From positions 248,001 to 312,000 of the IMG/VR virus record IMGVR_UViG_3300046517_002304: DNA of 64,000 nt. One strand, 5' to 3'. This document shows positions 1-64,000 of the stretch, one piece after another. Numbering within the stretch: the first letter of the stretch is position 1; each line of letters starts with the position of its first letter. Position numbers and translations under genes: made by a program. The notes under the pieces were generated by a model. The model was not told the origin of the DNA. It saw only the letters and a list, made by a program, of their open reading frames with translations, and ran no database searches.

Positions 1-115
1 CTTCTTTCCAATCCATAGTCCAATTACCGGCTATATGTTTGGAAAAAGCTTGCTTAAAATCATTGGCTAAATTAGATAATGATTGGCTATGCTCAACAAA
101 TAGTTTAAACTTCAT
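1..115 (-). CDS. Partial gene running off window edge (MKFKLFVEHSQ...), putative late/virion-internal protein
   Basis: ATG at 115, open to edge; TAAATA 4 nt upstream. Confidence 0.6.
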   Translation of the reverse strand, partial: MKFKLFVEHSQSLSNLANDFKQAFSKHIAGNWTMDWKE

Positions 116-129
116 ATACTATTTAGAAG

Positions 130-381
130 TTAATATCCGTAATCTTCGGAATAATCGCCGTCCATAGGATCAATTATAACGTCAGCATCATAGGCCCACT
201 TAGATAATAGCCTAGATACTTCTTCATAATTCCAGAAGCAGCTTACCATAATTGGACTTTCTTCCCCACAGCTCGGGCCAAATGATCTAATAATGCTTAT
301 AATTTCACTATCCCATTCACCGGAGGTCCATCTAATATGATAATCGTAAAGTCCAACTCCGCTGAAGTCAAATAGTTTCAT
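130..381 (-). CDS. Hypothetical protein
   Basis: 83-aa ORF. Confidence 0.55.
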   Translation of the reverse strand: MKLFDFSGVGLYDYHIRWTSGEWDSEIISIIRSFGPSCGEESPIMVSCFWNYEEVSRLLSKWAYDADVIIDPMDGDYSEDYGY

Positions 382-422
382 CTGGTAAATCTCTTATTAA
401 AAATCCACTAATATATATTAGT

Positions 423-1622
423 ATGCGATTTTCTCAATTCTTGACAGAAATTAGGACTCCTCCACATATGCCTCTGAAGTATTTCAGAGATAAGCTGGCC
501 AGCATTTCTGCTATAGAGCAAAATCTGAGTGAATTTGTTTTAAACTATGAAAAATTTCAAGATATTTTATATGATTTCAATGGTACTTCCAACTATTACA
601 GAATCCGCTTACCATGGGAAATTGGAGAAAAATTAGGCAAAAATACATCATATAAAGATTCATTTTCAGAGCCGATAAGAAGACTATTTCAATATTTAGA
701 GTTTGATAATCCTCACGGTTGGGAAAAATTTCTGCCAAACATTCTTCCGTTCGGAGAAGAAGGATATCAAGCTTTTATTACAAAGCATCAAAAGACATTG
801 AGGAAAATGACTCAATTTATAAAAGCTGCGCCTGATTTAGTTAATGAAATAAAAAGTGTTGCTGAATATTTGCAGGGTGGAAATCAAGCCGAGCCAGGAG
901 CGCCGACTTTAGCAGAGGCAGTAGGGTACGTGAATTACATTGCCAATGGATATCAAAATATAATGAAGTTGCTAAAAGAAGTTTTTGATCTTGAACATAA
1001 ATTAAAAGCGTATATGGAAAGAATACAACTTAATAAAGAGAGACAGTGGAACAGCACCGGAGAAGATATCAAGCCGAAACACGAAGGCACAGAAACATTA
1101 TATCATGCTACAATTGCCGCAGATGCTATTATAAACGGCGGATTTAAAACAAGAGCAGAATTAGGCCATAACGGAGCCTTAGGTGGTGGGCCGAGTGATG
1201 TAGTAAGTTTTACCGCCGACCTAAGAATAGCTAAAGAAATAAGCAAGAACCTAAGAATTGTAGTCAGAATAGCCAAAGGATTAATTAAACCAGAAGAAAT
1301 ACTAAAAATGGCCGCAGACGATAATGTTGACATTAGTAGATTTGACGCTCCCCGTAGTTATGCTCGCCATAAGACAGATGATCCAAAGATGACCTATGAG
1401 TTATTCAGAAGCTTTTTAGCACAGGCACATTTTGATAACAAGCATTATGACCCGTTATTCTTCGACGTATCTTTAGATGATTTGAAAAATGTAGATGAAC
1501 GACAAATTGGCGTACTAGCTTGTAAGGTTGATATGAGCCAAGTGAAAGATTATCTCACATCTATGGAAGAGTATAGAGCGCCGCCTAGTGCAGTTTTAGG
1601 TGTTAGAAAGGCTATAGGATAA
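423..1622 (+). CDS. Putative virion-internal protein with C-terminal ADP-ribosyltransferase-like domain
   Basis: N-terminal MRFSQFLTE; C-terminal LYHAT...VSFT...EEY pattern typical of ART folds. Confidence 0.55.
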   Translation: MRFSQFLTEIRTPPHMPLKYFRDKLASISAIEQNLSEFVLNYEKFQDILYDFNGTSNYYRIRLPWEIGEKLGKNTSYKDSFSEPIRRLFQYLEFDNPHGWEKFLPNILPFGEEGYQAFITKHQKTLRKMTQFIKAAPDLVNEIKSVAEYLQGGNQAEPGAPTLAEAVGYVNYIANGYQNIMKLLKEVFDLEHKLKAYMERIQLNKERQWNSTGEDIKPKHEGTETLYHATIAADAIINGGFKTRAELGHNGALGGGPSDVVSFTADLRIAKEISKNLRIVVRIAKGLIKPEEILKMAADDNVDISRFDAPRSYARHKTDDPKMTYELFRSFLAQAHFDNKHYDPLFFDVSLDDLKNVDERQIGVLACKVDMSQVKDYLTSMEEYRAPPSAVLGVRKAIG

Positions 1623-2311
1623 TGCCATTTAAAAATAAAAGACAAATCAAAGCATGCTTCGCAGCACATGACCCAAAATGGAATTGCGAAAAATGGCTTA
1701 AAGTAACACCTAAAAATATTCCAGAGTCATTGTCATTTAAACAATGGTTGGAAGGCAAACATTTAACAGAAGCTACTAAGGAAGATTTCTGGGAACTAGG
1801 CAATCTTCAAAGAGATAGACCAGAGCACGCCATGCTTCAAGTTCAATATGCTATGGGAGGCGGAGTTATGAATCCTGTCATAGAACATGTCGGCGATTTA
1901 ATTCACAGAATGACAGAGCGCCCTACTTGGAGCTATGCGGGATATGAGTATGTAAAAAATAAAGTAGAAAAAACTCTTAGGTGGCTTACAAATGGGTATG
2001 GGTTTGCCAAAGAATTCAGCGAAAATATAGCCAACAATGCTAGTTCAATGGGAATCCCAGCAGAACAACTACGTAGCAAAATATATCGCGCTATGGATGT
2101 ATATGCCGATGAGCATGCTAAATTACCTACTTATAATAGAGCGCAGAAGCTAGCGCAAATAGCAGCAGTATCTTTAGGTAGACGACAGTTTCATAAAACT
2201 GTCCAGGCACTTAAAATGCTACAATCACATCTTGGATCAATGCAAGAATGGATTAACTTTGCCCATCAAGGCGTCACTCAGAATGAACCAGTCGTAGCAC
2301 CATTGCCTTAG
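1622..2311 (+). CDS. Hypothetical protein (internal SFKQWLE motif)
   Basis: 229-aa ORF coupled to upstream stop (TAATG). Confidence 0.75.
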   Translation: MPFKNKRQIKACFAAHDPKWNCEKWLKVTPKNIPESLSFKQWLEGKHLTEATKEDFWELGNLQRDRPEHAMLQVQYAMGGGVMNPVIEHVGDLIHRMTERPTWSYAGYEYVKNKVEKTLRWLTNGYGFAKEFSENIANNASSMGIPAEQLRSKIYRAMDVYADEHAKLPTYNRAQKLAQIAAVSLGRRQFHKTVQALKMLQSHLGSMQEWINFAHQGVTQNEPVVAPLP

Positions 2312-2726
2312 GTGTGCGATATTCAAATAAACTGCCAACTCCCTTATATGGAGTGCCATTCCAATAATTAATTGCACATTCTTTGGCTTGATCAGGGTTA
2401 TCTATCCACTCATCAATTTCTGAATACCATCCCTCATCTGACGCCTCAACCCTACCAAGTGGCCTAACAAGGTATACAAAATCTAAATATCCGCCAGCAG
2501 AATCAATTTCGTCAATATCTGCTACCATATATACTGATTTTTTGCGGCTTAGCTTATCTTTTGGACGAACTAGCTCAAGAATATTTTCAGAGAACTGCAC
2601 TTCTGGATAACTAGTATATCCATCATTTTGTGGAGTTAAAATAAATCCATTAGGGAATTCCTTTCGGCTCCCATGATAAAGATTTTTAGGATTTAGATTC
2701 TCTAACCATAAACTGAAGGACTGCAT
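2274..2726 (-). CDS. Arr-like ADP-ribosyltransferase-fold protein
   Basis: LYHGS...SVYM...VYLVRPLG...EYR resembles Arr-type ARTs; N-terminal MQSFSLWLE; TAAATA upstream. Confidence 0.55.
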   Translation of the reverse strand: MQSFSLWLENLNPKNLYHGSRKEFPNGFILTPQNDGYTSYPEVQFSENILELVRPKDKLSRKKSVYMVADIDEIDSAGGYLDFVYLVRPLGRVEASDEGWYSEIDEWIDNPDQAKECAINYWNGTPYKGVGSLFEYRTPKAMVLRLVHSE

Positions 2727-2730
2727 TCAT

Positions 2731-2736
2731 TATTTA
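2731..2736 (-). promoter_or_regulatory. T4-like late promoter core TAAATA (also at 120-125 on -, 61335-61340 on +, TATATA at 412-417 on +)
   Basis: Same hexamer 4-5 nt before ATG of four genes with similar N-termini. Confidence 0.55.
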
Positions 2737-2994
2737 TGAGTCTGCTACCAAGTATCTGTCCACTTAGCAACCTTACCTGCTACCGCACCGATAATGATGC
2801 CTCCAACCATTACACCTAAGGCAACCACCATACATCCAAAAAAAACTAGTATTAAATCTAACATCGCTTTAACCTTTCAAAACCATTGTCCAGAAAAATA
2901 TTCCCCATCCGATAAACATAGCTAGTATAACCCATCCAGCAGGTAATACTTTATTCTTTTCTTCAGTCGTGTTTTTCATTTTTTATTTTCCTTG

Positions 2995-3303
2995 TTAATC
3001 ATTAAAACCAACTTGTTCTCTGTACTTAAAAATAAACTCACAAGCCTTGTCTATGCTGGTGCTTCCTACACCATTTGGCGCAGTTACACTTTCAGAATAC
3101 AGCACTTGTGCCGTACTGGCTCCATAAACTGTAATAAAAGAGCCATTAATGGTAAGGCTAACTCTCCCAGCTTCGGTAGAGCCGTCTTTTGTTTTAATTA
3201 CGTGAAGCGGCCAGAACGTTTCTGAATCTAGGTAAGCGACCTGATCGTAAGCATCTTTCCAGCATCTTTCCCCTGATACATTTATACTAACGCTAGCTTT
3301 CAT
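2995..3303 (-). CDS. MKAEVKI-family protein
   Basis: MKASVSINV...IFKYREQVGF. Confidence 0.8.
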   Translation of the reverse strand: MKASVSINVSGERCWKDAYDQVAYLDSETFWPLHVIKTKDGSTEAGRVSLTINGSFITVYGASTAQVLYSESVTAPNGVGSTSIDKACEFIFKYREQVGFND

Positions 3304-3305
3304 AA

Positions 3306-4139
3306 TTACTCGTCTTTCTTATCAGTACTCTTATACATTCGCTCGCCATTAATCCACCACTGCACATTTCCGCTGGCGAAAACAATAGCCGGGCCTTCTT
3401 CTCTATGCAGCTTACCTTCCCTAAACCAGAACATTTCTGCATCTGACGTAATAACAGCAGGGCCATTATCACGGTGCTGTATTCCATCTTTATACCAGTA
3501 TTGACTTCCGTCCGATGTTTGTATGGCAGGACCATTATTGCGATGTAGCTTCCCGTCTAAATACCATAATTGACTACCGTCTGGTGCCATTACAGCCGGC
3601 TTTCCTACTCGGTGATATTTTCCATTAACCCACCATTCTTTTCTTGATTTATATTCTTTTTCAGGCGTGGAACCATGAACCTCTTCAAAAATAATTCTTG
3701 CTGGACCATCTACTCTATGTCTCTCCCCTTCAGAAAACCATTCTTGGTCTCCATTATTACGAATAATGGCAGGCCCACCGTCTCTATGTAATCTTCCTTG
3801 TTTATACCAGCATTGATCGCCATTACTAAAAATCATCGCCGGACCATCTTCCCGATGGAGAAGACCATGTTGGAACCATTCGGCCGTATACCAATTATCT
3901 TGGTAAACGATTGCTGGACCAGAATCTCTATGATATGATCCATACTCGTCAAACCAACGTTCAGTGTTGCCATTTGAATCAGTCTTATACCGTGGAACAT
4001 TAGCGAAACCCCGAGCAACTCCATCAATCGCGGGGCGAGATACAAAATCTTCTCCACGTACAACTTTTGTCCAGATTAGGTATGACCCAAACCCCAGCAA
4101 AAGCAAAAACAACACACGCATTAAATTATTTTTACTCAT
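3306..4139 (-). CDS. Membrane-anchored HRxDGPA-repeat protein
   Basis: N-terminal hydrophobic segment; about 8 W..G..HR.DGPA repeats. Confidence 0.85.
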   Translation of the reverse strand: MSKNNLMRVLFLLLLGFGSYLIWTKVVRGEDFVSRPAIDGVARGFANVPRYKTDSNGNTERWFDEYGSYHRDSGPAIVYQDNWYTAEWFQHGLLHREDGPAMIFSNGDQCWYKQGRLHRDGGPAIIRNNGDQEWFSEGERHRVDGPARIIFEEVHGSTPEKEYKSRKEWWVNGKYHRVGKPAVMAPDGSQLWYLDGKLHRNNGPAIQTSDGSQYWYKDGIQHRDNGPAVITSDAEMFWFREGKLHREEGPAIVFASGNVQWWINGERMYKSTDKKDE

Positions 4140-4165
4140 TTTTTTCTCCTTGTTATTTTTTTCTT

Positions 4166-4396
4166 TCAGGTATTAATAAATTTTAAAACTTCAATAGCAA
4201 TCACGGCTACCCCAACGCCTATGAAGCACATTACTCCAAACATTAACATGACATATCTGGAGTTACTTCTATTTCCTGCCCGACACAGACCACAATCGTA
4301 TATCAATTCATGTCCGTCTATAATCATAGTTCGGCATGTTATATTATGCTTCTTACATTTATATCGGAAGATCAACGTCCTTACTTTAGCTTTCAT
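4166..4396 (-). CDS. MKA-start protein with Cys motifs and C-terminal TM helix
   Basis: CKKH...CGLC; hydrophobic tail. Confidence 0.7.
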   Translation of the reverse strand: MKAKVRTLIFRYKCKKHNITCRTMIIDGHELIYDCGLCRAGNRSNSRYVMLMFGVMCFIGVGVAVIAIEVLKFINT

Positions 4397-4706
4397 AATC
4401 GTCCTTGTATACTTTTCGGTAACGGTAAATAGTTGAGCGCATTTCCGTCAAAGTGTATTCCTTAAAAAACGCCGCACCAAAATCCTTCATCTTACCACTA
4501 CAAATTACACTTCCATCGTCTTTAAAAATAGTCAAAACACTGCTGGTCATTCCTCCTCCATTAGGCGGCACCACTCTACCGACTAATATAAGGTCTTTAT
4601 AAAAACGCTTTTCCAGCCTATTGTTAACCATATAAAAAGAAAGCGAATATTCGTATGTATTCTTTTTTTTCTCAGGCCCTACAGTAATTTTAACTTCAGC
4701 TTTCAT
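4386..4706 (-). CDS. MKAEVKI-family protein
   Basis: MKAEVKITVG. Confidence 0.85.
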   Translation of the reverse strand: MKAEVKITVGPEKKKNTYEYSLSFYMVNNRLEKRFYKDLILVGRVVPPNGGGMTSSVLTIFKDDGSVICSGKMKDFGAAFFKEYTLTEMRSTIYRYRKVYKDDYES

Positions 4707-4978
4707 TTGTTTAATCCATATGCGTTACGATAATAATATACTTCATGTCCAGCGATATCATTAGATTCATCAGACATTTCATACTTAAATGGACGATATG
4801 AGTATGACGCGCCAGAATTATCCTGATAAATATACAATCTTTTCTGGGAATAAACAACATACCCAACACAGTAATTGCCTGGAGTGTAAATGTATACAAT
4901 GCTATACAAATCACCGCTGGGTATAAAATGATATGGGTGTTCTTTAAAACGAATCTTATAATCAACAATGGCCTTCAT
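4703..4978 (-). CDS. MKAEVKI-family protein
   Basis: MKAIV...HPY...YYYRNAYGL. Confidence 0.8.
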   Translation of the reverse strand: MKAIVDYKIRFKEHPYHFIPSGDLYSIVYIYTPGNYCVGYVVYSQKRLYIYQDNSGASYSYRPFKYEMSDESNDIAGHEVYYYRNAYGLNK

Positions 4979-5253
4979 TCCATTCCCTTGCCAGTCCGAT
5001 ATTCATGTAACGCAATACCAAAGGCATCATCGCTAGAATACCATTTTTTAAAAACACCTTTGTTTACCGCAAATCCATCTCCTGTTTCGCCATAAACAAC
5101 AACTAAGCCGTCAAGATCAAACCTCACGCCTACTTTATGATTATTATCATCACGGTAAATCGTACAATATGGCATGCCACTACCATAACATACTTTTTTT
5201 ATCGCATATGGATGTTCGATATTTACTTCTTTTATAATTACTTCAGCCTTCAT
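4975..5253 (-). CDS. MKAEVKI-family protein
   Basis: MKAEVII...LHEYRTGKGME. Confidence 0.85.
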   Translation of the reverse strand: MKAEVIIKEVNIEHPYAIKKVCYGSGMPYCTIYRDDNNHKVGVRFDLDGLVVVYGETGDGFAVNKGVFKKWYSSDDAFGIALHEYRTGKGME

Positions 5254-5516
5254 ACATGCCCCAATTCTCTGAAACGAGTTTCATGAACATATTTCACTAT
5301 TTCATACAAAGCCTCATTAGGGTCAATAGTACGCAGTATATCACGATGATGATTTAAACAAGCATGAACGCGAACAGTGTTGTCAGACCAGTTAATCAAA
5401 CCTGCCAATCCACCATCCTGTAAAGATACTCTAATCATCTGATATGAAATATATTTCAGTCTATAGCCGAACATATCCGGCAACACTTCCAATTCAAATG
5501 AGTAAGGCTTAGTCAT
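5250..5516 (-). CDS. Hypothetical protein within array
   Basis: ATGA-coupled at both ends. Confidence 0.75.
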   Translation of the reverse strand: MTKPYSFELEVLPDMFGYRLKYISYQMIRVSLQDGGLAGLINWSDNTVRVHACLNHHRDILRTIDPNEALYEIVKYVHETRFRELGHV

Positions 5517-5779
5517 TCGTATCCCATCAACTTTCTTAGTTCGTGAATCCTAATGGCAATCTGATCGTCGGTTTCATTTTTACTAATACCAATATCACAA
5601 GTATTCTGAGAATTGTTATTAAAAACACTAGCCTCATCGCGCCTACGATTAATATACCCAACAAAAAATGTATTATCGCTATTCCTTAAGTCCGATCCAT
5701 AGAATGTCTTTTTAAGAGTATAAGGATGACTATTATTTTTTTCCTCAGACCCTAAAGTAATTTTAACTTCAGCTTTCAT
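5513..5779 (-). CDS. MKAEVKI-family protein
   Basis: MKAEVKITLG...IHELRKLMGYE. Confidence 0.85.
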   Translation of the reverse strand: MKAEVKITLGSEEKNNSHPYTLKKTFYGSDLRNSDNTFFVGYINRRRDEASVFNNNSQNTCDIGISKNETDDQIAIRIHELRKLMGYE

Positions 5780-6045
5780 TCCAACCCCTTTGATTTACGA
5801 TATTCGTGTAGAGCAATGCCGAAAGCATTATTACTATCATAATGTTTGTTAAAGCCTATTGCTTCAGAAGTTATATCATTATGATTGTAGAACATCACGC
5901 TACCGTCACCATGAAATCTAACGCCTATAGGGTTATCGTTGTTATCTTTCCAAACCGTATAATGATTACCGCCCAAAACATAAACTTTTTCTGTTTTGTA
6001 AATGATGTTATTTGCTAACTCTCTTACGGTAACTTCAGCTTTCAT
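5776..6045 (-). CDS. MKAEVKI-family protein
   Basis: MKAEVTV...LHEYRKSKGLE. Confidence 0.85.
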   Translation of the reverse strand: MKAEVTVRELANNIIYKTEKVYVLGGNHYTVWKDNNDNPIGVRFHGDGSVMFYNHNDITSEAIGFNKHYDSNNAFGIALHEYRKSKGLE

Positions 6046-6320
6046 TAGTTTCTCCCCAAATAATACTTGCGATAAAGATTTACCTTAAACAAACATGCTT
6101 CTGGCGTAATCCCATCAGGAAGATCAATAGTAGTTACACGCTTCTCCGCTACTTCATCATATATTGAAATTGTGCAATCGGTTAAATTAATAGCAGCAAC
6201 TCTTCCAAGGTTTTTGGCGAAAGGAATCAATAAATAAACAGCACCTTTGGTTGCAGTGGAGTTCCAGTGTATCCGATAAGGCGAATCTTCAACCATTGAT
6301 ATTTTGACTTCAGCTTTCAT
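6045..6320 (-). CDS. MKAEVKI-family protein
   Basis: Start moved to MKAEVKIS (ATGA overlap). Confidence 0.8.
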   Translation of the reverse strand: MKAEVKISMVEDSPYRIHWNSTATKGAVYLLIPFAKNLGRVAAINLTDCTISIYDEVAEKRVTTIDLPDGITPEACLFKVNLYRKYYLGRN

Positions 6321-6604
6321 TCCCATCCCTTTGATTTACGATATTCGTGTACTATCTGGCCAAATTCATCATCACTAGTGTATTGATTAATAGGTAGATT
6401 TAATTCACCATAGTCAAAAGTATTTCCATTTTTATTATAGACAGCAAAACTTTTAGCATTATCATTACTCTCCGCAAACCTAAGAGCGGCTTTATGATTA
6501 TTACCACAGATATAAAGCGTATAATATAACGAACCATTATCGTGGTGCGTTTTCTCAATCTTATATGGGTTACTACAAACAGATACCTTAACAGTTGCTT
6601 TCAT
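6317..6604 (-). CDS. MKAEVKI-family protein
   Basis: MKATVKV...VHEYRKSKGWE. Confidence 0.85.
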   Translation of the reverse strand: MKATVKVSVCSNPYKIEKTHHDNGSLYYTLYICGNNHKAALRFAESNDNAKSFAVYNKNGNTFDYGELNLPINQYTSDDEFGQIVHEYRKSKGWE

Positions 6605-6855
6605 TCGTACCCTTGTTCTTTTCTAAACTCATAAATCCTATGAGCTACTTCATCATTCGTCTCATTTACCAAAGTCATAAACTTAGAAGCAGTCTGACCG
6701 TGTAGATCAAACGCCACTATCGTATTTTGAGGACGATTTACATACCCAACAAAACCATTAGCATTACGAAAGTCCATTCCATATGCCGTAGAATGAAGCG
6801 TGTAAGGGTGCTTGTTAGACCTAGACCCTACAGTAATTTTAACACTAGCCTTCAT
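6601..6855 (-). CDS. MKAEVKI-family protein
   Basis: MKASVKI...IYEFRKEQGYE. Confidence 0.85.
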   Translation of the reverse strand: MKASVKITVGSRSNKHPYTLHSTAYGMDFRNANGFVGYVNRPQNTIVAFDLHGQTASKFMTLVNETNDEVAHRIYEFRKEQGYE

Positions 6856-7118
6856 TCGTATCCCTGTTCTTTCCTAATCTCATAAATCCTACAGGCTGCT
6901 TCGTTATTAGACTCGTAAAGAGAGAGAGGAAAACTAGCAAGAACAACACCATTATTATAAACAAATACAGTGTGATTTGAGCGATCTATCACACCAACCG
7001 TTTTCTCAAAACCATGCTGGTCTATTACAAATGTACTCTGAGTGCCTTCAGACATGCTATAAGGGTGGCTATTATTTTTTTTCTCAGGCCCCAAAGAGAT
7101 TTTAACAGTTGCTTTCAC
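6852..7118 (-). CDS. MKAEVKI-family protein (GTG start)
   Basis: GTGA overlap; (M)KATVKI...IYEIRKEQGYE. Confidence 0.8.
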   Translation of the reverse strand: MKATVKISLGPEKKNNSHPYSMSEGTQSTFVIDQHGFEKTVGVIDRSNHTVFVYNNGVVLASFPLSLYESNNEAACRIYEIRKEQGYE

Positions 7119-7387
7119 GTAGGCCACCCTTTACTTAAACGAAATTCATAGATTCTCTTAGCCACTTCTTCTAACATCTCCTCGTCTTTACCCGATTCTA
7201 CTGTAGTTAAGTGGTCTATACCATTAAAGGCTTTATTATAAATATTCATGTAAGAGTCACCAACATTCATCTTTCCAACAACTACATTCCCTGTAAAAGG
7301 TTTCTCCCAAAAAATATAATATCTACCATCCATAGTCCCAATCCAATAAGGATGCCCGCCAACAGTTATTTTAACTTCAGCTTTCAT
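7115..7387 (-). CDS. MKAEVKI-family protein
   Basis: MKAEVKITVGGHPY...IYEFRLSKGW. Confidence 0.85.
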   Translation of the reverse strand: MKAEVKITVGGHPYWIGTMDGRYYIFWEKPFTGNVVVGKMNVGDSYMNIYNKAFNGIDHLTTVESGKDEEMLEEVAKRIYEFRLSKGWPT

Positions 7388-7659
7388 GTTTCCCATCCAC
7401 TATACAAGCGAAATTCATAAATTCTCTTAGCAGCATTTTCTAAAGATTCCGGTGTAGCTTTTCCATCTATCCAGTCATGATGATGCACTCCGTTAAAACT
7501 CTTATTATAAACGGACACATACTTTTCATCCTTAGCCCATCTTCCTACAACCTTCGATGGATATACTCCTTTAAGCTTAACCATAATATAAGTATACCCA
7601 AATCCTTTAGAGAAATAGTAAGGATGCCCACCAACTGTAATTTTAACTTCTGCTTTCAT
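7384..7659 (-). CDS. MKAEVKI-family protein
   Basis: MKAEVKITVGGHPY...IYEFRLYSGW; close paralog of neighbour. Confidence 0.85.
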   Translation of the reverse strand: MKAEVKITVGGHPYYFSKGFGYTYIMVKLKGVYPSKVVGRWAKDEKYVSVYNKSFNGVHHHDWIDGKATPESLENAAKRIYEFRLYSGWET

Positions 7660-7898
7660 AGGTCGTGATTTTCCACATAACTGGCAATTACTGATGCTAC
7701 CTTTTTCAAATTTTTCGTCTCATAAACAGCATTAAATACCTGCATTCCCTTTTTATCAAATATTTCTAACGTACCGCTCTCGGTCAAAAACCTAGCAACC
7801 ATCGTATAATGGTCATAAAAATAATCCCATCCATAACAATGCATAATACGATAGTCCCCAATCATACTATAAACAATTATAGAAGATAATGCCTTCAT
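7656..7898 (-). CDS. MKA-start array protein
   Basis: MKALSS; coupled to downstream gene. Confidence 0.75.
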   Translation of the reverse strand: MKALSSIIVYSMIGDYRIMHCYGWDYFYDHYTMVARFLTESGTLEIFDKKGMQVFNAVYETKNLKKVASVIASYVENHDL

Positions 7899-7926
7899 AG
7901 GAATCCCTTAATATCCTTTAGAAAAA

Positions 7927-8217
7927 TCATTCCGTCCCAAAAAACTGTTTTCGGGAAGACCAAATTTGTTCGGCAACCTGATCCCTGGTCATATTCTCAT
8001 GACAACTAAAAGTAAATAAAGGACTACATTTATTATCATAAACAACAAATTTCTTACATGATTTAGACTTACTGTCATAGCTCATTGCGCCTACATCACG
8101 AAGTAATTTATAACTATAAACCCTATAATTAAAATCCCAGTCAAGCGCCGTCATGTGAATGCTATATGGATGATCACCTTCTGGTTTATTCACAGATAAT
8201 TTTACTTCAGCTTTCAC
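7927..8217 (-). CDS. MKAEVKI-family protein (GTG start)
   Basis: KAEVKLSV...HPY. Confidence 0.8.
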   Translation of the reverse strand: MKAEVKLSVNKPEGDHPYSIHMTALDWDFNYRVYSYKLLRDVGAMSYDSKSKSCKKFVVYDNKCSPLFTFSCHENMTRDQVAEQIWSSRKQFFGTE

Positions 8218-8477
8218 GCATCACCATTTATTCTTTGTAGTTCTGCGGCTAAGTCATTAGCGTCCCAATATTTTTGACTATAAGTACCAACAATTATTTG
8301 CAATCCTGATAAAGATACATCGTACCGTTCAAGGATATAGACACCAAGATTATTATCTCTAATCCTTCCCTTCTTCTCGCTAAAACCAGAGAAAACATTA
8401 TAATAACCATTGCCAATGTATACCGCATAATACAAAGGCTGGTGATTAATCTTCCAATCTGATAATATTGCTTTCAT
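8214..8477 (-). CDS. MKA-start array protein
   Basis: MKAILS; coupled. Confidence 0.75.
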   Translation of the reverse strand: MKAILSDWKINHQPLYYAVYIGNGYYNVFSGFSEKKGRIRDNNLGVYILERYDVSLSGLQIIVGTYSQKYWDANDLAAELQRINGDA

Positions 8478-8782
8478 ATATGTCCTAATTCCATCATTCT
8501 TTTAGCAAGAATAAATGTAAAAGACTCATACTCATTTGGCAAATATTCCCCTTCCCAAATTGTATTAACTTGATCATCAAACACTCTCATTACATTACTA
8601 TTTCCATCACAGGCACCAATGCTATAATAAGCGCCTTCTTCAGTAATCCTAGCAAATGAATAAAACTTCTTATTAAGATGTTTATACATTATAAAAGGAT
8701 GATATTTTGACGAACTGATAACATCGTATTCAATATATTTTGGAAATTTAAATACAACATCAATACTAACATTGGCTTTCAT
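8474..8782 (-). CDS. MKAEVKI-family protein
   Basis: MKANVSI. Confidence 0.75.
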   Translation of the reverse strand: MKANVSIDVVFKFPKYIEYDVISSSKYHPFIMYKHLNKKFYSFARITEEGAYYSIGACDGNSNVMRVFDDQVNTIWEGEYLPNEYESFTFILAKRMMELGHI

Positions 8783-9059
8783 GTTTACACCCAAATGCCT
8801 TACGTTTTTTGTAAATATGCTCTTCTATTTCTTCTTTACTCATAGCCTTATAATCACTTATAGATAACGTTTTAGATCCAACTCCTTTATTGGCATATAC
8901 TCTTAAGTCACGGATATATCCTGTACTGTTTGGCTTTTGATAACCACATACCAATTCGTTAGTGCTCTCAAGATAAGCGGCTATTCTTCCTAAAGTTGGA
9001 CTATCCCTAAAGACATAACCGTATCGGCTACCAAGACTAAGTTTAACTTCTGCCTTCAT
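8766..9059 (-). CDS. MKAEVKI-family protein
   Basis: MKAEVKLSLG. Confidence 0.8.
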   Translation of the reverse strand: MKAEVKLSLGSRYGYVFRDSPTLGRIAAYLESTNELVCGYQKPNSTGYIRDLRVYANKGVGSKTLSISDYKAMSKEEIEEHIYKKRKAFGCKHESQC

Positions 9060-9340
9060 TGTTTTAACCAATCTCTCTTTAATAATTCATTATGAACATA
9101 GTGAATTAAATGATCATGATTCGCAAATTTAGGAATTCCGTTGATTACTATATACTGCATATTATTAGGATCAGTTGAGCCATATAAACAGATTTGTTCC
9201 GAACCACATAAATGAACTGCTACTAGATTACCCATTACCCAAGGAGGTTGACCTACGTGAACATGTGTCTCTAAAGGAAGCACATCCTGAGCACAATAAT
9301 CAAATATCTTGTTTACTTCTATTTTAACTTCGGCTTTCAT
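9056..9340 (-). CDS. MKAEVKI-family protein
   Basis: MKAEVKIEV. Confidence 0.85.
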   Translation of the reverse strand: MKAEVKIEVNKIFDYCAQDVLPLETHVHVGQPPWVMGNLVAVHLCGSEQICLYGSTDPNNMQYIVINGIPKFANHDHLIHYVHNELLKRDWLKQ

Positions 9341-9597
9341 GGTTTCTCCAATCCAACCGAGATTCTGTATTCATGTAGCTTAGCTCCTACTGCTTCTAAA
9401 TCATCACCTTTTATACTAAGATAAATCGGAAGGCTATTATCTGATTGAATAACAGCCAACATTTTCTTATTCACGTAATACTTGCCAACTATTGCCATAC
9501 CATCTTGAGATATAAACCATTTCTCGTTATTTTTAAGATGATAAATTACATATGGATTATCATTGTTAACAATGGATATTTTAACCGAAGCTTTCAT
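9337..9597 (-). CDS. MKAEVKI-family protein
   Basis: MKASVKIS...LHEYRISVGLE. Confidence 0.85.
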   Translation of the reverse strand: MKASVKISIVNNDNPYVIYHLKNNEKWFISQDGMAIVGKYYVNKKMLAVIQSDNSLPIYLSIKGDDLEAVGAKLHEYRISVGLEKP

Positions 9598-9843
9598 TCT
9601 AATCCCTTTTTCATACGAAACTCATAAATGAACTCAGCTATTTCATCTAAATCACTCATATGAGGAGACAAATACACCGTCTCCCCCATTCCAACGTCAA
9701 CCTGTAGTGAGTTGTTTTCTTTTTTATACATGGCAACAACATGATGTCCACCAGGTTTGCAGAAATAAGTTCCGCCATCATATTGATAATACCAATATCG
9801 CGGTTCTTTTTTTTTCAAGAAAAACTTTTACTTCAGCTTTCAT
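9594..9843 (-). pseudogene. MKAEVKI-family gene frameshifted in an A9 run
   Basis: ATG 9843 MKAEVKVFLE; removing one A of the run at 9807-9815 restores the frame to IYEFRMKKGLE. Confidence 0.75.
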
Positions 9844-10091
9844 TAATCTTCCCACCCTTGATTAAACCTGTACGAATACACCCATCTAGCAACTTCATTT
9901 ACGTCTTTTGACTTAGTAGGAACAAAGAACGTGGACCCATTTGATCGGTAGATCTCTATTCTTTTTTTATTCGTGTCAAACTTTGCCGCTAAGTTGTTGT
10001 TATTTTTATTAGTGAACCAATACAACTGTGGGAAATCAGTAATATTATACGGAGGCTTGTTATTAACAGTGATTTTTACGGTTGCTTTCAT
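9843..10091 (-). CDS. MKAEVKI-family protein
   Basis: MKATVKIT...YSYRFNQGWE. Confidence 0.85.
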   Translation of the reverse strand: MKATVKITVNNKPPYNITDFPQLYWFTNKNNNNLAAKFDTNKKRIEIYRSNGSTFFVPTKSKDVNEVARWVYSYRFNQGWED

Positions 10092-10336
10092 AATTCCCAT
10101 CCTTGCACTGTTCTATAACTGTGTAGCCAAATCCCCGCTTCATCTACGTTAGTATTCGACCACCCGACAGTAATATTCTTTCCATTTGGAGGGAATATCA
10201 ATAGTCTACTGCCTAAAAACAATTTACCGTATATAGAAGATCCATCAGGTGGCGCGAACCAAACTTGGCCTTCTGCAACATAATGTGCCATATACGGATG
10301 TTTTTTATTAATAAAAATTTTGATTTCAGCTTTCAT
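10088..10336 (-). CDS. MKAEVKI-family protein
   Basis: MKAEIKI...LHSYRTVQGWE. Confidence 0.85.
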   Translation of the reverse strand: MKAEIKIFINKKHPYMAHYVAEGQVWFAPPDGSSIYGKLFLGSRLLIFPPNGKNITVGWSNTNVDEAGIWLHSYRTVQGWEL

Positions 10337-10581
10337 TAACCTTCCCACCCTTGCGCTACGCGATAGTTGTATAGGTAGTTTCCTATTTCATCTATGTCTA
10401 CGCTTGATGTACCAATGGTAATTTCATTTCCAACAGGCGAAAACATTACCATTTTGACTCCGAGCAAGAATTTACCGAATACGACATCGCCGTTAGTAAA
10501 CCAAACTTGTTTATCAGAGTAATGGTACTTCTTATAAGGATGCTTGTTATTAATAACGGTGATTTCTACAGATGCCTTCAT
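10336..10581 (-). CDS. MKAEVKI-family protein
   Basis: MKASVEI...YNYRVAQGWE. Confidence 0.85.
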   Translation of the reverse strand: MKASVEITVINNKHPYKKYHYSDKQVWFTNGDVVFGKFLLGVKMVMFSPVGNEITIGTSSVDIDEIGNYLYNYRVAQGWEG

Positions 10582-10829
10582 GGTTGCTCCCATCCCTGCT
10601 CTACTCTGTAGCGATGAATCAAATTTCCTGCATATTCTACGTCCGTACACATAGTAGAAACAATGATGCCTCCTCCTTTTGGAGGACATATCACTATTTT
10701 ACTGCCCCAAAAGAGCTTGCCGAATACCTTGTTTCCGTTCGGTGACGTAAACCAGGTTTGGAATTCGGAATATTGAAGTAAACCGTACGGATGTTTTTTA
10801 CCAATTGTTATTTTTACTTCAGCTTTCAT
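10578..10829 (-). CDS. MKAEVKI-family protein
   Basis: MKAEVKITIG...HRYRVEQGWE. Confidence 0.85.
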   Translation of the reverse strand: MKAEVKITIGKKHPYGLLQYSEFQTWFTSPNGNKVFGKLFWGSKIVICPPKGGGIIVSTMCTDVEYAGNLIHRYRVEQGWEQP

Positions 10830-11074
10830 TCCAATCCTTTTTTCAGCCGGATGAAATAAATCGCTCTGCCAACGTCATCTATTGTATCTTGCGTTTTAGT
10901 CTTAAATATCGCTACGGCCTTACTTTCTCCAAAGCAAGCATGCGCAACTGAAATTCTGGCGAAATATTTGCCGACTAATTTATTTTCATTATTTCTAAAC
11001 TCTATTCTGCGAGGTCCATCATAAGCCCATTTATATGGATGTTTTAGAACAGAGATAATTACGGACGCTTTCAT
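10826..11074 (-). CDS. MKAEVKI-family protein (first gene of operon)
   Basis: MKASVII...IRLKKGLE. Confidence 0.85.
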   Translation of the reverse strand: MKASVIISVLKHPYKWAYDGPRRIEFRNNENKLVGKYFARISVAHACFGESKAVAIFKTKTQDTIDDVGRAIYFIRLKKGLE

Positions 11075-11083
11075 GATTTCACC

Positions 11084-11112
11084 ACAATACCATAAAACCC
11101 CTGTAGAGTCAA
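11084..11112 (-). promoter_or_regulatory. Sigma70-type promoter for the MKAEVKI array
   Basis: TTGACT-17 nt-TATTGT, ending 9 nt before ATG 11074. Confidence 0.7.
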
Positions 11113-11425
11113 TAGGATTTTTTCCTGGTATTTTTGGGAAAACCCCTTGTGGCGATAAAGGGTATTTCCTGGATTTTTTTGAAATGGCCGAATGCGGAAA
11201 ATGTCCCTGAATGTTTATTAAAATGGCAGGGTGCCGGATGAATATGGAACCTTTAAATACCCCTTATGTTTCTAAAGGGGCGGGGTACCGGGAAAATAAA
11301 AGATGAGGGGAATGAGGATGGCTGTCCTGGTGGCGTAGCCCCCCATCTTACTCAGACCCCCCACATGTTCCGGAAGATAATTTATAGCAGCAAGGTTCTG
11401 CTACCAGTTATCCCTAGAGCATGTC

Positions 11426-11647
11426 CTACGCTGCGGTAGGGATGAACTCCTGATACCCGCTCTGTCTATCCAACGCAACCGCTACCTCTCCCGCACTCAC
11501 CGTCAAGTCCCCATGAACCTTGCCCCCTACCAGCACCCGCTTGGTATCCCGCAGTCCCACACTCCAGTGGTGGCAGCAGGTCAGCCCGCTCTCCCTGTCC
11601 CGCACGTAGACCAGACCATTCGGCAGCAGCTCGGCAGTCAGCATCAT
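11426..11647 (-). CDS. Hypothetical protein
   Basis: SD AGGAG; octamer upstream. Confidence 0.7.
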   Translation of the reverse strand: MMLTAELLPNGLVYVRDRESGLTCCHHWSVGLRDTKRVLVGGKVHGDLTVSAGEVAVALDRQSGYQEFIPTAA

Positions 11648-11668
11648 ACTTGGCTCTCCTTACAACCA

Positions 11669-11899
11669 TTAAAGGATAACTAACTGATCCGTGAACGTGT
11701 TCAGCGTGCCTGTCCCGCCCGATGCCCGGTAAGCCTCCCAGCATCGGGCCGCATAGACGACTTGCCCCAGCGAAACGAATGGCAGCCTCTTGCTGGCTTC
11801 CCGCTGGAACTCAGCCGCCTGCTGCCGATTGAACAGGCGAACTAACTCAACCCCGCCGGGCACCTTACGCAAGGCAAGTTGCGACGTTATCCGCATCAT
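11669..11899 (-). CDS. Hypothetical protein
   Basis: Start at MMRITS with AAGGGG SD. Confidence 0.6.
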   Translation of the reverse strand: MMRITSQLALRKVPGGVELVRLFNRQQAAEFQREASKRLPFVSLGQVVYAARCWEAYRASGGTGTLNTFTDQLVIL

Positions 11900-12108
11900 G
11901 GGCAACCCCCTTAATAATAAACAAACAGGTGAACAGGTGTATAGAAAGGCCCACCCGCGGCGTAGATTGAAACGCACGCGGGGGGCGGTAGCAGCTCTAC
12001 TTCCTCATTCCCTGAATGACCGCGATGACGCCCGCAAAGTAGTAGGGGGTTGCTTCCGTCATGTTACTCTCCTGTAAGAGGTCGGGGATACAGAAGGGTA
12101 GGGATAAC

Positions 12109-12372
12109 TCAGGTCGTAAAGGTTCCGTCCGCGAACGTCTGGAGAATCTGGACTTTCTTATCGTGGTTGCCGTCGTCGGCTTTGCGGTTAACCGTCAGTT
12201 CCGCCAGGGTCGCTTCTCCCGCGTTCTGATAGGCGGGAAGGAATTCCTTTACCCATTGCTTGAAGTGAGTCTCAGCGGCGTGTAGAGCGTGCCCAGGCGT
12301 AGCATCGTTGAAGACGACAATCCCTTGAACAATCTGGCGAACCATTTTGAGGACGACGTAAGAATAAATCAC
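12109..12372 (-). CDS. Hypothetical protein
   Basis: SD AGGAG; stop in octamer. Confidence 0.7.
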   Translation of the reverse strand: MIYSYVVLKMVRQIVQGIVVFNDATPGHALHAAETHFKQWVKEFLPAYQNAGEATLAELTVNRKADDGNHDKKVQILQTFADGTFTT

Positions 12373-12381
12373 GATGACTCC

Positions 12382-12591
12382 TTAGAGGGCGGTATAAACC
12401 CAGCCTGAATCGGGCCGACTATTCCAACGGTCAATCAGCTTCAGGAAATCTTGCCGATTGTAACAGTAAACGGTCTTCTCTCCGTCATGGTTGCCGTTGC
12501 CGTTGTACCGAATCCAGTGGTAGCGAAATTGTCGCATGCCAATATGATCGTTGCGGGAATACCAGACGTTGGCTGACGAATCGTGTTCCAT
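12382..12591 (-). CDS. Hypothetical protein
   Basis: Tightly packed ORF. Confidence 0.65.
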   Translation of the reverse strand: MEHDSSANVWYSRNDHIGMRQFRYHWIRYNGNGNHDGEKTVYCYNRQDFLKLIDRWNSRPDSGWVYTAL

Positions 12592-12593
12592 AA

Positions 12594-12791
12594 CTACGCC
12601 CAGGGACTTGACTTGATACGATTTTCGGCGGCTCGCAAAACGGCTGGCGTGCCAGTAAGACGATGGATAACTTCCTTCGCCTCTGCCTTTGTCATGCCGC
12701 CGATCATTCCGAGAATGCCATCGGGCATGTTCAGCGTTTTGCGGGCAACGCGGAGCTGGTGCTTTTCAGGGATACTTAGTTGTCGTGCCAT
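12594..12791 (-). CDS. Hypothetical protein
   Basis: ATG 10 nt after octamer. Confidence 0.7.
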   Translation of the reverse strand: MARQLSIPEKHQLRVARKTLNMPDGILGMIGGMTKAEAKEVIHRLTGTPAVLRAAENRIKSSPWA

Positions 12792-12801
12792 GCGGGGTAA
12801 T

Positions 12802-12949
12802 GGATAACTGCTCCCCGGCTAGTTATCCATATCTTAGGTACAGGGGAAACTATAAGAGTTAATAATTATAGTATCAGTACTTTAGCTATGGATAACTTAG
12901 AGGATCTCCGGGTAACGAAAACAGGGGGGACTTTCCCCCCTAGTTATCC
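12802..12949. repeat. Long intergenic element copy 1 (octamer pair + 77-bp IR-bounded unit + terminator)
   Basis: AGTTATCCATATCTTAGGTAC...TATGGATAACT then G6/C6 hairpin with A-tract. Confidence 0.8.
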
Positions 12950-12953
12950 CTGA

Positions 12954-13205
12954 TTAGTATTCGTCGAAGAATCCGTAGTCTTCGTCGGTCCCCATTCCGG
13001 CGCTGGTCATGGCCGAATCGTGGTCGCCATCCATATCTTCGCCGGGAATGTGGTCGTCGTCGGTCTGCTCTTCGTCTTCCAGAATTCCGACAGAGAGGAA
13101 CAGGCCAGTGGCAGCGTATGCCCGTACCAGCTTGACCGCTTCCTCTTCCGTGGCGACAACGTGCTCATGGCTGGCATTTTGCGTGCGACAGACGACAACT
13201 GGCAT
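12954..13205 (-). CDS. Hypothetical protein with acidic DGDHDSAMTSAG.GTDEDYG tail
   Basis: SD ACAGGAG before MPVVV. Confidence 0.7.
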   Translation of the reverse strand: MPVVVCRTQNASHEHVVATEEEAVKLVRAYAATGLFLSVGILEDEEQTDDDHIPGEDMDGDHDSAMTSAGMGTDEDYGFFDEY

Positions 13206-13254
13206 AGTCCTGTCTCCTGTAAGGGGGGTGCTGAATATAACAGGAGATGGATAA

Positions 13255-13467
13255 CTACGATTTGGCGAAACCGGCTCCGAGCGTCGTTTCAAATTCCCCG
13301 GCGGTCTTGCGGGTTTCGTGGTCCCAGATATAGCCGTAATCCATGTTCGGGCGATTCTGGAATTCGGCGAGGATACGACGGGCCTGTTCCATGCTTTCGG
13401 CGGGCAGAAACGAGATTGACGGCTTGCCCGGCGAAATTTTGCGATGGCCCACGACGGTGAGTTTCAT
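13255..13467 (-). CDS. Hypothetical protein
   Basis: Stop in octamer; AAGGA SD. Confidence 0.7.
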   Translation of the reverse strand: MKLTVVGHRKISPGKPSISFLPAESMEQARRILAEFQNRPNMDYGYIWDHETRKTAGEFETTLGAGFAKS

Positions 13468-13519
13468 AATTCGTTATCCTTTCAAAAATCGGGTGAAACT
13501 TACAACCGACTACGGATAA

Positions 13520-13717
13520 CTAACGGCTAATGCTCCCCGCGAGAAATCGCGTAAAGGGGTTGTGTGTCGTTTGCTGGATTTCTTCGAGGTCGGCCTTTGT
13601 TTCAGCGGCGATTCCCGATATGCGGGCATTGTCGGCGGCTGACATTTGATTTTTGTATCGGCGGGCGATTGACGTTACCTGAGTCAATGCCCGCAAGAGG
13701 TCAATCTGATCCCTCAT
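13520..13717 (-). CDS. Hypothetical protein
   Basis: ATGA-coupled; stop in octamer. Confidence 0.65.
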   Translation of the reverse strand: MRDQIDLLRALTQVTSIARRYKNQMSAADNARISGIAAETKADLEEIQQTTHNPFTRFLAGSISR

Positions 13718-14047
13718 TCTTGCATCGCTGCGATTGCAGCGGCCTTTCTAGTTCTCTGCCTACGCGGGCGGGTATCGTGAACGTGATGAGCGGTGCGGGT
13801 TTGATGACCGATAGCTACGTCAAGGTAGCCGATTTTTACGATCATCTTACGGGTTGACTTCTGTGCGGGGGTGTGCATAATTTCTAACGGATAACTAAGA
13901 CAGTCCGCACATTTTGCGGCTAAAGGAATTATCACGTTTAGGTGGCCTGAAGGAGAGCCAGGCATTCACGGCAACCCCGCGTGGGATTGGTTAACCCCAT
14001 GAATTGTTGTCCTATTATTCCCGACCCGTTTGCCGGTGCGGATTGTC

Positions 14048-14212
14048 TTAGGCGTCAACTTTCTTGATGTAATTGGATTCGAGATAAGCGTTTTTCATGG
14101 CATCCGTGTGGCCGTTGTCCCAGTGAATGATACACTCACCGTTGAGTTCATGCACCACGGTGCCCTTGAGGCCCTTCTCGTTTTGGAGGCGGTCACCCTT
14201 TTTTACATCCAT
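14048..14212 (-). CDS. Small SH3/KOW-like hypothetical protein
   Basis: SD ACAGGAG; GD....GTV...IHWDNG, similar to neighbour. Confidence 0.6.
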   Translation of the reverse strand: MDVKKGDRLQNEKGLKGTVVHELNGECIIHWDNGHTDAMKNAYLESNYIKKVDA

Positions 14213-14249
14213 TGTATACTCCTGTAAGAGACAAGAGTTAAAGGATAAC

Positions 14250-14459
14250 TCAGGCGGCACGCAATTCTTCAGCAACGCAGCCCTCTTCGTCGCCGTTATC
14301 CCATTGGACAGCGTAAATGCCGATGAAATTTCCCGGCACTCTGGCTACAATTTCGCCCCGCTTTGTTCCGTAATAATCCGTTACCCGTTGGCCGACTTCA
14401 AAAACGTATTGCATATTTGCTCCGAGGGTGCTGGTCGTAGCGAGACGTTTACGCCCCAT
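14250..14459 (-). CDS. Small SH3/KOW-like hypothetical protein
   Basis: FEVGQRV...GEIV...VQWDNG; stop in octamer. Confidence 0.6.
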   Translation of the reverse strand: MGRKRLATTSTLGANMQYVFEVGQRVTDYYGTKRGEIVARVPGNFIGIYAVQWDNGDEEGCVAEELRAA

Positions 14460-14687
14460 CTACTTTAATTCCCCCCACGTTGGAGTCCAGCGTTGCAGCG
14501 CTTACCCAATGGCGGGAGAAACTACAATCAGCGTTCCTAGGGATTACCCAGAAAAGTGAGAACATAGTAAACGAACGCGAAGAATCCGAAAATCAAGCTG
14601 CCGAATACGCCGCAGAAAACGGCCATTTCGGCGAATGGGACAATCCACTTGTCAACGAAGCGGTCCATCATGCCCCTCAAAGGATAA

Positions 14688-15071
14688 CTAACTGACGGTG
14701 TTGACGGTGATCGTCTTACGTCGCTTGCCGTTGAACGGGAGCAAGGTCACGAGAAATTCGTTGTGCCGCACGCCGCGAATGGAGTCAATAAAACCGCGAT
14801 GCTTGTTGTAGTAGAAGAGCCCGCCCTCAGACAGCTTTGCCATGAGCTGGCCGTTTGTCAGATTGCCGGGGGTCGGTTTGTTGCCGTCGTCGTTAATCAG
14901 CTTGACGATTTTCGGGATGACATCGTTATCCAAAAGACATGCTGAATCGCAGCGACTTTCAACGTCTGTCGGGTAGTTACAAACAATGTCCAGACTTTCG
15001 CCATACCGCCCGCCGATTTCAGTAAGGCGGATAATGCGATTGTCGTTAGTGATTTGGTTGTCGGCTCTCAT
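14688..15071 (-). CDS. Hypothetical protein
   Basis: Octamer-bounded ORF. Confidence 0.7.
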   Translation of the reverse strand: MRADNQITNDNRIIRLTEIGGRYGESLDIVCNYPTDVESRCDSACLLDNDVIPKIVKLINDDGNKPTPGNLTNGQLMAKLSEGGLFYYNKHRGFIDSIRGVRHNEFLVTLLPFNGKRRKTITVNTVS

Positions 15072-15105
15072 AATCGTTGTACCCTTTCAGGAACTAACGG
15101 ATAAC

Positions 15106-15345
15106 TTAGACCGCTTCCCCCCGACCGATCAGCCAATACCTATACTGGCCGTTCCGATATTCAATGACTGCGGAGCGGTCAATGTGGCTGGCATGGGTGA
15201 ACGCATGGTCGCGGCAATCGGCGAAACTGAAATCGGCAAGGCTTGGATTGACGACGAAGTAGTCAACGGCGATTGATTTGGGAGGAGCTGGCTTTGGCGG
15301 CGGGGACCATGAGCGGCGGTAGCCGTAATCGGTATATGGGTTCAT
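15106..15345 (-). CDS. Hypothetical protein
   Basis: ATG 10 nt after octamer; stop in octamer. Confidence 0.7.
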   Translation of the reverse strand: MNPYTDYGYRRSWSPPPKPAPPKSIAVDYFVVNPSLADFSFADCRDHAFTHASHIDRSAVIEYRNGQYRYWLIGRGEAV

Positions 15346-15355
15346 GGTTGTTAAT

Positions 15356-15510
15356 GGATAACTGCGGGGTGGGCTAGTTATCCATATCTTAGGTACGGGG
15401 AGAGTTTTGTTGTACTAGGATTTAACTAGTAGGTACCTAAGATATGGATAACTCTGGCGGTACGTGGCGAAAAGAAAAAACGCTCCCGTTTCGGGGAGCG
15501 TTAGTTATCC
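15356..15510. repeat. Long intergenic element copy 2 (perfect 21-bp IR, 15376-15396 / 15433-15453)
   Basis: AGTTATCCATATCTTAGGTAC and exact reverse complement; terminator at 15475-15502. Confidence 0.85.
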
Positions 15511-15521
15511 TTAGCTTTGGT

Positions 15522-15890
15522 CTATCGCAGATACTCGGGACCGTATTCGTTCATCCGTCCCATGCCCTTGCTGACGTCGTAGATGTTTCCTCTGGCGTGC
15601 TTCGCGGGGGCTTTCCACGTTGCGGGTTTCAGAATGTCGCCGTTGGCCTTGACGATGAAAGCGAAAGCTGAACCCCTGCAATCTCTGGCCCGTTCGCTGG
15701 CCCGCGATTTCCAGATGCGGACGTATTTGTTGCCGGGATCTTGGATCAACTCCTCCCGCTCCAGGGTCGGGAAGTGAGCCGCCATGTATTCATCAATTTT
15801 CTTCTGGTTATCCGCAACCCATTCCGTCAGTCGCTTCTGAAAGGTCGCGGCCTGTTCGTCGGCATGTCGCTGCAATTCGGCGGCATCCAT
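15522..15890 (-). CDS. Phage hypothetical protein (GDILKPATWKAPAKHARGNI motif)
   Basis: SD CAGGAG; motif familiar from T4-like phage hypotheticals. Confidence 0.75.
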   Translation of the reverse strand: MDAAELQRHADEQAATFQKRLTEWVADNQKKIDEYMAAHFPTLEREELIQDPGNKYVRIWKSRASERARDCRGSAFAFIVKANGDILKPATWKAPAKHARGNIYDVSKGMGRMNEYGPEYLR

Positions 15891-16320
15891 TGTATACTCC
15901 TGAGTAAGGTTGACAATGGGGAATGGATAACTAGCTGACCCGCACCAAGGCCCCACCGTTGCGAATGTCATGCCACGCGAAGCGAATGCCGTGCCGATCC
16001 AAAAATTCGGCGAAGCGAATTGCTCCCAGCGGGTGATTGAACAGGAACGAACGACCGATCCGACGAAAGCTAAGTTTATCCATCTGAGTTATCCTCTTGA
16101 GGAAAATGGACTCACTCTGGATTACGGATAACTAAACGTGCGGCATGTCGTGTGGAGTCAGTATTGCCCACCGGGCTAGGTGGTCCCGCTCCCAGTCTAT
16201 ACGCCGAACGCCTAGTTATAAAAACGAATGGATAACTAAGCAAGTGAGGACGCCAAAATCGTTTTGTCCCTTTCGGAAGATTGCCGATCTGGCTATGTCT
16301 CTTGCCTAGTTATCCGTAGC

Positions 16321-16518
16321 TTAGTTCTGGCGATACTTCGCAATCGCCGAGGCCATCGCGTCGTCAACGGTGCTGCCAGCGGCTACTGCTTCGCGGGTTT
16401 CGCTGAAGATTTTGCTGAGGTCAAACATCATCACCTCAACGCCGTTCCCAAGGCGGCTGTAGGCGTTGTCAATGCTGTCGTCCAACTGCTTTTCGGCTTT
16501 CGTCCTACGTTTCGCCAC
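16321..16518 (-). CDS. Hypothetical protein
   Basis: GTG start with ACAGGAG SD. Confidence 0.65.
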   Translation of the reverse strand: MAKRRTKAEKQLDDSIDNAYSRLGNGVEVMMFDLSKIFSETREAVAAGSTVDDAMASAIAKYRQN

Positions 16519-16561
16519 GATACTCTCCTGTAAGGGGTGACTGATGAGAGTTAAAGGATAA

Positions 16562-16849
16562 CTAGCCGACAGTGAACAGCGGTCGGGTGTATTCCGCCAT
16601 GACCGCCTTATCACTCTGGCGAACGATACGGGCAGCGGAAACTGTCGTCGGGCCGAGATGTTTGTTGCCGCCGGTGCGAGTTGATTCCTCAAAAGCAGCG
16701 ACGTATTTCCGCAAGTTATCCGCAGTCGGTTGACCGTCGCCAGGGACTTGCTCTTGCGGCGATTTTCGCAGTCGCCATTCGCAAGGCGTGTAGATGAAGC
16801 CGGGAACCTTAATCTCAACCGTGAAAGGAATCGCTCTTGATCGTCCCAT
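16562..16849 (-). CDS. Hypothetical protein
   Basis: SD ACAGGAG; stop in octamer. Confidence 0.75.
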   Translation of the reverse strand: MGRSRAIPFTVEIKVPGFIYTPCEWRLRKSPQEQVPGDGQPTADNLRKYVAAFEESTRTGGNKHLGPTTVSAARIVRQSDKAVMAEYTRPLFTVG

Positions 16850-16884
16850 GATAATCTCCTGTTAAGACAGGGAGAAATGGATAA

Positions 16885-17094
16885 CTATTCGCTGATTGTT
16901 TGCGTGTAGGGGATTTCCCCTAATGATTGGAGAATTTCCTCCGCAAGCACATTGCCGGCGTCAGCTCTGAGTTTCAACCCGCCGGCGATCAAGGCAAGTT
17001 TTCCGAGCGACAGGCCAGTAATTTCGTAAAGGTCGTACGCTCCCTTGATTAGTCCCTTAGTTTTCGTCAGTCCTAGCTTTTGCCCTTTCTTCAT
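16885..17094 (-). CDS. Hypothetical protein
   Basis: SD ACAGGAG; stop in octamer. Confidence 0.7.
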   Translation of the reverse strand: MKKGQKLGLTKTKGLIKGAYDLYEITGLSLGKLALIAGGLKLRADAGNVLAEEILQSLGEIPYTQTISE

Positions 17095-17271
17095 GGTATC
17101 TCCTGTGAGAGAAAATTATAAGACTGCCCGTGTTTTCGTCCGCGACAGCACCGCAATGCCGCCAACTGCCTCACCGACCGTTGCCGGGTAATCCGTGGTC
17201 TAGAACACACGACGTTCTACTTCCACGGGCCAGGTTTAGGAGCCTGTTGTCTTACGGTCGGATATGGATAA

Positions 17272-17463
17272 CTAGATGATCGGCATTGAAACCGTGCTGC
17301 CCTTGATTTCCGTGTCAACGATCTTGATATGATTGTTCGGACAATCCAAAGTGAAATTGTAGTCACAATCGGTCGCTGCCATATCGCCCGCGACTTCAGG
17401 TGAAAATACGTGCGGGTGTTCAATGTCAACCGCGACGACAAAGTAAACGCGGGATTTCAGCAT
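17272..17463 (-). CDS. Hypothetical protein
   Basis: SD AAGGAG; stop in octamer. Confidence 0.7.
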   Translation of the reverse strand: MLKSRVYFVVAVDIEHPHVFSPEVAGDMAATDCDYNFTLDCPNNHIKIVDTEIKGSTVSMPII

Positions 17464-17472
17464 GACGCTCCT

Positions 17473-17850
17473 TTATTCGTTTGAGTAACTCAAATCGTCG
17501 CTTGGCTGAAGTTGATTCCAGATATGCCCGCAATTTTCGCATGATTCACCATGCAACGCGGACTCAGGAATCGGCTCTTGACAGTCGGGACATTCGCCCT
17601 TATCATATTCGTTTCGGACGAGATCAGACGGAACCCAAGTCAGACGTTTGGGGAATGGTTTTTTATCACGGAAGCAAAGGATTCGTAAATCGCCCGATGC
17701 CTGACTTTTTGCAGAGGCAAGCGTAGGTGCCCAGTCCTGCCGATTAGTCCCGACTTTGTAACTCCAAAATGGAACAATGCCAGGCGTAGCAATCGGTTGC
17801 TGCCAGATTGTGCATTCGTAGTTCAGGTGTTTGGCGGTATACTGGAGCAT
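17473..17850 (-). CDS. Protein with C-terminal CxxC-CxxC zinc ribbon
   Basis: CPDC...CENC; ATG 10 nt after octamer. Confidence 0.7.
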   Translation of the reverse strand: MLQYTAKHLNYECTIWQQPIATPGIVPFWSYKVGTNRQDWAPTLASAKSQASGDLRILCFRDKKPFPKRLTWVPSDLVRNEYDKGECPDCQEPIPESALHGESCENCGHIWNQLQPSDDLSYSNE

Positions 17851-17860
17851 ACGATTTAAT

Positions 17861-18003
17861 GGATAACTCATCGCCGCCTAGTTATCCATATCTTAGGTAC
17901 GCAGAGAGTTTTGTTGTACTAGGATTTAACTAGTAGGTACTCTAGCTATGGATAACTAGACCTATCAGCTAGGCCAAAAAAATTGGCCCGGGTTTTCCGG
18001 GCC
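17861..18003. repeat. Long intergenic element copy 3
   Basis: 78-bp unit 17880-17957 near-identical to 15376-15453; terminator hairpin follows. Confidence 0.85.
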
Positions 18004-18282
18004 TTGTCCTATTCACCTTGCAGGTTATCCCCCTGATAAGCGGCGTAGCTCTTCTCATCGTGCCAAGTCAGCTTGACCGCACGGCAGGTCGTGAAATCGT
18101 GGTTCCAGAAAAAATCGTAATAGCGGGGGGTGAGATTTCGGTGTTCCCCGCGAGCAAATTGCTCCGCAGTGAATTCAATCATACCGGTTATCCTTTTAAT
18201 CGGGTGAAACTTACAACCGATTACGGATAACTAGAATGACCCTCCCTAGGTATCACTAGGGAGGGTCGGAGGGACGAACGCA

Positions 18283-18753
18283 TCAGGCAGCGGACTTGTC
18301 GGTCTTCTTCTTCGCGGGTTTCTTCGCAGCGACGGCTTTCGTCTTCGCGGCACGCGGCTTGCGGGGTTTGGCGGGTTTCGGGGTTTCGGCGACAGGTGCC
18401 GGCGGTTCAGGGGCGAGCGGTTCAACGGTCGGGGCGTCGTCCACCACAACGGCAGGCTTTCGCTTGCGTTGACGCGGGGCGGTCGGAAGGGCGACGGATT
18501 CGCCAACGGTCGGGATGATCTTTTCGCAGTCCAGTTGCACGCGGACACAATCGGTATCGTGATAGACTTCCAGCACCTTGCACTGAATGCCCATCCAGAC
18601 AGCGGCGGCCAGGCGGAAGAGATTCAGTCGGCCCTTATGGTCGCGGGACAACTCAACGCCGGTGATCGTGGTATCCTTTCGGTCACGAAACTTCAACTGC
18701 GGTTCTACCACCACTTCGCGGGGCTTTTCCTGTTCCTCAACTTCCATACGCAT
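18283..18753 (-). CDS. Protein with Pro/Lys/Ala-rich histone-like tail
   Basis: KPAKPRKPRAAKTKAVAAKKPAKKK. Confidence 0.7.
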   Translation of the reverse strand: MRMEVEEQEKPREVVVEPQLKFRDRKDTTITGVELSRDHKGRLNLFRLAAAVWMGIQCKVLEVYHDTDCVRVQLDCEKIIPTVGESVALPTAPRQRKRKPAVVVDDAPTVEPLAPEPPAPVAETPKPAKPRKPRAAKTKAVAAKKPAKKKTDKSAA

Positions 18754-18933
18754 CGCATACTCCTTAGAGAAGGGGGATTGTTGATTGTTAAGGGATAACT
18801 AACGCCAGTTAGGTGCCACTTCGGTCAACTGGACTACCTCGCACTCTATAGGACTTCGCGGGTGCATGGACGGTCGCAGGCGATTTCAACAGGCCCGCGT
18901 GCGTCTCGGTTAGTTACAACAATGAATGGATAA

Positions 18934-19122
18934 CTAGAAGCTGGATTTTCGTTCGTCCTGAGGCTTCGGCGGCATCGTCAGGCCATCCTGAAAAATCGCC
19001 CGACTTCGCAGCCATTGCAGCATTCCCTTCCAGCGTTCGGGGGGGATATGGTCGGGGCAACCGAAATCGTATCTGGTACATACCAGAAACGAATCAAGGT
19101 TCATTTTGCTGCAATCAATCAT
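18934..19122 (-). CDS. Hypothetical protein
   Basis: Octamer-bounded ORF. Confidence 0.55.
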   Translation of the reverse strand: MIDCSKMNLDSFLVCTRYDFGCPDHIPPERWKGMLQWLRSRAIFQDGLTMPPKPQDERKSSF

Positions 19123-19173
19123 AATACTATCAAACGGATAACTTAGTTGTTAGCTAGTTATCCGTAGCTTGTG

Positions 19174-19404
19174 TCAGTTGCCGTAAGCAAGGCCCATAGC
19201 AATCAACTCTTCGGCCACGCGCCGGGAAATCCGCAGCGCTCCGACATTGCCATTACGAACAATCGTGAGCTGAGGCCGACAACCATGAAACAAGTTGATA
19301 GTTGGCCGATGATCCGCTTTGGGAAGATTTCGGACTTTGCCGTCAATGCTGCCCTTCGGGAGCAACTCAGCAGCAGAGAAATCGGGGAGTTTACTTTTCG
19401 ACAT
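19174..19404 (-). CDS. Hypothetical protein
   Basis: ORF in co-directional cluster. Confidence 0.65.
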   Translation of the reverse strand: MSKSKLPDFSAAELLPKGSIDGKVRNLPKADHRPTINLFHGCRPQLTIVRNGNVGALRISRRVAEELIAMGLAYGN

Positions 19405-19413
19405 TTTGACCTT

Positions 19414-19698
19414 TCATTCGTAAGATGGAATCTCTTCGTCAATCAGATAATTGCGGCAAAGTTTCAAGGCGTCAATCGCGTTGTCCCGTTCGTTTCGCCA
19501 GAATTTGAGGACTTGCCGCTTGGCATTCTCTGCCGTCAAAAACCAGTAGCCAGTGCCGGCACCCTCTGCATGAGCTATCTGGCCGTTGTCAAAAACTACA
19601 ATCTCTTGATCGTCGTCAATGAGAATGTCTTTATAACAGAGGCCGATGGCACAGCAGTTTTGTTCAACCCATCCGTATACTCGGACTTGCTTGCTCAT
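19414..19698 (-). CDS. Hypothetical protein
   Basis: Follows octamer pair. Confidence 0.7.
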   Translation of the reverse strand: MSKQVRVYGWVEQNCCAIGLCYKDILIDDDQEIVVFDNGQIAHAEGAGTGYWFLTAENAKRQVLKFWRNERDNAIDALKLCRNYLIDEEIPSYE

Positions 19699-19749
19699 AA
19701 TGATTGCTAATGGATAACTAGTTGCCCGCTAGTTATCCATAGCTAGGTT

Positions 19750-19971
19750 TCAATGGATGTGAGTCTGGGACTTAAGTATGATGTCCTGATTTTCCTGTGC
19801 GGTCGCAACGCCCGTCAGAAGTCGGGTAGTGTAGATGACGACGTATCGCGGTTCGCCAGTCATACTATCGTGAGGCAGGTCAATCACTTGCATGCTTTCG
19901 CCAGGGTCAAGATTGCCAAGCAACTCAACCATTGCGTCGTGATTCCGACAGTGATAAACGGCGACAAGCAT
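19750..19971 (-). CDS. Hypothetical protein
   Basis: AAGGA SD supplied by an inverted octamer. Confidence 0.65.
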   Translation of the reverse strand: MLVAVYHCRNHDAMVELLGNLDPGESMQVIDLPHDSMTGEPRYVVIYTTRLLTGVATAQENQDIILKSQTHIH

Positions 19972-19994
19972 TGTGAGTTATCCTTTACTAAAAT

Positions 19995-20068
19995 TGGGGA
20001 TGCTAGGACTCGAACCTAGGACCAAAAAATTATGAGTTTTCTGCTCTGACCAACTGAGCTACACCCCC
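19995..20068 (-). tRNA. tRNA with CAT anticodon (elongator Met or Ile2)
   Basis: Cloverleaf: GGGGGTG/CATCCCC acceptor, CTCATAA loop, GGTTCGAGTCC T-arm; CCA not encoded. Confidence 0.9.
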
Positions 20069-20074
20069 GGTGAT

Positions 20075-20533
20075 TTACGCCGCTCCCGCGACCTTACCCC
20101 GACACTCGGGACCGAAACCTGATTCAATACTCTCGGGAACCGTCAACGTCTTGAGGCAACGCCCGCACCTGCCAGCGTTATGCAACTTGAAACCAGCCGC
20201 CTCAATCGCAGCCGTATCGCCCGCCCATACGCGAGCCAGCACGCGATTAATCAATTTGAACGTCATTGAATCCTTTGTGAATTTTGACAGCTTCGTAATC
20301 GTGACTTCGCCGGTGAAAGCATTGACCTTGCCTACGTCGCTGTAATCCCGTATATTTTCGGGACCAGTCAACTTGCCGACCCACCAAGCCTCCGGAAATT
20401 CTGCCGTTGCTTCCGAATAGTTCACGCGATACGTATAATGAGGCTTGCAGCCGTGTTTCGCCGCGAATTCAGCGGGCAACTCAAGAGTAAAAATTGCCTT
20501 GCCAGCGAGGACGAATTCTTTTGTAATCATCAT
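20075..20533 (-). CDS. DUF6011-like zinc-binding protein
   Basis: CGRC..TLTVPESIESGFGPEC. Confidence 0.7.
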   Translation of the reverse strand: MMITKEFVLAGKAIFTLELPAEFAAKHGCKPHYTYRVNYSEATAEFPEAWWVGKLTGPENIRDYSDVGKVNAFTGEVTITKLSKFTKDSMTFKLINRVLARVWAGDTAAIEAAGFKLHNAGRCGRCLKTLTVPESIESGFGPECRGKVAGAA

Positions 20534-20634
20534 ACACTCCTGTTTTATAATTGACAGAAGGGTAGGGATAACTAAAAGACTCTACGCGGCAGTAGTTCCC
20601 ATGGGCGGGCCTTACCGCGTCAGAGTCCAAAACA

Positions 20635-21027
20635 TCACGCAACCGACGACGACCGCAACCGAGCGACTTCGTTGACGTAGGCAGCGGCTTCCGTATCAAC
20701 CGAAAGATACTCCAGAATTTTCTTGTTGACGATGAACGGAGCAACTCCGACGAATTCCCCGACGTATCCCCGAATCGCCGTGCTATACTTTCCGCAGAGC
20801 GAAAGGGCAACGTGATTGAAGGGGGAAACCTTGCGGTTGAGGATGACTTCATCATCCGACCGCCCGCCGAATCCCAAGGCGCGGGCCTCATTCGCCCGAT
20901 TCTGTTTGTCCTTCAGCAAGTCCAGACGAACCTGAGCCATTGCGACATTCGCCGCTGCCTTTGACTGCTGTTTGGCCGACTTCGGCTGAGTCATGCGAAT
21001 ATGAAGCGTCTTTTCGGTCTTCGCCAT
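20635..21027 (-). CDS. Hypothetical protein
   Basis: SD ACAGGAG. Confidence 0.75.
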   Translation of the reverse strand: MAKTEKTLHIRMTQPKSAKQQSKAAANVAMAQVRLDLLKDKQNRANEARALGFGGRSDDEVILNRKVSPFNHVALSLCGKYSTAIRGYVGEFVGVAPFIVNKKILEYLSVDTEAAAYVNEVARLRSSSVA

Positions 21028-21097
21028 AACTTCTACTCCTGTTTAAGAATTGCCTTGACGAATGAGAATGGATAACTACACTAGCGAAAGTTATCCA

Positions 21098-21334
21098 CTA
21101 TTTCGGCGGTCCCTGATTTTTTACTTCGTCCTGCCACGTTGCTTGCTGCCATTCGTGGCTGAAATCTTCGCAAGCCGCTTCCATCTCGGTGATGACTTCG
21201 CGGCAGGCATCGGTCACACTTACGGCAGCGGCACTATCACGATACCGCTCTTGAATCAATTTTCCCAAAGCACGGCGGGTCACATTGCCGCGATTAAATC
21301 TGAGAATGAGAGCCTCAAGAAATTCATCCATCAT
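21098..21334 (-). CDS. Hypothetical protein
   Basis: ATGA-coupled. Confidence 0.65.
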   Translation of the reverse strand: MMDEFLEALILRFNRGNVTRRALGKLIQERYRDSAAAVSVTDACREVITEMEAACEDFSHEWQQATWQDEVKNQGPPK

Positions 21335-21618
21335 ACCCCCTCTACGGATAACTCAGGTTTTTTGAATTTTACCAACTCGGGAAACAACTCAGTCGCTTGT
21401 GTCGGTTGGCCGAATTTGACCGCTCGTAAAATTGCTCTTGACGGCGGGCCAGTCCATCGCCTCCAATGTGATTTGTCGATACGGTTTAACTCAACCGCCC
21501 GTACCCATTGCCCGCCGATCTTAACCGCTCCATCGTATGAACCGACAAAGCTATAATAATTGGCGTCAGAATTCCGTATGCTTCTGGAAATCGTCTTGCC
21601 TAGGTCGTAGTTGGGCAT
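21331..21618 (-). CDS. Hypothetical protein
   Basis: ATG 10 nt after octamer. Confidence 0.65.
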   Translation of the reverse strand: MPNYDLGKTISRSIRNSDANYYSFVGSYDGAVKIGGQWVRAVELNRIDKSHWRRWTGPPSRAILRAVKFGQPTQATELFPELVKFKKPELSVEGV

Positions 21619-21635
21619 GGAGTTTAAGGGATAAC

Positions 21636-22217
21636 TCAGTGTCTCTTTGCCTTGGCACGAAGATAGGCGTCTTCCCACGCATACGCCTCTTCTGCCGTGA
21701 CCGTGCCGCCGATTGCATTGAACATTGCATTCAGCTTGCGATTGTATTCAGCAGCATGCCGACGAACAACGGCAGGATTTGCCTCACCGTCGCAATGCAG
21801 AGTCTCGGGTTCAAGTGCCGCATAGCAAGCAACGATTGCCGCCATGATAGCCTTATCAATATTGGATTGCAGAATCGGATGGAAAACCGAATTTGCTGGT
21901 TGAACGCGACCGACCCCGAGCAACTTCATTGCGTCAACCGTCGCAACGTCAGCGGCGGTCAGCGTCACCTTTTCGCGGGGAGTTTCGGTCTTCTGCGAAG
22001 TAACCCGAGCAACGTCTGCCTCTGTTGCGGGAGTAAGCATTTCATAAGGGACAACCCAAATTGACCCTACTTCGCTGCCACGCCCGTACCCGCGTTGCTC
22101 CAATATGCGAACTTTCGCTTTGACGCGGTTACGCTTGAAAATTTTAGCGATAGTCCTTTGACCATTTTCGCGGCCAAAGCTCACCGGCATTCCGTCGTAT
22201 GCTTGTTCGTAATTCAT
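21636..22217 (-). CDS. Hypothetical protein (LEPETLHCDGE motif)
   Basis: ATG 10 nt after octamer; stop in octamer. Confidence 0.75.
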   Translation of the reverse strand: MNYEQAYDGMPVSFGRENGQRTIAKIFKRNRVKAKVRILEQRGYGRGSEVGSIWVVPYEMLTPATEADVARVTSQKTETPREKVTLTAADVATVDAMKLLGVGRVQPANSVFHPILQSNIDKAIMAAIVACYAALEPETLHCDGEANPAVVRRHAAEYNRKLNAMFNAIGGTVTAEEAYAWEDAYLRAKAKRH

Positions 22218-22227
22218 ATTTGCCAAT

Positions 22228-22368
22228 GGATAACTCATCGCCGCCTAGTTATCCATATCTTAGGTACGTAGCAGATATTGTTGTACTAGGATTTTCTAAT
22301 GTTGTACTCTAGTTATGGATAACTGGCCAGGACTACAGGCCAAAAAATTAGCCCCCGTTTAGCCGGGG
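22228..22368. repeat. Long intergenic element copy 4
   Basis: First ~40 bp identical to copy 3; 78-bp unit 22247-22324; terminator. Confidence 0.85.
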
Positions 22369-22600
22369 GAACGCTGACGCTCATTAGCCGCGAGCGACGA
22401 CAGCAAGGTGTAAGGGATAACTCAGTCAAACAAATCCCGCTTTGCCTGATAGCCGTCATCTTCCGGCCCCCAGGTATTTTCGCAGTTGCCGTGTTCGTCA
22501 ATGTAACGAATCACGCCAGTAAGGTCAAGCTGAAGACAACCGCCGTCTTCCATTTCCAACTCTTGCATAATCAGGACTCCTTTAATTGTTAAGGGATAAC

Positions 22601-22789
22601 TCAGACGGGAACGTGAATGAATTCAATCGTTACGTGCTGGCGGGCAAATCTTCGGGCTTCCTCAATCGCCTCTAGTAAGTTATGATTAGAAGCGATTCCA
22701 AGCATTACGCCCCCTTCGTCGCGGGGAGCATTGCCGAAAATGTCATACCCTCTATAATCATTCGCTTGCACGTAAATCGCCGTAATCAT
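22601..22789 (-). CDS. Hypothetical protein
   Basis: Coupled; stop in octamer. Confidence 0.65.
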   Translation of the reverse strand: MITAIYVQANDYRGYDIFGNAPRDEGGVMLGIASNHNLLEAIEEARRFARQHVTIEFIHVPV

Positions 22790-23451
22790 TTTTCACCACC
22801 TACAAGAGACAGCAGCAATTCGGCGACGGCATTGTTTGTGAAGCGGGTAAGTTTCAAGTCCCTGATCGTGTTGACTCGGGGCTGGCAGTATTCGGCGAAC
22901 GCGGCGGAAATTTCCACAAGCTGATGATTGACTTCAACCAGATTCAACAGGTCGCGGTCAATCGCCTTGATGTATTCCTCTTTCTCGGTGAGTTGCTTCA
23001 CCACTTCAGCAAAAATGCCGTTGTAGCTTCGCCAATCGGGATTGTCCCAATCCTTAGACAAGTAGGTAGAAAGCCTATCGTCGCAACCGATGACCGCCTC
23101 ACGCAAGTAATACTGAGGACCGTCGCCCTTGCTTCGCTCAATCTGTTTGAGCATTTTATTCGACAGCAATTCGGCGGGATAGTAAACTTCACCGCCCCAA
23201 ATTTTGACGCGGACGTTGTAGTTCTCATTCTCCAGAATGACGCTCCACCCCTTGGCGAATGGGTTGTCTGATTTCGCCAAATCGGCCTTGAATTCGCGGA
23301 CCAGCACGTTATCCACACGAACACGATGCTTGATACGGTTCAGGGTGCCGATGAGAATCCCGAGGAGGAAACTTTCAACCTCTGCCACGAGGCGAGCACG
23401 GCGAAGATTCTTTTCGGCTGCAATCGTTTGCGGGAGCGGTGCGAATTCCAT
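22786..23451 (-). CDS. Hypothetical protein
   Basis: SD CAGGAG; 221 aa. Confidence 0.8.
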   Translation of the reverse strand: MEFAPLPQTIAAEKNLRRARLVAEVESFLLGILIGTLNRIKHRVRVDNVLVREFKADLAKSDNPFAKGWSVILENENYNVRVKIWGGEVYYPAELLSNKMLKQIERSKGDGPQYYLREAVIGCDDRLSTYLSKDWDNPDWRSYNGIFAEVVKQLTEKEEYIKAIDRDLLNLVEVNHQLVEISAAFAEYCQPRVNTIRDLKLTRFTNNAVAELLLSLVGGEK

Positions 23452-23491
23452 GGGATACTCCTGAGTAATGTTGACGAAAGTTAAAGGATAA

Positions 23492-23776
23492 CTATTCGCT
23501 CACGTAGACTTTGCCGTGAGCGATGTAGTCCAGTGCCGTCGCCCAATCGCATCGCGGCTCTTCGCAAATGATCGTTGTCTTGCCGTCAAACGTGACCCCG
23601 ACAGAAATCAGTCTATCAGGATTTGTCGGAAGGGCCAGCAGAGTAATATTACGCTGCCGCCACTTGTTGACGGTGGCTCCGATGAGCGGAAGCTGTACGA
23701 TTTCTTCCATGCTCAACGTGGTATTGTTATGAATCTGCATAACGGCCTGATTGTTTGTTTTCATAATGAGCATCAA
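23492..23776 (-). CDS. Hypothetical protein
   Basis: Octamer-bounded ORF. Confidence 0.65.
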   Translation of the reverse strand: MMLIMKTNNQAVMQIHNNTTLSMEEIVQLPLIGATVNKWRQRNITLLALPTNPDRLISVGVTFDGKTTIICEEPRCDWATALDYIAHGKVYVSE

Positions 23777-23872
23777 GGGATAACTGAAAAATTGGCGGGC
23801 CAGCTTGCGTTCAGTATTATCGGGCGTTCCCTAACCTACTAGCAAGCCGTTCCCCGCCGTGAGATCAGTAAT

Positions 23873-23976
23873 GGATAACTAGCTGGCCTCATAGTTATCC
23901 ATATCTTAGGTACAGAGCAATTTTTAATTCTTATAATGAAATAAAAAAACGCCAGCGGGTGATTCCCGCCAGCGTT
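23873..23976. repeat. Long intergenic element copy 5 (single arm) plus terminator
   Basis: GGATAACT-12 nt-AGTTATCCATATCTTAGGTAC. Confidence 0.75.
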
Positions 23977-24197
23977 ATCAAATTCTAGCCCTCAAGGTTC
24001 TAACCTATCTAAACAAACCCCGATGTATAGTATGGCAGGCCGCTCTGCCGGCGCGACGGCACTAGGGAGAATGATGATTGATCTATGCTACATAGTAGGC
24101 TCCGGGCTAGTGGAGCAAAGCATAGCAAAATCAGCAGTGGAAGAAAAATAAACATAATGATTCCGAGGTTTTTGGCAGTTGCACACTATACTAAAGC

Positions 24198-24677
24198 ATG
24201 CAAAAGTTTAACTGCGGGACTTGTGGAAAAGAAGTTTATCGACCGACTTGGAGAATCAAAAAATGTTTAACTGGCATTTTTTACTGTAGCCAGAAATGTT
24301 GCTGTGATGCTAATAACAAAAAAAAGGCGGATCAGGTTAGTGGTATGAGAAAAGGCGAAGTACTAAACCACTGTTCCACGTCCAGTAGGTTCGCAACGAT
24401 ACGGAAAAATGCTAGGCGAACATACCTTGCGTCAGACAAACCTAAGTGCTGCCTAGTATGCGGGTATTCTAAGCATATTGAAATTTGCCATGTTCAGGGG
24501 ATTACAACATTCCCCGATGAGACGAAGTTAATCGTTATCAACGATCTGACAAATCTCGTTGCTTTATGTCCGACCCATCATTGGGAGTTAGACAATAAGC
24601 AGCTTGACGAAGAAATACTCCCGGAAAGATTCGCACTTTCGACCCCCGGGTTAGAAACCCGATGCTCTATCTGCTGA
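24198..24677 (+). CDS. HNH endonuclease with N-terminal Cys-rich zinc finger
   Basis: CLVC...EICHV...NLVALCPTHH; antisense to surrounding genes. Confidence 0.8.
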   Translation: MQKFNCGTCGKEVYRPTWRIKKCLTGIFYCSQKCCCDANNKKKADQVSGMRKGEVLNHCSTSSRFATIRKNARRTYLASDKPKCCLVCGYSKHIEICHVQGITTFPDETKLIVINDLTNLVALCPTHHWELDNKQLDEEILPERFALSTPGLETRCSIC

Positions 24678-24688
24678 GCTACGAGAGC
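24616..24688 (-). tRNA. tRNA-Arg(TCT)
   Basis: Cloverleaf: GCTCTCG/CGGGAGT acceptor, TTTCTAA loop; atypical T-loop TGCGAAT. Confidence 0.85.
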
Positions 24689-24744
24689 AACTGACAGACA
24701 ACAATGGATAACTCAGGAGTTCCTGAGTTATCCTTACCTGAAAT

Positions 24745-24957
24745 TCAAGCGACAACTTTTCCGTGTCTGATCCAGTCCAGTTCGCCACCGAAACACGATA
24801 CGGATGAACCGTCAGGAAAAGCCACTAAGTAATGAGCACGATTTGACATCATTTTCTTGCTCTTCACGCGACCAACCTTGTTGGTTCGCTCATAGAGCAC
24901 CGGGTCACCGACATTATGCTCGGGAACGAATTCCGCACGATAGCCAACAGACTTCAT
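24745..24957 (-). CDS. Hypothetical protein
   Basis: SD ACAGGAG before MKSVGY. Confidence 0.65.
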   Translation of the reverse strand: MKSVGYRAEFVPEHNVGDPVLYERTNKVGRVKSKKMMSNRAHYLVAFPDGSSVSCFGGELDWIRHGKVVA

Positions 24958-25006
24958 AATCGTTGCTCCTGTAGAGTTGTGGACTTGATGCCTGTTAAGG
25001 GATAAC

Positions 25007-25297
25007 TCAGGATTCGGTGGAATGAACAATCAGGATATAGCTCTGACTCTCTTCCGGCGATGAACCAGCAACGTAAAATTGCCCGTCCATCAGGCAGTCC
25101 TCAAATTCGTCGGGAGTCATCACGTTTTCAATGCCGGGGGACGATTCTTTCGCCCACTTCAGGAATAGCTCTTCCGCTTGGCTATTCCCATCCTTATCGT
25201 CGGGGAAGGATGCCAGCTTGTCTACAACTGACTTATCGCTCACCCAAATCACGTTGACGGTTTTAAGCACGGCAATTACTCCAAAAGAAAAGACCAC
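25007..25297 (-). CDS. Hypothetical protein
   Basis: Stop in octamer. Confidence 0.6.
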   Translation of the reverse strand: MVFSFGVIAVLKTVNVIWVSDKSVVDKLASFPDDKDGNSQAEELFLKWAKESSPGIENVMTPDEFEDCLMDGQFYVAGSSPEESQSYILIVHSTES

Positions 25298-25394
25298 CCG
25301 CCACTCCCTGTAAACTCACAATGAGCACCTGAGGGTTTAGGCAGAATGGGTCGTATTATATGGACCGCTTAGCATGCAAGGTTAAGGGATAACT

Positions 25395-25677
25395 GTGTCC
25401 GCTGGTTTTATCTCTTGCTTTCATCGCAACGGGGATACGTTATCCAATAGCGTTGCAGTCATTACGACAAGCCTATTATCCAACTGTCATCACAATTTAG
25501 CAAGGCTCCAACCTTGGATTTAGCCATCGGCACCTACGACGATGGACTTACAGGACTCCAACTGCCTCTAGATTTCACCCGCTCCGCGAGAGCTATTCGG
25601 ATTCACTGGCTCTAGACGCCCAATGTTAAAGCCGCTTCATCGCATTGCGATACCTCACGACTTCAACACTGTATCAT
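25395..25677 (-). ncRNA. Candidate structured ncRNA
   Basis: Octamer-bounded, no long ORF, several complementary helices. Confidence 0.4.
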
Positions 25678-25878
25678 GGATAACTACTTGCGCTTCCGGC
25701 GACCGACGTTCAACAGCGTGCGGTCCTCAAATCCGAGTTTCACGCCATGAACGCGACACACCTGAGCCACCGCTTGAATGAGCTGACGGCCCTGTTCCGA
25801 TTTTGTCGGCTTGCAACTTTTCGCCATGACTCTATTCTCCAGAATGGAAATTGATTTGTCTGATTGACAATGGATAAC

Positions 25879-26148
25879 TCAGCCGCGATTGTCCTCTTGC
25901 CCCTCAACCAACATTGCGGGGACAGTGATGCGACCAGTCAGCATGCCCATCATCGCCCGCCGTGGTGCCGCATAGGTTTCGTAATCAATGCTCAACGCTG
26001 GCGTAGCGACTACCAGATCGGTGCGAGTGACGTAGAAGTATTTCGGGTATTTCAGAGGATTGAAATTGAAGAACGTCTGAAATTGTTCAAGCGTGCGGCT
26101 GGCGTTGCGGTAAACGTAGCCAGAGGCTCTGAGTACTTCAGGATTCAT
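25879..26148 (-). CDS. Hypothetical protein
   Basis: AAGGA SD; stop in octamer. Confidence 0.7.
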   Translation of the reverse strand: MNPEVLRASGYVYRNASRTLEQFQTFFNFNPLKYPKYFYVTRTDLVVATPALSIDYETYAAPRRAMMGMLTGRITVPAMLVEGQEDNRG

Positions 26149-26178
26149 AATCGGTTCCTTTAATTACTAAAGGATAAC

Positions 26179-26442
26179 TCAGCCGCGAAGATACAGCCGT
26201 TCACCCTTCACGATGACGTAGCAACTGCCGGCGTTGCTGTAGCAGATACAGTAAACGCGATACAGCTTCGTATCGCCGTTGAAGCGGAGCATTTTGTCAG
26301 TGCTGATTTTGCTACCGTAGCCGTCTTCCCCTTGCCCTGGGGCTAACTGAAGCATACCACGGCGAGGAACAGGCCGCTCAATCAACTCATAGTTGTCGGC
26401 GTATGTAATCGCCGGGCCACAAGATCCAGAGAGGATAGACAT
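26179..26442 (-). CDS. Phage hypothetical protein (GYG.KI.T...RVYCICYSNAGS motif)
   Basis: SD GGAG; stop in octamer. Confidence 0.75.
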   Translation of the reverse strand: MSILSGSCGPAITYADNYELIERPVPRRGMLQLAPGQGEDGYGSKISTDKMLRFNGDTKLYRVYCICYSNAGSCYVIVKGERLYLRG

Positions 26443-26525
26443 TGAATACTCCGGTGATTTGTAAGGGGGATTTACATCATGGCGACTGTCGAACCCGCCG
26501 CGATAACCCCCAGATGCAGGACGAT

Positions 26526-26722
26526 GGATAACTAGCTGCCCCCATAGTTATCCATAGCTAAGGTACGGACTATCATTTAGATTCCCCTGCTAGTTATCCA
26601 TAGCTAAGGTACGGAACAATACTAGGATGCCCCCGTTAGTTATCCATAGCTTAGGTCCGGCCGAACATAGCTGGGGCCAGTCGAAATAAAAAATGCCCCT
26701 CAGCCAATCAAGGCTGAGGGGA
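26526..26722. repeat. Three direct repeats TAGTTATCCATAGCT(A/T)AGGT at 46-bp period, plus terminator
   Basis: Octamers at 26546, 26592, 26638. Confidence 0.85.
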
Positions 26723-26801
26723 CTAACTAAGGCGGGACATTATGCCCGCAATCGTGGAGGTCCGCCAATCAGGCGGGCCAGTTGAGTCTAACTATGGATA
26801 A

Positions 26802-27590
26802 CTATTCGTCGCTCTCTTCCCATTCTTCATCCCGAGCAACTTCAGCCGTTGCCGTGCTCCGCCCCGGTGCCGCTGTCTTTTCTACCGTAATATAATTCAG
26901 GACACGCATAGACCGCGTATCGCGGACATACTCTAGGTTTCGCTCCTGTTGTAATTCGTGCGGTAGCTTGGCGTATGACGACGGGTAGAGGGAGGGGTCC
27001 AATACCCAAACGGTTTCGGCCTCCAATCCCTTAGCTTTATGCGTCGTCGTCAACAATACCGCGTGCTTTACGTCGCCGGCGTCATTGACTTCCGCGAAGA
27101 TACTGCTAATTAATTCCTTCAACGCTTTCGCAGTATCGGTCCCCTCAGTCAGAGCGATGAGAGTATCGCATTTATCATTAAGAGTTTCCGCCGCACGACC
27201 CGCATTTTTCCGCTTTTCCAGTTTCGTCAACTCCCGACCGCGATATGTTTCAATCCGTTCAATGAGAGTCGGGATATCGTCGGTCTTCATCCGATCAATC
27301 AGATTGATGAGGCCCTCCCCAAAATCGTTGCGGCCTGCAATCTGGACTTTGAGATGACGCCTCAGAAGTTTCCAGACAAGCGTTGCAAGGGGAGCATTGT
27401 TCCGACATTGAACCATATCCCCTGGGGCAATCAAATCAATCGCCGCTGCCAGAGGCATCGTATTGACTTCCCCCTGAGGGGCTGATGCCATTGCTTCAAA
27501 GGCAGGAACGAACGCCTGAGCAATTTCAACGTGCGACTTCGGGCACCGTCGCGTCTTCGTCAGCGTCAAGAGAGTCAAGCCGCGAGACAT
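26802..27590 (-). CDS. UvrD/Rep-like SF1 helicase, C-terminal part
   Basis: Motifs IV (TRRCP), V (TTHKAKGLE), VI (ERNLEYVRDTRS). Confidence 0.85.
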   Translation of the reverse strand: MSRGLTLLTLTKTRRCPKSHVEIAQAFVPAFEAMASAPQGEVNTMPLAAAIDLIAPGDMVQCRNNAPLATLVWKLLRRHLKVQIAGRNDFGEGLINLIDRMKTDDIPTLIERIETYRGRELTKLEKRKNAGRAAETLNDKCDTLIALTEGTDTAKALKELISSIFAEVNDAGDVKHAVLLTTTHKAKGLEAETVWVLDPSLYPSSYAKLPHELQQERNLEYVRDTRSMRVLNYITVEKTAAPGRSTATAEVARDEEWEESDE

Positions 27591-27639
27591 ACTTGTTATC
27601 CTTTAAAAGTGTGCGGAGTTGATGGAAGTTAAAGGATAA

Positions 27640-28605
27640 CTAGGCGGATAGACGACGCTCAAACAATTGCATAGAATCTTCCGCTGCTCCGCAAAAGCCG
27701 TAGATAGCCTGATTCTCATCGCCCACCGCGATAATCCTGCCATTCTTGCCCGCGACCGTGAACGCCATTTCAATTCGGCACATATTCAGGTCTTGAACTT
27801 CGTCAACCAGCACGTTATCATAAGTCGGCAACGTAATCTTATTGACAATCGGAATCCAAATTTGATCGTCAAAATCAAATTCCCGCGTATTCTTGCGTGC
27901 GGCATCCAAAACCTTTGGAACCAATTCAAAAATCCGCTCTACTTCGTCGCCAATTTCAACGCTATGATATTCGCAGAGTTGCGTCAGATTTTCGGTTGTC
28001 GGTGCCAGCAATTTGTTTTTGCAGAGGGAAACCAACTTGACGACCGCATACTTGATACGGTTTTTATCGTTGTCGTCCATCCCCTCAGGGAGCATTGCAT
28101 CAACGCAATTATGCGTTTTGTATTCCTTCAATTCGGCACCCTTATAGAATGCCCGAATTGCACTCCAGCCGAAAGCATGGAACGTGCTAGTGGCCGTTCC
28201 CTCAGGCATGCGTGCTTTCAACTCTCGGGCGATTTTGTTATTAAACGCCAGAGCGATGACGCTACCAGTGAGGCGGGCGGCACCCATGACAATCGTTGTC
28301 GTCTTGCCCGTTCCCGCCAGTGCTTTGATAATCAGGTGGGAAGTCCCATTCTCCATTTCTTCCCATATCGCAATCTGCTGATCCGACCCCTTAAAGGTGG
28401 GGAGAGGAATTTTCGTAATCACCTCCTTAACATACTTGGCTTTCTGAGTATGTTTGCACTGGACTTCACCGGCGGCCTTATCAAACCCCTCAGGATTACG
28501 GGCCGACTTTTCATAGTAGCCCGGGCAACCATAAAACTTGCCGAAACTACTTTTCCGAGCAACCAGCGTTTTGTCGCACTTAGGGCAGAAATATTCGCTC
28601 ATCAT
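27640..28605 (-). CDS. UvrD/Rep-like SF1 helicase, N-terminal part with topoisomerase-type C4 zinc finger
   Basis: ALAGTGKT, STFH, VDEVQD, VGDENQAIYGF; CPKC...FYGC. Confidence 0.9.
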   Translation of the reverse strand: MMSEYFCPKCDKTLVARKSSFGKFYGCPGYYEKSARNPEGFDKAAGEVQCKHTQKAKYVKEVITKIPLPTFKGSDQQIAIWEEMENGTSHLIIKALAGTGKTTTIVMGAARLTGSVIALAFNNKIARELKARMPEGTATSTFHAFGWSAIRAFYKGAELKEYKTHNCVDAMLPEGMDDNDKNRIKYAVVKLVSLCKNKLLAPTTENLTQLCEYHSVEIGDEVERIFELVPKVLDAARKNTREFDFDDQIWIPIVNKITLPTYDNVLVDEVQDLNMCRIEMAFTVAGKNGRIIAVGDENQAIYGFCGAAEDSMQLFERRLSA

Positions 28606-28999
28606 AATCTTTCAGCAAGGGAATTCAAATCCAGTTGCCGTATTGTGGATAACTATTGCTACCCAATGGCAATTCCGTATCTCGTATCTTAGATACGGAT
28701 AACTATGGGGGAGAGGCGTTCTAACTCTACGCTTTGCCTCTCCCCCGTTTTGCGTCGGCCTCCGCACATTAGGCAGGGATAACTCCCCGACCTGTAACGT
28801 GGCATAAGCGACCCTCCGAGGTGTTACGTCGTAATGAGCGACATCCTACCGGCGTCCACTTATGCCGTGTCTGAATTTTTAGGATTGTTGTAATGCCTCT
28901 TATTCTCCTGCAAGTCAAATGAAGCGACCTCAGTCAAGAATATTTAGCTTGTAATGGTCGCATAGGCCAAGCCACAGCTTCCATAGACTTACAACAATT

Positions 29000-29233
29000 C
29001 TAGGAATTCAGCAAATCCGCAATTTCTTGATTACGGATAACTACTGGTTTCGTGATATCGATGTTGAGGGCGGCTCTTGCCCCTTCCAAGTCACCCTCTT
29101 CTAGATAAAACGTGTCGGCGGCATCAGACAAACCGATATCGACTAGCTGATTAACCAGCTCAGCAACCCGCTTCTTACTCATACGAACGGGAGCGTCAAC
29201 CTTAACCAGCAGATTCACCGTTCGTTTTTTCAT
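29000..29233 (-). CDS. Hypothetical protein
   Basis: Start region is tandemly duplicated. Confidence 0.65.
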   Translation of the reverse strand: MKKRTVNLLVKVDAPVRMSKKRVAELVNQLVDIGLSDAADTFYLEEGDLEGARAALNIDITKPVVIRNQEIADLLNS

Positions 29234-29277
29234 GGTTTTCCTGATGGAGTTCGTTTTTTCATGGTTTTCCTGATGGA
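29220..29277. repeat. Exact 29-bp tandem duplication
   Basis: GTTCGTTTTTTCATGGTTTTCCTGATGGA x2. Confidence 0.9.
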
Positions 29278-29546
29278 TCAGGGATAACTAAGAGAGATGC
29301 CCTATTCGCTTGCTACGTCTTCGGGCTACGATTTTTACTGAAGAGTTCTGCTCTTCGCGGCAAGATTCGTCGGATACGCCTATCTCTCGAGGAACAATGG
29401 ATAACTAATTTGTTCTAGCCGTTATTCAGATTCCCGATTTTCACCGAAAGCCCGCTGATCGGGCGAGCCAAATCCTAGAGCTGGAGGCTTTCGCCCCACG
29501 GTCTCCTAACGACCAGAACGAATTAGTTAAATGAATAGGGATAACT

Positions 29547-29584
29547 AAAAATTGCCGGGGAGGGTCTTGGCAACCCTCCCCGGC
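29547..29584 (-). terminator. Intrinsic terminator
   Basis: GCCGGGGAGGG/CCCTCCCCGGC stem plus T-tract on -. Confidence 0.7.
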
Positions 29585-29601
29585 GCGCCAAGCGAAAGCC
29601 T

Positions 29602-29901
29602 TTAGACAGGTTCGCGGGACAGGTAATCGTTGTCGTCGCTGTCGTCGCGGAATTCACCGTCGCCAGAGTCATGCACGACCCCTTCACGCAATTTCTTGCC
29701 GTTTGCGATGAAGTTACGGGCCTCCTTTGCCGAATTCTTGAGGGCGTAGCCGCATGCACGGATGCCCTTATTTTCGGCGGTTTCAACGGGGTTCGCAGCG
29801 AAAATCAACTCCGACAACGCATCGGCTGAGGCCGCATCGTAGCAGGCGTTAATCATACCCTGAAAAGCAACTGCATTGAAAATGAACTTACGACTCATCA
29901 T
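29602..29901 (-). CDS. Hypothetical protein
   Basis: SD ACAGGAG. Confidence 0.75.
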   Translation of the reverse strand: MMSRKFIFNAVAFQGMINACYDAASADALSELIFAANPVETAENKGIRACGYALKNSAKEARNFIANGKKLREGVVHDSGDGEFRDDSDDNDYLSREPV

Positions 29902-30489
29902 GTCTCCTGTTTGGGTAAAAGAAACTTACAATTGTTAAGGGATAACTAGGAGATAACCTCTCGGCAAGTTTCCCACGATTCCTCGCTCATTCCGATATCT
30001 GGTTCCGTTTCATCGTCAACCAGACAGTCCCCGATATTGAGGACATCAACGGCAATCTGCCTATGTTCGCAGAAATCAAGTATTGCCGATGCCGCACCAC
30101 GCGAAAGTTTTCGGTATTTCATTAAGTCCTTTCAAGAATGACCGAAAGTGTATGGATAACTAACGTTGCCCGCCTTGTTTAGCTATTGCCCAATGAATAC
30201 ACCTGCTGTAAGCGTCTTCCCCACCGTTCTCCGAATGAATTGCTACCCAAAGCAGCAACCCTTTCTCCTGAACAGTAGTAAGTTGCAACTCAGGCGAATA
30301 CGTCACCTTGAGTTCCCCCACCATTATTTCTTTCACAATGTCCTCAGGTATGCACGAAACAGGCTAATCGCTTCCCGGCGAGTGTAGCCGATGTATGACA
30401 TTCTCACCAGGTACCCACCGTGAATCGTGGATATCTTCCAGTGGCCGTTATGGTAGGATCGTTCAACTGTCATGATTCCTCACGGATAA

Positions 30490-30702
30490 CTAAATTAAGT
30501 CCCGTTGTGCTTTGCACAGCATGGAATGAAGATCGGGAGCAACGAGTGACTTGGTATTCTCCATATAATACTCGATAGAATTGAACAAGCAAAGTAGCTT
30601 GCCACGGGTGATAACCAACTCAACTTTCACAAGCTGATTGTCATCAACGTATTTCATCTTAACTGACTCTTGCACGAAAACCTCCACAAAAATTGATTGC
30701 AC
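30490..30702 (-). CDS. Hypothetical protein
   Basis: Octamer-bounded ORF. Confidence 0.55.
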   Translation of the reverse strand: MQSIFVEVFVQESVKMKYVDDNQLVKVELVITRGKLLCLFNSIEYYMENTKSLVAPDLHSMLCKAQRDLI

Positions 30703-30962
30703 GGAAGTTGCACGGATAACTAATACATCAACCAGAGGGCCAATGCACCAAGCATCACACCTAAGCTAATCCCGATGAACATAATCATGCTACGGCTTTC
30801 TCGGTGAGGGCGACGTACCCGTTGTCTTTGCGTTCAACGATACCTTGATTTTCAAGGATATCAAGAATGCGCTTTTCGGCCGGCATTAGGTCATCATGAT
30901 GAATGCCGATCAACTGTTTGGCGATAGCAACAAGTGCTTTTTTCATAGTGACCTATGGATAA

Positions 30963-31196
30963 CTAGTTTTCGTCGGCGTCCATAAAATCATCTTCAACTT
31001 CGTCGTCGTTATCGCTTTCTGGGTCATCGTCCCTATCGTCCAGATCTTCTTCGTCACCCCCATGCTCATCCCAGAGGTCATGAGCATAAGTCTCAATCTC
31101 TGACATAACAGATTCAAAGTCACTATGACCAGTTGTCTTGCCGATATCATCAAAGACTCGGCTGATACGTTCAAGTTGTGCGGGGGTGAATTTCAT
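30963..31196 (-). CDS. Small protein with very acidic C-terminus
   Basis: ATG 10 nt after octamer; stop in octamer. Confidence 0.7.
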   Translation of the reverse strand: MKFTPAQLERISRVFDDIGKTTGHSDFESVMSEIETYAHDLWDEHGGDEEDLDDRDDDPESDNDDEVEDDFMDADEN

Positions 31197-31198
31197 AA

Positions 31199-31501
31199 TT
31201 ATGAAGGGATAACTCTAATCTTGAGGAATTCTTCAGGTGGATTGACGCTGGTGTTCGTAAATACGATTGCTTCACCTACCTGTTTGGCTTCTTTGCCTTT
31301 CCAGATAAGATCAATCGTTTCACCGACCGTAGGTCCGTCAAGAAATTCGGACTCCATATACTGAGAAGTCTGCCTCTTTACTTGGCGACTGGTAAACTGC
31401 ATGCCGGGCCGACAATGAACGGCATTACGCCCAATGAACTCGGCAGCAAACTTAGTGCCAACTGGCAGACGACGTTTGACATCGGCGATAGAAATTTTCA
31501 T
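31199..31501 (-). CDS. Hypothetical protein
   Basis: ATG 10 nt after octamer. Confidence 0.75.
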   Translation of the reverse strand: MKISIADVKRRLPVGTKFAAEFIGRNAVHCRPGMQFTSRQVKRQTSQYMESEFLDGPTVGETIDLIWKGKEAKQVGEAIVFTNTSVNPPEEFLKIRVIPS

Positions 31502-31676
31502 ATTTACCTATGGATAACTAGGAATTTTTGGGGCAGCATCACTAGCTTAGTGGATGAATTGGATAGTATCTATTACAGAATATCGGGAAGAATCCGCTCC
31601 GGGACAAGTCAAATCATTTCGGCGAAAAACTGCACAAATATAATTTGCACAAAATCAGGGAATAACAGTTACCAGC

Positions 31677-31874
31677 CTACATTGTCCTATCTAATCCAGT
31701 GGGAACAACAGGCTTAGTCTGCAAATCTTCCAGCCAAGCCGTAAGACCACGAAACAATCTGATGAAGACAACCGCTACAATCACCGTCCCGACACCGTAA
31801 GTAAGGGGCGATACTTTAAGATTGTCCTGAGCAATGAAGATCAGCCAAACCCACATCATTTCTCGCATCATCAT
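31677..31874 (-). CDS. Small membrane protein
   Basis: Hydrophobic segment; ATG 10 nt after octamer. Confidence 0.6.
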   Translation of the reverse strand: MMMREMMWVWLIFIAQDNLKVSPLTYGVGTVIVAVVFIRLFRGLTAWLEDLQTKPVVPTGLDRTM

Positions 31875-31890
31875 GATTTCCTACGGATAA

Positions 31891-32064
31891 CTAATCAATC
31901 TTTACGTCGGAAACGTCAACAGGACGAATACCTAGCACACGTAGATGGCCGTCTTTCCACAAGCAATGATCGGTAAGAGCATTGTCAACGGCATCAACAA
32001 TATCCCCTGCTGTAGTCACTTCAGTATTGTAATCAATTGATACGGTGAGAGTGACTGTAGCCAT
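31891..32064 (-). CDS. VEYDD-family small protein
   Basis: MATVTLTVSIDYNTEVT; stop in octamer. Confidence 0.6.
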   Translation of the reverse strand: MATVTLTVSIDYNTEVTTAGDIVDAVDNALTDHCLWKDGHLRVLGIRPVDVSDVKID

Positions 32065-32294
32065 TAAGCCGCTTCCATTTCATCCTGGCGGGAGGGTTTA
32101 ACTTTGTGAACTTTCTTAGGCTTGCTCGCCGTAGCTTTGGAGAAATCGGGGTAGCCCAAACAGTAATTGAGGCTGTCTCCACTGACGATTTCGTTGATAA
32201 TCAAGTTATCAAGAGCCTCAGCCAATGCTCTCGGATGAGTCTCTACGTCGTCATACTCAACTCGGACACTGATAATTGTTGATCGCTTTGCCAT
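32064..32294 (-). CDS. VEYDD-family small protein
   Basis: SVRVEYDDVET...EAL. Confidence 0.7.
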   Translation of the reverse strand: MAKRSTIISVRVEYDDVETHPRALAEALDNLIINEIVSGDSLNYCLGYPDFSKATASKPKKVHKVKPSRQDEMEAA

Positions 32295-32645
32295 GATTCC
32301 CTTCCTTATGGATAACTAGACCTCTTCCAAGCAACCTTCCAAAATCGCAGCCAATACACCGATCACAATGCACGCGGTAACGTAGGCGTTAGTATTATCT
32401 CCAAACATTAGATAACATACACCGTCAGCCGCCAGCAGGAAGCTGATTGCAATGATGAAGGGGAATGGCTTTTTCATAACTACCTATGGATAACTAAGAA
32501 TTTTTCTCAATAAGATACATTCCAATCCCCGATACGACAACGCCAACTGCCGCACCAACATACCAGCCAATCGGTGCGTTAATGTATGCACCAAGGCCAG
32601 CAACTATGAATCCAGCAGCAACAGAGATAAGCAGGACTTCTTTCA

Positions 32646-32921
32646 TCATGATGTTTTGTACCAGAATTGGAATGAATCGTCGTAGTAGTGCGGTTCAGCG
32701 TGAAAACAAGTATAATACTCGGTAACTCCAAGCAAGGCGACTGCTTCACGAATTGCCTTTGTATAAGTCTGACGCTTCTGGCTTAACCAGATGCACATAG
32801 AGTCCATCTTGAAGTTTTCAAAGACTCTTAGTGTGTCAATCTGGCGACCGAAAGGCAGGGCGTTAAACTGTTTCTCGGGGAAGACGCCTTTAATTTTATA
32901 CTTGCGTGTATAGGTGGGCAT
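32646..32921 (-). CDS. Hypothetical protein
   Basis: AAGGA SD. Confidence 0.7.
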   Translation of the reverse strand: MPTYTRKYKIKGVFPEKQFNALPFGRQIDTLRVFENFKMDSMCIWLSQKRQTYTKAIREAVALLGVTEYYTCFHAEPHYYDDSFQFWYKTS

Positions 32922-32958
32922 AAGTTTCCTTTAAGTGAGGATATAAGAGGATGGATAA

Positions 32959-33177
32959 CTACTCAATCTCATTGCCGTCGCAATCATATAATTCATCTTC
33001 GCTGTAATGAATTACGTGAATTGCATTGTGTCCCGTATGCTCCTGAAAGGCTTTGTAATACCCTAGTCGCTTACAGTGCTCATGGTTGACCAATACGAAT
33101 GTCCCTACGTCGCTATAATTACCACCGTAGTAGGTGAGGTCATATTCAAATCGGACAAATTTTGTGCGTTTGGGCAT
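32959..33177 (-). CDS. Hypothetical protein
   Basis: Stop in octamer. Confidence 0.65.
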   Translation of the reverse strand: MPKRTKFVRFEYDLTYYGGNYSDVGTFVLVNHEHCKRLGYYKAFQEHTGHNAIHVIHYSEDELYDCDGNEIE

Positions 33178-33761
33178 TGCTCTGAATCCCTTTTATGCTC
33201 TCGGGAGGCTCTAAAATCGCATTTGCCGTAAGTCGTTGCAGTGGAACCCCTTAGAGTTCCTGAAAACAATTCGCCGTAAGTCGTTGCTATGAAAGGAGTT
33301 AGGATGGGTGCCAAGCCCCACTCAAATCAAACCCTACCGCATTGGCGTCTTTTCCCTGATTTCGGGGATTTTTACCGCACTTCTTTTATGTCGGTGGCAG
33401 TTTAACGGGTCATGCCCCAGGATCACACTCGCACTCTGATTTATTTCATACTACGGATAACTACTTTCCCCGACTGGCCTGCCATGCCAAGAATAGTAAG
33501 CCGCAAGGATTAACTACAACCGCGATGAACATAGAAATCATTTGCATGTTTTAACTCTTCTCCGTTTCCGAGGACGCCCAATTCCCCCCATTTTCCCCCA
33601 CCGATCCCCACCGATCATTCTATAATTAATCAAAACACTTGAAATATCTATAATTCAGGGGAGTTTGCTCTGGTGGGCAGCTACTCTGCATCGGCCAGTT
33701 TGGCGTTCCCCGAACTATAGATTTAATTTGATAACTCTGAATTATTCCTAATTATGGATAA

Positions 33762-34010
33762 CTACCGCATTTCCTGCGGGTGTTCCCCTTGACGATACGG
33801 CGGAATCCTATAATGCGATTTGAAATTACTCGGCCACTTTTTCGCAATGGACTCCTCAATCATCCTGCAAACAATTTCCGCTTGTCCGCTTGGTTGCTGC
33901 GACTGCAATGCCTTCAGCACTAAAAGAGAGTTTCGCCGCGAAAGAGTCAGTTTCAATTTAAGAAACTTCTTTTTCGCCTTATGCTTGACCGTGACCGATT
34001 CAGTTTTCAT
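33762..34010 (-). CDS. Hypothetical protein
   Basis: Coupled; stop in octamer. Confidence 0.65.
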   Translation of the reverse strand: MKTESVTVKHKAKKKFLKLKLTLSRRNSLLVLKALQSQQPSGQAEIVCRMIEESIAKKWPSNFKSHYRIPPYRQGEHPQEMR

Positions 34011-34210
34011 TACCAGTCCCTTCCTTCGCTTTCGTCTTCCCGCAACGCATTTTCAAAACGGTTGACTGCTTCAGCAGAGAAATCCCCATTAAGAATCGCC
34101 TGTTTGGATTCATACAACTCCCACTGGAGAATACTACACCAATAATGCTGCTTTGATCCTTGAACCGTAAAGCAAACCGCAGTCTTCGTTCTTTTGATTT
34201 CGGTTTTCAT
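34010..34210 (-). CDS. Hypothetical protein
   Basis: ATG 10 nt after octamer. Confidence 0.65.
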   Translation of the reverse strand: MKTEIKRTKTAVCFTVQGSKQHYWCSILQWELYESKQAILNGDFSAEAVNRFENALREDESEGRDW

Positions 34211-34215
34211 AATGT

Positions 34216-34470
34216 CTAATGGATAACTAACTGTTCCGCCGCAGAATTCGTTTTGAAATCTGCCAGACAGATGTTCGTAATGCCACAACTATCAAGAATG
34301 ATAGTTTTCTTAGGCAAGTATAATATAAACTTTGCTGGAAGCGGTTGCTTGCGGTTCCAATCCTCTACCTTGCTTCTGGCAAAGGCTACATTGGTATCAG
34401 CGACCTGAATAAGCGTTGTCGGCCAACCATCATATCTAACAACAAAATGGTAAAGATTCATGAGTTGCAT
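34216..34470 (-). CDS. Hypothetical protein, paralog of 36369-36587
   Basis: LYHF...IQV...AFARS...YLP. Confidence 0.65.
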   Translation of the reverse strand: MQLMNLYHFVVRYDGWPTTLIQVADTNVAFARSKVEDWNRKQPLPAKFILYLPKKTIILDSCGITNICLADFKTNSAAEQLVIH

Positions 34471-34510
34471 TCTTAAATCCTCAAAAACACTTCGTTTCTA
34501 ACAGGGATAA

Positions 34511-34828
34511 CTATCTCAACAAATTTTGCGGGAGGTCCAGCTCAAACTCAACAGGACAAACCCACAAAAGCCGATCATTAAGAGTATTCTGACCTAGCGG
34601 CATCCTGTCAAACGTATACATAAATATAAACAATTCGTGCGGGATATCCCCTCGCCAGACCTTTTTGCCCCACAGAGATTTTTGAGAAATAGTAAAACGC
34701 TCACGAAAGACTTCGGCACGAAACTTGGGATTAAGAACCGCGTTGATTGCAGCAGCACCAGGGCAGGCCGCACAATTTCCCTGCATTCCATTTTTGATAT
34801 GCTCTTCTGTGATTTTAACTAATGTCAT
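34511..34828 (-). CDS. CPxAxAI/FD/F.LD.P family protein
   Basis: ITEEHIKNG...CAACP. Confidence 0.75.
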   Translation of the reverse strand: MTLVKITEEHIKNGMQGNCAACPGAAAINAVLNPKFRAEVFRERFTISQKSLWGKKVWRGDIPHELFIFMYTFDRMPLGQNTLNDRLLWVCPVEFELDLPQNLLR

Positions 34829-34837
34829 AGGGATAAC

Positions 34838-35104
34838 TTACTTCCTCTGATCTACAAGGGTTTCCCAATGGACAGCAATCCACGTTTCATCCAAGTCTTC
34901 GGGCAACTCAATACGCTTGACCTCTGCCGTCGTCAGTTCCAGCACGACCTCAAGGGAAGCAAGATTATACTCCACCGTGAAACCATTGGCGGCAGGAAGG
35001 ATATTCTTGATATCTTCGGCGGCCACCTTATCGGTGCAACTATCCTTGATCCACATAAAGCCATGTTGTTTGAGCAACTGTCTGAGCGTGCCGTCAACTT
35101 TCAT
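34838..35104 (-). CDS. Hypothetical protein
   Basis: Stop in octamer. Confidence 0.7.
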   Translation of the reverse strand: MKVDGTLRQLLKQHGFMWIKDSCTDKVAAEDIKNILPAANGFTVEYNLASLEVVLELTTAEVKRIELPEDLDETWIAVHWETLVDQRK

Positions 35105-35290
35105 CTTATGGTCCCTCCAGTAAATCCATTTGAAACTGCCAGTCTGTGCTTTCGTCGTCCGTCAATGCTTTGAATTCAGGATGAACTTCAACGATATGCT
35201 CCTCAATATAATAAGAAACTGCATCCTCAAATATCTGCTTCACCACTTCTGGCGGGAGGTTTGCGATTCTTGCTTTGACGATGAAATTCA

Positions 35291-35518
35291 TTACTGTTTT
35301 TCCGCCTCTTCCATCCAGCCGTTCAGCCACCTTGCACCATCTCTACTACCAATGTAAGGATTTGCATTGGCGGGAACGCCTGCCCTTTTAGCTTGCTTGC
35401 CAGATTCAACGATGGATGCAAGGTAGGCATCACGACCTTTAGATGCTTCCTTCACCATGAAACACATCCCCCATATCACGGCGATGACCACAGCTAGAAT
35501 TGCAAAGTATTTTTTCAT
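35291..35518 (-). CDS. Membrane-anchored Rmf-like protein
   Basis: TM + GKQAKRAG...NPY...WLNGW. Confidence 0.6.
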   Translation of the reverse strand: MKKYFAILAVVIAVIWGMCFMVKEASKGRDAYLASIVESGKQAKRAGVPANANPYIGSRDGARWLNGWMEEAEKQ

Positions 35519-35534
35519 GATTGATTAGGGATAA

Positions 35535-35831
35535 CTAGGCGAGATACTTTTTGGGAATGTCCATCGTGAAGCGGAAAGGTTTCGCCAAACCATTGTCATA
35601 GTCAAAGTTCCAAATGAAATCCTTAACCTTACGCGGAAGCGGCATATTTGCCAGCTCAACCGTGAATGGTTGCGGGTATCGTTTACAAATCATCAAAATG
35701 CCAAACGCGGCCTTTGCCATTAAAGACGATTTGAGTCTGGCATTGATTGCCCGAGCGACGGGACATTTCCTACAATCCTTCAAAATGCCAGCGTCAATAC
35801 GCTTCTGGGTGACGTAGAATTGAATTTTCAT
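35535..35831 (-). CDS. CPxAxAI/FD/F.LD.P family protein
   Basis: VTQKRIDAG...CRKCPVARAI...PFRFTMDIP. Confidence 0.75.
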   Translation of the reverse strand: MKIQFYVTQKRIDAGILKDCRKCPVARAINARLKSSLMAKAAFGILMICKRYPQPFTVELANMPLPRKVKDFIWNFDYDNGLAKPFRFTMDIPKKYLA

Positions 35832-35832
35832 A

Positions 35833-36018
35833 TCAGCCTGCATCCACTGGTTTCGTTGGTTCAACAACCGTTGGAATCCCGAACAACGTAGACTCCAGTC
35901 CCTTGACTAACGGCGGGAGGGCTTCAAATACATCTTGGAGCGCCTCACGAATGATAAAATGATTCGTTACTTCATCATCGTATTCCACGTACATCGTGAC
36001 TTTGGCGGATTTTTTCAT
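35833..36018 (-). CDS. VEYDD-family small protein
   Basis: VTMYVEYDDEVT...EAL. Confidence 0.65.
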   Translation of the reverse strand: MKKSAKVTMYVEYDDEVTNHFIIREALQDVFEALPPLVKGLESTLFGIPTVVEPTKPVDAG

Positions 36019-36368
36019 GGTTTCTCAAAAGATAAGAGAACATTTTCACCAATGGGAAACTCTTGCTTAAATTCTAATCCTTGAGTCTTCATAACAGTAA
36101 TAACACCTTCCTTATCTTCAGGACGGCAGACGACTCCCAGCGAAGTCACATTGAATTTTCTACAGTTGATAATCATGGTTGATTACGGATAACTAACGAA
36201 ACATATCATGCCAGAATTTGCGATGGGCCGCATTGTTTTCATACTCCACACTGCCGGGGCGGGGAGTTGCCCATCCACCATAGCCGATATTATTAATACC
36301 AGCGACGTAGAAAGAAACGCCAGTCAGAACGATGAGCAATGCCAGAAGCCAGATATCCCAGTATTTTT

Positions 36369-36587
36369 TCATAGCGGTTTCTTGTTTGGGTAAATGTGAA
36401 CAACCTTACTGTCGTCCAGCGACGTAGTAAACTCAGGCAGATAATTCATAACATATTCTGCCTGAGGGTAATTCTGCCCAACCCATTTCGTTGCATCACT
36501 GCGGGCAAAGGCAGCACAAGTGCCGGTGACCTGAATAATCATCGGCTCTTCGCCTTTGATTCGGATATCAAAATGATAAAGACTCAT
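36369..36587 (-). CDS. Hypothetical protein, paralog of 34216-34470
   Basis: Shared motifs. Confidence 0.7.
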   Translation of the reverse strand: MSLYHFDIRIKGEEPMIIQVTGTCAAFARSDATKWVGQNYPQAEYVMNYLPEFTTSLDDSKVVHIYPNKKPL

Positions 36588-36811
36588 GGTTCATATCTCG
36601 GATATCCATGATAGGAAGGCATATTGACATGCACTAGACCCAAACCAGTGCCAGGTTCCGTCTGACTTGGATCAAGATCAATTTTGAGAATTTCCTGATA
36701 CTCCAACTCCGAACCGTCAAGACACAGATACAATACCGCGTTACCCTTCAGCGGGTTAGACTTAGCCATCTTTTGGAGGCTCTTGATTGCGTCGTTGATT
36801 GTCATAGACAT
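36584..36811 (-). CDS. Hypothetical protein
   Basis: Follows octamer; coupled. Confidence 0.65.
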   Translation of the reverse strand: MSMTINDAIKSLQKMAKSNPLKGNAVLYLCLDGSELEYQEILKIDLDPSQTEPGTGLGLVHVNMPSYHGYPRYEP

Positions 36812-36820
36812 AGGGATAAC

Positions 36821-37117
36821 TTAGGCAGCACCTTTCAATGCAATTTTGGGAATGTTCAGTGTAAAACAGAACGGCTTGACTGTTCTGCCATTATCAAATG
36901 CCTTGATAAATTTCTTCACACTTGTCGGCATCTTTAAGCGGCGAAAGACTCCTCTTGTCTTAGTAAAATTATAAATTTCAATACTGCCAGCGATTACATG
37001 AGCGTAATAAGGCCACGCCAGCCTCGCATTAATCACCAAAGCGGCGGGACAAAGCATACAATCACTAGCAATTCCATGTTGGATTTGCTCCTGCATTACT
37101 ACGAATCGTGTTTTCAT
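36821..37117 (-). CDS. CPxAxAI/FD/F.LD.P family protein
   Basis: CMLCPAALVI...FD...PFCFTLNIP. Confidence 0.75.
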   Translation of the reverse strand: MKTRFVVMQEQIQHGIASDCMLCPAALVINARLAWPYYAHVIAGSIEIYNFTKTRGVFRRLKMPTSVKKFIKAFDNGRTVKPFCFTLNIPKIALKGAA

Positions 37118-37308
37118 AATTACATCCTCAACAGCCAGATACGGGAGTGGCGCGGTTGTTCTTTCTCCCACAAAAGAATAGCACAACAGGCAAGAAACGC
37201 AACTATTGCCCACACTATCATCTCCCCCTCATTAGAGGAAGATTTGAGAATGATAGAGAACGCTTTCAGGCAGATAGCAATAAGAGCGATTTTAATTTTC
37301 ATGGATAA

Positions 37309-37542
37309 CTACCTGATCGTTTCCTCAGCACAACATTCGCTTGCACCGCCATTGAACACGAATGGTTTTTCTGGCGTGCCGTCGTTGAATCGGTTGTAGC
37401 CGTTGTCGGATGGAGGCCGCTCCCCTTCCTTTTTGAATACCTTATCGCAAGCATCCTTCGGGGAGTCTGCCTTAACGCTCCTGAACATGTTGAACCCAGC
37501 GCCTAGATTATACGGTCGGGTATAGACGTTATATTTGCTCAT
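37309..37542 (-). CDS. Hypothetical protein
   Basis: Octamer-bounded, 10-nt spacing. Confidence 0.7.
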   Translation of the reverse strand: MSKYNVYTRPYNLGAGFNMFRSVKADSPKDACDKVFKKEGERPPSDNGYNRFNDGTPEKPFVFNGGASECCAEETIR

Positions 37543-37558
37543 AGATATTCATGGATAA

Positions 37559-37786
37559 CTACTTACACTTCCGCATCTTCCAAATTTCCTGATCGTTTTC
37601 CACCTTGATAAACTCAGGACTCCATCCCGTTGCTTCCTCAAAATGATCCATATACCGACCAATGGTCATTCGTCTGGTATAGTAATCAGGGTTTACGCTG
37701 ACGCTATCCGTAGCAATGATATGCTCCACCTTCCGCATATACTCCACGAATCCATCCCATAATGCTTGCGCTTTAACTTTCGTCAT
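37559..37786 (-). CDS. Hypothetical protein
   Basis: Stop in octamer. Confidence 0.65.
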   Translation of the reverse strand: MTKVKAQALWDGFVEYMRKVEHIIATDSVSVNPDYYTRRMTIGRYMDHFEEATGWSPEFIKVENDQEIWKMRKCK

Positions 37787-37934
37787 CGGATGTTCACCCT
37801 TCCGTTTTCGTCAGAGTAATAAAAATCAATCTTGAGAAGGACGTGGGCGGTTTTCAATGCCAGCCAACGGTGATAGGCGATTGCGAAGTCCGAAAACGAT
37901 TCGGCACCTTCATTCGGATTCGTTACGTAGAACA

Positions 37935-38248
37935 TTAAGTGGCTTTCAACAGGAATTCAGGAATATCCATCAGGAAAGTAAGCGGACTCGGCTTTTGATC
38001 GTAATCCTTCTCATCAAACCGCATAATGAAAAAACTCGCTGTATCGGGCAAGTGGCTGGAATATACTTCTTTTCCGCCAAGTCGCCTTGGCGATTTTACG
38101 CTGTAGAACGCTACTCGCCTTTCTCAACATGGAGTTGATACTCTTCAGAAATTAACGGAATAATTGCCAAAGCAATCGGGCATTCCCCGCCCGAACAGGC
38201 AACTCCGTTGTTAATACACTCTTGCGTTACGGCGATTGTTTTAATCAT
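37935..38248 (-). pseudogene. Frameshifted CPxAxAI-family gene
   Basis: MIKTIAVTQECINNG...ECPIALAI stops near 38111; another frame continues to RFD...TFLMDIPEFLLKAT. Confidence 0.7.
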
Positions 38249-38475
38249 ACCTGATTCACGTTTTCGTGGAGTCTGACCCCGCTTGTCTCTGCTGCTTCCC
38301 TGATGATTGCTTCGTCACTACTCAGCCCCGCTACCCAAATCTTAATACCATTCTTGCCATTATAATCAATGTAAGTCGCAACAGTATCCTTAGCATTGCC
38401 TTCCAGCTTTGCCATGAAATTGTCGGCGGCTCTACGGGAGTGTGATACCACTAATGACGCGAATGGCTTTATCAT
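38245..38475 (-). CDS. Hypothetical protein
   Basis: ATG 10 nt after octamer. Confidence 0.7.
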   Translation of the reverse strand: MIKPFASLVVSHSRRAADNFMAKLEGNAKDTVATYIDYNGKNGIKIWVAGLSSDEAIIREAAETSGVRLHENVNQV

Positions 38476-38514
38476 AATGTTTAACGGATAACTACTCGCA
38501 CTTCCGCAAGGTTT

Positions 38515-38721
38515 TCATGGTGCGAAATTTACGCCGATCTGATACTTAGCATTGAAGTCGCCGTCAGCATTCTTGACATGCTGATAGACTACGGCAGCGT
38601 GCGGATTATTTCCAGTGCAGAGAGTTTTCAGCACGGCAAGAGCATTGGCTTGCGAAAGAACCAACTCAATCTTGCAGGATTTTGTCTCTTCCTTATACTC
38701 AATTGAGAATGATTCTTCCAT
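38515..38721 (-). CDS. Hypothetical protein
   Basis: Follows octamer. Confidence 0.6.
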   Translation of the reverse strand: MEESFSIEYKEETKSCKIELVLSQANALAVLKTLCTGNNPHAAVVYQHVKNADGDFNAKYQIGVNFAP

Positions 38722-38740
38722 TGTATTTTTCTATGGATAA

Positions 38741-39034
38741 CTAGGCGGCACGCAAGATGTGGTCGGGGATGTCCAGCTCAAATGTGAACGGTTTCACCGT
38801 ATTATTACCGTCAAAATTCTCAATAAACTTAGCGACTTTTGTCGGAGTCTCCATAAGAGGACAAACCTTTGCGGTATGGTTTTTATAACTAAACCAGATT
38901 AAATCTAGTCCGACCATCACATCATAATGTGTATCAATCACCCCGATGATTGCTCTTGCCACTGGACAATTACCAGAATGGCACGGCTCGCCAGCGTCAA
39001 TGTCTTGCTGAGTGACTGAGATTGTTTTAATCAT
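38741..39034 (-). CDS. CPxAxAI/FD/F.LD.P family protein
   Basis: VTQQDIDAG...CPVARAI...PFTFELDIP. Confidence 0.8.
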   Translation of the reverse strand: MIKTISVTQQDIDAGEPCHSGNCPVARAIIGVIDTHYDVMVGLDLIWFSYKNHTAKVCPLMETPTKVAKFIENFDGNNTVKPFTFELDIPDHILRAA

Positions 39035-39273
39035 GCTTTCACGATTTCAATGTAATTCAAATCGCCCTGGGGATCTCTGATCCAAAGGTCCACATTTTCC
39101 GCAAGATGGCAGACAATGGTTTTCTTACCACGAGGTCTGGTAATCTGGTAAGCGGTTCGTCCATAAGATTTATAAATCTTATTAATCCGATAATCTCTCC
39201 CGCCTTCCAACTTCTCCAGCCATACCCAACCATGCACCCTGATGATACTGCCGACTTGGATTTTAGTATTCAT
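39031..39273 (-). CDS. Hypothetical protein
   Basis: ATG 10 nt after octamer. Confidence 0.7.
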   Translation of the reverse strand: MNTKIQVGSIIRVHGWVWLEKLEGGRDYRINKIYKSYGRTAYQITRPRGKKTIVCHLAENVDLWIRDPQGDLNYIEIVKA

Positions 39274-39289
39274 AATTGATTACGGATAA

Positions 39290-39604
39290 CTAGAGGATAT
39301 CAATATCCTCAACGATGTTTTCGTGAAAGAATGCAGAGATACGGACGACACCGAATCTTACTTTATCGTTGTCGTCCTCCCACGAATAGCCTACAGTATA
39401 CTCTCTCTTGTCGCCAATTCGTACGATGCCGTCAATCTGAAGTCCACCGAGCCATTGCTTGCCGTCAATTTCAACGCCGTGCGGAATGTTCCGACGATGC
39501 CTGACGATTGCCCGTTCAAGGCAACTCCGTTGTCCATCGGTGAGCTGGTTGTGGAAGCTATTGATCTTCTGAACCATGCCGTTTTTAATGATTACTGGAG
39601 TCAT
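39290..39604 (-). CDS. Hypothetical protein
   Basis: Stop in octamer. Confidence 0.7.
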   Translation of the reverse strand: MTPVIIKNGMVQKINSFHNQLTDGQRSCLERAIVRHRRNIPHGVEIDGKQWLGGLQIDGIVRIGDKREYTVGYSWEDDNDKVRFGVVRISAFFHENIVEDIDIL

Positions 39605-39610
39605 AATTAA

Positions 39611-39808
39611 CTACTCGTCTATCTCCACGCTCTCAGGATAGAATGACACCAAGCAATCAGCGTCCATTTTGACTTCGACGATTTCGTTACGACCGTTAGA
39701 GAAAACAGAGTAGACACATCCCTTATGTCCACGCCAATTAGCAATAGAGCAAGATTCTTTAATCTTAACTCTGACGCCGGGGCGGGGAAAAGTGATTGTT
39801 GTTTGCAT
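39611..39808 (-). CDS. KOW/SH3-like small protein
   Basis: PG.RV.I...C...RG..G.V, shared with 40220-40417 and 40984-41184. Confidence 0.65.
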   Translation of the reverse strand: MQTTITFPRPGVRVKIKESCSIANWRGHKGCVYSVFSNGRNEIVEVKMDADCLVSFYPESVEIDE

Positions 39809-39824
39809 AATGTTTAACGGATAA

Positions 39825-40037
39825 CTAGGCGGCTGAGAAAATCATCTTGCCGATTCGCTCAACGTCGGAATCGGGATGAATGAATCCCATTCTCCCGTCA
39901 GCGTGAGCAATGTTGTATTTTTCGGAAGTGGGATTGACGACAATCAATCTGATTGCATGATCCATGCCTCCGATTGTCGTTTCAATTACGTCCCATGTTT
40001 TGCATTCTTTAAGTTTCATTTGTATACTCCGGTGCAA
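39825..40037 (-). CDS. Hypothetical protein
   Basis: Stop in octamer. Confidence 0.6.
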   Translation of the reverse strand: MHRSIQMKLKECKTWDVIETTIGGMDHAIRLIVVNPTSEKYNIAHADGRMGFIHPDSDVERIGKMIFSAA

Positions 40038-40203
40038 GTGGCGGTCTTCGCTCGCCTGTTTTGGGATCGTTCCAGAATTGATGACTTGACTGCTTACACT
40101 TTTTACAATACCTTATCCCCATGCTGGGAGTTGAATAATAATGAACATCACCGCCGCAATCGCCAGTGTGGATTCCGATCTTTCGGTCTTCGTTCTTTTT
40201 CAT
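40009..40203 (-). CDS. Small Cys-containing protein
   Basis: ATG 10 nt after octamer; CKKC. Confidence 0.6.
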   Translation of the reverse strand: MKKNEDRKIGIHTGDCGGDVHYYSTPSMGIRYCKKCKQSSHQFWNDPKTGERRPPLAPEYTNET

Positions 40204-40219
40204 AATTGATTACGGATAA

Positions 40220-40417
40220 CTAGAGAAGGTCTAGACTGCTCTCGCGGACCTTAACAACTAACTTTCCGCCCAATCCAACATGGATGCAATCCTTGCCGAT
40301 GCCTTTGATCTGGCCCATCCTGCCGCGATACTTCGGGAGGAGACAGTTCTGGCGAATTCTGACAACCATGCCAGGCGCGGGAATTGTTTGGGGGATGAAG
40401 GCGGGGAAAGTAATCAT
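40220..40417 (-). CDS. KOW/SH3-like small protein
   Basis: Family motif. Confidence 0.65.
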   Translation of the reverse strand: MITFPAFIPQTIPAPGMVVRIRQNCLLPKYRGRMGQIKGIGKDCIHVGLGGKLVVKVRESSLDLL

Positions 40418-40671
40418 GAGAGGACTTCTATTGTAATGTGGCCTTTGGCGGATTTACGGGGAATGATTTGCGACACATCTTCAAGATTAAACTTGGCAAT
40501 ACCTAATCCATCAGGGTAAACAACGTATTCAAATCGCTCAAATTCGTTGTTTGTCTTGCCAGCCAGAAGTTGCCCATACATGATAAAAAATCGTTCGCCG
40601 CTCGCACGGTGGATGCCCGCGACTCTGACTCCCTTGCCGATATGCTGCTTCAGTATTTCAAGGTTTGTCAT
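40414..40671 (-). CDS. Hypothetical protein
   Basis: ATG 10 nt after octamer. Confidence 0.7.
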   Translation of the reverse strand: MTNLEILKQHIGKGVRVAGIHRASGERFFIMYGQLLAGKTNNEFERFEYVVYPDGLGIAKFNLEDVSQIIPRKSAKGHITIEVLS

Positions 40672-40687
40672 GATTGATAAAGGATAA

Positions 40688-40987
40688 CTAGGCTTTCAGG
40701 ATTGCTTTCGGCAACCGCAGACTGAATCGGAATGGCTTGACCGCTCTGAAGTTGTCAAAATCTTCAATAAATTTTTGCACTCTAAGAGGGAGCGAGAATT
40801 GGATCGGCACTTCCTGATTATGTAAATAAACATCTGCAACCCTCCCAATCACCATAATCAATCTAACTTTCTCGGATAGCTTCTGGCCGATCACTAATGC
40901 AACAGGGCAAGTGGAGCAACTGCATACGTCACCGTCAACGATTAATTCCTCATTAACGGAAAAATAAACTCTTTTTTTGTCGCTCAT
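40688..40987 (-). CDS. CPxAxAI/FD/F.LD.P family protein
   Basis: CSTCPVALVI...FD...PFRFSLRLP. Confidence 0.75.
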   Translation of the reverse strand: MSDKKRVYFSVNEELIVDGDVCSCSTCPVALVIGQKLSEKVRLIMVIGRVADVYLHNQEVPIQFSLPLRVQKFIEDFDNFRAVKPFRFSLRLPKAILKA

Positions 40988-41184
40988 CTTAAATCCATGC
41001 TTTCAGGATAAACATCAATTTGATCGATGCCGTCAAGTTGAACCTCAATGGTTCCTGATTCCTTTTCGCCTGAGACAACCGTTCCAAGTCGGCCACGCGC
41101 CCACTCAATTCGGCATTCGTTGTTAATTGTAACTGGCGTTCCGACTGACGGAATGAATGGTCTTGTTTCGTCCATGAAAGTCAT
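40984..41184 (-). CDS. KOW/SH3-like small protein
   Basis: Family motif. Confidence 0.65.
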   Translation of the reverse strand: MTFMDETRPFIPSVGTPVTINNECRIEWARGRLGTVVSGEKESGTIEVQLDGIDQIDVYPESMDLR

Positions 41185-41193
41185 ACGGATAAC

Positions 41194-41577
41194 TCACCCT
41201 TCCATTGCCTTGCAAGCCTGTTCAAAACTATCAAACGACATTTCGTTTCTTGTATAACGAAAGCCGCACCGAGGATGACGGTTACTTTGAAAAGCAACAT
41301 ACCAAACATCTTCATCCCTGATTGCAAACGTCCAATCACCGCAACTGGCAGTCCAGTCAATGACTCTAACCTCACTGTATCCTAAGAATTTAAATAATTT
41401 CTTATAACTAGATGATCCAGCATTCGGCAGCTCAATACTTTCACCGTTATTAAACAAATCTGCTGCTGGCCTACTCCTCAGAGCGTTTCCATTATCATCA
41501 TAGATGATGCCGAAACCACTCGGGTTTTCGTGCATTCCAGTCGCTTGCTCATGAGCGAATTGTTCGGCTGCTTTCAT
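41194..41577 (-). CDS. Hypothetical protein
   Basis: ATG 10 nt after octamer; stop in octamer. Confidence 0.75.
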   Translation of the reverse strand: MKAAEQFAHEQATGMHENPSGFGIIYDDNGNALRSRPAADLFNNGESIELPNAGSSSYKKLFKFLGYSEVRVIDWTASCGDWTFAIRDEDVWYVAFQSNRHPRCGFRYTRNEMSFDSFEQACKAMEG

Positions 41578-41593
41578 AGTTGTTAATGGATAA

Positions 41594-41935
41594 CTAATCG
41601 TGGGTGCCGATGTGAATCCCATCAGGGTAATGGTCGGGACAAATGTATGACCGTGCGCAGACGCACTGAGTATACTCTGCTTTTTCGCAGCAGATTTGAC
41701 CTTGCTTAACTTCTAATTTCTTTTTGCACTGGTCCCTTCCACATGCTTTCCGCTCAAATGATCTTCTGGCCCAGCTCGCCGTATCAATGTTGAGCGCATC
41801 ACCACAAATGCAGCAATGATAATATTCTTGAACCTTGACCGAACAGTCAGAACAAACATTCAAGCCGTCAGCCATTTTCGTAGTATGCGGCCTTTGTCGG
41901 CACCACTCGCAAGCATCGGCGTATTTAAGTTTCAT
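41594..41935 (-). CDS. Cys-rich zinc-binding protein
   Basis: Multiple CxxC. Confidence 0.7.
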   Translation of the reverse strand: MKLKYADACEWCRQRPHTTKMADGLNVCSDCSVKVQEYYHCCICGDALNIDTASWARRSFERKACGRDQCKKKLEVKQGQICCEKAEYTQCVCARSYICPDHYPDGIHIGTHD

Positions 41936-42245
41936 GGTTGATTACGGATAACTAGGCGACTTTTATGGAGTCAACCAGATGAAAAACCAAGTTATTAAAC
42001 AAACTGGAAGAACATAAAAAAGCAAAAATGGCAAAACTCCAAACCATGCGTAATACATGGCGATACCAATAATAGTAATCAATTTATTCTTAATGCGCTC
42101 AATCATCGCAGCCTAGTTTCCGCTCTGATTGTTGACAGTGCCGTATCAAGGCTCAGGACTTCCGTACTCCACGACAATTCACCGTCGCGGTAGCACTTCA
42201 GCATCCAACAGCCAGCACCGATCTGATTGATTTCAAATTTAAGCA

Positions 42246-42578
42246 TTAGGCTGATTTCAACACATATTGCGGAAAGTCAAGCGTGAAGTGGGCAGGCGTG
42301 ACTGGCTCGGGATAATGGCCGGGATCAAAACAATGAGCGTAGAATTTTTTGGCAATTGTTGCTAACTTAGTAACGACGCCTAAACGCCAAGTTGTGCGTA
42401 TGCCTGAATTGGCAGTTTTAAAAATCAAAACTTCGCCGTCCAACACGCAAACAAAATAACCATCTTTAATTCTTTCGCGGATAGCAAGGTCAACGGGATC
42501 ATGGATGCCGCGATTTTCCATGCTTTTGTTGATTCTGCGTTGCGTGATGCAAAATCTAGTCGGTTTGTAGTTTTTCAT
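42246..42578 (-). CDS. Divergent CPxAxAI-family protein
   Basis: ITQRRI...DPVDLAI...FD...FTLDFP. Confidence 0.7.
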   Translation of the reverse strand: MKNYKPTRFCITQRRINKSMENRGIHDPVDLAIRERIKDGYFVCVLDGEVLIFKTANSGIRTTWRLGVVTKLATIAKKFYAHCFDPGHYPEPVTPAHFTLDFPQYVLKSA

Positions 42579-42595
42579 GATTGGTTTATGGATAA

Positions 42596-42817
42596 CTAAA
42601 TGAAGATAGGTTGACAGGTGACTAGCATTTGTTTCTCAATGGCAATTTCTAATCGCTCAAAAACCCATGCTTGCCGTTGTTCCAGCCATCTATAGTAAGC
42701 GACCTGAGACAATCCTTTAACGGGATAGCGTCTCATCCTATGCCCTTCCATCGGCTGATGAGACAAGTCTAATACTAGACCATCTTGCGGGCCACCGATG
42801 ACATTAGTTTTAGGCAC
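42596..42817 (-). CDS. Hypothetical protein
   Basis: GGPQDG motif; stop in octamer. Confidence 0.6.
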   Translation of the reverse strand: MPKTNVIGGPQDGLVLDLSHQPMEGHRMRRYPVKGLSQVAYYRWLEQRQAWVFERLEIAIEKQMLVTCQPIFI

Positions 42818-42818
42818 G

Positions 42819-43022
42819 TTAATTCCTCTGAACGAGAATTCGTTTGTATTCGGGACTGTCTACGCTGATTAAGTGATGTGTTGTATCAAAATACTTCATA
42901 TACTTCAAATGTTCGCTGCTCTCCGTGTTCTGAAAGTATTGATAACCGTCTGCTTCGCCTTGATAGATATAAATCTTATTGTGGCGAGTTGAGTAGTAGC
43001 GTTGGCCGATTTGGAAATTCAT
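42819..43022 (-). CDS. Hypothetical protein
   Basis: ATG 10 nt after octamer. Confidence 0.65.
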   Translation of the reverse strand: MNFQIGQRYYSTRHNKIYIYQGEADGYQYFQNTESSEHLKYMKYFDTTHHLISVDSPEYKRILVQRN

Positions 43023-43362
43023 AATATTTAAAGGATAACTAGTATCCCCTTTTACGATACAGAATCCATGCAAGATCTTCTAACGCCAGCCTGCGACGGC
43101 GAGTCTCCCACCCTTTGAATGCTGCCAGTCGCCTCTTATTCAGCTTGCGACGACGATTCAGCCATCCTTGTTTCTGCGGGGATGTTTTCATGCTTCCTTG
43201 ACCGCCCAACCGTATATAACGGTTTCAGGGTATGCTACCAAAGCGATTTCTCTTGCGTGAGAATAATCGGCAGCATCAAACATGCTTTCATGCTTGAGAG
43301 AGCCATTCTCAAAATACTGGCAATGAAATCTCTTGTATGTTTTCATAATTATGAAGGGATAA

Positions 43363-43767
43363 CTACTTATATTCCATTTTATTTACAACGCGGGCCGCGA
43401 CTTCCGCCACAACTTCGCCACCATTAATTTTAATGTTAGCGCCGGCATATTCGTTGCTTAAAATTTCATTGCCGATAACCCCCAAATCTTCGGGACGAAT
43501 TTTTCCGACAATAGGCTTGTCGGAAACAACCGAAACGACAATTGAATAATGATACATTTTCTTGACGAAATCGTTGTCGCCAAAATATTTTTCCTGGCAA
43601 CTTAAACAGACAGGCTCATCAATCTCCTCTTCTCCTCCATTTTCGCCGTCTAGAAAACTAGGCGTCCACCCAGCGGCTTGAGCTGCGTCAACATTTGCCA
43701 CCCTGTTATCGCAAAAGTAGCAAGCGATTTCTTTATTCCATCCTGCGGTTTGTTCGGTTTCGATCAT
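43363..43767 (-). CDS. Zn-ribbon protein; C-terminal half resembles 43784-44035
   Basis: CYFC...CLSC; VSVVSDKPI vs LTVLSEDPI. Confidence 0.7.
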   Translation of the reverse strand: MIETEQTAGWNKEIACYFCDNRVANVDAAQAAGWTPSFLDGENGGEEEIDEPVCLSCQEKYFGDNDFVKKMYHYSIVVSVVSDKPIVGKIRPEDLGVIGNEILSNEYAGANIKINGGEVVAEVAARVVNKMEYK

Positions 43768-43783
43768 GATGTTTAAAGGATAA

Positions 43784-44035
43784 CTAATCCTCAAGGTCTT
43801 CGCCGTCATCGTTGATTTGAAAGAATTCTGGCTCTGACGCTTGCTCTCGCAATAGTTCTGCCATTCGCTTCGCGTCAACCGCCTCCGTTACAGATTTTAC
43901 GTCGCCAGAATATTCGCCGTTGATACACTCGTCTACGATAACCTCAAGACTATCCAAATTCACATCGCGGATTGGGTCTTCGGAAAGAACCGTCAACGTG
44001 ATTTCGGTTTTGTAAAACTTGCGTTTTGATGGCAT
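43784..44035 (-). CDS. Hypothetical acidic protein
   Basis: Stop in octamer. Confidence 0.7.
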   Translation of the reverse strand: MPSKRKFYKTEITLTVLSEDPIRDVNLDSLEVIVDECINGEYSGDVKSVTEAVDAKRMAELLREQASEPEFFQINDDGEDLED

Positions 44036-44058
44036 GATTTTCTCTGTAGCGAAAGGGA

Positions 44059-44092
44059 TAACTCACGCCTATTAATTAATAGGCGTGAGTTA
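44059..44092. repeat. Perfect 34-bp palindrome overlapping an octamer
   Basis: TAACTCACGCCTATTAA|TTAATAGGCGTGAGTTA. Confidence 0.9.
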
Positions 44093-44103
44093 GTTGTTGA
44101 CAA

Positions 44104-44325
44104 CTAGGCGACCGAACGAAACTTGCTGGCGTCATTGATGACGACCGCACGACCTTCGGCGAGAAGCATCAAGTGAAAGTCAAAGACTTCGGCTTGCTTG
44201 CGTGCGAAATGATCCTGAACAGGCGGCTGAGCGATAGGCCGAATGCCCAGCACCTTGACAAGCCGCTGCTTCTTTTCAATGACGACGTTGTAGCACTGGC
44301 CTTTGATAATGTCGGTTCGCTTCAT
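44104..44325 (-). CDS. Hypothetical protein, paralog of 44575-44787
   Basis: I..G..Y...V.V..I. Confidence 0.7.
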   Translation of the reverse strand: MKRTDIIKGQCYNVVIEKKQRLVKVLGIRPIAQPPVQDHFARKQAEVFDFHLMLLAEGRAVVINDASKFRSVA

Positions 44326-44380
44326 GATTTTCTTTCTAGGTTGGAGTCAATAGGAACGATTTATAATTGTTAAAGGATAA

Positions 44381-44578
44381 CTAAGCGGGAGTTTTCAGCC
44401 GATCATGTAATTCGGCTTTCGCTTTCGCAGTCATGTATCGCGGATTAGAAATCGCCTCAATCTTCATCGTAGGCGACGATATACCGAAACAATTTCTAGC
44501 TGCCGCATTAGCATCGGCAACGCGGTCAGAGTAGCGAATGTTCCCGCACCAGCTCACTGCGAAGAATTGATTTTTCAT
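44381..44578 (-). CDS. Hypothetical protein
   Basis: ATGA-coupled; stop in octamer. Confidence 0.65.
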   Translation of the reverse strand: MKNQFFAVSWCGNIRYSDRVADANAAARNCFGISSPTMKIEAISNPRYMTAKAKAELHDRLKTPA

Positions 44579-44787
44579 GCTTGTGGCAATTCGTAAATAA
44601 ATTTGCGAACGGTTGTGAAAACGAGAGGCACTTTGCCGTAACAAGTTGTTACATGGAAAAAAATCGGAGAAACTAGACCACGATCAAACGGCATTGTTTC
44701 ATTGATTTCATCTACTCTAACGGCAGTTAATTTTTTATTAACTTTCGCCATGTAGAATTTTCCAGCTTGAATCTCGCTGCGTATCAT
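44575..44787 (-). CDS. Hypothetical protein
   Basis: MIRSEIQAGKFYMAKV. Confidence 0.65.
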   Translation of the reverse strand: MIRSEIQAGKFYMAKVNKKLTAVRVDEINETMPFDRGLVSPIFFHVTTCYGKVPLVFTTVRKFIYELPQA

Positions 44788-44789
44788 AA

Positions 44790-45251
44790 CTAAATGTACC
44801 TTATCCGATACGGAAATTGATCCGCAAGCATCTGATAGCCCCACCACTCTGTTCCTACATCATCGGCACAGGCGTCTACGGCTACCGAAATTCTCGCCTT
44901 TGTTCTTTCTAATAACCCGCATACTGTATCAAATACACACATGCTTTGATAAATGCCGCAAACCCTTAAATGCTCTACTTTAACTTTTAGTTTTTTTAAA
45001 GCAGAAATTACTCCCCGACTACCATCTTGATCGTACTTGGTGATCTGCACAGCCTTTTCGTAATTCGCAACTTTTTTTAGAATACATGGCATTACTGGCC
45101 CACAACGCGACAACCGCACAATAATAATTGGTGCCTTCCGCTTTTTTGCTAACGTAATTTCATGATGAACATTTTTACGGACTTTCGCCCATGTCGGACC
45201 TCCCCACTCAAAATAACCTTGCATATCAATGACAACTAATGCTTGTTTCAT
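44790..45251 (-). CDS. Isochorismatase-like cysteine hydrolase
   Basis: ALVVIDMQ...K...GIYQSMCV (D-K-C triad pattern). Confidence 0.8.
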   Translation of the reverse strand: MKQALVVIDMQGYFEWGGPTWAKVRKNVHHEITLAKKRKAPIIIVRLSRCGPVMPCILKKVANYEKAVQITKYDQDGSRGVISALKKLKVKVEHLRVCGIYQSMCVFDTVCGLLERTKARISVAVDACADDVGTEWWGYQMLADQFPYRIRYI

Positions 45252-45267
45252 AACTTATAACGGATAA

Positions 45268-45441
45268 CTAGGTGCCGACCACATGCAAACTGCCGACTTC
45301 TGGCGTTCCAACTTCATCTAAGACGCCATCCGTGCTTAGGGCATTTTCAAGCAACGTATCCAATGCTTCGCACACTAAATCAGCATCGGTAATGCTGTCG
45401 TCGTATTCAACCGTAACTGAAAGAACTGCGGTTTGTTTCAT
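45268..45441 (-). CDS. VEYDD-family small protein
   Basis: MKQTAVLSVTVEYDDSIT...EAL; stop in octamer. Confidence 0.65.
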   Translation of the reverse strand: MKQTAVLSVTVEYDDSITDADLVCEALDTLLENALSTDGVLDEVGTPEVGSLHVVGT

Positions 45442-45450
45442 GATTGTTTC

Positions 45451-45705
45451 CTAGCTTACGCGAATGTCAATGCTCGCAACGCCATTCATTGCTTTGATAA
45501 TTTTCAACTTGCTAACTAAGCGGTTAGGCATCGGTATTGTGGAACCGATGAGAACGTAGCCAGGCGAATCGGTTTCCGTATAATCATGAAACATCTCATC
45601 GGCTAGTTTTAGCTTGTGTGATTTCGATTCAACTTGGTCACATTCTAACGCCCCGGCGCTCGTAAGCATATAAACCGTGACGCGAATTTTAAATGATTTG
45701 CTCAT
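45451..45705 (-). CDS. Hypothetical protein
   Basis: Follows octamer. Confidence 0.65.
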   Translation of the reverse strand: MSKSFKIRVTVYMLTSAGALECDQVESKSHKLKLADEMFHDYTETDSPGYVLIGSTIPMPNRLVSKLKIIKAMNGVASIDIRVS

Positions 45706-45725
45706 GATTGTTTTCTAATGGATAA

Positions 45726-46169
45726 CTAGTTGATCGGTTTCGTGCCGCTGCATTTCTTAGATGAGAAACCGATACACCCCCAAAACTCTGATTCGGTTTT
45801 TGCATTTTTGCGAACGACCATCGGCCTCCCGCAATGACAAGTTTCATGCGTGCGGGTAGTCGCTTCATCAATGCGGTTCGCAAGATTCTTTTTCCATCCC
45901 TCAACCCGATGGACCCGTTTCTGTTTCCCAACAGGAACAATTGCTCCATCTTCATCTTTATAAACAATCGCGGTGCGAATTGCATCCTCACCACATCCCC
46001 GACTGCTTTCGCCCACGATGCCGCTGAAGATTCTCAGGCAAAGTCTCGGGCCGATAATCTTTCCGTAAACTGCCTCTTTGCAGTTTGGAACAGTGATCGG
46101 AGCAAAACCGAGATTCTTGAGATAAGAATCAAATTCGGTTAGACTGATGTTTTTGTATGTTGCTGCCAT
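45726..46169 (-). CDS. Protein with C-terminal topoisomerase-type C4 zinc finger
   Basis: CHCGRPMVVR...FWGC...C. Confidence 0.75.
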   Translation of the reverse strand: MAATYKNISLTEFDSYLKNLGFAPITVPNCKEAVYGKIIGPRLCLRIFSGIVGESSRGCGEDAIRTAIVYKDEDGAIVPVGKQKRVHRVEGWKKNLANRIDEATTRTHETCHCGRPMVVRKNAKTESEFWGCIGFSSKKCSGTKPIN

Positions 46170-46361
46170 GATGTAATCTAACGGATAACTAAAGTCGCTT
46201 CCAGATAAACCAGATTCCTCTAACAGTCAACCATACAGAAGCAACAAAAGATAACGATGCAAGTATATGATTGCGACTTGTATCAATCTCATACATTGTA
46301 TTAATCCATACTAGCCCTATAACAATTAACAACACCGTTGCGATTGATTTGAAAAAATCGT

Positions 46362-46652
46362 TCATCGGTAGAACCTTAGATTGGGGTATTGAAATTGCAT
46401 TTTTGCCTTAGCATCCCACCGACTAAATGCACGCACAAAATCTTGAAAGCCATCGCCTATTGCAGCATACAACGGACATCCACCACCACCCCAGTAAGCA
46501 CCACCACGATCATAATCGCCGCTTACAAAACGGACTCGGAATAACTGGACTTTGGCCGATTGATTCGTTGTGATTCGCGCACGGCCCTTCGGTGCGCCAT
46601 ATTTACACGGCACATCCGTAAGCAATTTATTTCCGTCGCCTAGCTTTGGCAT
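46362..46652 (-). CDS. Hypothetical protein (YDRGGAYWG motif)
   Basis: Packed ORF. Confidence 0.7.
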   Translation of the reverse strand: MPKLGDGNKLLTDVPCKYGAPKGRARITTNQSAKVQLFRVRFVSGDYDRGGAYWGGGGCPLYAAIGDGFQDFVRAFSRWDAKAKMQFQYPNLRFYR

Positions 46653-46653
46653 T

Positions 46654-46971
46654 TTATCTTACCGATGGGATATAGGATGTAACCAGATTCTTGAATCCAT
46701 CGTCAACGTCTGAGTTTGCGATTTGCTCTTTAAGAAGATTGACAAGATTCGCTCGCTTAATCTTCTTATCTCTTGCGGCCTGAGTGTTAGGACAATCCTG
46801 TTTCCATTCTATACGATTGAAATTAGGACTCCACGAAACAATACAGCCACAAGCAAACTCACGTTCCTCAAATCCATCCCCGCAAGTATGCACGCTCCGA
46901 CACGATTCAGCCACGATATCGGCGGAACAGGTCGGGCAACTTTCAATATGGGCAATGAGTTTAAGATTCAT
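46654..46971 (-). CDS. Cys-rich hypothetical protein
   Basis: CPTC...HTC...CGC. Confidence 0.7.
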   Translation of the reverse strand: MNLKLIAHIESCPTCSADIVAESCRSVHTCGDGFEEREFACGCIVSWSPNFNRIEWKQDCPNTQAARDKKIKRANLVNLLKEQIANSDVDDGFKNLVTSYIPSVR

Positions 46972-47282
46972 CTGAGTTTCCAGTGTTGCGCCAGGGCATC
47001 GTATCGCCTTATCCGATGAATAGACTGTTCACGACGAAAGGTTTGCAAACGATATCCGATGCGAGTTAATTCTTTATGCAATTCGTTATATTCTTCCAGC
47101 TTTGCTGGCGACGTTGCACGAATGCAGTGAGTATAATCAGCACTTCCATGCTGGCCGATATGCTGATATGACTGGCAAGTATGAGATTCGTTAGTTCCCG
47201 GCAATTCAGGGAACAGAGCGAAGATTTCGCCGTCTTTATCTTTTCGGAAGATGACTGCCGTGAGCGGTTCGGTTGTATTCAT
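46968..47282 (-). CDS. Hypothetical protein (ALFP...Y.HIGQH motif)
   Basis: ATG 10 nt after octamer. Confidence 0.75.
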   Translation of the reverse strand: MNTTEPLTAVIFRKDKDGEIFALFPELPGTNESHTCQSYQHIGQHGSADYTHCIRATSPAKLEEYNELHKELTRIGYRLQTFRREQSIHRIRRYDALAQHWKLR

Positions 47283-47298
47283 AATTGTTAAAGGATAA

Positions 47299-47493
47299 CT
47301 ACTTCGCTTCTACAGTAAATTTATAATCGTCAACCGTTAAGTTAGGATGATCGGAGGTAAGCATCCCGCGATGTGCTGCGGTTTTTACGAGGTCTCTCAA
47401 AACCTGCTCGCATTCGGTCGGATCGGGATGAGTTGTCGTTTCGCTGCGAAACTTAACCGTCAGCTTTAACTCAACTGCTTGAATGCGAGGCAT
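47299..47493 (-). CDS. Hypothetical protein
   Basis: Stop in octamer. Confidence 0.6.
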   Translation of the reverse strand: MPRIQAVELKLTVKFRSETTTHPDPTECEQVLRDLVKTAAHRGMLTSDHPNLTVDDYKFTVEAK

Positions 47494-47495
47494 GC

Positions 47496-47744
47496 TTACA
47501 CTTCCGCTTCTGGTCGGATGCAAAGAGGTTTTGTGTGGGGAGCGCCACTAACAATCTTGCCAGTCTTGCGATTAAAAACAAGAATCGTTTCGCAGATATC
47601 AACCTTGATAAGTTTTTTTGTAACTGTAGCAACCTTGCCGTCCCAATCCCCGCCGTATAATCCAGTATTGGTATCAGCGTAGAACACTCTAACTTCGTCA
47701 CCACGTTGGCGAGAGTTAGCTTTAATTGGTGGGAGTGATTGCAT
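47496..47744 (-). CDS. Hypothetical protein
   Basis: Packed ORF. Confidence 0.6.
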   Translation of the reverse strand: MQSLPPIKANSRQRGDEVRVFYADTNTGLYGGDWDGKVATVTKKLIKVDICETILVFNRKTGKIVSGAPHTKPLCIRPEAEV

Positions 47745-48030
47745 TTTTCTTATTCTTATGTTCGTTGCAGCACTTTGCTGAACAGAATGCGTTTGGATGT
47801 TTTTTCATTTCACCGCAATTAATACAAGGCTTCGCAGGATAAACTGGTTTACTTCTGCCTCCACCGCCATAACCCAGCACTCCCATATAAGGCATACCAA
47901 CTAATGCAGCAGCCAAACTAAGATGCATTCGTCCTACTCTGGACAATGCCGATGAGCGAGTAGGATGAATTTCTACTGTATCGTTTCCAGATGTGATTGT
48001 CTCAACCGTATCAGACAAAGCATGCTCCAT
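47722..48030 (-). CDS. Protein with C-terminal CxxC...FCSxxC finger
   Basis: CINC...FCSAKC. Confidence 0.6.
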   Translation of the reverse strand: MEHALSDTVETITSGNDTVEIHPTRSSALSRVGRMHLSLAAALVGMPYMGVLGYGGGGRSKPVYPAKPCINCGEMKKHPNAFCSAKCCNEHKNKKNAITPTN

Positions 48031-48205
48031 TAAGTTTGGGGTTTATAACTTATAATGGATAACTAAGGCTCAAATCCAGTTCCGTCCATAACATCACAAG
48101 CCGCCGCATAAATTTCAGCCATGCGTTCTGCCAGCGTTTCAGGCGATTGATTAGGATCGGACGCACCTTGAATTCTATACAGTGCCATGAGAATTTCGTA
48201 GCTTG

Positions 48206-48775
48206 TCATGGTCTTCCTTTCAGCTTGTAATTCGGAAGTGATTGCTTATCAACATACTTACACGTATCAATAGCAATCACCGAATCAGGACCGTAAAAAC
48301 AAGATTCCATTTCGTTTGCGTCTTCCTCTGTTTCTGGCATCGCCATATTGTCAAACATCCACTGAATAACTTCATAAAAATTTCCTGTGACGGGCTGAGT
48401 AACATGCACAGTTAATTTTTTAACAGGAGCAAGTCTGGTATGCTGCGTCTTAAGAAGATACAATAAATTTAGGTCATTGATAGATTGAATAGATTGTCTT
48501 GACGACAGCATCCCATCTTGCCAGTTTGTTTTCTTGCTACTAAGCCAATCATACTTGCACAGAACAATAGTATGAGGCTCTGTGATAAAATGAGCGTATG
48601 ATGGTTGTCTGACCATTTCGCAGATGCGAGCAACGTCAGACTGGCGAGCGAAAAATGCTCTGTTATATCGCATAAAGTTAAACATATTTCGCAATCCGTG
48701 AGTAGCAAGGATTGCGAAGTTGAACCGATTAAGCGGTCCCTGATCTAAGTATGTTGGTTCGGCGAGTGTAATCAT
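48206..48775 (-). CDS. Hypothetical protein
   Basis: 189 aa; ATGA-coupled. Confidence 0.75.
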   Translation of the reverse strand: MITLAEPTYLDQGPLNRFNFAILATHGLRNMFNFMRYNRAFFARQSDVARICEMVRQPSYAHFITEPHTIVLCKYDWLSSKKTNWQDGMLSSRQSIQSINDLNLLYLLKTQHTRLAPVKKLTVHVTQPVTGNFYEVIQWMFDNMAMPETEEDANEMESCFYGPDSVIAIDTCKYVDKQSLPNYKLKGRP

Positions 48776-49128
48776 GGGAGCGGAGCTACGTCGGCAGAGT
48801 TACAGGCAATGGTATGAACCAACTCCAAAGGAATATCTCCTCTCCCTAATAGACATGAAACTTTAATGATATGCTGGCCTTCATCGTAGCCGATGATTTC
48901 GCCATGCCCCTCAACGCCGCTTACGAAAAAATTAACTTTATCACCGATGGTTGCTTGTGTATCATCGGTGATATCGTGTGCCGTAATAACTTCGGGAAGA
49001 TATTCAGTTAAGGTTCTAGCCGATACTTCAAGCATCGGCCTATGTTTAACCTTGCCGTCTTCGCTAAAAGCAGAATGCAACTGGCGAAGCAAACTGATCG
49101 GAATGAGGATTTGTTCGTCGTTATTCAT
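48772..49128 (-). CDS. Hypothetical protein
   Basis: ATG 10 nt after octamer. Confidence 0.75.
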   Translation of the reverse strand: MNNDEQILIPISLLRQLHSAFSEDGKVKHRPMLEVSARTLTEYLPEVITAHDITDDTQATIGDKVNFFVSGVEGHGEIIGYDEGQHIIKVSCLLGRGDIPLELVHTIACNSADVAPLP

Positions 49129-49332
49129 GATTGATTACGGATAACTACTTTCGCAAAAAGAGAGTAGAGCCTGTCTGAACGTATGTTCCGTTTTCAGATT
49201 TAAAATAAAGCCACATACCATCTTTGCGTATCGCCAGCAACCCATTAGACAAATGGCGAAAACTATTTACGTGGTAACGATGAAGGATGCCTGAGACGCT
49301 GGTCATGGTGTCGCCTTATTGTTACTAGAACA

Positions 49333-49512
49333 TCAACCAATCGGTTCAACTTCCAGCACCTCAACCGTGCGGTCAAGGGTATTTCTCCGACACTTTGCGA
49401 GATTGTCGCTTCCCGCTTCACGAACTTCTTCCTCTACGTCGTCAATGCAATCAGCTTCAATTTCATAGACTGCCCGCATATCTTGACGAATGATGACACG
49501 AAACAAAGGCAT
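49333..49512 (-). CDS. Hypothetical protein
   Basis: SD GGAG before MPLFRV. Confidence 0.6.
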   Translation of the reverse strand: MPLFRVIIRQDMRAVYEIEADCIDDVEEEVREAGSDNLAKCRRNTLDRTVEVLEVEPIG

Positions 49513-49543
49513 GTGATTTCTCCAGTTGATTATTAAGGGATAA

Positions 49544-49756
49544 CTAGCGGGGCCTGTTTCGCATACGTGATGCAGAGGCAAGCCGCTTGATTCGGTTGCG
49601 ACGGAATCTTTCGTTCTTAGAAATGGGACTACGCGCCCGCAACCATCCCGACTTACCGTAGGGATTACTCTGCAAATGCGGTTGACCGCACATGACGCGA
49701 GCAATCGTGTCGGCATAGTATCGGGTGCCGCACATTTCAATCATATCTGGCATCAT
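49544..49756 (-). CDS. Small basic protein
   Basis: Octamer-bounded ORF. Confidence 0.6.
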   Translation of the reverse strand: MMPDMIEMCGTRYYADTIARVMCGQPHLQSNPYGKSGWLRARSPISKNERFRRNRIKRLASASRMRNRPR

Positions 49757-49796
49757 GCGTATGTTCCTTTATGAGTGTTGATTTGTTAAAGGATAA

Positions 49797-50816
49797 CTAG
49801 CGGGGGGTCAACGTCGTTGTCTGGAAATTCGTGATGTTATCGTTTTCCGCCTTGCCTTCAAAATCCATCGGCACAATGTTCGGATCAGTAGGTTGAACTA
49901 CAGGCCGATACATGGAAAGGAATTTCGTTATGACTGCCTTAGTCACGATCTTTAACTGCTGCGGCGTATAAGTCGCCACAACCGCCGGTGGAGGCATCTT
50001 AGCGTTAGAGTCATACAATCCGCCATCCCCGAGAACTCCGTCAAGTCCCGGAGCGATGATCTGGAAACCTTGCGGCTTGAATGGCGTAGGCGTTTTGAAT
50101 GGGTCAATGTTGGGAAGCATGTAAGGGATGACCGATCCATCGGGAACGCTCACGCCAAACATTGCTTGCATGGCGGCTTTTGAGTTTGAATCGAAGTTCC
50201 GCTTAGATACATAAAAATCATTGTAGTTATAAACAGAGCCGTCATACGAACTATAATAAACAATCGGATCGGTATCTTCGGTGCCGCTCATTGTGTATTC
50301 GCGGAACCCATCGCCGTCATAGTCGCGTAGCCGACTCGGCATAAATTCGTAGATGATCTGCTGGCGATTTGTGGATACGGCGAACGGATTCGTTATCATT
50401 GAGGCGAACCCGCTTGGAGTCTTGCCGTTGTCAAATGTGCCGCCCAAAAAGAACACGAGACATTCAGCACCGTCAAGAAATGTCGGCTGGTCAATCGTTC
50501 CATTCCTGTTAATATCGTTATTAACAGTGAAATCAAACATCGGCCACATTTGAGTAATCTGGTATTTTGCCGATGGATAGGATGCCCAATCAGAAGCATT
50601 TTCGCAGAGCGTAATCCCGCTTGGAGGCTGGACACCATAGCGGATTTTGAAAATTGAAATTGCATTGTCAAGCTGAGCAACTTCAATGCGAGATGCGGCG
50701 ATCATCGCTCTTATCCGCACGCCGTTGACAGCGGGGACAAGGAGGCCCATGAGAACAAGAATTACGCTAATCACAATGATTAGCTCAACCACAGTAAACG
50801 CCTTGCGATTCTTCAT
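49797..50816 (-). CDS. Prepilin-type N-terminal cleavage/methylation domain protein (type IV pilin/pseudopilin-like)
   Basis: RKA^FTVVELIIVISVILVLMGLL; AECLVFFLGG; FQIIAPGLDG; DNITNF. Confidence 0.85.
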   Translation of the reverse strand: MKNRKAFTVVELIIVISVILVLMGLLVPAVNGVRIRAMIAASRIEVAQLDNAISIFKIRYGVQPPSGITLCENASDWASYPSAKYQITQMWPMFDFTVNNDINRNGTIDQPTFLDGAECLVFFLGGTFDNGKTPSGFASMITNPFAVSTNRQQIIYEFMPSRLRDYDGDGFREYTMSGTEDTDPIVYYSSYDGSVYNYNDFYVSKRNFDSNSKAAMQAMFGVSVPDGSVIPYMLPNIDPFKTPTPFKPQGFQIIAPGLDGVLGDGGLYDSNAKMPPPAVVATYTPQQLKIVTKAVITKFLSMYRPVVQPTDPNIVPMDFEGKAENDNITNFQTTTLTPR

Positions 50817-50862
50817 AGCGATCTTTCTGTAAGTGAGGTTCAAGATGATTGTTAAAGGATAA

Positions 50863-51243
50863 CTAAGAGAGGATATGCTTGATATCAGAAATGGTTTCCA
50901 AAACGAAAACCATTGTCGGAAAAATCAAAGGGTCTACCACAAATATAAACATGCTATAGAGCATGATGCAAAATTGAAATATGTTTAGTCCCTTCATGGT
51001 TTTGCAGGCAGTCTCTACCCGTTTCCTGTTGTAGACGATGGCCATTGCCGCGATGACAATAAAGGACAATTTAATTTTTACGCCGATCAAACCCATTATG
51101 CCGTTATTGTTGATGTGTGCTTCGGCGAGAGGATTGGCTTCGTAGAACGTATTCCCTTTGTTAATGACCGTCGCAACAGTCATAACAACGTCCATTGATT
51201 GAAGGAACAGGAACAGCAAGAAATGTTTGACGAGCGTTTTCAT
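50863..51243 (-). CDS. DUF5658-like membrane protein
   Basis: D...T...EANPL...K with several TM segments. Confidence 0.6.
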   Translation of the reverse strand: MKTLVKHFLLFLFLQSMDVVMTVATVINKGNTFYEANPLAEAHINNNGIMGLIGVKIKLSFIVIAAMAIVYNRKRVETACKTMKGLNIFQFCIMLYSMFIFVVDPLIFPTMVFVLETISDIKHILS

Positions 51244-51263
51244 ATTTGATAACGGATAACTAA

Positions 51264-51470
51264 TTAGAAGTTTTCAGGAAGCCATTCTCCTAAATCTTTA
51301 ATCATTTTGATAAATGGTGCAATTTTTTCCTCTAGCTGTTGCGGCGTAATGACGCCAGCGGCAGCATTAGATACATTGCCCTCAAGGCCCATGAGGATTG
51401 CAGTGAGTTGCATTTTAGGCGTAGGCTGACGCCAGAGTGGATTAAGTGTTTTCATAAATTCCACATCCAT
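51264..51470 (-). CDS. Hypothetical protein
   Basis: ORF in cluster. Confidence 0.55.
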   Translation of the reverse strand: MDVEFMKTLNPLWRQPTPKMQLTAILMGLEGNVSNAAAGVITPQQLEEKIAPFIKMIKDLGEWLPENF

Positions 51471-51908
51471 CGGCCATGAATTGTTATGTAATTAATCCAG
51501 TCGTGTTCATTCCAATTTCCCGTATACACTGGCGGGGGAGAAAATAGATATTTGCCAGCTCTGTATAGCTGGACTTTATCATCGTAAGATAGGACTACCA
51601 TTTTTGAATGATATCTGTAAGTCGCCAGTAGGCGAACAAAAGAGCGAATGGGAGGAGAAACATTTCAACCTCAATCCATGTTTCGCAAAAGACTTGATTA
51701 ATATCTTTGAGTAGTTCTTTCATTTCAAAAACCTGCCAGCATCAAATCGCGGGTTGTTGAAAAGTAGAAATAAAGTTCGTGGTCTAAGTATGCCAACACA
51801 TATTGACACACTTCACCACTAGGAACATCAAACGTATCGTTGTAGCTGTTCCAGATTTGAGGATTGCTTTTAGGCATTGGATTTTCTTTCTTATCTGGTA
51901 AGGGATAA

Positions 51909-52148
51909 CTACTTACTCCATCCTCTTTCCCACGCTGACGCTTCATCTGCATAAAGCATTCGGTCGTAAATATCACTTTTCTTATAAGGATTTTTGAATT
52001 GCTCTCCACTCATTTTAGTAGAGTAGGCGTCTTCCTCAATCTTAACCAACACTGATTTTCTCGCTTGCATAAACCTTGCGTAATCGGAAAATGCGAACCC
52101 CGCAAATCCAAAAACTAACACGCCAGCGATTATGATTGACGGTCGCAT
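51909..52148 (-). CDS. Membrane-anchored Rmf-like protein
   Basis: TM + NPY...WERGW. Confidence 0.55.
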   Translation of the reverse strand: MRPSIIIAGVLVFGFAGFAFSDYARFMQARKSVLVKIEEDAYSTKMSGEQFKNPYKKSDIYDRMLYADEASAWERGWSK

Positions 52149-52288
52149 ATTTTATAAGGGATAACTAAGGTTGCCCAATCCGTCCTCATTGAATTTTCAG
52201 TCAGTCGACTAAACTTACTAATTCTCCGAATGTTGATTGTCAGATCTGGGAGTTTTATGACCTGATCTTCACCCTTGGCAATCCGTCG

Positions 52289-52561
52289 TTATTCTTCGTC
52301 GGAAATGGTTTTGTTGTTGGCCGTGATTTCAAGTCCGGGAAACGGCGATCCGTCTCTGCCGATTTTCTGGACCGTTTTGAATTTCGCTGGAGCAAAATTG
52401 CTGTTCATATAATTATTAAATGCCGTGTTGTTTCGGCATCGCATACGAACGTGCTTTGCAAACTTGGTGAGGAACCAGAGTTGTTCAGCAGTAGCATCCT
52501 TCACCGAAAATCCAAAAGCCGATTCAAAAGCGGTTGTGAAATCTTTGCCAGTAAAGTGCAT
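52289..52561 (-). CDS. Hypothetical protein
   Basis: AAGGA SD before MHFTGK. Confidence 0.65.
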   Translation of the reverse strand: MHFTGKDFTTAFESAFGFSVKDATAEQLWFLTKFAKHVRMRCRNNTAFNNYMNSNFAPAKFKTVQKIGRDGSPFPGLEITANNKTISDEE

Positions 52562-52602
52562 GGTTCGGTTCCTTTTGTTAATTGACAAATGAAAAGGGAT
52601 AA

Positions 52603-52809
52603 CTATTCGCCGAACATTCCGATGTCGTGGGCAAGACAATCCTTCAAATCAGAAGAAGTATCCGTAAGTTGCACGCCGTTCCCCGACCAAACTTGCACAT
52701 TTAATTTTCCATTAACAATCGTTGTTCTGAGGATACAGCAGAGCCGTTTCCCGTTCACAACTCGGAGAATAGATTGTTCGTCAGTCAATGTTTGTGCGAT
52801 GATGTTCAT
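52603..52809 (-). CDS. Hypothetical protein
   Basis: ATG 10 nt after octamer; stop in octamer. Confidence 0.65.
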   Translation of the reverse strand: MNIIAQTLTDEQSILRVVNGKRLCCILRTTIVNGKLNVQVWSGNGVQLTDTSSDLKDCLAHDIGMFGE

Positions 52810-52829
52810 AGTTTCTAATGGATAACTAA

Positions 52830-52863
52830 AAACTGCCGTGTGGGAATTCCCACACGGCAGTTT
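52830..52863. terminator. Perfect 34-bp palindrome, probable terminator of ParB-like gene
   Basis: AAACTGCCGTGTGGGAA|TTCCCACACGGCAGTTT. Confidence 0.7.
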
Positions 52864-52888
52864 AAACATCCTACCATCACTGCCGAGA

Positions 52889-53902
52889 CTAGGCAGCGTC
52901 GTCTTCGGTCGCCACAGGCAGAGCCTTGTAACGCTGATTCGCCATCTTGCTGATGATGAACCGAACACGCTCAATCCCTTCAAGTGCGTCCATGCTCTCA
53001 GCCAGCTTCGTCAGCTTGCTGGTATTGAGGAGCAATTCCTTCATTTCGCCGAGCGTCTTTGCCTTGGCACGAGCCTTGCTGTTGCCAGCTTCGGTTTCGT
53101 CGGCACCGTCAGTCGCTTCCACCTTCTTGATGAGGCCACGCTTGACGAGGATAGCGGTGTATCCCTTCTTGCCGTCAGCAATGTCCTGGCGATCCTGATC
53201 CGTAACCTTGTCGTCATGCAGCAACGCAAAGTTGCGAGCCTGCTGCTGATTCGGCTTCGGCGGCTGACCCTTCACCGACTTCTGGAAGAGTCCAAGTTTG
53301 CTGGCGATGTCCTTGTAGGACAGTCCCGCAACCTTGTTCAGCCGTGCGGCCTGTCGGCCCAAATCCACAGGCGACAATGCCTTGCGGAAGGTGTTTTCAG
53401 CGACCGAAAACTGTTCGGCCTTGACCTGATCCACCGTCAGCACCTTGACTTCAATCTCGTCGTCCGAAATCTCAGGCGACATGATGTGAGCGGCGGTCTT
53501 CGCAATGAAGCGGCGAGCACCCCACACAATGTTGTATTCGCCATTCGTGGAATGAACCACGCCGATGGCCTGCAACTGACCGTCAGTCAGCAGTTCCTGA
53601 GCGAACGCCCACAGCGCCGGCTCCTTACGCAAACGCTTGACGAAATCAGCTTTCGTCTCTTCGGTGGCGGTGTCGCCCCAGGCGAGGTCGCGGAGAACCT
53701 GTCGGTTATCAACAACCTGCTTCGGCGATTCGCCTTCGGGAAGAACTTCGCCCTCTGCCAGCGGCAGATCGTAGGTGGGAACGAGTTCCGTCTTGAACAG
53801 AACTTCGTCCATTCCCAAGTTTTCAAAGTGTTCGCGGGTATTCTTCCCGTCGTCGCGGGCGAACCCAGTGATCTTGGACAGCTTCAGCTTCTGAGTACTC
53901 AT
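52889..53902 (-). CDS. ParB/Srx-family protein with HTH
   Basis: GQLQAIGV...IVWGARRF...AENTFRKALSP...LSYKDIASKLG; SD GGAG before MSTQK. Confidence 0.8.
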   Translation of the reverse strand: MSTQKLKLSKITGFARDDGKNTREHFENLGMDEVLFKTELVPTYDLPLAEGEVLPEGESPKQVVDNRQVLRDLAWGDTATEETKADFVKRLRKEPALWAFAQELLTDGQLQAIGVVHSTNGEYNIVWGARRFIAKTAAHIMSPEISDDEIEVKVLTVDQVKAEQFSVAENTFRKALSPVDLGRQAARLNKVAGLSYKDIASKLGLFQKSVKGQPPKPNQQQARNFALLHDDKVTDQDRQDIADGKKGYTAILVKRGLIKKVEATDGADETEAGNSKARAKAKTLGEMKELLLNTSKLTKLAESMDALEGIERVRFIISKMANQRYKALPVATEDDAA

Positions 53903-54118
53903 CGTCTTGTTTCTCCGTATGAGAGTTTGCCATGTATCTTTGGGAGCGAAGTCGGACGACTTCTTATTAACTCCCCCTTGTCTCTTCTTCTGTTGATGGA
54001 TAACTAAGAGAGTATTTCTTAACAACCCATCCTTCCCATCCCGCCAAAACTAAGTTAGCTGCTCATGTTGCCGCGTCTCCTGTTAAGAGTGAAACTTTTG
54101 AATTTGATTTCCGATACC

Positions 54119-54373
54119 CTACGGATAACTAACGACGACATTTTTGCCGTCTTTTCTAAGAGTATAAAGAGCAAACTTAGCAAGCATCAGTATATCCCAA
54201 TTAACTTCAAAGTTGATACCCGCTTCTACGATATCGTTTCTAGAAACGATAATTTGAATTTCTTCGGGGTCTTCCGAATACCTTACAGCATGGATTGCAA
54301 CGCCAAGAGCTAAAACAGAACTGGCATGTTGCCATCTCATGCCACTTTTTGCGATGATGAAATAGGTATTCAT
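54119..54373 (-). CDS. Hypothetical protein
   Basis: Follows variant octamer. Confidence 0.6.
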   Translation of the reverse strand: MNTYFIIAKSGMRWQHASSVLALGVAIHAVRYSEDPEEIQIIVSRNDIVEAGINFEVNWDILMLAKFALYTLRKDGKNVVVSYP

Positions 54374-54388
54374 GATGCGTTGTGATAA

Positions 54389-54655
54389 CTAATTGTTACT
54401 TTTAGATGACGATGCATCTGATGTTAAATCAATTAGTAATGCAATAATAATTAGTAAAGTCCATCCTCCAGAGACTTCATGATTATTGTAAATCATCGCA
54501 GCGATATATGCGAGTGTAGTATATGGAACTAAGAGAAAACCAATAAATGCCCACAAGCAACTCATTGATTGCGAAATAACGTTTGTAAAAACCGCCAGCA
54601 CCAATAAAACCAATCTTGGCATAAGTAAGCCAAGTATTACGGCTAAGCAAGGCAT
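54389..54655 (-). CDS. Small integral membrane protein
   Basis: SD ACAGGAG; PR.....P.TTLAY; about 3 TM segments. Confidence 0.7.
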   Translation of the reverse strand: MPCLAVILGLLMPRLVLLVLAVFTNVISQSMSCLWAFIGFLLVPYTTLAYIAAMIYNNHEVSGGWTLLIIIALLIDLTSDASSSKSNN

Positions 54656-56127
54656 TTTATTTCTCCTGTTTCCATCGCCAATGAAACTTATTAGTAGAAG
54701 TGGCCGACACCCATTCGGCATGACCTTTATTTACAGAATCAATTTGCCACCATAAATCCATTGCCAATGCCGATACGAACATCCACAGTATAATATAGAG
54801 AAGCCGAGATAGTTTGCTTGTATCTTTCATTGGCTTACATTAGGTTCGCGGCAGCAGCAAGACCGATTAATCCCAACACCGTAACCACCAATCCCCAAAA
54901 AGCCATTTGCTTACTGCCAAGGTCGATATAGTTAAAAAATGCCACCGTCATTCCACCTAATGCGATGGATATGGACGTAAAAATTAGAAACGCTTGCATG
55001 ATTTTAATCCTTAATTTTTGGTGATGTTAAGAACTTGCAATTAGAAGAGTGTTCACTTAAACCCTTCTTAAACCATTGCTTACACTTCCTGCACTGGCCT
55101 TCGCAGCATGCTATAATATGCAGCATTCCGCCTTTATGGCATTGGCACTTACATATAACAGAAATAGTTTTGTTTTGAGTTTGCACGGTTTCAGTCCACG
55201 CCGCAATGGATAACTATAGTCCTGCGTCCTCTGCTGCTATTAATGCTTTAACTAAACTGCGATATCTTTTATTAATCGTCGGGCTTAAAAAGTTTTCTGG
55301 CACTTCACGAAGTTTATTTGTGGTCCGCTGACACAACCAGCGTAAGCGATCACTACGCTTTGTCCATTTACGATTTGTGATGTTTTCTTTATCTGCACCA
55401 AAAATCATGCCACGGCCCTCATTCGCAGGCTACATTTTGACGATAGTATATTACACATATATGAGGAGAAGAAAATGAAGAAATATTTTATACTAGGGGC
55501 TATTGCTGCTTGTGGTTTCGTGTGGTACTACTGGATTGAGTCAAATATGCTTTTTATTTATTGGAGCTATAACCTACGTGGCTGGCTTGCAGATGTGATT
55601 CGGCCTTAAAGCACGCATCTCTTCCCACGAATAATTGTGCAGCGCCAGTTTCGCTTTGCCACAATTAGAAACCAGTCGGATACGCCGCTCATGATTTCTC
55701 TCGCGGCAAACTCCAGCAGGGACACCGGCACACATTGCGGCTTGCAATTTGCGGTATGGTTATAAACTTTATGTGTGGAGAAAATGTTATTCATGGTACA
55801 CCGATTTTCGCCACAGCTCAACATGCGGCGGATCAACGTCGTCAAACCACTCTCCCATTTGCTCAATAGCTTGTTGCACAGAAAAAGCTTTGATATAATA
55901 ACCAACTTTTCGCCAATGGTGGAGCGCACGGTAGCCGATGACATTTCTTGTGCAACGATATTCATTCATTGCGGCACACAGTATTTGCTAATGAGAGAAA
56001 TCAAAAGTCCTAGCCAACCGATAATGCACAGAACAAGAATTAAAAGAAACATTGAAAGGCATCCATGCAAGATGCCGCCAAAGTTATTCGGTGGAAGTTT
56101 CATGATGCACAAACTTTGCACAAAGTT

Positions 56128-56379
56128 CTACACAAAATAAATATAAACTACGGTTCCGAACGCACCACTTAAAACTGTTCCTACCCAAAAAAGTCGCTCT
56201 TGCTTAGATGAAAAACCAATTCCCATACTTAAGTATAATTTGTCTAACCAAGGGTCATTTCTTGCTCTGTTATAAAATCTGCCCCAAGTAGCCGTACCTG
56301 CCATCATAAATAACGAAACCGAGAGAATCCAGCCGGTTGCGGCGATCATGAAAATGTATGGGAATGGTTCGTTGTTCAT
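56128..56379 (-). CDS. Membrane protein
   Basis: Two hydrophobic segments. Confidence 0.6.
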   Translation of the reverse strand: MNNEPFPYIFMIAATGWILSVSLFMMAGTATWGRFYNRARNDPWLDKLYLSMGIGFSSKQERLFWVGTVLSGAFGTVVYIYFV

Positions 56380-56383
56380 TATT

Positions 56384-56683
56384 TTACTTCACAAAAAACC
56401 ATTGTGCGGCGATGCACACCACAATGCTGCTTATGACACCAAGTAAGATGCATGCAAACACCCCTATTTGAGCTGCGCCTGTGATGGCATTCCAAAAATC
56501 CTCCCCAAACCATTGGGTGCCTCTTCCCAGCAAACAAGAATAATTCTTAGAATAGGCTATCTTGCCTGGCATGGAATCATTTGTTTCTTTCCACTCAATA
56601 ATTTCTCTGAATCCAGCTCCAATTTCTGCGATGATATAAAGAATAAAAGCAAGAAGGAAAAGAGCCAGTGGAAGGTAAAACAT
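56384..56683 (-). CDS. Membrane protein
   Basis: Two hydrophobic segments. Confidence 0.6.
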   Translation of the reverse strand: MFYLPLALFLLAFILYIIAEIGAGFREIIEWKETNDSMPGKIAYSKNYSCLLGRGTQWFGEDFWNAITGAAQIGVFACILLGVISSIVVCIAAQWFFVK

Positions 56684-56905
56684 TTTGTTTCTTTCTGAAA
56701 GTTAAAGGAATTCTGTGCAGGACCGCAATTAGCCCTGCACAGAATTGTCCACACTATGTTTTATCTATCATTCGCTGAACCACAGCACGACAGCGAACTA
56801 TACCGGCATGCGTATTTAGTGTCGCTGAATCCCAGTCTGTATTCATGCCGGAGAACACAGAAGATTGCTAGACTCAACAACGATCTTTTTATGTGATAGG
56901 GATAA

Positions 56906-57127
56906 CTAATAAAGCAGACTCAACACAAATAAAAGGAGTAAAACTGCGGACGCCATAAAAAACCAGTCATTTAATTTTTGGTATGACTTATGTTTTAGGA
57001 CTGCATTTTTTTTATCTTTGCACCAAATATAAGTTGCATCCCGAAAAAACCTCTCGGCAGACCTACCAAATGATACATTCAAAGCAATACTGACACATAG
57101 CAACATGAGTATGATATAGGCCAGCAT
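56906..57127 (-). CDS. Membrane protein
   Basis: Two TM segments; stop in octamer. Confidence 0.6.
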   Translation of the reverse strand: MLAYIILMLLCVSIALNVSFGRSAERFFRDATYIWCKDKKNAVLKHKSYQKLNDWFFMASAVLLLLFVLSLLY

Positions 57128-57132
57128 CAGCG

Positions 57133-57486
57133 CTACTCAATTACGTGTGTTTGACCCCGACCTTGCTTGCCGTGATTCCAGTTTGCACCATTAATATCTT
57201 GCACTGAATGAATATGAAATTCCATATTATAATAATAGTGATTTCCTCGTTCTCCTTTAAACCACATTGACTTGCCTTCTGGAACATCTTGTATGAAAGT
57301 GATGGGCGGTTCGCTATCATACGGGTCAATTCTGTAAAGCTTTAGCTTGTCGCCATCGGCCACCAGAACGGAAAATGTACGTACGTCATGCATAAAAAGA
57401 CGCTCAAAATTAAACTGGTCTACTACATGAGGAGGAGCATAAACACATCCCACAACCAACAGCAGCAGTGGAAGAAAACATTTCAT
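57133..57486 (-). CDS. Putative lipoprotein
   Basis: Lipobox-like LVVGC. Confidence 0.65.
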   Translation of the reverse strand: MKCFLPLLLLVVGCVYAPPHVVDQFNFERLFMHDVRTFSVLVADGDKLKLYRIDPYDSEPPITFIQDVPEGKSMWFKGERGNHYYYNMEFHIHSVQDINGANWNHGKQGRGQTHVIE

Positions 57487-57496
57487 GATTTGTTTC

Positions 57497-57808
57497 TTAT
57501 ATTGAGAAATCGGGTTCGTAAACTTCTGTTTGCTTATTTATAGAGCCATCCAGCACATCTTGAAAATCTCTCGCAATATTAATTTGCTCATATTTAATCT
57601 CCATAATCTTATCGCAGCAATCTCTGAGTTTATAAAAACTAATACCAGTTCGTTGCCTAAGAGCGTCGTTCAGTACGCCCATATCACAGATATTGACGCC
57701 AAGGTCTTCAATCTGATTAGCAGCACTGTTTAGGCATGCTACCAGTTTATCTAATCTTCTGATAGAGTCCCAGCTAATAACATCGCGTATATGATACTTA
57801 GGTCGCAT
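57497..57808 (-). CDS. Hypothetical protein
   Basis: 103-aa ORF. Confidence 0.65.
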   Translation of the reverse strand: MRPKYHIRDVISWDSIRRLDKLVACLNSAANQIEDLGVNICDMGVLNDALRQRTGISFYKLRDCCDKIMEIKYEQINIARDFQDVLDGSINKQTEVYEPDFSI

Positions 57809-57987
57809 TAGATGTACCGAACAGGTCGGATTGCGTCAACGATGAACGGAGCAAGAAACATGGCAAAACAACCCCAAAAGAAGTTGACTTCTCCACCGCG
57901 CAAGCACCACATGATGGGACCGCCAATCAGTCCCATAGCAAGACCTTGCCAAAGTGTCTTCCAGCCAATGCATCCAGTTGTCATGAT

Positions 57988-58248
57988 TCAATCTTTCAGT
58001 TGAAATTTATCAAACATCAACAAACATTCCAACTTGTTTTTTGTATCATTCATAATATTGCCGCAACCTAAACTAATTGCAGCAGTTGACAATGCGGCCA
58101 AAGCACCAGCAGCATCGTTGCCTTCAAGGCATTCCCACTGAACACTCTGGTTATTCCAGATTTCTTTCGGGAGGCCAATGCCATCGGCCCACATACGGAA
58201 CCAGATATCGATTTGTTCAACTCGTTCAGGAGTAGCTGGAGGCATCAT
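57988..58248 (-). CDS. Hypothetical protein
   Basis: AAGGA SD. Confidence 0.65.
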   Translation of the reverse strand: MMPPATPERVEQIDIWFRMWADGIGLPKEIWNNQSVQWECLEGNDAAGALAALSTAAISLGCGNIMNDTKNKLECLLMFDKFQLKD

Positions 58249-58267
58249 GGTTTTCCTTTATTGTAAG

Positions 58268-58351
58268 TGCCGGAAGAGGGATTTGAACCCACACACCCCG
58301 AAGGATACGACATTTTAAGTGTCGTGCGGCTGCCAATTACGCCATTCCGGC
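58268..58351 (-). tRNA. tRNA-Leu(TAA)
   Basis: GCCGGAA/TTCCGGC acceptor, CTTAAAA loop, long variable arm, TTCAAAT T-loop. Confidence 0.9.
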
Positions 58352-58364
58352 CTGTTTCGTCCGC

Positions 58365-58553
58365 TTAATCCTTTTCCCCTAACGGCGAAATATCCCACCA
58401 AAACCGTACGCCAAAAAATATAGCAACCATTGTGATTGAAGTAATAAGAAACTCAAGTTTACCGATTTGAGCATCATGATAGTGTGTAATCCAGATAGCG
58501 CCGCACTGTGCAGAGAAAAGAGCCAGTGCAACATCTCTAATAGTTCTTTTCAT
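58365..58553 (-). CDS. Small membrane protein
   Basis: Two TM segments; similar to 60491-60685. Confidence 0.55.
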   Translation of the reverse strand: MKRTIRDVALALFSAQCGAIWITHYHDAQIGKLEFLITSITMVAIFFGVRFWWDISPLGEKD

Positions 58554-58738
58554 GATTTGTTCCAGTTATTTATTAAACTAGTTTTGCAACAATAAACATT
58601 CACAAAAGCGAGCCAGAGCGGAGAACTAGAAACCACAAAGACTACTGCTGCTATTGAGTTTATTGCCGGGTCTGTACGCTAGGCTAGCATACTTTTCAGT
58701 AGCTTGCTTCGGTCAGGTGAATGCCTATGGATAACTAA

Positions 58739-59041
58739 CTACTTTGAATCTTTTTCCATCTTTCCTTGCGACCAGCCGTTAAGCCACAAAGCGGCCTCAG
58801 CCGTCTTATCGCCGTGCCATGCACTAGATGCGCGTTGCCACGGATTTGCTTCCGACGATGCGCCAGCACGACCAGCTAACTTACCAGATTCAAAAATAGA
58901 ATTTACATAAGCCTGTTGTTTGGCCGCTCTGTTTTCTGCCTCAATTTGACTCCCGCGAAGATGGATGTGAAGGCAACCGCCGACGCACAATAAGCCAATT
59001 ATCCAAAAGATTATTTTCTTCATTTTATTTCTCCACCACAA
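58739..59041 (-). CDS. Membrane-anchored Rmf-like protein
   Basis: TM + SIFESGKLAGRAG...NPW...WLNGW. Confidence 0.6.
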   Translation of the reverse strand: MWWRNKMKKIIFWIIGLLCVGGCLHIHLRGSQIEAENRAAKQQAYVNSIFESGKLAGRAGASSEANPWQRASSAWHGDKTAEAALWLNGWSQGKMEKDSK

Positions 59042-59064
59042 AGAATGCCAACTGCGAACTCAAC

Positions 59065-59298
59065 TCAAATAGCTTCACCGATATCTGATAGCATTCTTAT
59101 TTTTACATTTACTCCACCATCTAATAGCTTCTTTACCCATCTTTCGCTGCGGCCAATTCTTTGGGCCAACTGTAAATTAGTGATATGTTTCTCTTGCATA
59201 ATCTCACAAATTACTTCAGTAACATCAAGAATTAACTTTTCTTGGAAGAAAAGCTTTTTGTATTTTTCGCTTGTCCTAATAATCATTACGGCACCCAT
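59065..59298 (-). CDS. XRE-like helix-turn-helix protein
   Basis: ITNLQLAQRIGRSERWVKKLL. Confidence 0.6.
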   Translation of the reverse strand: MGAVMIIRTSEKYKKLFFQEKLILDVTEVICEIMQEKHITNLQLAQRIGRSERWVKKLLDGGVNVKIRMLSDIGEAI

Positions 59299-59696
59299 TT
59301 AGTTCTGGAAGCAGGATGGCTATCATAAGTTCTAATGTAATAATCATCCTTTTCCTTACCAGGAGCCTTTGTGGGAGCAGGCGATACTTTACCACGAGGC
59401 GGGGGAGATACGTCATTTGCCAATGAACCAAGGAAGAACATGCCAAAAATTATAGTTAATATAAAACAACTGCCAGCCAAACAGCCATAACTTTCAGCGT
59501 GCGAACGATACTCATTCCACTTAACTGTGCCGCTTTTAGCGGTAGCTGATTTATAGACTCCATTATGCCAGTCCAGCTTTACTGTTGAATCATACGATTT
59601 ATTAGAAAGCTGCTGCCTGTTGTACTGCATTTTCCAAAAAGTAGCGGTCAATGCGAGAAGAACCAGCACTACCATTCCGATAATAGCGGTCATCAT
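59286..59696 (-). CDS. Membrane protein
   Basis: Two TM segments. Confidence 0.65.
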   Translation of the reverse strand: MMTAIIGMVVLVLLALTATFWKMQYNRQQLSNKSYDSTVKLDWHNGVYKSATAKSGTVKWNEYRSHAESYGCLAGSCFILTIIFGMFFLGSLANDVSPPPRGKVSPAPTKAPGKEKDDYYIRTYDSHPASRTKWVP

Positions 59697-59905
59697 TGTG
59701 GCACCTTCTCTTTTAAGATATGGTATTCAGTGCCGCCCAACTCCTTATAAAGATTGCGAACTTTGCGATAGAGAAGAATAAGCTGAGTATCCATGGTTGC
59801 TGAAGTGCCTTGGTCGTTGCGGAATCCATAATGGCGATCCCATAACTCTTCTGTTCTAGAGAGAGTTTTGTGCAACTCAGCGGTAATTTGTTTTTTAGTT
59901 CTCAT
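59693..59905 (-). CDS. Hypothetical protein
   Basis: ATGA-coupled. Confidence 0.6.
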   Translation of the reverse strand: MRTKKQITAELHKTLSRTEELWDRHYGFRNDQGTSATMDTQLILLYRKVRNLYKELGGTEYHILKEKVPQ

Positions 59906-60091
59906 TAATATTCTTTCTTACAGCCCGGACAAACCGTATCCTTGCGAGAAATGATTTCGGCATGAGCCTCGCAATACCAAACACAATGCTTGCCACACGC
60001 ATACATTACTGTAGCAGTGCTACGGCATCCGCCTGGGGCCGCACATATTCTTCTCTTAGGAGTTTTCTTTTTCATAAGATTTAAAGGATAA

Positions 60092-60400
60092 CTAGAAAGC
60101 GAACCTAGCGGTCAAGACTTCAAGATGACGCATACCGCTCAACTCTTCGTCATCATCGTCAATACCAATCCCCTCATCAAATTCTTCGCTATCTTCATCA
60201 ATATCGTCGTCGTCAAACTCATCGTCTTCATCATCAAACTCGTCGCTTTCAAATAATTCGTCGTCGTCTTCGTCATCAAAATCGTCTTCATCTTGATCGT
60301 CAAAGTCAATATCGTCTTCGTCAATTTCGCCGAAGTCTTCGTCTTCTTCGTTAATTTCATTAACGAGCAAATCAAGTTCATCGGGATTAGGATTGCTCAT
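60092..60400 (-). CDS. Extremely acidic Asp/Glu-rich protein
   Basis: Long D/E runs with periodic F/I/L; stop in octamer. Confidence 0.7.
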   Translation of the reverse strand: MSNPNPDELDLLVNEINEEDEDFGEIDEDDIDFDDQDEDDFDDEDDDELFESDEFDDEDDEFDDDDIDEDSEEFDEGIGIDDDDEELSGMRHLEVLTARFAF

Positions 60401-60490
60401 GATTTCATTCCTTTTGGTGTACGATGGGGAAGGTGCGGGCCGAACGGGAATGTATCCCTGATATCCAACCGTTCCTTACCCCATTTATTT

Positions 60491-60685
60491 TTACTTAGAA
60501 TTGTCAAACAATAGTTTGAAAAACCACCTCACCACATAAAAAACAATAATTATAAAAGCCGAACACCATAAATAATCACCCTTGCCCACTTTTACATCTT
60601 GGTATCCCAAGACCATTACGGCCCCAATTACGCCGGCAAGAATAGCCAGCAAGGTATCTTTGAAAAACTGTGCAACATTCATCAT
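60491..60685 (-). CDS. Small membrane protein
   Basis: Two TM segments. Confidence 0.55.
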   Translation of the reverse strand: MMNVAQFFKDTLLAILAGVIGAVMVLGYQDVKVGKGDYLWCSAFIIIVFYVVRWFFKLLFDNSK

Positions 60686-60837
60686 GATGATTTTTCCTTT
60701 ATGGATTGTGATGGATAACTAAAAACAAAAAGCTATCCCGACTGCGACGATTGCCAGAAGCCACACAGAAATCATAATGGCTACAAAAGAATAGGCAAGC
60801 AACATTCCTAATCCGTAATATGAAAAGTTAGGGTTTT

Positions 60838-61041
60838 TCATATTACGCAATCAATCTCTATAACGGAACCGACAATACATTTGACTTCCCATAGGTTAAA
60901 CTCAAAGTTGTTTACAGAAAACCCGCCAAGAGTAAGGTCAGCCAGCTCACCCTTCATCAATATCTGTGCTTGACTATTAATTAGGGCAACTTTAGCCTTT
61001 TTTAACTTCAAAAGTTGCTCATAGATTTGCTTGGAAGGCAT
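60838..61041 (-). CDS. Hypothetical protein
   Basis: ATG 10 nt after octamer. Confidence 0.6.
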   Translation of the reverse strand: MPSKQIYEQLLKLKKAKVALINSQAQILMKGELADLTLGGFSVNNFEFNLWEVKCIVGSVIEIDCVI

Positions 61042-61082
61042 ATTTGCCTATGGATAACTAAAATTATATACTATCTTATAGT

Positions 61083-61302
61083 ATGTTCAAAGTAGAGCGG
61101 CATCATATCAAAGAAAATCCTGAAATTATACGTCTTTGCACGCTCAGTAAGGAGTTGTATAACAAGTGTAATTACTACAAAAGTAATCCAGGACAGTGAA
61201 TTTCTTGCTCAACTGGATAGGAGCCTTGTCGCAAGGCCAAAAGTAGTTAATCCATTAAAATCTAGTTGCGTAAAACGGCAGCTAGAGGGTTATATTGCTT
61301 AA
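61083..61302 (+). mobile_element. Internally deleted tnpB (IS200/IS605-type) remnant
   Basis: MFKVERHHIK...LCTLSKELYNKCNYY joined out of frame to KVIQD...DRSLVARPKVVNP; downstream hairpin. Confidence 0.55.
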
Positions 61303-61345
61303 ACTGAGTTATTAATATTACTTAGAACGATAACTAAATAATTAT

Positions 61346-62146
61346 ATGCGTTTTTCCGAATTCTTAGATGAAATGGCGTTCAGCACTGGAGTAGTGCCAA
61401 ATGAACACAAACAGCTATTGCAATTTGATGACACCGATAAACAATTATATCAATGGGCTAAAGCAAAGTTTAATGCTGTTGCTGCGGCTAAAGTTATATT
61501 AGCCAGATATGGATATTTAAGGCCAGACCTACAGCAAAAGGCGATAGAATCTGGCGTTTACTTTAAAGACATAAATGAAAATGTACCAGGCAGTCCAGGA
61601 ATTCTAGTTTTTAAAAATAAAGAGTTTCCGATACAGTCTAATATCAGAGAATTAAGAAACAGAATCAAAGACCAAATACCGCTGCTTACTAGATGGGGAG
61701 GCCGCGCACCTTCAGCAAAGACAGGCATAGATTATGATAGGTTGAGTAAGGGCTTCCAGCTCAACTATCACGCAAAAGCCGATTATTCTAATAATGAGTT
61801 ATGGCAATCAATTATTAAGGCCGATGGGTCAAGGTGTAATTCTCAAGAAGAGTTCAAACAAGAATTTACAAACCCGCACGCTCTTAATTTTAATATGAAA
61901 TTAGGGAGTACTCACGTTGACCACGATCAAATCATAAGGTTGATTAATGATCGGATCAAAAGTAAATTTGGGTCAGTCGCTCCCCCGGGGGATATTAAGA
62001 AAGTATTAGATTATTTATACCTTAACCTCGGCAAGATCGCCAGCAATAGCGGTACAATTCAGTCATCTATCGGAGCCGTTTTTAGGGACTGGGAATATAA
62101 AAATTCTGGGGACAAAGGCAGCTACACGCCTAACTACATCCCATAA
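61346..62146 (+). CDS. Putative late/virion-internal protein
   Basis: TAAATA 5 nt upstream; N-terminal MRFSEFLDE. Confidence 0.7.
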   Translation: MRFSEFLDEMAFSTGVVPNEHKQLLQFDDTDKQLYQWAKAKFNAVAAAKVILARYGYLRPDLQQKAIESGVYFKDINENVPGSPGILVFKNKEFPIQSNIRELRNRIKDQIPLLTRWGGRAPSAKTGIDYDRLSKGFQLNYHAKADYSNNELWQSIIKADGSRCNSQEEFKQEFTNPHALNFNMKLGSTHVDHDQIIRLINDRIKSKFGSVAPPGDIKKVLDYLYLNLGKIASNSGTIQSSIGAVFRDWEYKNSGDKGSYTPNYIP

Positions 62147-62298
62147 GCGTAATCGTTCAGTCCACCGATTTCTACTCCACGCTTGCCCCTAATAAGCATC
62201 GCTTTCCGCTCTCTCCGCGAAAGGACGGGAACGTAAACTAAAATCCACTCGCCCTTATGGGCTGGTTTTCGCTTTTTGCGTTTTATGATTGGCACGAT

Positions 62299-62556
62299 TC
62301 ACCATCCCCACAGAACATTATGGATTAAATATATAGCCAATGCCGGCCCTTCCATTATTAAAAAGAAAAGGCTAATGGTTAGACACCAAGCGTACATGTC
62401 TTCATTAATATAATTCAGAGTATTTTCAAACTTATACTTATAATACCATGCCGTAAGAGCAAATAGTGCCGCCACAAAGGCAAATACTATCATTGCTGCA
62501 ACTGCTAGTGGCATTGTGGGCGCTGTTCTTCTGCTTGTTTGATCCAAGTAGAGCAA
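62299..62556 (-). CDS. Membrane protein
   Basis: Two TM segments. Confidence 0.55.
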   Translation of the reverse strand: MLYLDQTSRRTAPTMPLAVAAMIVFAFVAALFALTAWYYKYKFENTLNYINEDMYAWCLTISLFFLIMEGPALAIYLIHNVLWGW

Positions 62557-62665
62557 TAGCCGATGCTATCATCATCATGCCAGCATGACCGTACTTTGCC
62601 AATCCAGTACATCACAAGGATATCACTGGATTGTTTGGCAACAGCTTCGCAATATTGCCAAAAAC

Positions 62666-62965
62666 TCACTTAACTTCCTCTACCAAGAGGATTTCTTCGT
62701 CCGGCTGCTCTTCAGTAATTCGATCTCTTGCATGTTTCTTAGACACACACTGGAGAACAAAATACTTGCCGGATTTTGTTTCAATTCGCCAAGGGGCAGA
62801 CTTAGAAAGCCCTTCAATGTTAGCCTTCTTGGGTTCCGCTTCAACGGCGACAGGAGCCGCCACCTCAACTGCTTTCTTCTTCATTGTTTTCCTTACATGA
62901 ACTTCGGTGCCATTTTCGGTTGTCTGGCTACCAGATGCGGTTTCAGAACCTTTTTTCTTCATCAT
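62666..62965 (-). CDS. Hypothetical protein
   Basis: ATG 10 nt after octamer. Confidence 0.7.
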   Translation of the reverse strand: MMKKKGSETASGSQTTENGTEVHVRKTMKKKAVEVAAPVAVEAEPKKANIEGLSKSAPWRIETKSGKYFVLQCVSKKHARDRITEEQPDEEILLVEEVK

Positions 62966-63207
62966 GTCTTTCTATGGATAACTAAGGTTTGATTTTAAAA
63001 ACAATCATTCGGCTAATCCGCAAGTATCCCGGTGTTGCCACCCTGGTTTCACAGAGCTTAACCGAACAATTGTCTTATGTCTTTTTTGGCTTCGGCCACT
63101 TCAGATCTGCGGAATTCACAACCCCTTTACCCCGCCATTTTCCCTGAAGTCGGTCCCACAGTCGCCACTTGTCTCCATCCCGACGCATAATAAATCTGAT
63201 TTTCATC

Positions 63208-63519
63208 TTACGCCTTCTTCAATCCAGCGCCGGGGGTTTTCTTCTTGGCCGAAAAATGAATTCGGTTACTGTTGTCGTAATGCCATTCGAATCTGGAATC
63301 GCCGCGAACCAGACCCTTCATAGCCCACACCAAATCTTTATCGTCGCAAGAAATGGAAACCATTGAACCGCTGATGAGCGTCTTCAAGTGTTCCGCTGCT
63401 TTGCTTGCGGCAGCATTCTGAGTCGCTTCACGACGACGCTCAAATCCGTCTCGCTTACGCTTCTCTTTATTCCAATCTCCGAGGGAAAACCCTTCAGCGA
63501 AGTTGCCCTTGCCAGCCAT
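63208..63519 (-). CDS. Hypothetical basic protein
   Basis: AAGGA SD. Confidence 0.7.
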   Translation of the reverse strand: MAGKGNFAEGFSLGDWNKEKRKRDGFERRREATQNAAASKAAEHLKTLISGSMVSISCDDKDLVWAMKGLVRGDSRFEWHYDNSNRIHFSAKKKTPGAGLKKA

Positions 63520-63571
63520 TTTAATTTCCTTTAAAAAAGGTTATTGAATTGTTATGAACTAGTATGGATAA

Positions 63572-63769
63572 CTAAATTTCGATAATGTCTACAACAACGT
63601 CTTTTTCATCTAATATCAAAACTAAACATTCGGCATGTTTCTTATATTCATACAAATCTTTGTTATTCAAATTATCATTAGGTTTTTTGCGAACAGTTAG
63701 ATAACCCATTTTAACTAAATACTTTTCGGCTTTACCTACCTTCATTCCGATTGCGTTTGTTGTTTTCAT
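63572..63769 (-). CDS. Hypothetical protein
   Basis: Coupled; stop in octamer. Confidence 0.65.
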   Translation of the reverse strand: MKTTNAIGMKVGKAEKYLVKMGYLTVRKKPNDNLNNKDLYEYKKHAECLVLILDEKDVVVDIIEI

Positions 63770-63969
63770 ATCTTGATAATTCTTGGGAATGCTTTTAATA
63801 TAACCTTATCAAATGCCTTACAGCAATCTTGCTGCAACCTGTCTATTACGGCATGTCTCCACGCGATATGAGATGGGCTAAGAAGACCCCCTGTAGGAGG
63901 GTCAACCTTATAATGCTTTTTCATACCTTGAAAAAATTGATCTTGCGATAAGCCAGTATCATTGTTCAT
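63766..63969 (-). CDS. Hypothetical protein
   Basis: ORF in cluster. Confidence 0.6.
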   Translation of the reverse strand: MNNDTGLSQDQFFQGMKKHYKVDPPTGGLLSPSHIAWRHAVIDRLQQDCCKAFDKVILKAFPRIIKI

Positions 63970-64000
63970 AGCAACTTCTTGAGTAAATAAACCGCTTCTG

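What the first reader, a model, noticed from the sequence alone, without database searches (positions are those of the whole stretch)
12802..26553. Ten inverted pairs GGATAACT-N11/12-AGTTATCC (27-28 bp) confined to 12.8-26.6 kb
Seen: pairs start at 12802 (N11), 15356 (N12), 17861 (N11), 19136 (N12), 19712 (N11), 21070 (N11), 22228 (N11), 23873 (N12), 24706 (N12; perfect 13-bp arms) and 26526 (N12). Spacer sequence varies but length does not. Known: this geometry is typical of dimeric DNA-binding sites; Xer dif sites are 28 bp and loxP begins ATAACT and ends AGTTAT. Inference: the octamer is a protein half-site on dsDNA, with full sites concentrated at one end of the zone. No recombinase gene was recognised in this window.
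Basis: partly seen in the sequence, partly recalled or inferred. Interest (0 to 1): 0.7.

Follow-up and report, generated by a model that had tools for sequence, protein, structure and literature searches.

The report
Back-to-back phage promoter motif pairs
The ten inverted pairs are real, but they are back-to-back copies of a 12-13 bp signal repeated 160 times in front of tiny genes in a 511 kb soil phage; this signal most likely acts as the phage's own promoter for leaderless mRNAs, not as a recombination site.

Summary
The ten pairs exist exactly as listed (chance expectation about 0.1). The octamer is not a half-site. It is the invariant core of an asymmetric motif, (T)AGTTATCC-N-T-W-A.

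- **Copies and host genome:** 160 exact copies lie on the gene strand of one 150 kb zone. The genome is a complete 511 kb phage record.
- **Position:** the motif sits at gene junctions. The upstream stop codon overlaps its 5' edge. In 44 sites an ATG with no Shine-Dalgarno follows exactly 10 nt after CC.
- **Start-site signature:** elsewhere the same position shows a pyrimidine-purine step, followed by a short leader carrying a Shine-Dalgarno.
- **Context:** every strong terminator in the zone is followed by a copy. One copy precedes a tRNA and another a structured ORF-less RNA.
- **Second class:** late genes carry T4-like TAAATA-N4-ATG, and the genome encodes two sigma factors.
- **Recombinases:** no tyrosine or serine recombinase and no Y1 transposase was found.

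Best reading: a phage-specific promoter starting transcription 10 nt after CC.

In the pairs the gene-ward copy is an ordinary promoter. Its mirror copy lies at -30 to -38. In six pairs that mirror copy is a conserved 21 bp form, just downstream of a terminator. What the mirror copy does is unresolved. No RNA data exist.

The parts
12802..12828 (.). Pair 1 (N11). The forward copy is GGATAACT on the + strand, which reads AGTTATCC on the gene strand. It lies 10 nt before the ATG of ORF 12594-12791(-). The reverse copy is the 21-bp extended form, 12821-12841.
15356..15383 (.). Pair 2 (N12). The forward copy lies 10 nt before the ATG of ORF 15106-15345(-). The reverse copy is the extended form, 15376-15396.
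17861..17887 (.). Pair 3 (N11). The forward copy lies 10 nt before the ATG at 17847 (zinc-ribbon ORF, 124 aa). The reverse copy is the extended form, 17880-17900.
19136..19163 (.). Pair 4 (N12). The forward copy lies 13 nt before the ATG of ORF 18934-19122(-). The reverse copy directly follows the stop of ORF 19174-19404(-). There is no terminator here.
19712..19738 (.). Pair 5 (N11). The forward copy lies 13 nt before the ATG of ORF 19414-19698(-). The reverse copy has 3 mismatches to the extension.
21070..21096 (.). Pair 6 (N11). The forward copy is followed by a 42-nt leader with CAGGAG before ORF 20635-21027(-). The reverse copy lacks T at +9.
22228..22254 (.). Pair 7 (N11; its spacer is identical to that of pair 3). 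The forward copy lies 10 nt before the ATG of ORF 21636-22238(-). The reverse copy is the extended form, 22247-22267.
23873..23900 (.). Pair 8 (N12). The forward copy precedes a roughly 75-nt structured, ORF-less RNA with a terminator-like end (23785-23866, -). The reverse extended copy, 23893-23913, points toward the + strand HNH endonuclease ORF 24198-24677.
24706..24733 (.). Pair 9 (N12; perfect 13-bp arms). The forward copy ends 17 nt upstream of the 5' end of tRNA-Arg (24615-24689, -).
26526..26553 (.). Pair 10 (N12). The forward copy lies 83 nt before ORF 26179-26442(-). The reverse copy is the first of three tandem extended copies with a 46-bp period (26546, 26592, 26638).
12877..12897 (-). 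Forward extended copy (c.ext), 61-62 bp face-to-face with the reverse extended copy of the pair. Equivalent copies lie at 15433-15453, 17937-17957 and 22304-22324.
12922..12942 (-). Gene-strand intrinsic terminator that heads the module. Equivalents lie at 15479-15502, 17985-18003, 22352-22369, 23948-23976 and 26696-26721. Terminators at 18238-18267 and 29554-29584 are each followed directly by a single forward copy.
11406..64000 (-). The window's part of the motif zone, which runs on to genome 410 kb. It holds tiny minus-strand genes in blocks of 1-5, each block headed by (T)AGTTATCC-N-T-W-A.
26802..28605 (-). UvrD-like helicase in two ORFs: the N part at 27640-28605 and the C part at 26802-27590. 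A motif copy at 27634-27641 sits in the 45-nt gap between them.

Best explanation
The octamer is the invariant core of a phage-specific promoter, (T)AGTTATCC-N-T-W-A. On this reading the motif occupies about -19 to -7, and transcription starts 10 nt after CC. Host RNA polymerase would be directed there by a phage factor. The 215-aa sigma with regions 2 and 4 is the obvious but unproven candidate. Where an ATG sits at that point the mRNA is leaderless. Elsewhere a short leader carries its own Shine-Dalgarno, or the product is a tRNA or small RNA. The zone is a hyperplastic block of ORFan mini-genes punctuated by these promoters. At its high-GC end, terminator-plus-promoter modules separate the transcription units. 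Each inverted pair is two promoter copies back to back. The gene-ward copy is an ordinary member of the array. The mirror copy lies at -30 to -38 of that promoter, and the two predicted start sites are about 48 bp apart. In six pairs the mirror copy is a conserved 21-bp form, AGTTATCCATAKCTWAGGTAC. It is inferred to fire away from the gene; in one case it points toward an HNH endonuclease gene. It may also serve as an upstream or regulatory element of the first promoter after a terminator. Shown here: the anatomy, the statistics and the gene content. Inferred: promoter activity, the start site, the identity of the factor, and what the mirror copy does.
For: Motif logo: 160 gene-strand copies, T at +9 in 159 of 160, and no information outside -2 to +11.

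Exactness: 160 exact copies against 5 one-mismatch copies, which is background.

Distance to the start codon: exactly 10 nt in 44 sites. All 44 are ATG and only 3 have a Shine-Dalgarno-like sequence. By contrast 38 of 53 sites with leaders over 15 nt have one, as do 69 of 219 internal coupled starts; background is 9%.

Start-site signature: a pyrimidine just before the ATG in 42 of 44 sites, against 49% of 159 Shine-Dalgarno-led ATGs (p = 2e-9). At the 78 sites with no ATG there, +17 is a pyrimidine in 71% and +18 a purine in 77% (p about 3e-5 and 2e-5).

Terminators: all eight gene-strand terminators with stems of 7 bp or more found in the zone are followed by a forward copy within 5-163 nt, against a background of 15.5%.

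Non-coding products: copies precede a tRNA (17 nt upstream) and an ORF-less structured RNA.

Internal control: late and structural genes elsewhere in the genome carry TAAATA-N4-ATG. There are 32 sites at N4 against 2-7 at other spacings, and 30 of 32 have a pyrimidine before the ATG. This matches the T4 late promoter TATAAATA at -13 to -6 (PMC1524935). The genome also encodes a gp55-like sigma (phrog_234).

A second sigma with regions 2 and 4 is encoded.

Precedent: a single-block promoter, TAATGTATA, is read by the phiEco32 phage sigma (PMC4331800).

Pairs: the forward copy of every pair behaves like the solitary copies, and six of ten pairs lie just downstream of a terminator.
Against: - No transcript data exist. 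No RNA run was listed, so neither promoter activity nor the start site has been observed.
- The motif resembles no known -10 or -35 consensus and has no -35 partner at 150 sites.
- No sigma or polymerase can be assigned to it.
- Reverse copies mostly face no coding gene. Plus-strand ORFs score as shadows, apart from the one HNH gene.
- The extended copies have G-T rather than pyrimidine-purine at +17/+18.
- Near-total invariance of 9 positions over 160 sites is tighter than most promoter sets.
- Upstream ORFs end exactly at the 5' edge in 80 of 115 cases. That would also fit a junction or coupling signal.
- The constant N11/12 spacer across at least six unrelated spacer sequences is unexplained by simple divergent promoters.
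- Gene calls are my own ORF heuristics.
Confidence: 0.5

Rival explanations
1. Operator sites of a phage DNA-binding regulator, in the manner of stoperators. A protein binds the asymmetric 12-13-mer at every gene junction, to silence or otherwise modulate transcription. At the ten pairs two protomers bind cooperatively two helical turns apart, giving high-affinity operators that control the first promoter of each insulated unit.
For: The sites are asymmetric, co-oriented with transcription and intergenic, and they overlap stop codons in 80 of 115 cases. This is how L5-type stoperators are described (PMC9283540). The pair geometry is constant, with centres 19-20 bp apart, despite unrelated spacers. 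The six pairs with extended copies sit at the heads of units, after terminators. ESAS inverted repeats in Cluster K phages are also suspected operators (PMC11373665).
Against: The fixed 10-nt distance to Shine-Dalgarno-less ATGs and the pyrimidine-purine signature at +17/+18 are not features of stoperators. After terminators no other conserved promoter candidate was found. No repressor, integrase or other sign of a temperate lifestyle was identified. The motif is absent from two-thirds of the genome.
Confidence: 0.2
2. An element that acts in the RNA. AGUUAUCC in the polycistronic transcript would be a processing or termination-reinitiation signal, comparable to Cluster K start-associated sequences. 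At the pairs the reverse copy pairs with it, forming an intercistronic hairpin that stabilises or processes the message.
For: The stop codon overlaps the 5' edge and the start lies at a fixed distance downstream. The pairs fold into 10-bp (once 13-bp) stems of -10.4 to -20.6 kcal/mol, with z-scores of -2.6 to -6.4. In four pairs the reverse arm directly follows the upstream stop codon. The exactness of the octamer would suit base pairing. SAS are proposed to act in translation (PMC3203893).
Against: Copies stand directly after strong terminators, where little read-through RNA is expected. They also stand before a tRNA and an ORF-less RNA, and 20-80 nt ahead of genes that have their own Shine-Dalgarno. 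No wobble variants occur. The motif does not pair with the usual anti-Shine-Dalgarno. Any inverted repeat folds, so the hairpin energies carry no independent weight.
Confidence: 0.15
3. Site-specific recombination or cassette-junction sites. The octamer would mark crossover points at which mini-gene cassettes are inserted, and the inverted pairs would be full or hairpin sites, in the manner of dif, lox or attC.
For: ORFs end exactly at TAG|TTATCC. GC3 falls stepwise from 0.60 to 0.36 away from the end that holds the pairs, as if cassettes were added there. The genes are ORFans. The octamer is exact. GTTATCC loosely recalls the integron core GTTRRRY; this rests on my own knowledge.
Against: No tyrosine or serine recombinase and no Y1 transposase is found in a complete genome. 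The 11-12 bp spacer and 8-10 bp arms fit neither dif, lox nor attC. About 150 junctions have no inverted partner. Six soil and rhizosphere samples show the same arrangement with no alternative joints; the only 'joints' were cross-matches between repeat copies. No related genome is available to show gain or loss.
Confidence: 0.06

Closest known systems
PeSL cassettes (promoter-early stem-loops) of T4-type phages (PMC2839356, PMC4122927)
   Same: Short terminator-plus-promoter composites repeated between small, mostly ORFan genes in a hyperplastic region. The phage also has T4-like late signals (TAAATA and a gp55-like sigma).
   Different: The PeSL promoter is sigma-70-like, whereas here it is an unrelated 12-13-mer with no -35. 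Most copies here lack the stem-loop. Inverted back-to-back copies are not a PeSL feature. PeSL-mediated shuffling could not be tested because no relatives were found.
SAS / ESAS of Cluster K mycobacteriophages (PMC3203893, PMC11373665)
   Same: A 13-bp asymmetric, near-identical repeat just upstream of start codons. It has one orientation and is restricted to the non-structural part of the genome. A subset carries an upstream inverted repeat with a spacer of about 12-14 bp. The function is still unproven.
   Different: SAS number 11-19 copies, contain a ribosome-binding-like GGAG and lie 3-9 bp from the start. Here there are 160 copies with no Shine-Dalgarno, 10 nt from the start. ESAS repeats are a different sequence from SAS and embed a SigA-like promoter. 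Here the inverted repeat is made of the motif itself.
Single-block promoters read by phage sigma factors: T4 late TATAAATA/gp55 (PMC1524935) and phiEco32 TAATGTATA (PMC4331800)
   Same: One short, highly conserved block close to the start site, with no -35. A phage-encoded sigma is present. The class is confined to one temporal or functional gene set.
   Different: The sequence is unrelated. The copy number is far higher. The cognate factor is unknown. Leaderless starts are the dominant arrangement.
Stoperators of Cluster A mycobacteriophages (PMC9283540)
   Same: An asymmetric 13-14-mer, many copies, co-oriented with transcription, in short intergenic gaps or over stop codons.
   Different: Stoperators have no fixed distance to start codons. 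They occur across the whole genome of temperate phages that have a known repressor.
dif / loxP tyrosine-recombinase core sites
   Same: Overall length of 27-28 bp, and inverted arms containing ATAACT...AGTTAT.
   Different: Those sites have 11-13 bp arms and a 6-8 bp centre, against 8-10 bp arms and an 11-12 bp centre here. There are ten copies plus about 150 solitary arms. No recombinase gene was found.

Membership tests
Tyrosine-recombinase core site (dif, loxP) | Two inverted 11-13 bp binding arms around a 6-8 bp crossover region | tested here: not met
   The arms are 8-10 bp and the spacer 11-12 bp in all ten pairs.
Tyrosine-recombinase core site (dif, loxP) | A cognate recombinase available | tested here: inconclusive
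   PF00589 and PF00239 are absent from the complete phage genome, and the controls rang. Host XerCD cannot be examined because the host is unknown.
Integron attC / cassette array | Every cassette boundary carries an imperfect inverted repeat (R''/L''...L'/R', 57-141 bp), and an IntI integrase is present | tested here: not met
   Only 10 of about 160 junctions have an inverted partner, the stem is 8-10 bp, and there is no integrase.
PeSL-type terminator-promoter cassette | A stem-loop terminator directly followed by a conserved promoter, repeated among small non-essential genes | tested here: met
   All eight strong gene-strand terminators found by the strict scan are followed by a forward copy within 5-163 nt, against a background of 15.5%. 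The genes are tiny ORFans.
PeSL-type terminator-promoter cassette | The promoter is a strong sigma-70-like early promoter | tested here: not met
   The motif has no TTGACA/TATAAT character and no -35 block.
PeSL-type terminator-promoter cassette | Indels between related phages begin and end at the cassettes | not testable with these tools
   No related genome with the motif was found in IMG/VR or in metagenome contigs.
SAS/ESAS (Cluster K) | A 13-bp asymmetric repeat 3-9 bp upstream of starts that includes a ribosome-binding-like core | tested here: not met
   The distance is 10 nt from CC and only 3 of 44 sites have a Shine-Dalgarno-like sequence. The sequence is unrelated to GGGATAGGAGCCC.
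SAS/ESAS (Cluster K) | One orientation, non-structural region only, and a subset with an upstream inverted repeat | tested here: met
Sigma-dependent phage promoter | A fixed position relative to the transcription start, with a pyrimidine(-1)/purine(+1) start | tested here: met
   This is indirect evidence. The ATG lies at +18 in 44 sites; 95% have a pyrimidine at +17; 71% have a pyrimidine at +17 and 77% a purine at +18 where there is no ATG.
Sigma-dependent phage promoter | Primary transcript 5' ends at the predicted site | not testable with these tools
   No RNA run was listed.
Sigma-dependent phage promoter | A cognate sigma or polymerase is encoded | tested here: inconclusive
   Two sigma-like genes are present. 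One is gp55-like and better matched to the TAAATA class. No assignment to this motif is possible. No T7-like polymerase or beta subunit was found.
Stoperator | Bound by an immunity repressor of a temperate phage | not testable with these tools
   No repressor or integrase was recognised.

The most novel reading that the evidence does not exclude
The zone is a growing cassette array built by an unrecognised site-specific mechanism. ORFan mini-genes would be joined exactly at TAG|TTATCC...T. The newest cassettes would lie at the 259 kb end, marked by GC3 of 0.60, their own Shine-Dalgarno leaders, terminators, inverted copies and an HNH endonuclease. The oldest, toward 410 kb, would have drifted to the backbone composition (GC3 about 0.35). 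On this view the exact motif serves both as junction and as promoter, and the inverted pairs and 21-bp forms are the active or most recent recombination substrates.
Probability: 0.1. Interest if true: 0.85.

Novelty: new variant of a known kind. Interest (0 to 1): 0.5.

Why it matters
If the motif is a promoter, this uncultured 511 kb phage runs roughly 30% of its genome from one exact 12-13 bp signal, and much of that output would be leaderless mRNA. A second, T4-late-like leaderless class serves the virion genes.

That gives a directly testable regulatory map for a megaphage with no cultured host. It also gives a compact orthogonal promoter candidate, and a handle on which sigma reads what.

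The graded GC3 and the terminator-promoter modules further suggest how huge phages accumulate ORFan genes.

Tried and rejected
- **Literature search for the octamer:** only primers, DnaA boxes and 16S rRNA turned up.
- **DnaA-box resemblance:** the box is TTATCCACA, but the invariant T at +9 replaces the box's C, and no DnaA domain IV was found in the genome.
- **REP/RAYT or IS200-like mobilisation:** no Y1 transposase and no target-site duplications.
- **Alternative genetic code:** the standard code gives 0.8-0.9 coverage by long ORFs outside the zone. The low coverage inside it reflects tiny genes.
- **Plus-strand coding downstream of reverse copies:** codon scores look like shadow frames and there are no Pfam hits, apart from the one HNH ORF.
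- **Repetition by gene duplication:** only a few small paralogue families exist, and the flanks of the motif carry no information.
- **Relatives carrying the motif:** the 21-mer gave 0 hits in IMG/VR and in metagenome contigs. Ten single pair-pattern hits in IMG/VR showed no enrichment and are chance. A helicase relative at 32% identity lacks the motif. The sigma and DNA polymerase queries found only the same phage.
- **DNA runs:** six soil or rhizosphere runs show the same sequence. The contig breaks and one 'joint' are cross-matches between repeat copies.
- **RNA runs:** none was listed.
- **Rfam:** only the tRNAs.
- **Other frequent k-mers** (TAATATTAGA, TAGCTATAAT): these come from a 60-bp coding tandem repeat, not from promoters.

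Full report
**Observation.** None appears in shuffled sequence. Random placement of the local copies predicts about 0.1 such pairs. The octamer is far more common than the finding implies. There are 133 copies in the window and 185 in the genome. Of these, 160 lie on one strand between genome 259 and 410 kb.

The window is bases 248,001-312,000 of a single-contig IMG/VR virus record. That record is 511,233 bp with terminal overlap and is rated complete. It has 39% GC, four tRNAs, no rRNA and a standard genetic code.

**Anatomy of the motif.** All genes of the zone are on the minus strand, and Pfam hits confirm that strand. Read on the gene strand the motif is (T)AGTTATCC-N-T-W-A:

- T at -1 in 131 of 160 copies.
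- T at +9 in 159 of 160.
- A or T at +10 in 144 of 160.
- No information outside -2 to +11.

It is essentially never degenerate. There are 160 exact octamers against 5 one-mismatch versions, which is background. The six copies outside the zone lack the flanking T and are chance.

The motif sits at gene junctions. In 80 of 115 cases the upstream ORF's stop codon (TAG, or TGA/TAA one base earlier) overlaps the 5' edge.

The downstream side falls into clear classes:

- In 44 sites an ATG lies exactly 10 nt after CC. All 44 are ATG and only 3 have a Shine-Dalgarno-like sequence.
- In 16 sites the ATG lies 13 nt after CC.
- In 53 sites there is a leader of more than 15 nt, and 38 of these carry a Shine-Dalgarno.

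For comparison, internal translationally coupled starts have a Shine-Dalgarno in 32% of cases, and background is 9%.

**Evidence for a transcription start 10 nt after CC.**

- The base before the ATG is a pyrimidine in 42 of 44 sites, against 49% of 159 Shine-Dalgarno-led ATGs in the same zone (p = 2e-9).
- At the 78 sites with no ATG at that position, +17 is a pyrimidine in 71% and +18 a purine in 77% (p about 3e-5 and 2e-5).
- The eight gene-strand intrinsic terminators with stems of 7 bp or more found by my strict scan of the zone are all followed by a forward copy within 5-163 nt, several as hairpin-TTTT-AGTTATCC. Two further terminators from the tool's scan of the window (23948-23976 and 18238-18267) are also followed by forward copies. 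The background expectation is 15.5%.
- One copy ends 17 nt upstream of tRNA-Arg.
- Another precedes a roughly 75-nt ORF-less RNA. It folds at -34.3 kcal/mol (z = -3.9) and ends in a hairpin plus a U-run.

These last two cases argue against a purely translational role.

**An internal control.** Outside the zone, TAAATA-N4-ATG occurs 32 times before ORFs of 60 codons or more, against 2-7 at any other spacing. A pyrimidine precedes the ATG in 30 of 32. The downstream genes include virion structural proteins, a tail sheath stabiliser and a protease. This is the T4 late promoter type, TATAAATA at -13 to -6, read by gp55 (PMC1524935). The genome also encodes a 156-aa protein with sigma region 2 only, matching the PHROG 'late sigma transcription factor'.

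So this phage demonstrably places a known promoter type at a fixed, leaderless distance from ATGs. The zone motif shows the same arrangement with a different sequence. A second sigma (215 aa, regions 2 and 4) is encoded at 457 kb. No T7-like polymerase or beta subunit was detected (the control for the T7-like search was silent). Single-block promoters read by phage sigmas have precedent, for example phiEco32 TAATGTATA (PMC4331800). Leaderless translation tolerates leaders of up to about 5 nt (PMC4007540). That also fits the 13-nt class.

**The pairs.** In each pair the copy on the gene side is an ordinary forward member of the array. It lies 10 or 13 nt from an ATG in seven pairs. In the other three it precedes a leader with a Shine-Dalgarno, the tRNA, or the small RNA.

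The partner is a reverse copy placed back to back. Its octamer occupies -30 to -38 of the forward promoter, and the two predicted start sites are about 48 bp apart.

Reverse copies exist almost only in the 15 kb at the high-GC end of the zone.

In six pairs (12802, 15356, 17861, 22228, 23873, 26526):

- The reverse copy is a conserved 21-bp form, AGTTATCCATAKCTWAGGTAC, with no mismatches.
- The pair lies just downstream of a strong terminator.
- In four of the six, a forward 21-bp copy faces the reverse one across 61-62 bp.
- At 26.5 kb three reverse 21-mers are tandem with a 46-bp period.

Spacer sequences differ among at least six pairs while the length stays 11-12. Length therefore seems constrained.

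The pairs can fold as RNA or DNA hairpins of -10 to -21 kcal/mol, as any inverted repeat would.

Plus-strand ORFs downstream of reverse copies look like shadow frames. The exception is an HNH endonuclease ORF (24198-24677) 285 nt beyond the reverse copy of pair 23873.

I therefore read the pairs as divergent promoter copies at the heads of insulated transcription units. The function of the mirror copy is unresolved. It could be an antisense or outward promoter, an upstream element, or an operator.

**Recombination reading.** The complete genome has no detectable tyrosine recombinase, serine recombinase or Y1 transposase. The geometry does not fit dif, lox or attC. About 150 junctions have only one arm. 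Contigs from six soil or rhizosphere samples show the same arrangement, and the breaks and the single 'joint' are cross-matches between repeat copies.

A cassette-accretion history is not excluded:

- GC3 falls 0.60, 0.56, 0.49, 0.46, 0.46 and then about 0.36 per 10 kb away from the end that holds the pairs, in parallel with motif density.
- The one protein searched, from the high-GC end, is an ORFan: it found only itself.
- ORFs end exactly at the motif edge.

**Comparison and novelty.** The system works most like PeSL terminator-promoter cassettes of T4-type phages (PMC2839356, PMC4122927). It looks most like the SAS/ESAS repeats of Cluster K mycobacteriophages (PMC3203893, PMC11373665). It differs from both in sequence, in scale (160 exact copies over 150 kb), in the leaderless geometry, and in building its inverted repeats from the motif itself.

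No related genome carrying the motif was found. I rate it a new variant of a known kind.

**Limits.** There are no transcript data. Gene calls come from my own ORF rules. The host is unknown, and no factor can be assigned to the motif.

Noticed in passing
genome-wide, outside the zone (for example window 2716-2729, upstream of ORF 2274-2726(-); loci L017-L026): A second promoter-like class, TAAATA-N4-ATG. It has 32 sites at N4 against 2-7 at other spacings and stands before virion and late genes. It is T4-late-like and is matched by a gp55-like sigma at genome 95.3-95.8 kb.
   Followed up: yes
window 11000-64000 (genome 259-310 kb): A stepwise GC3 gradient of 0.60, 0.56, 0.49, 0.46, 0.46, falling to the backbone value of about 0.35. 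It runs parallel to motif density and is unexplained. There is a sharp GC drop at window position about 11.0-11.4 kb.
   Followed up: partly
window 24198-24677 (+): An HNH endonuclease ORF on the opposite strand. Its GC is lower than its surroundings, and it overlaps the 3' part of tRNA-Arg on the other strand. It looks like a free-standing homing-type insertion.
   Followed up: partly
window 23785-23866 (-): A structured RNA candidate of about 75 nt with no ORF, lying between two motif copies and ending in a hairpin plus a U-run (-34.3 kcal/mol, z = -3.9). It has no Rfam family.
   Followed up: partly
window 26802-28605 (-): A UvrD/Rep-like helicase split into an N-terminal ORF (321 aa) and a C-terminal ORF (262 aa) at the 1A/2A boundary. 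A motif copy and a new Shine-Dalgarno and start sit in the 45-nt gap.
   Followed up: partly
window 4975-10829 (-): Thirteen tandem paralogous ORFs of about 90 aa with overlapping stops and starts. The GC is 0.34-0.36 and there are no motif copies. They lie directly downstream of the zone.
   Followed up: no
window 26546-26683 (+): Three tandem 46-bp units, each beginning with the 21-bp extended motif. They lie between a terminator and pair 10 and next to the helicase gene. The arrangement looks like iterons; an origin function was not tested.
   Followed up: no
window 3306-4139 (-) and nine other loci in the zone; window 34511-40987: A 10-member family with a weak DUF6745 match, and an 8-member family of proteins of about 100 aa. 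Members of the second family tend to be the last gene before a motif copy.
   Followed up: no
genome 130-133 kb (outside the window): A long coding region with 60-bp periodic repeats, inside a 2580-codon ORF headed by a TAAATA-N4-ATG site.
   Followed up: no
whole genome: GC skew is strongly negative from about 250 kb through the ends to about 40 kb, and near zero from 40 to 250 kb. The switch points lie next to the pair-bearing end of the zone and next to a family A DNA polymerase gene. Gene-strand bias confounds this.
   Followed up: no

What the first reader, a model, noticed from the sequence alone, without database searches (positions are those of the whole stretch)
12802..23976. Repeated ~150-bp module: terminator + 77-78-bp inverted-repeat element + octamer pair
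Seen: copies at 12802-12949, 15356-15510, 17861-18003 and 22228-22368, a one-armed copy at 23873, and a variant at 26526. In transcription order each has a GC hairpin with U-tract, an IR-bounded unit of constant length (77, 78, 78, 78 bp), 11-12 nt, an octamer, 10 nt and an ATG. At 15376-15453 the 21-bp arms (AGTTATCCATATCTTAGGTAC) are perfect. Copies 2 and 3 are nearly identical across the unit; copies 3 and 4 share about 40 identical bp. Known: T4-type PeSL terminator-promoter cassettes mediate modular shuffling, and MITEs and attC sites are IR-bounded units of this size. Inference: these are the full-length form of the element, and the solo octamers are its minimal form or scars.
Basis: partly seen in the sequence, partly recalled or inferred. 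Interest (0 to 1): 0.85.

Follow-up and report, generated by a model that had tools for sequence, protein, structure and literature searches.

The report
Phage terminator–promoter junction cassettes
The repeated ~150-bp modules are real. They look like boundaries between transcription units of a 511-kb soil phage, each built from an ordinary terminator plus extra copies of the phage's own unusual, invariant 8-bp promoter signal, and not like mobile elements.

Summary
Observation confirmed. There are four full modules (12789-12949, 15343-15510, 17848-18003, 22215-22369), a one-armed copy (23873-23976), a three-arm tandem variant (26526-26721) and a degenerate copy (28647-28745).

The context changes the reading. 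AGTTATCC occurs 133 times in the window (1.7 expected), 114 of them on the gene strand at gene starts. It carries an invariant T at +9 and a pyrimidine-purine step at +17/+18, whether the ATG sits exactly at +18 (38 genes without a Shine-Dalgarno (SD) ribosome-binding site) or further downstream behind an SD. It also precedes a tRNA and ORF-less structured RNAs. Three relatives with about 57% protein identity have the same octamer. More distant relatives each have their own per-gene motif. The best reading is a phage-specific promoter core.

The 21-bp arms are a second, uniform class of this promoter-like site (octamer plus 13 fixed bp, lacking the start dinucleotide). The arms do not co-vary, there are no target-site duplications, and every module sits between an intrinsic terminator and the unit's first promoter. 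Relatives build equivalent cassettes from their own motifs, including on both sides of the helicase gene.

Verdict: these are regulatory terminator-promoter cassettes, analogous to PeSL (promoter-early stem-loop cassettes of T4-type phages) but not PeSL members. They are not MITE-like (miniature inverted-repeat transposable elements) or attC-like (integron recombination sites). How the arms act is inferred, because no RNA data exist.

The parts
12789..12949 (-). Module 1. Reverse octamer 12942-12949; terminator stem 12922-12942 with U-tract 12912-12921; distal arm 12877-12897; centre 12842-12876; proximal (reversed) arm 12821-12841; 11-nt spacer; promoter octamer 12802-12809; ATG 12789-12791 (gene 12594-12791).
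15343..15522 (-). Module 2. Class-II-like reversed copy 15503-15522; terminator 15479-15502; distal arm 15433-15453; centre 15397-15432; proximal arm 15376-15396 (perfect IR); 12-nt spacer; promoter octamer 15356-15363; ATG 15343-15345 (gene 15106-15345).
17848..18003 (-). Module 3. Terminator 17985-18003; distal arm 17937-17957; centre 17901-17936; proximal arm 17880-17900; 11-nt spacer; promoter octamer 17861-17868; ATG 17848-17850 (gene 17473-17850, Zn-ribbon).
22215..22369 (-). Module 4. Terminator 22352-22369; distal arm 22304-22324; centre 22268-22303; proximal arm 22247-22267; 11-nt spacer; promoter octamer 22228-22235; ATG 22215-22217 (gene 21636-22217).
23786..23976 (-). Module 5 (one-armed). 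Terminator 23948-23976; reversed arm 23893-23913; 12-nt spacer; promoter octamer 23873-23880. It is followed by an ORF-less 78-nt structured RNA with U-tract (23786-23863). The reversed arm points toward the + strand HNH gene 24198-24677.
26443..26721 (-). Module 6 (tandem variant). Terminator 26696-26721; three reversed arms 26638-26658, 26592-26612 and 26546-26566 (46-bp period); 12-nt spacer; promoter octamer 26526-26533; 83-nt leader; gene 26179-26442.
28647..28745 (-). Module 7 (degenerate), upstream of the helicase N-terminal-half gene. GC hairpin about 28709-28745; forward class-II-like site 28684-28704 (octamer plus the 13-bp palindrome GTATCTAAGATAC); second octamer 28647-28654; ATG 28605.
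19136..19163 (.). Divergent octamer pair (10-bp IR, 12-nt spacer) at an ordinary gene junction with no terminator. The reversed copy is class-II-like.
19712..19751 (.). Divergent octamer pair (11-nt spacer). The reversed copy is class-II-like (2 mismatches to the 21-mer).
21070..21096 (.). Divergent octamer pair (11-nt spacer) in front of gene 20635-21027.
24706..24733 (.). Divergent octamer pair forming a perfect 12-bp palindrome. The forward octamer lies 17 nt upstream of tRNA-Arg (24615-24689).
11406..63573 (-). Field of 114 gene-strand AGTTATCC promoter cores, about one per gene. Signature: T(-1), octamer, T(+9), Y(+17) R(+18).

Best explanation
The modules are junctions between transcription units in a phage-specific transcription system.

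(1) AGTTATCC is the core of the phage's own promoter. Transcription probably starts 10 nt after it, at the conserved pyrimidine-purine step. That would give leaderless mRNAs where the ATG sits at +18, and SD-led mRNAs elsewhere.

(2) In the 11-30 kb part of the window, genes are grouped in units of roughly 1.5-4 kb, each closed by an ordinary intrinsic terminator.

(3) One to three copies of a second, uniform 'class II' form of the promoter-like site lie between each terminator and the first promoter of the next unit. Class II is the octamer plus the fixed 13 bp ATAKCTWAGGTAC. It keeps the recognition part (octamer, T+9) but lacks the normal start dinucleotide. One copy is always reversed and sits 11-12 bp from the gene-proximal promoter, forming a divergent 10-bp palindromic pair. 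A second, forward copy 36 bp further upstream produces the 77-78-bp inverted repeat.

(4) These are DNA-level recognition sites for the phage transcription machinery. The sites set how the first promoter of each unit fires, either as a second (differently timed or regulated) promoter class or as non-initiating binding and insulating sites.

The inverted-repeat shape follows from the arrangement of the sites and is not a selected hairpin. Shown here: the anatomy, statistics, conservation, lack of covariation, and recurrence of the architecture in relatives. Inferred: promoter function, the start site, and what binds the arms.
For: Octamer as promoter:
- 133 copies against 1.7 expected, 114 on the gene strand.
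- T+9 in 112/114. Y-R at +17/+18 in 89/109 non-class-II copies against a 24% background. This holds both for genes with the ATG at +18 and for genes with an SD and the ATG 19-60 nt away.
- It precedes tRNA-Arg with the Y-R step 6 nt before the mature 5' end. It also precedes ORF-less structured RNAs that end in U-tracts.
- It restarts expression directly after terminators.
- No sigma70-type conservation or enrichment.
- The same octamer and signature occur in L034, L035 and L036, relatives at 56-58% helicase identity.
- Distant relatives each have their own strand-specific per-gene motif. L155 has a 16-mer with 17 perfect copies. L154 and L156 have a two-block motif.

Arms as class II sites:
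- The 13-bp extension never occurs without the octamer.
- All six 21-mer modules (1-6) directly follow a strong terminator found by the scan. Module 7 follows a GC hairpin with a long loop that the scan did not list.
- Antisense-oriented copies have T at +18 in 16/19 and no more than 1/19 has the Y-R start.
- There is no compensatory change. All variation is on the distal arm.
- L155 has a second class of its own 16-mer, always with A at position 7. It appears in direct and inverted clusters after terminators and 19-24 nt upstream of class I promoters, and once directly in front of a gene.
- L034 has ten 25-27-bp palindromes made of a one-base variant of the octamer with the same N11 spacing. 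At least four follow terminators and eight lie 4-13 nt upstream of an octamer.
- L156 has divergent pairs of its own motif.
- Such clusters flank the helicase gene in the window, L034 and L155.
Against: - There is no transcript data, so the start site, promoter activity and activity of the arms are all unproven. No RNA run was listed.
- No polymerase or sigma gene has been identified. Only 64 kb plus a few loci of the 511-kb contig could be read.
- An 8-bp core is short for a single-subunit polymerase promoter.
- In L034 and L036 the secondary elements do not contain the exact octamer. A separate regulator could therefore bind them.
- The reversed arms point at terminators, not at genes (except toward the HNH gene). 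If they fire, their product has no obvious role.
- Several 5' leaders use the reverse octamer as part of the SD, which hints at RNA-level roles.
Confidence: 0.55

Rival explanations
1. The arms are operators for a separate phage-encoded dimeric regulator (repressor or activator). In this phage the sites happen to be fused to octamer copies. Binding to the divergent 10-bp pair would occlude or recruit polymerase at the first promoter of each unit.
For: The divergent pairs are 10-bp palindromes with a tight 11-12 bp spacer, about two helical turns. In 9 of 10 pairs the otherwise variable +8 base matches between the two halves, including one G/G pair. The L034 palindromes have the same N11 geometry but a variant half-site. 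L036 uses a 14-mer without an octamer. The cores ATAGCTAA and CTTAGGTA are shared across lineages. The copy at 28684 carries a 13-bp palindrome.
Against: No DNA-binding protein was found among about 40 window proteins scanned. In the window and in L155 the secondary sites track the lineage's own promoter sequence, which is most simply explained by the same reader. The arrangements are too varied for one dimer geometry: inverted at 57 bp, tandem at 46 bp, direct at 24 bp.
Confidence: 0.2
2. The inverted repeats act as RNA (or extruded DNA) hairpins. Possible roles are a 21-bp stem serving as an RNase III processing site or a stabiliser, and an 8-10-bp stem just upstream of the AUG that controls translation of read-through transcripts.
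For: The units fold strongly (RNA z-scores -2.5 to -8.9). The centres of copies 1-3 contain a small hairpin built from different sequences. Several leaders pair the octamer with a reverse octamer that overlaps the SD.
Against: Zero compensatory pairs: three arm positions are mispaired in 3 of 4 copies, and all change is on one arm. One-armed and tandem-direct versions cannot form the stem. A terminator lies immediately upstream, and the predicted start of the distal arm lies at its 3' end, so the distal arm would rarely be transcribed.
Confidence: 0.08
3. The units are mobile or recombinogenic DNA elements (MITE-like, attC-like or PeSL-like) whose spread created the copies. Regulation is secondary.
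For: Homology is confined to the cassette, 66-81% against about 50% in the flanks. A 44-nt identical run includes a spacer with no evident function in copies 3 and 4. Small genes are shuffled among relatives. PeSLs provide a precedent (PMC2839356, PMC4122927).
Against: There are no target-site duplications. Every copy lies in the same position and orientation relative to terminator and promoter. There are no attC-type extrahelical bases or core sites. No integrase or transposase was found. The assembled contigs of four runs that hold this phage show no deletion, inversion or empty site. Equivalent cassettes in relatives are built from different sequences at syntenic places.
Confidence: 0.05
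4. The octamer is an RNA-level translation signal: ribosome tethering or termination-reinitiation between tightly packed cistrons. On this view the modules are elaborations of that signal, not of a promoter.
For: In 68 of 114 copies the upstream ORF's stop codon overlaps the octamer. In 34 copies the ATG follows exactly 10 nt later with no SD. The octamer RNA is the exact complement of E. coli 16S rRNA nt 147-154.
Against: The same signature (T+9, Y-R at +17/18) holds when the ATG is 19-60 nt away behind a normal SD. It also precedes a tRNA and ORF-less RNAs, and it follows terminators where no upstream ribosome arrives. The match is not to the anti-SD tail. An 8-mer matches somewhere in a 1.5-kb rRNA about 2% of the time by chance, and the host is unknown.
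Confidence: 0.06
5. The class II clusters are replication-origin elements: iterons or DnaA-box-like sites, or promoters that prime replication as at the T7 origins.
For: The clusters flank the helicase gene in three lineages, and there are three tandem copies with a 46-bp period. TTATCC is the first six bases of the DnaA box.
Against: Only 1 of 133 octamers continues as TTATCCACA. Box position 8 is T, not C, in 128 of 133. Real DnaA-box clusters found in unrelated contigs look different. Seven dispersed modules in 16 kb, each tied to a terminator-promoter junction, do not fit a single origin.
Confidence: 0.05

Closest known systems
PeSL (promoter-early stem-loop) cassettes of T4-type phages (PMC2839356, PMC4122927)
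   Same: Small repeated terminator-plus-promoter cassettes lying between ORFan genes in a plastic genome region. Homology is confined to the cassette. Gene order is shuffled among relatives.
   Different: The promoter part is not sigma70-like. It is a phage-specific 8-bp core. The cassettes carry extra inverted or tandem promoter-derived 21-mers that PeSLs lack. Recombination between copies has not been shown here.
Lineage-specific promoters of phage-encoded RNA polymerases (T7/T3/SP6 group; two promoter classes in T7). Comparison from general knowledge.
   Same: A near-invariant short sequence lies immediately upstream of the presumed start. It is repeated before many genes. It differs between related phage lineages (8-mer here, 16-mer in L155). 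A second, more uniform class exists.
   Different: The conserved core is only 8 bp plus 3 scattered positions. There is one copy per gene, more than 110 in 53 kb. Many predicted transcripts are leaderless. The polymerase is unidentified.
T4 late promoters (8-bp TATAAATA read by gp55). Comparison from general knowledge.
   Same: An 8-bp element alone, with no -35 element, is placed before many genes.
   Different: The sequence is unrelated. The element ends 10 nt before the inferred start, not about 6. It marks small non-structural ORFan genes, not late structural genes. In relative L034 the motif stops before the capsid-gene region.
MITEs and integron attC sites
   Same: IR-bounded units of 77-78 bp in several copies.
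   Different: No target-site duplication, no extrahelical bases or R/L core sites, and no integrase. The regulatory context is fixed. The arms are copies of the genome's promoter signal.

Membership tests
PeSL cassette | Stem-loop that is an intrinsic transcription terminator | tested here: met
   A GC hairpin with U-tract lies directly upstream of each of the six 21-mer modules (modules 1-6).
PeSL cassette | Strong sigma70-like early promoter (-35/-10) | tested here: not met
   The logo shows no conservation upstream of -2 and no TATAAT-like hexamer. Sigma70-like hits are not associated with the modules and are not enriched at 31-51 kb.
PeSL cassette | Lies among ORFans in a hyperplastic region | tested here: met
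   About 40 proteins were scanned and most have no family. One module-adjacent gene has no homologue at all.
PeSL cassette | Recombination between copies (indels, mini-circles) | tested here: inconclusive
   Homology is restricted to the cassette and gene order is shuffled among relatives. No true joints were seen in the contigs of 4 runs. Contigs drop rare variants.
MITE | Terminal inverted repeats | tested here: met
   21-bp arms.
MITE | Target-site duplication flanking the element | tested here: not met
   The flanks of the four units share no duplicated bases.
MITE | Insertion in varied contexts, with presence/absence polymorphism | tested here: not met
   All copies share the same context and orientation. 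There is no polymorphism in runs X1, X4, X5, X6.
Integron attC | Folded single strand with extrahelical bases and RYYYAAC / GTTRRRY cores | tested here: not met
   The ssDNA folds show only symmetric mismatches. GGATAAC and GTTATCC each fit only two of the four degenerate core positions.
Integron attC | Integron integrase nearby | tested here: inconclusive
   None was found among the ORFs scanned, but not every ORF was scanned.
DnaA-box cluster | TTATCCACA consensus | tested here: not met
   1 of 133 octamers continues with ACA, and box position 8 is T in 128 of 133. Contrast the true clusters in L077, L085, L148 and L151.
Promoter of a phage-encoded RNA polymerase | Lineage-specific conserved sequence abutting the start site and repeated before genes | tested here: met
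   The start site itself is inferred from the Y-R step.
Promoter of a phage-encoded RNA polymerase | Mapped 5' triphosphate ends; polymerase gene in the genome | not testable with these tools
   No RNA run was listed. Only about 90 kb of the 511-kb contig could be fetched.
RNase III processing hairpin | About 20 bp of maintained dsRNA stem | tested here: not met
   The stem is perfect only in copy 2. There are no compensatory changes, and one-armed and tandem forms exist.

The most novel reading that the evidence does not exclude
A clade of soil (huge) phages uses an undescribed transcription system. Each lineage has its own near-invariant per-gene promoter: an 8-mer here, a 16-mer in L155, a two-block motif in L154 and L156. 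The promoter overlaps the upstream stop codon, and here it yields dozens of leaderless mRNAs. A second promoter-derived site class, arranged in divergent and convergent pairs, insulates or times transcription units. The same junctions may act as microhomology that shuffles single-gene cassettes.
Probability: 0.25. Interest if true: 0.8.

Novelty: new variant of a known kind. Interest (0 to 1): 0.62.

Why it matters
Huge phages are known mostly from metagenomes, and their gene regulation is almost unexplored. This locus provides three things:
- a precise, testable promoter model: the octamer, T+9, and a start at +18;
- a large predicted set of leaderless phage genes;
- a second site class that marks transcription-unit boundaries and co-evolves with the promoter across lineages.

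It would allow transcription units to be annotated in such genomes from sequence alone. It points to an unidentified polymerase or specificity factor. It also extends the idea of regulatory cassettes as drivers of ORFan shuffling beyond T4-type phages.

Tried and rejected
- Megablast of 12 kb against INPHARED phages found no match.
- tblastn of the helicase found only cultured-phage hits at 36% identity or less.
- Exact scans for the 21-mer and for a strict promoter pattern in IMG/VR and JGI metagenomes returned only the source contig plus single chance hits.
- A two-octamer gapped scan returned chance hits and genuine DnaA-box clusters, which are not relatives.
- Laying contigs of four runs on 12500-18400 showed identical sequence. 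Contigs broke at the repeats, and the loose ends were simply the other copies. There were no real deletions.
- No RNA run was listed.
- Rfam found nothing besides tRNAs.
- Literature searches by motif found only primers and DnaA or 16S contexts.
- The homologue search for the gene behind module 4 found nothing.
- Atlas searches of two module-adjacent proteins gave no usable lead.
- Contigs of two unsplit-helicase relatives could not be fetched.
- Rejected: a sigma70 promoter, a DnaA box, an SD-like pairing with the 16S 3' tail (reasoned from general knowledge of the tail sequence, not run as a tool test), and recoded-stop read-through. On the last point, the ATG at +18 is out of frame with the TAG at -1, and the helicase halves are out of frame by 52 nt.

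Full report
**Source.** The window is bases 248001-312000 of IMGVR_UViG_3300046517_002304, a 511,233-bp viral contig. Six soil and rhizosphere DNA runs hold the 12.5-18.4 kb stretch, sharing 65-99% of its sampled words; the contig pieces of the four runs laid on it (X1, X4, X5, X6) carried no base differences. Nearly all genes lie on the - strand. Most are small ORFans. No cultured phage is close.

**Observation.** In transcription order, each full module contains:
- a GC hairpin with U-tract;
- 24-27 nt;
- a forward 21-mer;
- 35-36 nt;
- a reversed 21-mer;
- 11-12 nt;
- AGTTATCC, then 10 nt, then the ATG.

The 21-mer has 14 copies against 0.03 expected. Its 13-bp extension never occurs apart from the octamer. 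Modules are 66-81% identical to one another, while their flanks are unrelated. Further forms exist: a one-armed copy at 23873-23976, three tandem reversed arms at 26546-26658, and a degenerate copy at 28684-28704 in front of the helicase gene.

**The octamer is the key.** AGTTATCC occurs 133 times (1.7 expected). Of these, 114 are on the gene strand, roughly one per gene from 11.4 kb to the end of the window. Only seven one-mismatch variants that keep the T at +9 exist; the scan required that T.
- In 68 copies the upstream ORF's stop codon overlaps the 5' edge of the octamer.
- In 34 copies the ATG follows exactly 10 nt later without an SD. Elsewhere a normal SD and ATG follow 19-60 nt later.
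- Both groups share an invariant T at +9 and a pyrimidine-purine step at +17/+18. The step is present in 89 of 109 copies against a 24% background.
- The same signal precedes tRNA-Arg and ORF-less structured RNAs that end in U-tracts.
- It follows terminators directly, both in the window and elsewhere on the contig.
- There is no sigma70-like conservation.

I read this as a phage-specific promoter core with the start 10 nt downstream. On that reading, about 38 genes in the window would be leaderless. This is an inference, because no RNA data could be obtained.

**Close relatives.** The UvrD-like helicase is split into two out-of-frame ORFs with an octamer between them. Three metagenomic relatives at 56-58% identity have the same split. 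All three carry the same octamer at high density: 31, 11 and 7 copies. They also show the same T+9 and Y-R signature. Apart from the helicase pair, gene order is not conserved.

**Distant relatives.** These were reached through a Zn-ribbon protein, and for L155 also through the helicase. They lack the octamer, but each has its own strand-specific per-gene motif.
- L155 has a 16-mer with 17 perfect copies that contains the upstream gene's TAG.
- L154 and L156 have a two-block motif.

Promoters that differ between lineages are what one expects from a phage-encoded polymerase or specificity factor.

**What the arms are.** The arms are not a selected hairpin. The proximal, reversed arm is invariant in five copies. 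The distal arm varies at four positions with no compensation. One-armed and tandem-direct versions exist. ssDNA folds show only symmetric mismatches and no attC-like extrahelical bases. There are no target-site duplications.

The arms keep the promoter's recognition part (octamer, T+9) but replace the initiation region with a fixed sequence. Antisense-oriented copies have T at +18 in 16 of 19 cases and essentially never show the Y-R start. They therefore form a distinct 'class II' site.

The same architecture recurs in relatives, built from their own sequences.
- L034 has ten 25-27-bp palindromes made of a one-base variant of the octamer with N11 spacing. At least four follow intrinsic terminators and eight lie 4-13 nt upstream of an octamer.
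- L036 has direct repeats of a 14-mer that shares the core ATAGCTAA, plus one copy inside a terminator loop.
- L155 has a second class of its 16-mer, always with A at position 7. It forms direct and inverted clusters after terminators and 19-24 nt upstream of class I promoters, and it appears once directly in front of a gene.
- L156 has divergent pairs of its own motif.

Such clusters lie on both sides of the helicase gene in the window, L034 and L155. The positions are conserved while the sequences turn over. That pattern fits regulatory sites and does not fit mobile elements.

**Mechanism.** The terminator closes the upstream unit. The class II sites are read at the DNA level by the phage transcription machinery or by a factor that co-evolves with it. 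The plain octamer 11-12 bp from the reversed arm is the unit's first promoter.

The sequence cannot decide what the class II sites do. They could be a second promoter class: the forward copy would fire into the unit with a leader of about 90 nt, and the reversed copy would fire away, for example toward the + strand HNH gene at 24198-24677. Alternatively they could be non-initiating binding or insulating sites. I give the overall reading 0.55. A separate dimeric regulator gets 0.2, and the RNA-hairpin, mobile-element, translational and origin readings get 0.05-0.08 each.

**Comparison with known systems.** The closest known system is the PeSL cassette of T4-type phages, a sigma70 promoter plus a terminator stem-loop that mediates ORFan shuffling. 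The cassettes here work like PeSLs in layout and context. They fail the defining sigma70-promoter feature, and they carry extra promoter-derived sites. Recombination between copies remains unproven. They are not DnaA boxes.

Noticed in passing
window 4386-11074 (-): Tandem array of about 25 paralogous genes of 80-106 aa (N-termini MKAEVKI..., C-termini ..EYR..G.E). Stops and starts overlap, GC is 35%, and there is no octamer. The array is sharply set off from the 50% GC octamer region that begins at 11.4 kb.
   Followed up: partly
window 26802-28605 (-); L034 1931-3672; L035 866-2620; L036 982-2717: The UvrD-like helicase is split into N- and C-terminal ORFs that are out of frame. An octamer and an SD lie in the 48-50-nt gap. 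The same split occurs in three relatives, while more distant homologues (L155) are unsplit.
   Followed up: partly
window 24198-24677 (+): An HNH endonuclease gene is the only supported + strand gene in the octamer region. It overlaps tRNA-Arg (24615-24689, - strand) and lies downstream of the reversed arm of the one-armed module.
   Followed up: partly
window 23786-23863 (-), 26696-26795 (-), 26443-26525 (-); L034 1431-1502, 4004-4119: Transcription units without ORFs, each an octamer followed by a structured RNA and a U-tract. The leader at 26443-26525 resembles the one at the syntenic place in L034. No Rfam family matches.
   Followed up: partly
window 13464-13521, 18178-18232, 16087-16133, 27594-27641, 19976-19983: 5' leaders in which a reverse octamer (AAAGGATAAC) supplies the SD. 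In read-through RNA it could pair with the octamer about 35 nt upstream and mask the SD.
   Followed up: no
window 1-64000: Three compositional zones: about 35% GC at 1-10 kb, about 50% at 12-30 kb (terminators, SD-led genes, + strand octamers) and about 44% at 30-64 kb (mostly leaderless genes, with no excess of terminators).
   Followed up: partly
L153 406-413 (E. coli rrsB nt 147-154): The octamer RNA is the exact complement of a conserved 16S rRNA segment. This is probably coincidence, and the host is unknown.
   Followed up: partly
L154 and L156 (whole loci): In the GC-rich distant relatives, the block GCCACAG is often flanked by complementary bases (for example CCCCTG-CCA-CAGGGG). This gives a short stem with a 3-nt loop, reminiscent of hairpin promoters of N4-type virion polymerases.
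   Followed up: no
L077, L085, L148, L151: Unrelated IMG/VR contigs carry dense clusters of true DnaA boxes (AGTTATCCACAG). They were found by accident with the two-octamer scan.
   Followed up: no
window 3306-4139 (-); L006 583-1665: A repeat-containing 277-aa protein with a weak DUF6745 hit has paralogues about 75 kb away on the same contig.
   Followed up: no

What the first reader, a model, noticed from the sequence alone, without database searches (positions are those of the whole stretch)
16134..29538. Short octamer-bounded non-coding units with strong pairing: a small-RNA set
Seen: several motif-to-motif intervals of ~85-130 nt lack a credible ORF. Some fold back by eye: 23786-23872 (GGCGGG/CCCGCC and GCTTGC/GCAAGC, ending in a U-tract), 29290-29398 (GAGAGAT/ATCTCTC, CTTGC/GCAAG, GAAGAG/CTCTTC) and 29407-29538 (GTTCT/AGAAC, CGAAAGCC/GGCTTTCG, GCCCG/CGGGC). 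16134-16229 and 18801-18927 are less clear. Inference: the same unit grammar carries RNA genes, possibly decoy or antitoxin-like small RNAs. This argues against a purely translational role for the motif.
Basis: partly seen in the sequence, partly recalled or inferred. Interest (0 to 1): 0.6.

Follow-up and report, generated by a model that had tools for sequence, protein, structure and literature searches.

The report
ORF-less hairpin units in giant phage
In a 511-kb T4-like soil phage, a nine-base signal precedes almost every small gene, and a few signal-to-signal intervals hold no gene; one of the five flagged is clearly a stable hairpin ending in a terminator, one is borderline, and three look like plain spacer, so a "small-RNA set" is only partly supported.

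Summary
The window lies in a complete 511,233-bp T4-like phage genome. On the minus (gene) strand, TAGTTATCC precedes about 160 small genes in one 170-kb block. All five intervals are bounded by the motif as described, and none looks coding. Every frame on both strands scores at or below 0.06 on codon usage, against +0.37 for local genes, and independent gene callers call nothing in c3-c5.

Folding separates the five. 23787-23872 is exceptional (z -4.2, a long hairpin followed by five U's). 29408-29538 is borderline (z -2.5 to -2.8, about the tenth percentile of local background). 16135-16229, 18802-18927 and 29291-29398 fold no better than shuffled sequence.

There is no Rfam match, no paralogue, no RNA data, no sequence variants and no sequence homologue in relatives, so covariation cannot be tested.

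The idea that the unit grammar can carry RNA genes does hold:
- tRNA-Arg starts 16 nt after a motif copy.
- Stronger ORF-less hairpin units exist at 28705-28776 and 26690-26795.
- Distant relatives (helicase 57% identical) share the octamer and have their own unrelated hairpin-only units.

The best reading is a cassette-type region resembling PeSL promoter/stem-loop cassettes, where the short units are hairpin/terminator punctuation or spacer. Nothing supports decoy or antitoxin roles.

The parts
23787..23872 (-). c3: ORF-less unit. A 14-nt leader is followed by a long imperfect hairpin (about 23794-23858) and then AAUUUUU (U-run 23787-23791). The next octamer follows directly at 23778-23785.
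   Evidence: z -4.15 and -4.21, no shuffle folds as well, and the MFE structure holds 54% of the ensemble. Within the local 1st percentile. No Rfam hit, no paralogue, non-coding codon score.
29408..29538 (-). c5: ORF-less unit with a 13-bp closing helix (about 29507-29519 with 29412-29424) around smaller hairpins. It contains AGGAG, 3 nt, then a GTG-started 25-codon ORF that does not look coding.
   Evidence: z -2.5 to -2.8, but 10% of local windows are as low. The MFE holds only 1% of the ensemble, though the closing helix is kept in the centroid. Micro-ORF codon score -0.05. No Rfam hit at E up to 10.
29291..29398 (-). c4: ORF-less interval.
   Evidence: z -1.0 to -1.2, with 29 of 200 shuffles as good. 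The frame in phase with the motif TAG is open for 38 codons but has no start codon and scores -0.13 on codon usage.
16135..16229 (-). c1: ORF-less interval with no significant structure. Its first ~26 nt (motif plus an ATTC..TAACTA leader) resemble the start of c2.
   Evidence: z -1.5 to -1.6. Best ORF 4 codons. Shared 5' segment in repeat family D10 and in alignment A1.
18802..18927 (-). c2: ORF-less interval that folds worse than its shuffles. A 21-codon ATG ORF without a Shine-Dalgarno sequence ends at the motif TAG.
   Evidence: z +1.0 to +1.1. Frame data; codon scores all negative.
28705..28776 (-). It lies upstream of the helicase gene.
   Evidence: z -4.0 to -4.1, no shuffle as good.
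26690..26795 (-). ORF-less unit just after the helicase C-terminal half: the motif, then three hairpins, the last a canonical terminator (26696-26721 followed by a T-run). It is either an sRNA-like unit or the helicase 3' UTR.
   Evidence: z -4.6. Terminator found. The stop codon of the helicase C-terminal half is the motif TAG at 26802-26804.
22325..22414 (-). ORF-less unit with two hairpins, the second a terminator (22352-22369 plus a T-run). This terminator is a paralogue of the one at 17985-18003, with compensatory stem changes.
   Evidence: The overall z is not significant (0.08).
24615..24689 (-). tRNA-Arg(TCT), starting 16 nt downstream of a motif copy (24706-24714) that forms an inverted pair with 24725-24733.
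   Evidence: ARAGORN and Rfam, 62 bits. Context.
17868..17957 (-). One of four ~90-nt inverted-repeat units (the others are 12809-12897, 15363-15453 and 22235-22324). The motif plus a 13-nt extension pairs with an inverted copy, and a gene-proximal motif follows about 10 nt later.
   Evidence: Repeat families D1-D3 and D8; folds. Arm differences are not compensated, so the conserved 22-mer, not the RNA helix, appears to be under selection.
23873..23881 (-). Example motif copy (TAGTTATCC on the minus strand) at the head of c3. The same signal heads every unit listed here.
   Evidence: 133 exact copies on the gene strand, all within about C1:250-410 kb. The octamer is the only invariant block at an orthologous gap in four phage lineages.

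Best explanation
The five intervals are ORF-less units in a cassette-built, hyperplastic block of a giant T4-like phage.

The nonamer TAGTTATCC acts as a gene-start signal, most likely a compact phage-specific promoter. It sets the start of the functional part about 10-13 nt downstream, whether that part is an ORF, a tRNA or a hairpin.

The short units are heterogeneous.
- c3 is a motif followed by a long hairpin and a U-run. It would give an RNA of about 70-85 nt that is essentially a terminator hairpin. The unlisted units 28705-28776 and 26690-26795 are of the same kind.
- c5 may be a structured RNA.
- c1, c2 and c4 are unstructured spacer or decayed remnants.

I infer that the hairpin units act mainly in cis, as punctuation: they stop or insulate transcription between tandem start signals and stabilise 3' ends. 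This is what the stem-loops of PeSL cassettes do in other T4-like phages. I do not think they are a coordinated set of trans-acting small RNAs.

Shown: the boundaries, the non-coding character, the stability of c3, the conservation of the octamer, and the existence of the same unit type in relatives.

Inferred: that the motif is a promoter, that these RNAs are made, and that they act in cis.
For: - The phage is complete (direct terminal repeats) and T4-like: Gp23 at E 5e-87 and a terminase.
- Motif distribution and strandedness.
- The octamer-to-ATG distance is exactly 10 nt in 46 units and 13 nt in 15 units. Hairpins start 10-20 nt after the motif in most structured units.
- tRNA-Arg starts 16 nt after a motif copy.
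- Terminator hairpins abut 11 of 162 motif copies, against 1.7 at random positions. A duplicated terminator shows compensatory stem changes.
- The octamer is the only invariant block in the helicase gap across four lineages whose helicases are 56-58% identical.
- Relatives have their own hairpin-only units with z from -3.7 to -5.2: L005 1423-1503, 3672-3762 and 3996-4120, and L007 2717-2847.
- Neighbouring genes are ORFans, gene order is scrambled between relatives, and leaders, terminators and inverted-repeat pieces recur as modules.
- PeSL cassettes are described in PMC2839356 and PMC4122927.
- Non-coding status.
- Fold statistics.
Against: - There is no transcript evidence of any kind. No RNA run holds the region.
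- The motif is not sigma-70-like and has no conserved -35 partner. No phage RNA polymerase was detected, only two sigma-like ORFs, so the promoter role is inferred.
- In 55-68% of copies the motif TAG is the in-frame stop of the upstream gene. The 13-nt class has an AAGGA-like Shine-Dalgarno sequence right after the motif. Upstream transcripts must therefore read into the motif, which also fits an RNA-level role such as a processing site or translational coupling.
- Only 7% of motif copies have a canonical terminator just upstream.
- The hairpins of c3-type units have much larger loops than the canonical terminators here, which could mean the loops themselves are functional.
Confidence: 0.5

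Rival explanations
1. Trans-acting phage small RNAs. Each short unit would be an independent small-RNA gene whose loops pair with, or decoy, host or phage factors.
For: - c3, 28705-28776 and 26690-26795 have the classic layout of start signal, stem-loops and terminator, and are very stable.
- Their loops (18-36 nt) are larger than those of ordinary terminators here.
- Relatives keep this unit type although the sequences differ.
- tRNA-Arg shows that the grammar does drive an RNA gene.
Against: - Three of the five show no structure signal.
- No Rfam family matches.
- No paralogues and no significant antisense matches in the genome.
- No sequence conservation in relatives.
- No expression data.
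- No repeat array or toxin-like neighbour for an antitoxin role.
Confidence: 0.17
2. Decayed cassettes or spacers. The intervals would be remnants left by gene loss or by recombination at motif copies, with no function of their own. Any hairpins would be leftover terminators of lost genes.
For: - c1, c2 and c4 fold like shuffled sequence and do not look coding.
- c4 is open in phase with the motif TAG for its whole length but has no start codon. c2 keeps a 21-codon ORF ending at the TAG. Both are compatible with 3' gene fragments.
- The region is modular, with scrambled gene order between relatives.
- The units are singletons and are not conserved.
Against: - The codon scores of c2 and c4 in those frames are negative.
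- The phage is otherwise tightly packed.
- c3-type hairpins are exceptionally stable and recur as a type in relatives.
- PeSL-type excision would leave a single junction, not an empty unit (PMC2839356).
Confidence: 0.23
3. Micro-ORFs. The units would encode very short peptides, for example the 25-codon GTG ORF in c5 behind AGGAG, or the 21-codon ORF in c2 that ends at the motif TAG.
For: In c5, AGGAG lies 3 nt before a GTG placed about 40 nt after the motif, within the 25-56-nt range typical of long-leader units. The c2 ORF ends exactly at the motif TAG.
Against: - Codon scores are -0.05 for c5 and negative for c2, far below real genes.
- The 3-nt spacing after the Shine-Dalgarno sequence is short.
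- None of the five has an ATG at the canonical 10- or 13-nt distance.
- Gene callers skip these intervals.
Confidence: 0.05
4. DNA-level elements. The hairpin-forming sequences and the inverted motif pairs would be protein-binding or recombination sites (operators, iteron-like arrays, cassette junctions) rather than RNA genes.
For: - The 22-mer (motif plus a 13-nt near-palindrome) is conserved in sequence in 10 copies, while differences between the arms are not compensated.
- Three tandem 46-nt repeats lie at 26535-26680.
- L005 has a palindrome next to its motif copies that shares TACCTAAG.
Against: This fits the inverted-repeat units, not the five flagged singletons, which share no sequence. 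The c3 U-run is strand-specific, as expected for an RNA terminator.
Confidence: 0.05

Closest known systems
PeSL (promoter-early stem-loop) regulatory cassettes of T4-like phages (PMC2839356, PMC4122927)
   Same: - A T4-like phage, with a hyperplastic block of small ORFan genes.
- A short conserved start signal before each gene, often next to a stem-loop terminator.
- Modular reuse of leaders and terminators, and gene order scrambled between relatives.
   Different: - PeSL promoters are sigma-70-like, with -35 and -10 elements and an AT-rich upstream region. Here the signal is a nonamer with no -35 partner.
- Its spacing to the ATG is fixed at 10 or 13 nt, and its TAG often serves as the stop codon of the upstream gene.
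- Only 7% of copies have a canonical terminator next to them.
- Recombination between copies could not be observed, because all contigs are identical.
Small stable RNAs C and D in the tRNA region of phage T4 (my own knowledge, not checked with a tool)
   Same: Short non-coding RNAs of unknown function, encoded among tRNA genes and small early genes of a T4-type phage. Here tRNA-Met and tRNA-Arg lie in the same 12-30 kb stretch.
   Different: No sequence or model comparison was possible. Rfam gives no hit for the candidates. The T4 RNAs are processed from the tRNA precursor, whereas these candidates would be separate units.
Intrinsic (Rho-independent) terminators
   Same: c3 has G+C-rich stems followed by a run of five U's on the gene strand. 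26696-26721 and 22352-22369 are canonical examples.
   Different: The c3 hairpin is about 65 nt, with internal loops and a 36-nt apical region, instead of a 3-8-nt loop. c1, c2, c4 and c5 have no stem followed by a U-run.
Type III toxin-antitoxin RNA antitoxins (ToxI-like)
   Same: Only that they are small non-coding RNAs encoded by phages or mobile elements.
   Different: No tandem ~36-nt repeats inside the units, and no ToxN-like gene nearby.

Membership tests
Any Rfam RNA family | Covariance-model score at or above the family's gathering threshold | tested here: not met
   Only three tRNAs pass in the window. Permissive scans at E up to 5 or 10 over 11000-32000, 29270-29560 and 23770-24720 give nothing for the candidates.
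tRNA | Cloverleaf detected by ARAGORN or by Rfam RF00005 | tested here: not met
   The tRNAs lie at 19995-20068, 24615-24689 and 58267-58351 only, none of them in the five intervals.
PeSL cassette | Located in a hyperplastic ORFan region of a T4-like phage | tested here: met
   Gp23 at E 5e-87. The neighbours are ORFans in Pfam and PHROGs.
PeSL cassette | Sigma-70-like promoter (-35 and -10 hexamers with an AT-rich upstream region) | tested here: not met
   Information content is confined to the nonamer plus a T two bases downstream, with nothing upstream. Sigma-70-like sites number 29, against 20.2 +/- 5.3 expected, and do not coincide with the motif.
PeSL cassette | Stem-loop terminator directly adjoining the promoter | tested here: inconclusive
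   11 of 162 copies have a canonical terminator within 14 nt upstream, against 1.7 at random positions. About 10 more have an inverted motif copy that forms a hairpin. Most copies have neither.
PeSL cassette | Recombination between cassettes that produces indels or mini-circles | not testable with these tools
   All contigs from six runs and three loci are identical to the window.
Intrinsic terminator | G+C-rich stem, short loop, and a U-run within a few nt on the transcribed strand | tested here: inconclusive
   c3 has the stem and UUUUU but a very large apical region, so the consensus scan misses it. The other four lack these features.
Type III antitoxin RNA (ToxI-like) | Tandem direct repeats of about 34-36 nt next to a ToxN-type endoribonuclease gene | tested here: not met
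   No internal repeats in the candidates. No such domain in the neighbouring proteins.
Integron attC / gene cassette | Imperfect inverted core sites (RYYYAAC ... GTTRRRY) bounding each recombination site | tested here: not met
   The units are bounded by direct, not inverted, copies. The motif matches the core-site consensus only in GTT. An integrase was not searched for.

The most novel reading that the evidence does not exclude
A clade of giant T4-like soil phages uses one nonamer as a universal gene-start signal that fixes a 5' end about 10 nt downstream. That would give leaderless or near-leaderless mRNAs, a tRNA, and a previously undescribed class of promoter-flush, terminator-ended hairpin RNAs. 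Under this reading c3, 28705-28776, 26690-26795 and the L005/L007 units have functional loops, for example as decoys for host factors.
Probability: 0.15. Interest if true: 0.7.

Novelty: new variant of a known kind. Interest (0 to 1): 0.38.

Why it matters
If the hairpin units are transcribed, they would be among the first small RNAs described for giant T4-like soil phages. They would also show that one very short start signal serves protein genes, a tRNA and non-coding RNAs alike. That would make the signal a handle for annotating transcription units in uncultured huge phages. As it stands, the practical value is narrower. The five intervals should be annotated as non-coding. Only c3 is a confident structured element, and better candidates lie nearby at 28705-28776 and 26690-26795. 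The set should not be treated as one RNA family.

Tried and rejected
- **Rfam:** gathering thresholds and permissive E-values gave nothing.
- **Paralogues and antisense targets in the 511-kb genome:** blastn-short and tblastx found only self hits and 13-18-nt chance matches.
- **Relatives by DNA pattern in viral contigs:** searches with the 22-mer and with three spaced motif copies found nothing. The terminase found only a fragment of the same phage.
- **Relatives by helicase:** three contigs at 56-58% identity share the octamer grammar but no DNA similarity outside the helicase, so no covariation test was possible. tblastx hits to the tRNA-Met region were spurious, since ARAGORN finds no tRNA there.
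- **Variant strains:** cluster members and their contigs are 100% identical over window 17640-38605. Laid contigs from four runs show no differences or joints.
- **RNA evidence:** no RNA run holds the stretch.
- **'Each short unit is one unit-spanning hairpin':** not better than shuffles (mean span 0.73 against 0.70, p 0.28). Rejected.
- **Alternative genetic code or suppressor:** the genome has only 4 tRNAs, none a suppressor, so no other code was used.
- **Literature search for the motif:** only primer coincidences.
- **Not used:** the large profile protein search, structure prediction and complex prediction. The question is about non-coding DNA, and peptides of 21-38 residues would have no power there.

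Full report
**Context.** The window is C1:248001-312000 of a 511,233-bp virus record with direct terminal repeats, rated complete. The record encodes a T4-type major capsid protein (Pfam Gp23, E 5e-87) and a large terminase, so it is a giant T4-like phage. Six soil and rhizosphere DNA runs hold it, and no RNA run does.

**The motif.**
- The genome has 133 exact copies on that strand, all between about 250 and 410 kb. Only 14 lie on the other strand, all in window 12-27 kb.
- The window has 143 matches with at most one mismatch, against 12 expected.
- Conservation covers the nine bases plus a T two positions downstream. Nothing upstream is conserved.
- The TAG is the in-frame stop of the upstream ORF in 55-68% of copies.
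- The distance from the octamer to the ATG of the next ORF is exactly 10 nt in 46 units and 13 nt in 15. The 13-nt class carries an AAGGA-like Shine-Dalgarno sequence. In the 50%-GC stretch at 12-30 kb, leaders of 25-55 nt with ACAGGAG are used instead.

**Check of the observation.** All five intervals are bounded by the motif at the stated coordinates.
- The best minus-strand ORFs are 4-26 codons.
- A codon-usage score trained on 30 local genes gives +0.365 per codon for true 35-codon segments (10th percentile 0.167) and -0.55 out of frame. All five intervals score at or below 0.06 in all six frames.
- JGI and Logan gene callers on identical contigs call nothing in c3, c4 or c5.

'No credible ORF' is therefore confirmed.

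| Interval | Coordinates (minus strand) | z-score | Shuffles folding as well |
|---|---|---|---|
| c3 | 23787-23872 | -4.15 / -4.21 | 0 of 300 and 0 of 200 |
| c5 | 29408-29538 | -2.5 to -2.8 | 0-3 |
| c1 | 16135-16229 | -1.5 | 23 of 300 |
| c4 | 29291-29398 | -1.0 to -1.2 | 29 of 200 |
| c2 | 18802-18927 | +1.0 | 259 of 300 |

- The c3 fold is a single dominant structure holding 54% of the ensemble.
- Plus-strand folds are weaker in every case.
- The local background matters. For 180 windows of 100 nt on the same strand at 12-30 kb, z has mean -0.67 and sd 1.39. Ten percent of these windows reach -2.8 and one percent reach -4.15.
- c3 is therefore exceptional and c5 is borderline. c1, c2 and c4 are ordinary.

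**Searches for identity.**
- Rfam gives only the three tRNAs, even at E up to 10 on small slices.
- The five are singletons in the genome, with no significant antisense matches.
- c1 and c2 share only their first ~26 nt, which is the motif plus a leader.

**Relatives.** The UvrD-like helicase next to c4 and c5 is split into two ORFs by a motif copy.
- Its N-terminal half has three relatives at 56-58% identity, on contigs L005, L006 and L007 from three other samples.
- In all three the helicase is split at the same place, and AGTTATCC is the only invariant block in the gap.
- The octamer recurs 31, 11 and 7 times on the gene strand of those contigs.
- The grammar is therefore old and under selection.
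- Outside the helicase there is no DNA similarity, so the five intervals have no homologues and covariation cannot be tested.
- Contigs of the same phage from other samples are identical.

**What the comparison does show.**
- L005 and L007 have their own ORF-less, motif-bounded hairpin units. L005 1423-1503 has z -5.2, 3672-3762 has -3.8 and 3996-4120 has -4.5. L007 2717-2847 has -3.7. Each ends in a U-rich tail just before the next octamer.
- In the window itself, two unlisted units are at least as good as c3. 28705-28776 has z -4.1. 26690-26795 has z -4.6, with three hairpins of which the last is a canonical terminator.
- tRNA-Arg starts 16 nt after a motif copy.
- The unit grammar does carry RNA elements, which weakens a purely translational reading of the motif.
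- A tested generalisation failed. 'Every short unit is one unit-spanning hairpin' is not better than shuffles.

**Modularity.**
- Four ~90-nt units are long inverted repeats of the motif plus a 13-nt near-palindrome: 12809-12897, 15363-15453, 17868-17957 and 22235-22324. Differences between their arms are not compensated, so the 22-mer sequence rather than an RNA helix seems to be selected.
- A 150-nt module (a terminator plus an inverted-repeat unit) is duplicated at 18001-17858 and 22367-22225. The two outer stem pairs of the terminator are flipped on both arms.
- Two gene leaders are 81% identical over 48 nt.
- Neighbouring proteins are ORFans, and gene order differs between relatives.
- This is the picture described for PeSL cassettes of T4-like phages (PMC2839356, PMC4122927), except that the start signal here is not sigma-70-like.
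- No phage RNA polymerase was found, only two sigma-like ORFs. The control for the T7-type family matched nothing in any genome, so its absence here is not shown.

**Mechanism.** I take the nonamer to be a compact gene-start signal, most likely a promoter.
- For: the fixed 10/13-nt spacing, tRNA-Arg, the hairpin units, and terminators abutting 11 of 162 copies against 1.7 at random positions.
- Against: the in-frame TAG stops and the Shine-Dalgarno sequences directly after the motif show that upstream transcripts read into it. An RNA-level role, such as a processing site or termination-reinitiation coupling, therefore remains open.
- Under either role, c3-type units would yield short hairpin RNAs. 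I judge a cis punctuation role (termination, insulation, 3'-end protection) more likely than trans regulation, because the units are unconserved singletons.
- c1, c2 and c4 are best treated as spacer or remnants.
- Nothing supports decoy or antitoxin functions.

**Verdict.** This is a new variant of a known kind (PeSL-like cassettes with ORF-less hairpin units) and of moderate-to-low interest until transcripts are mapped.

Noticed in passing
whole motif block, window 2600-64000 and on to about C1:410 kb: The distance from the octamer to the ATG of the next ORF is exactly 10 nt in 46 units and 13 nt in 15 of 162. The 10-nt class has no Shine-Dalgarno sequence, which suggests leaderless or very short-leader mRNAs.
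   Followed up: partly
all motif copies on the minus strand: The TAG of the motif is the in-frame stop codon of the upstream ORF in 55-68% of copies, well above one third. In relative L005 many copies read TAAGTTATCC instead, with a TAA stop overlapping the octamer.
   Followed up: partly
motif versus L009 806-814 (E. coli rrsB): The plus-strand form GGATAACTA is identical to E. coli 16S rRNA nt 147-155, so the RNA form of the motif is complementary to that segment. The chance of this is about 1% and the host is unknown. It may be coincidence.
   Followed up: no
window 26802-28605 (minus); L005 1931-3672; L006 866-2620; L007 982-2717: A UvrD-like helicase is split into N-terminal and C-terminal ORFs at the same point in four phage lineages. 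The octamer is the only invariant block in the ~50-nt gap.
   Followed up: yes
window 12809-12897, 15363-15453, 17868-17957, 22235-22324; also 26535-26680: A 22-mer (the motif plus a 13-nt near-palindrome) occurs about 10 times, mostly in the opposite orientation. It forms ~20-bp inverted repeats, and once three tandem 46-nt repeats. This looks like an operator or iteron.
   Followed up: partly
L005 1400-1420, 1845-1865, 3965-3985, 5450-5480 and others: Relative L005 has a palindrome (GATACCTAAGAA ... TTAGGTATC) 5-12 nt upstream of many octamers. It shares TACCTAAG with the window's 22-mer, which makes this a second conserved element of the grammar.
   Followed up: no
window 17858-18001 versus 22225-22367: A 150-nt module (a terminator plus an inverted-repeat unit) is duplicated at 83% identity. 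The two outer pairs of the terminator stem are flipped G-C to C-G on both arms, which is compensatory change.
   Followed up: partly
window 1-64000; genome in 20-kb bins: GC content jumps to 50% at window 12-30 kb and then declines (44, 42, 40, 39%) toward the 38% genome average. Motif density falls in parallel, from 36 copies per 20 kb to 4.
   Followed up: no
window 28606-29547 and L005 1209-1931: In two lineages the 0.7-0.95 kb upstream of the helicase holds five or six motif copies with almost no coding sequence and many hairpins and terminators. This may be a regulatory region for the helicase.
   Followed up: partly
window 29233-29290: A ~28-nt tandem duplication covers the ribosome-binding site and the first codons of the 77-aa ORF 29000-29233.
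   Followed up: no
window 15886-15933 versus 23447-23494: Two unrelated genes share an 81% identical 48-nt leader (motif, GTCAAC box, Shine-Dalgarno sequence, first codons), so the 5' UTR behaves as a portable module (family D14).
   Followed up: no
G000 C1:457773-457982 and C1:95464-95604: Two sigma-70 region-2-like ORFs (219 and 161 aa open frames) are candidates for the factor that reads the nonamer.
   Followed up: no
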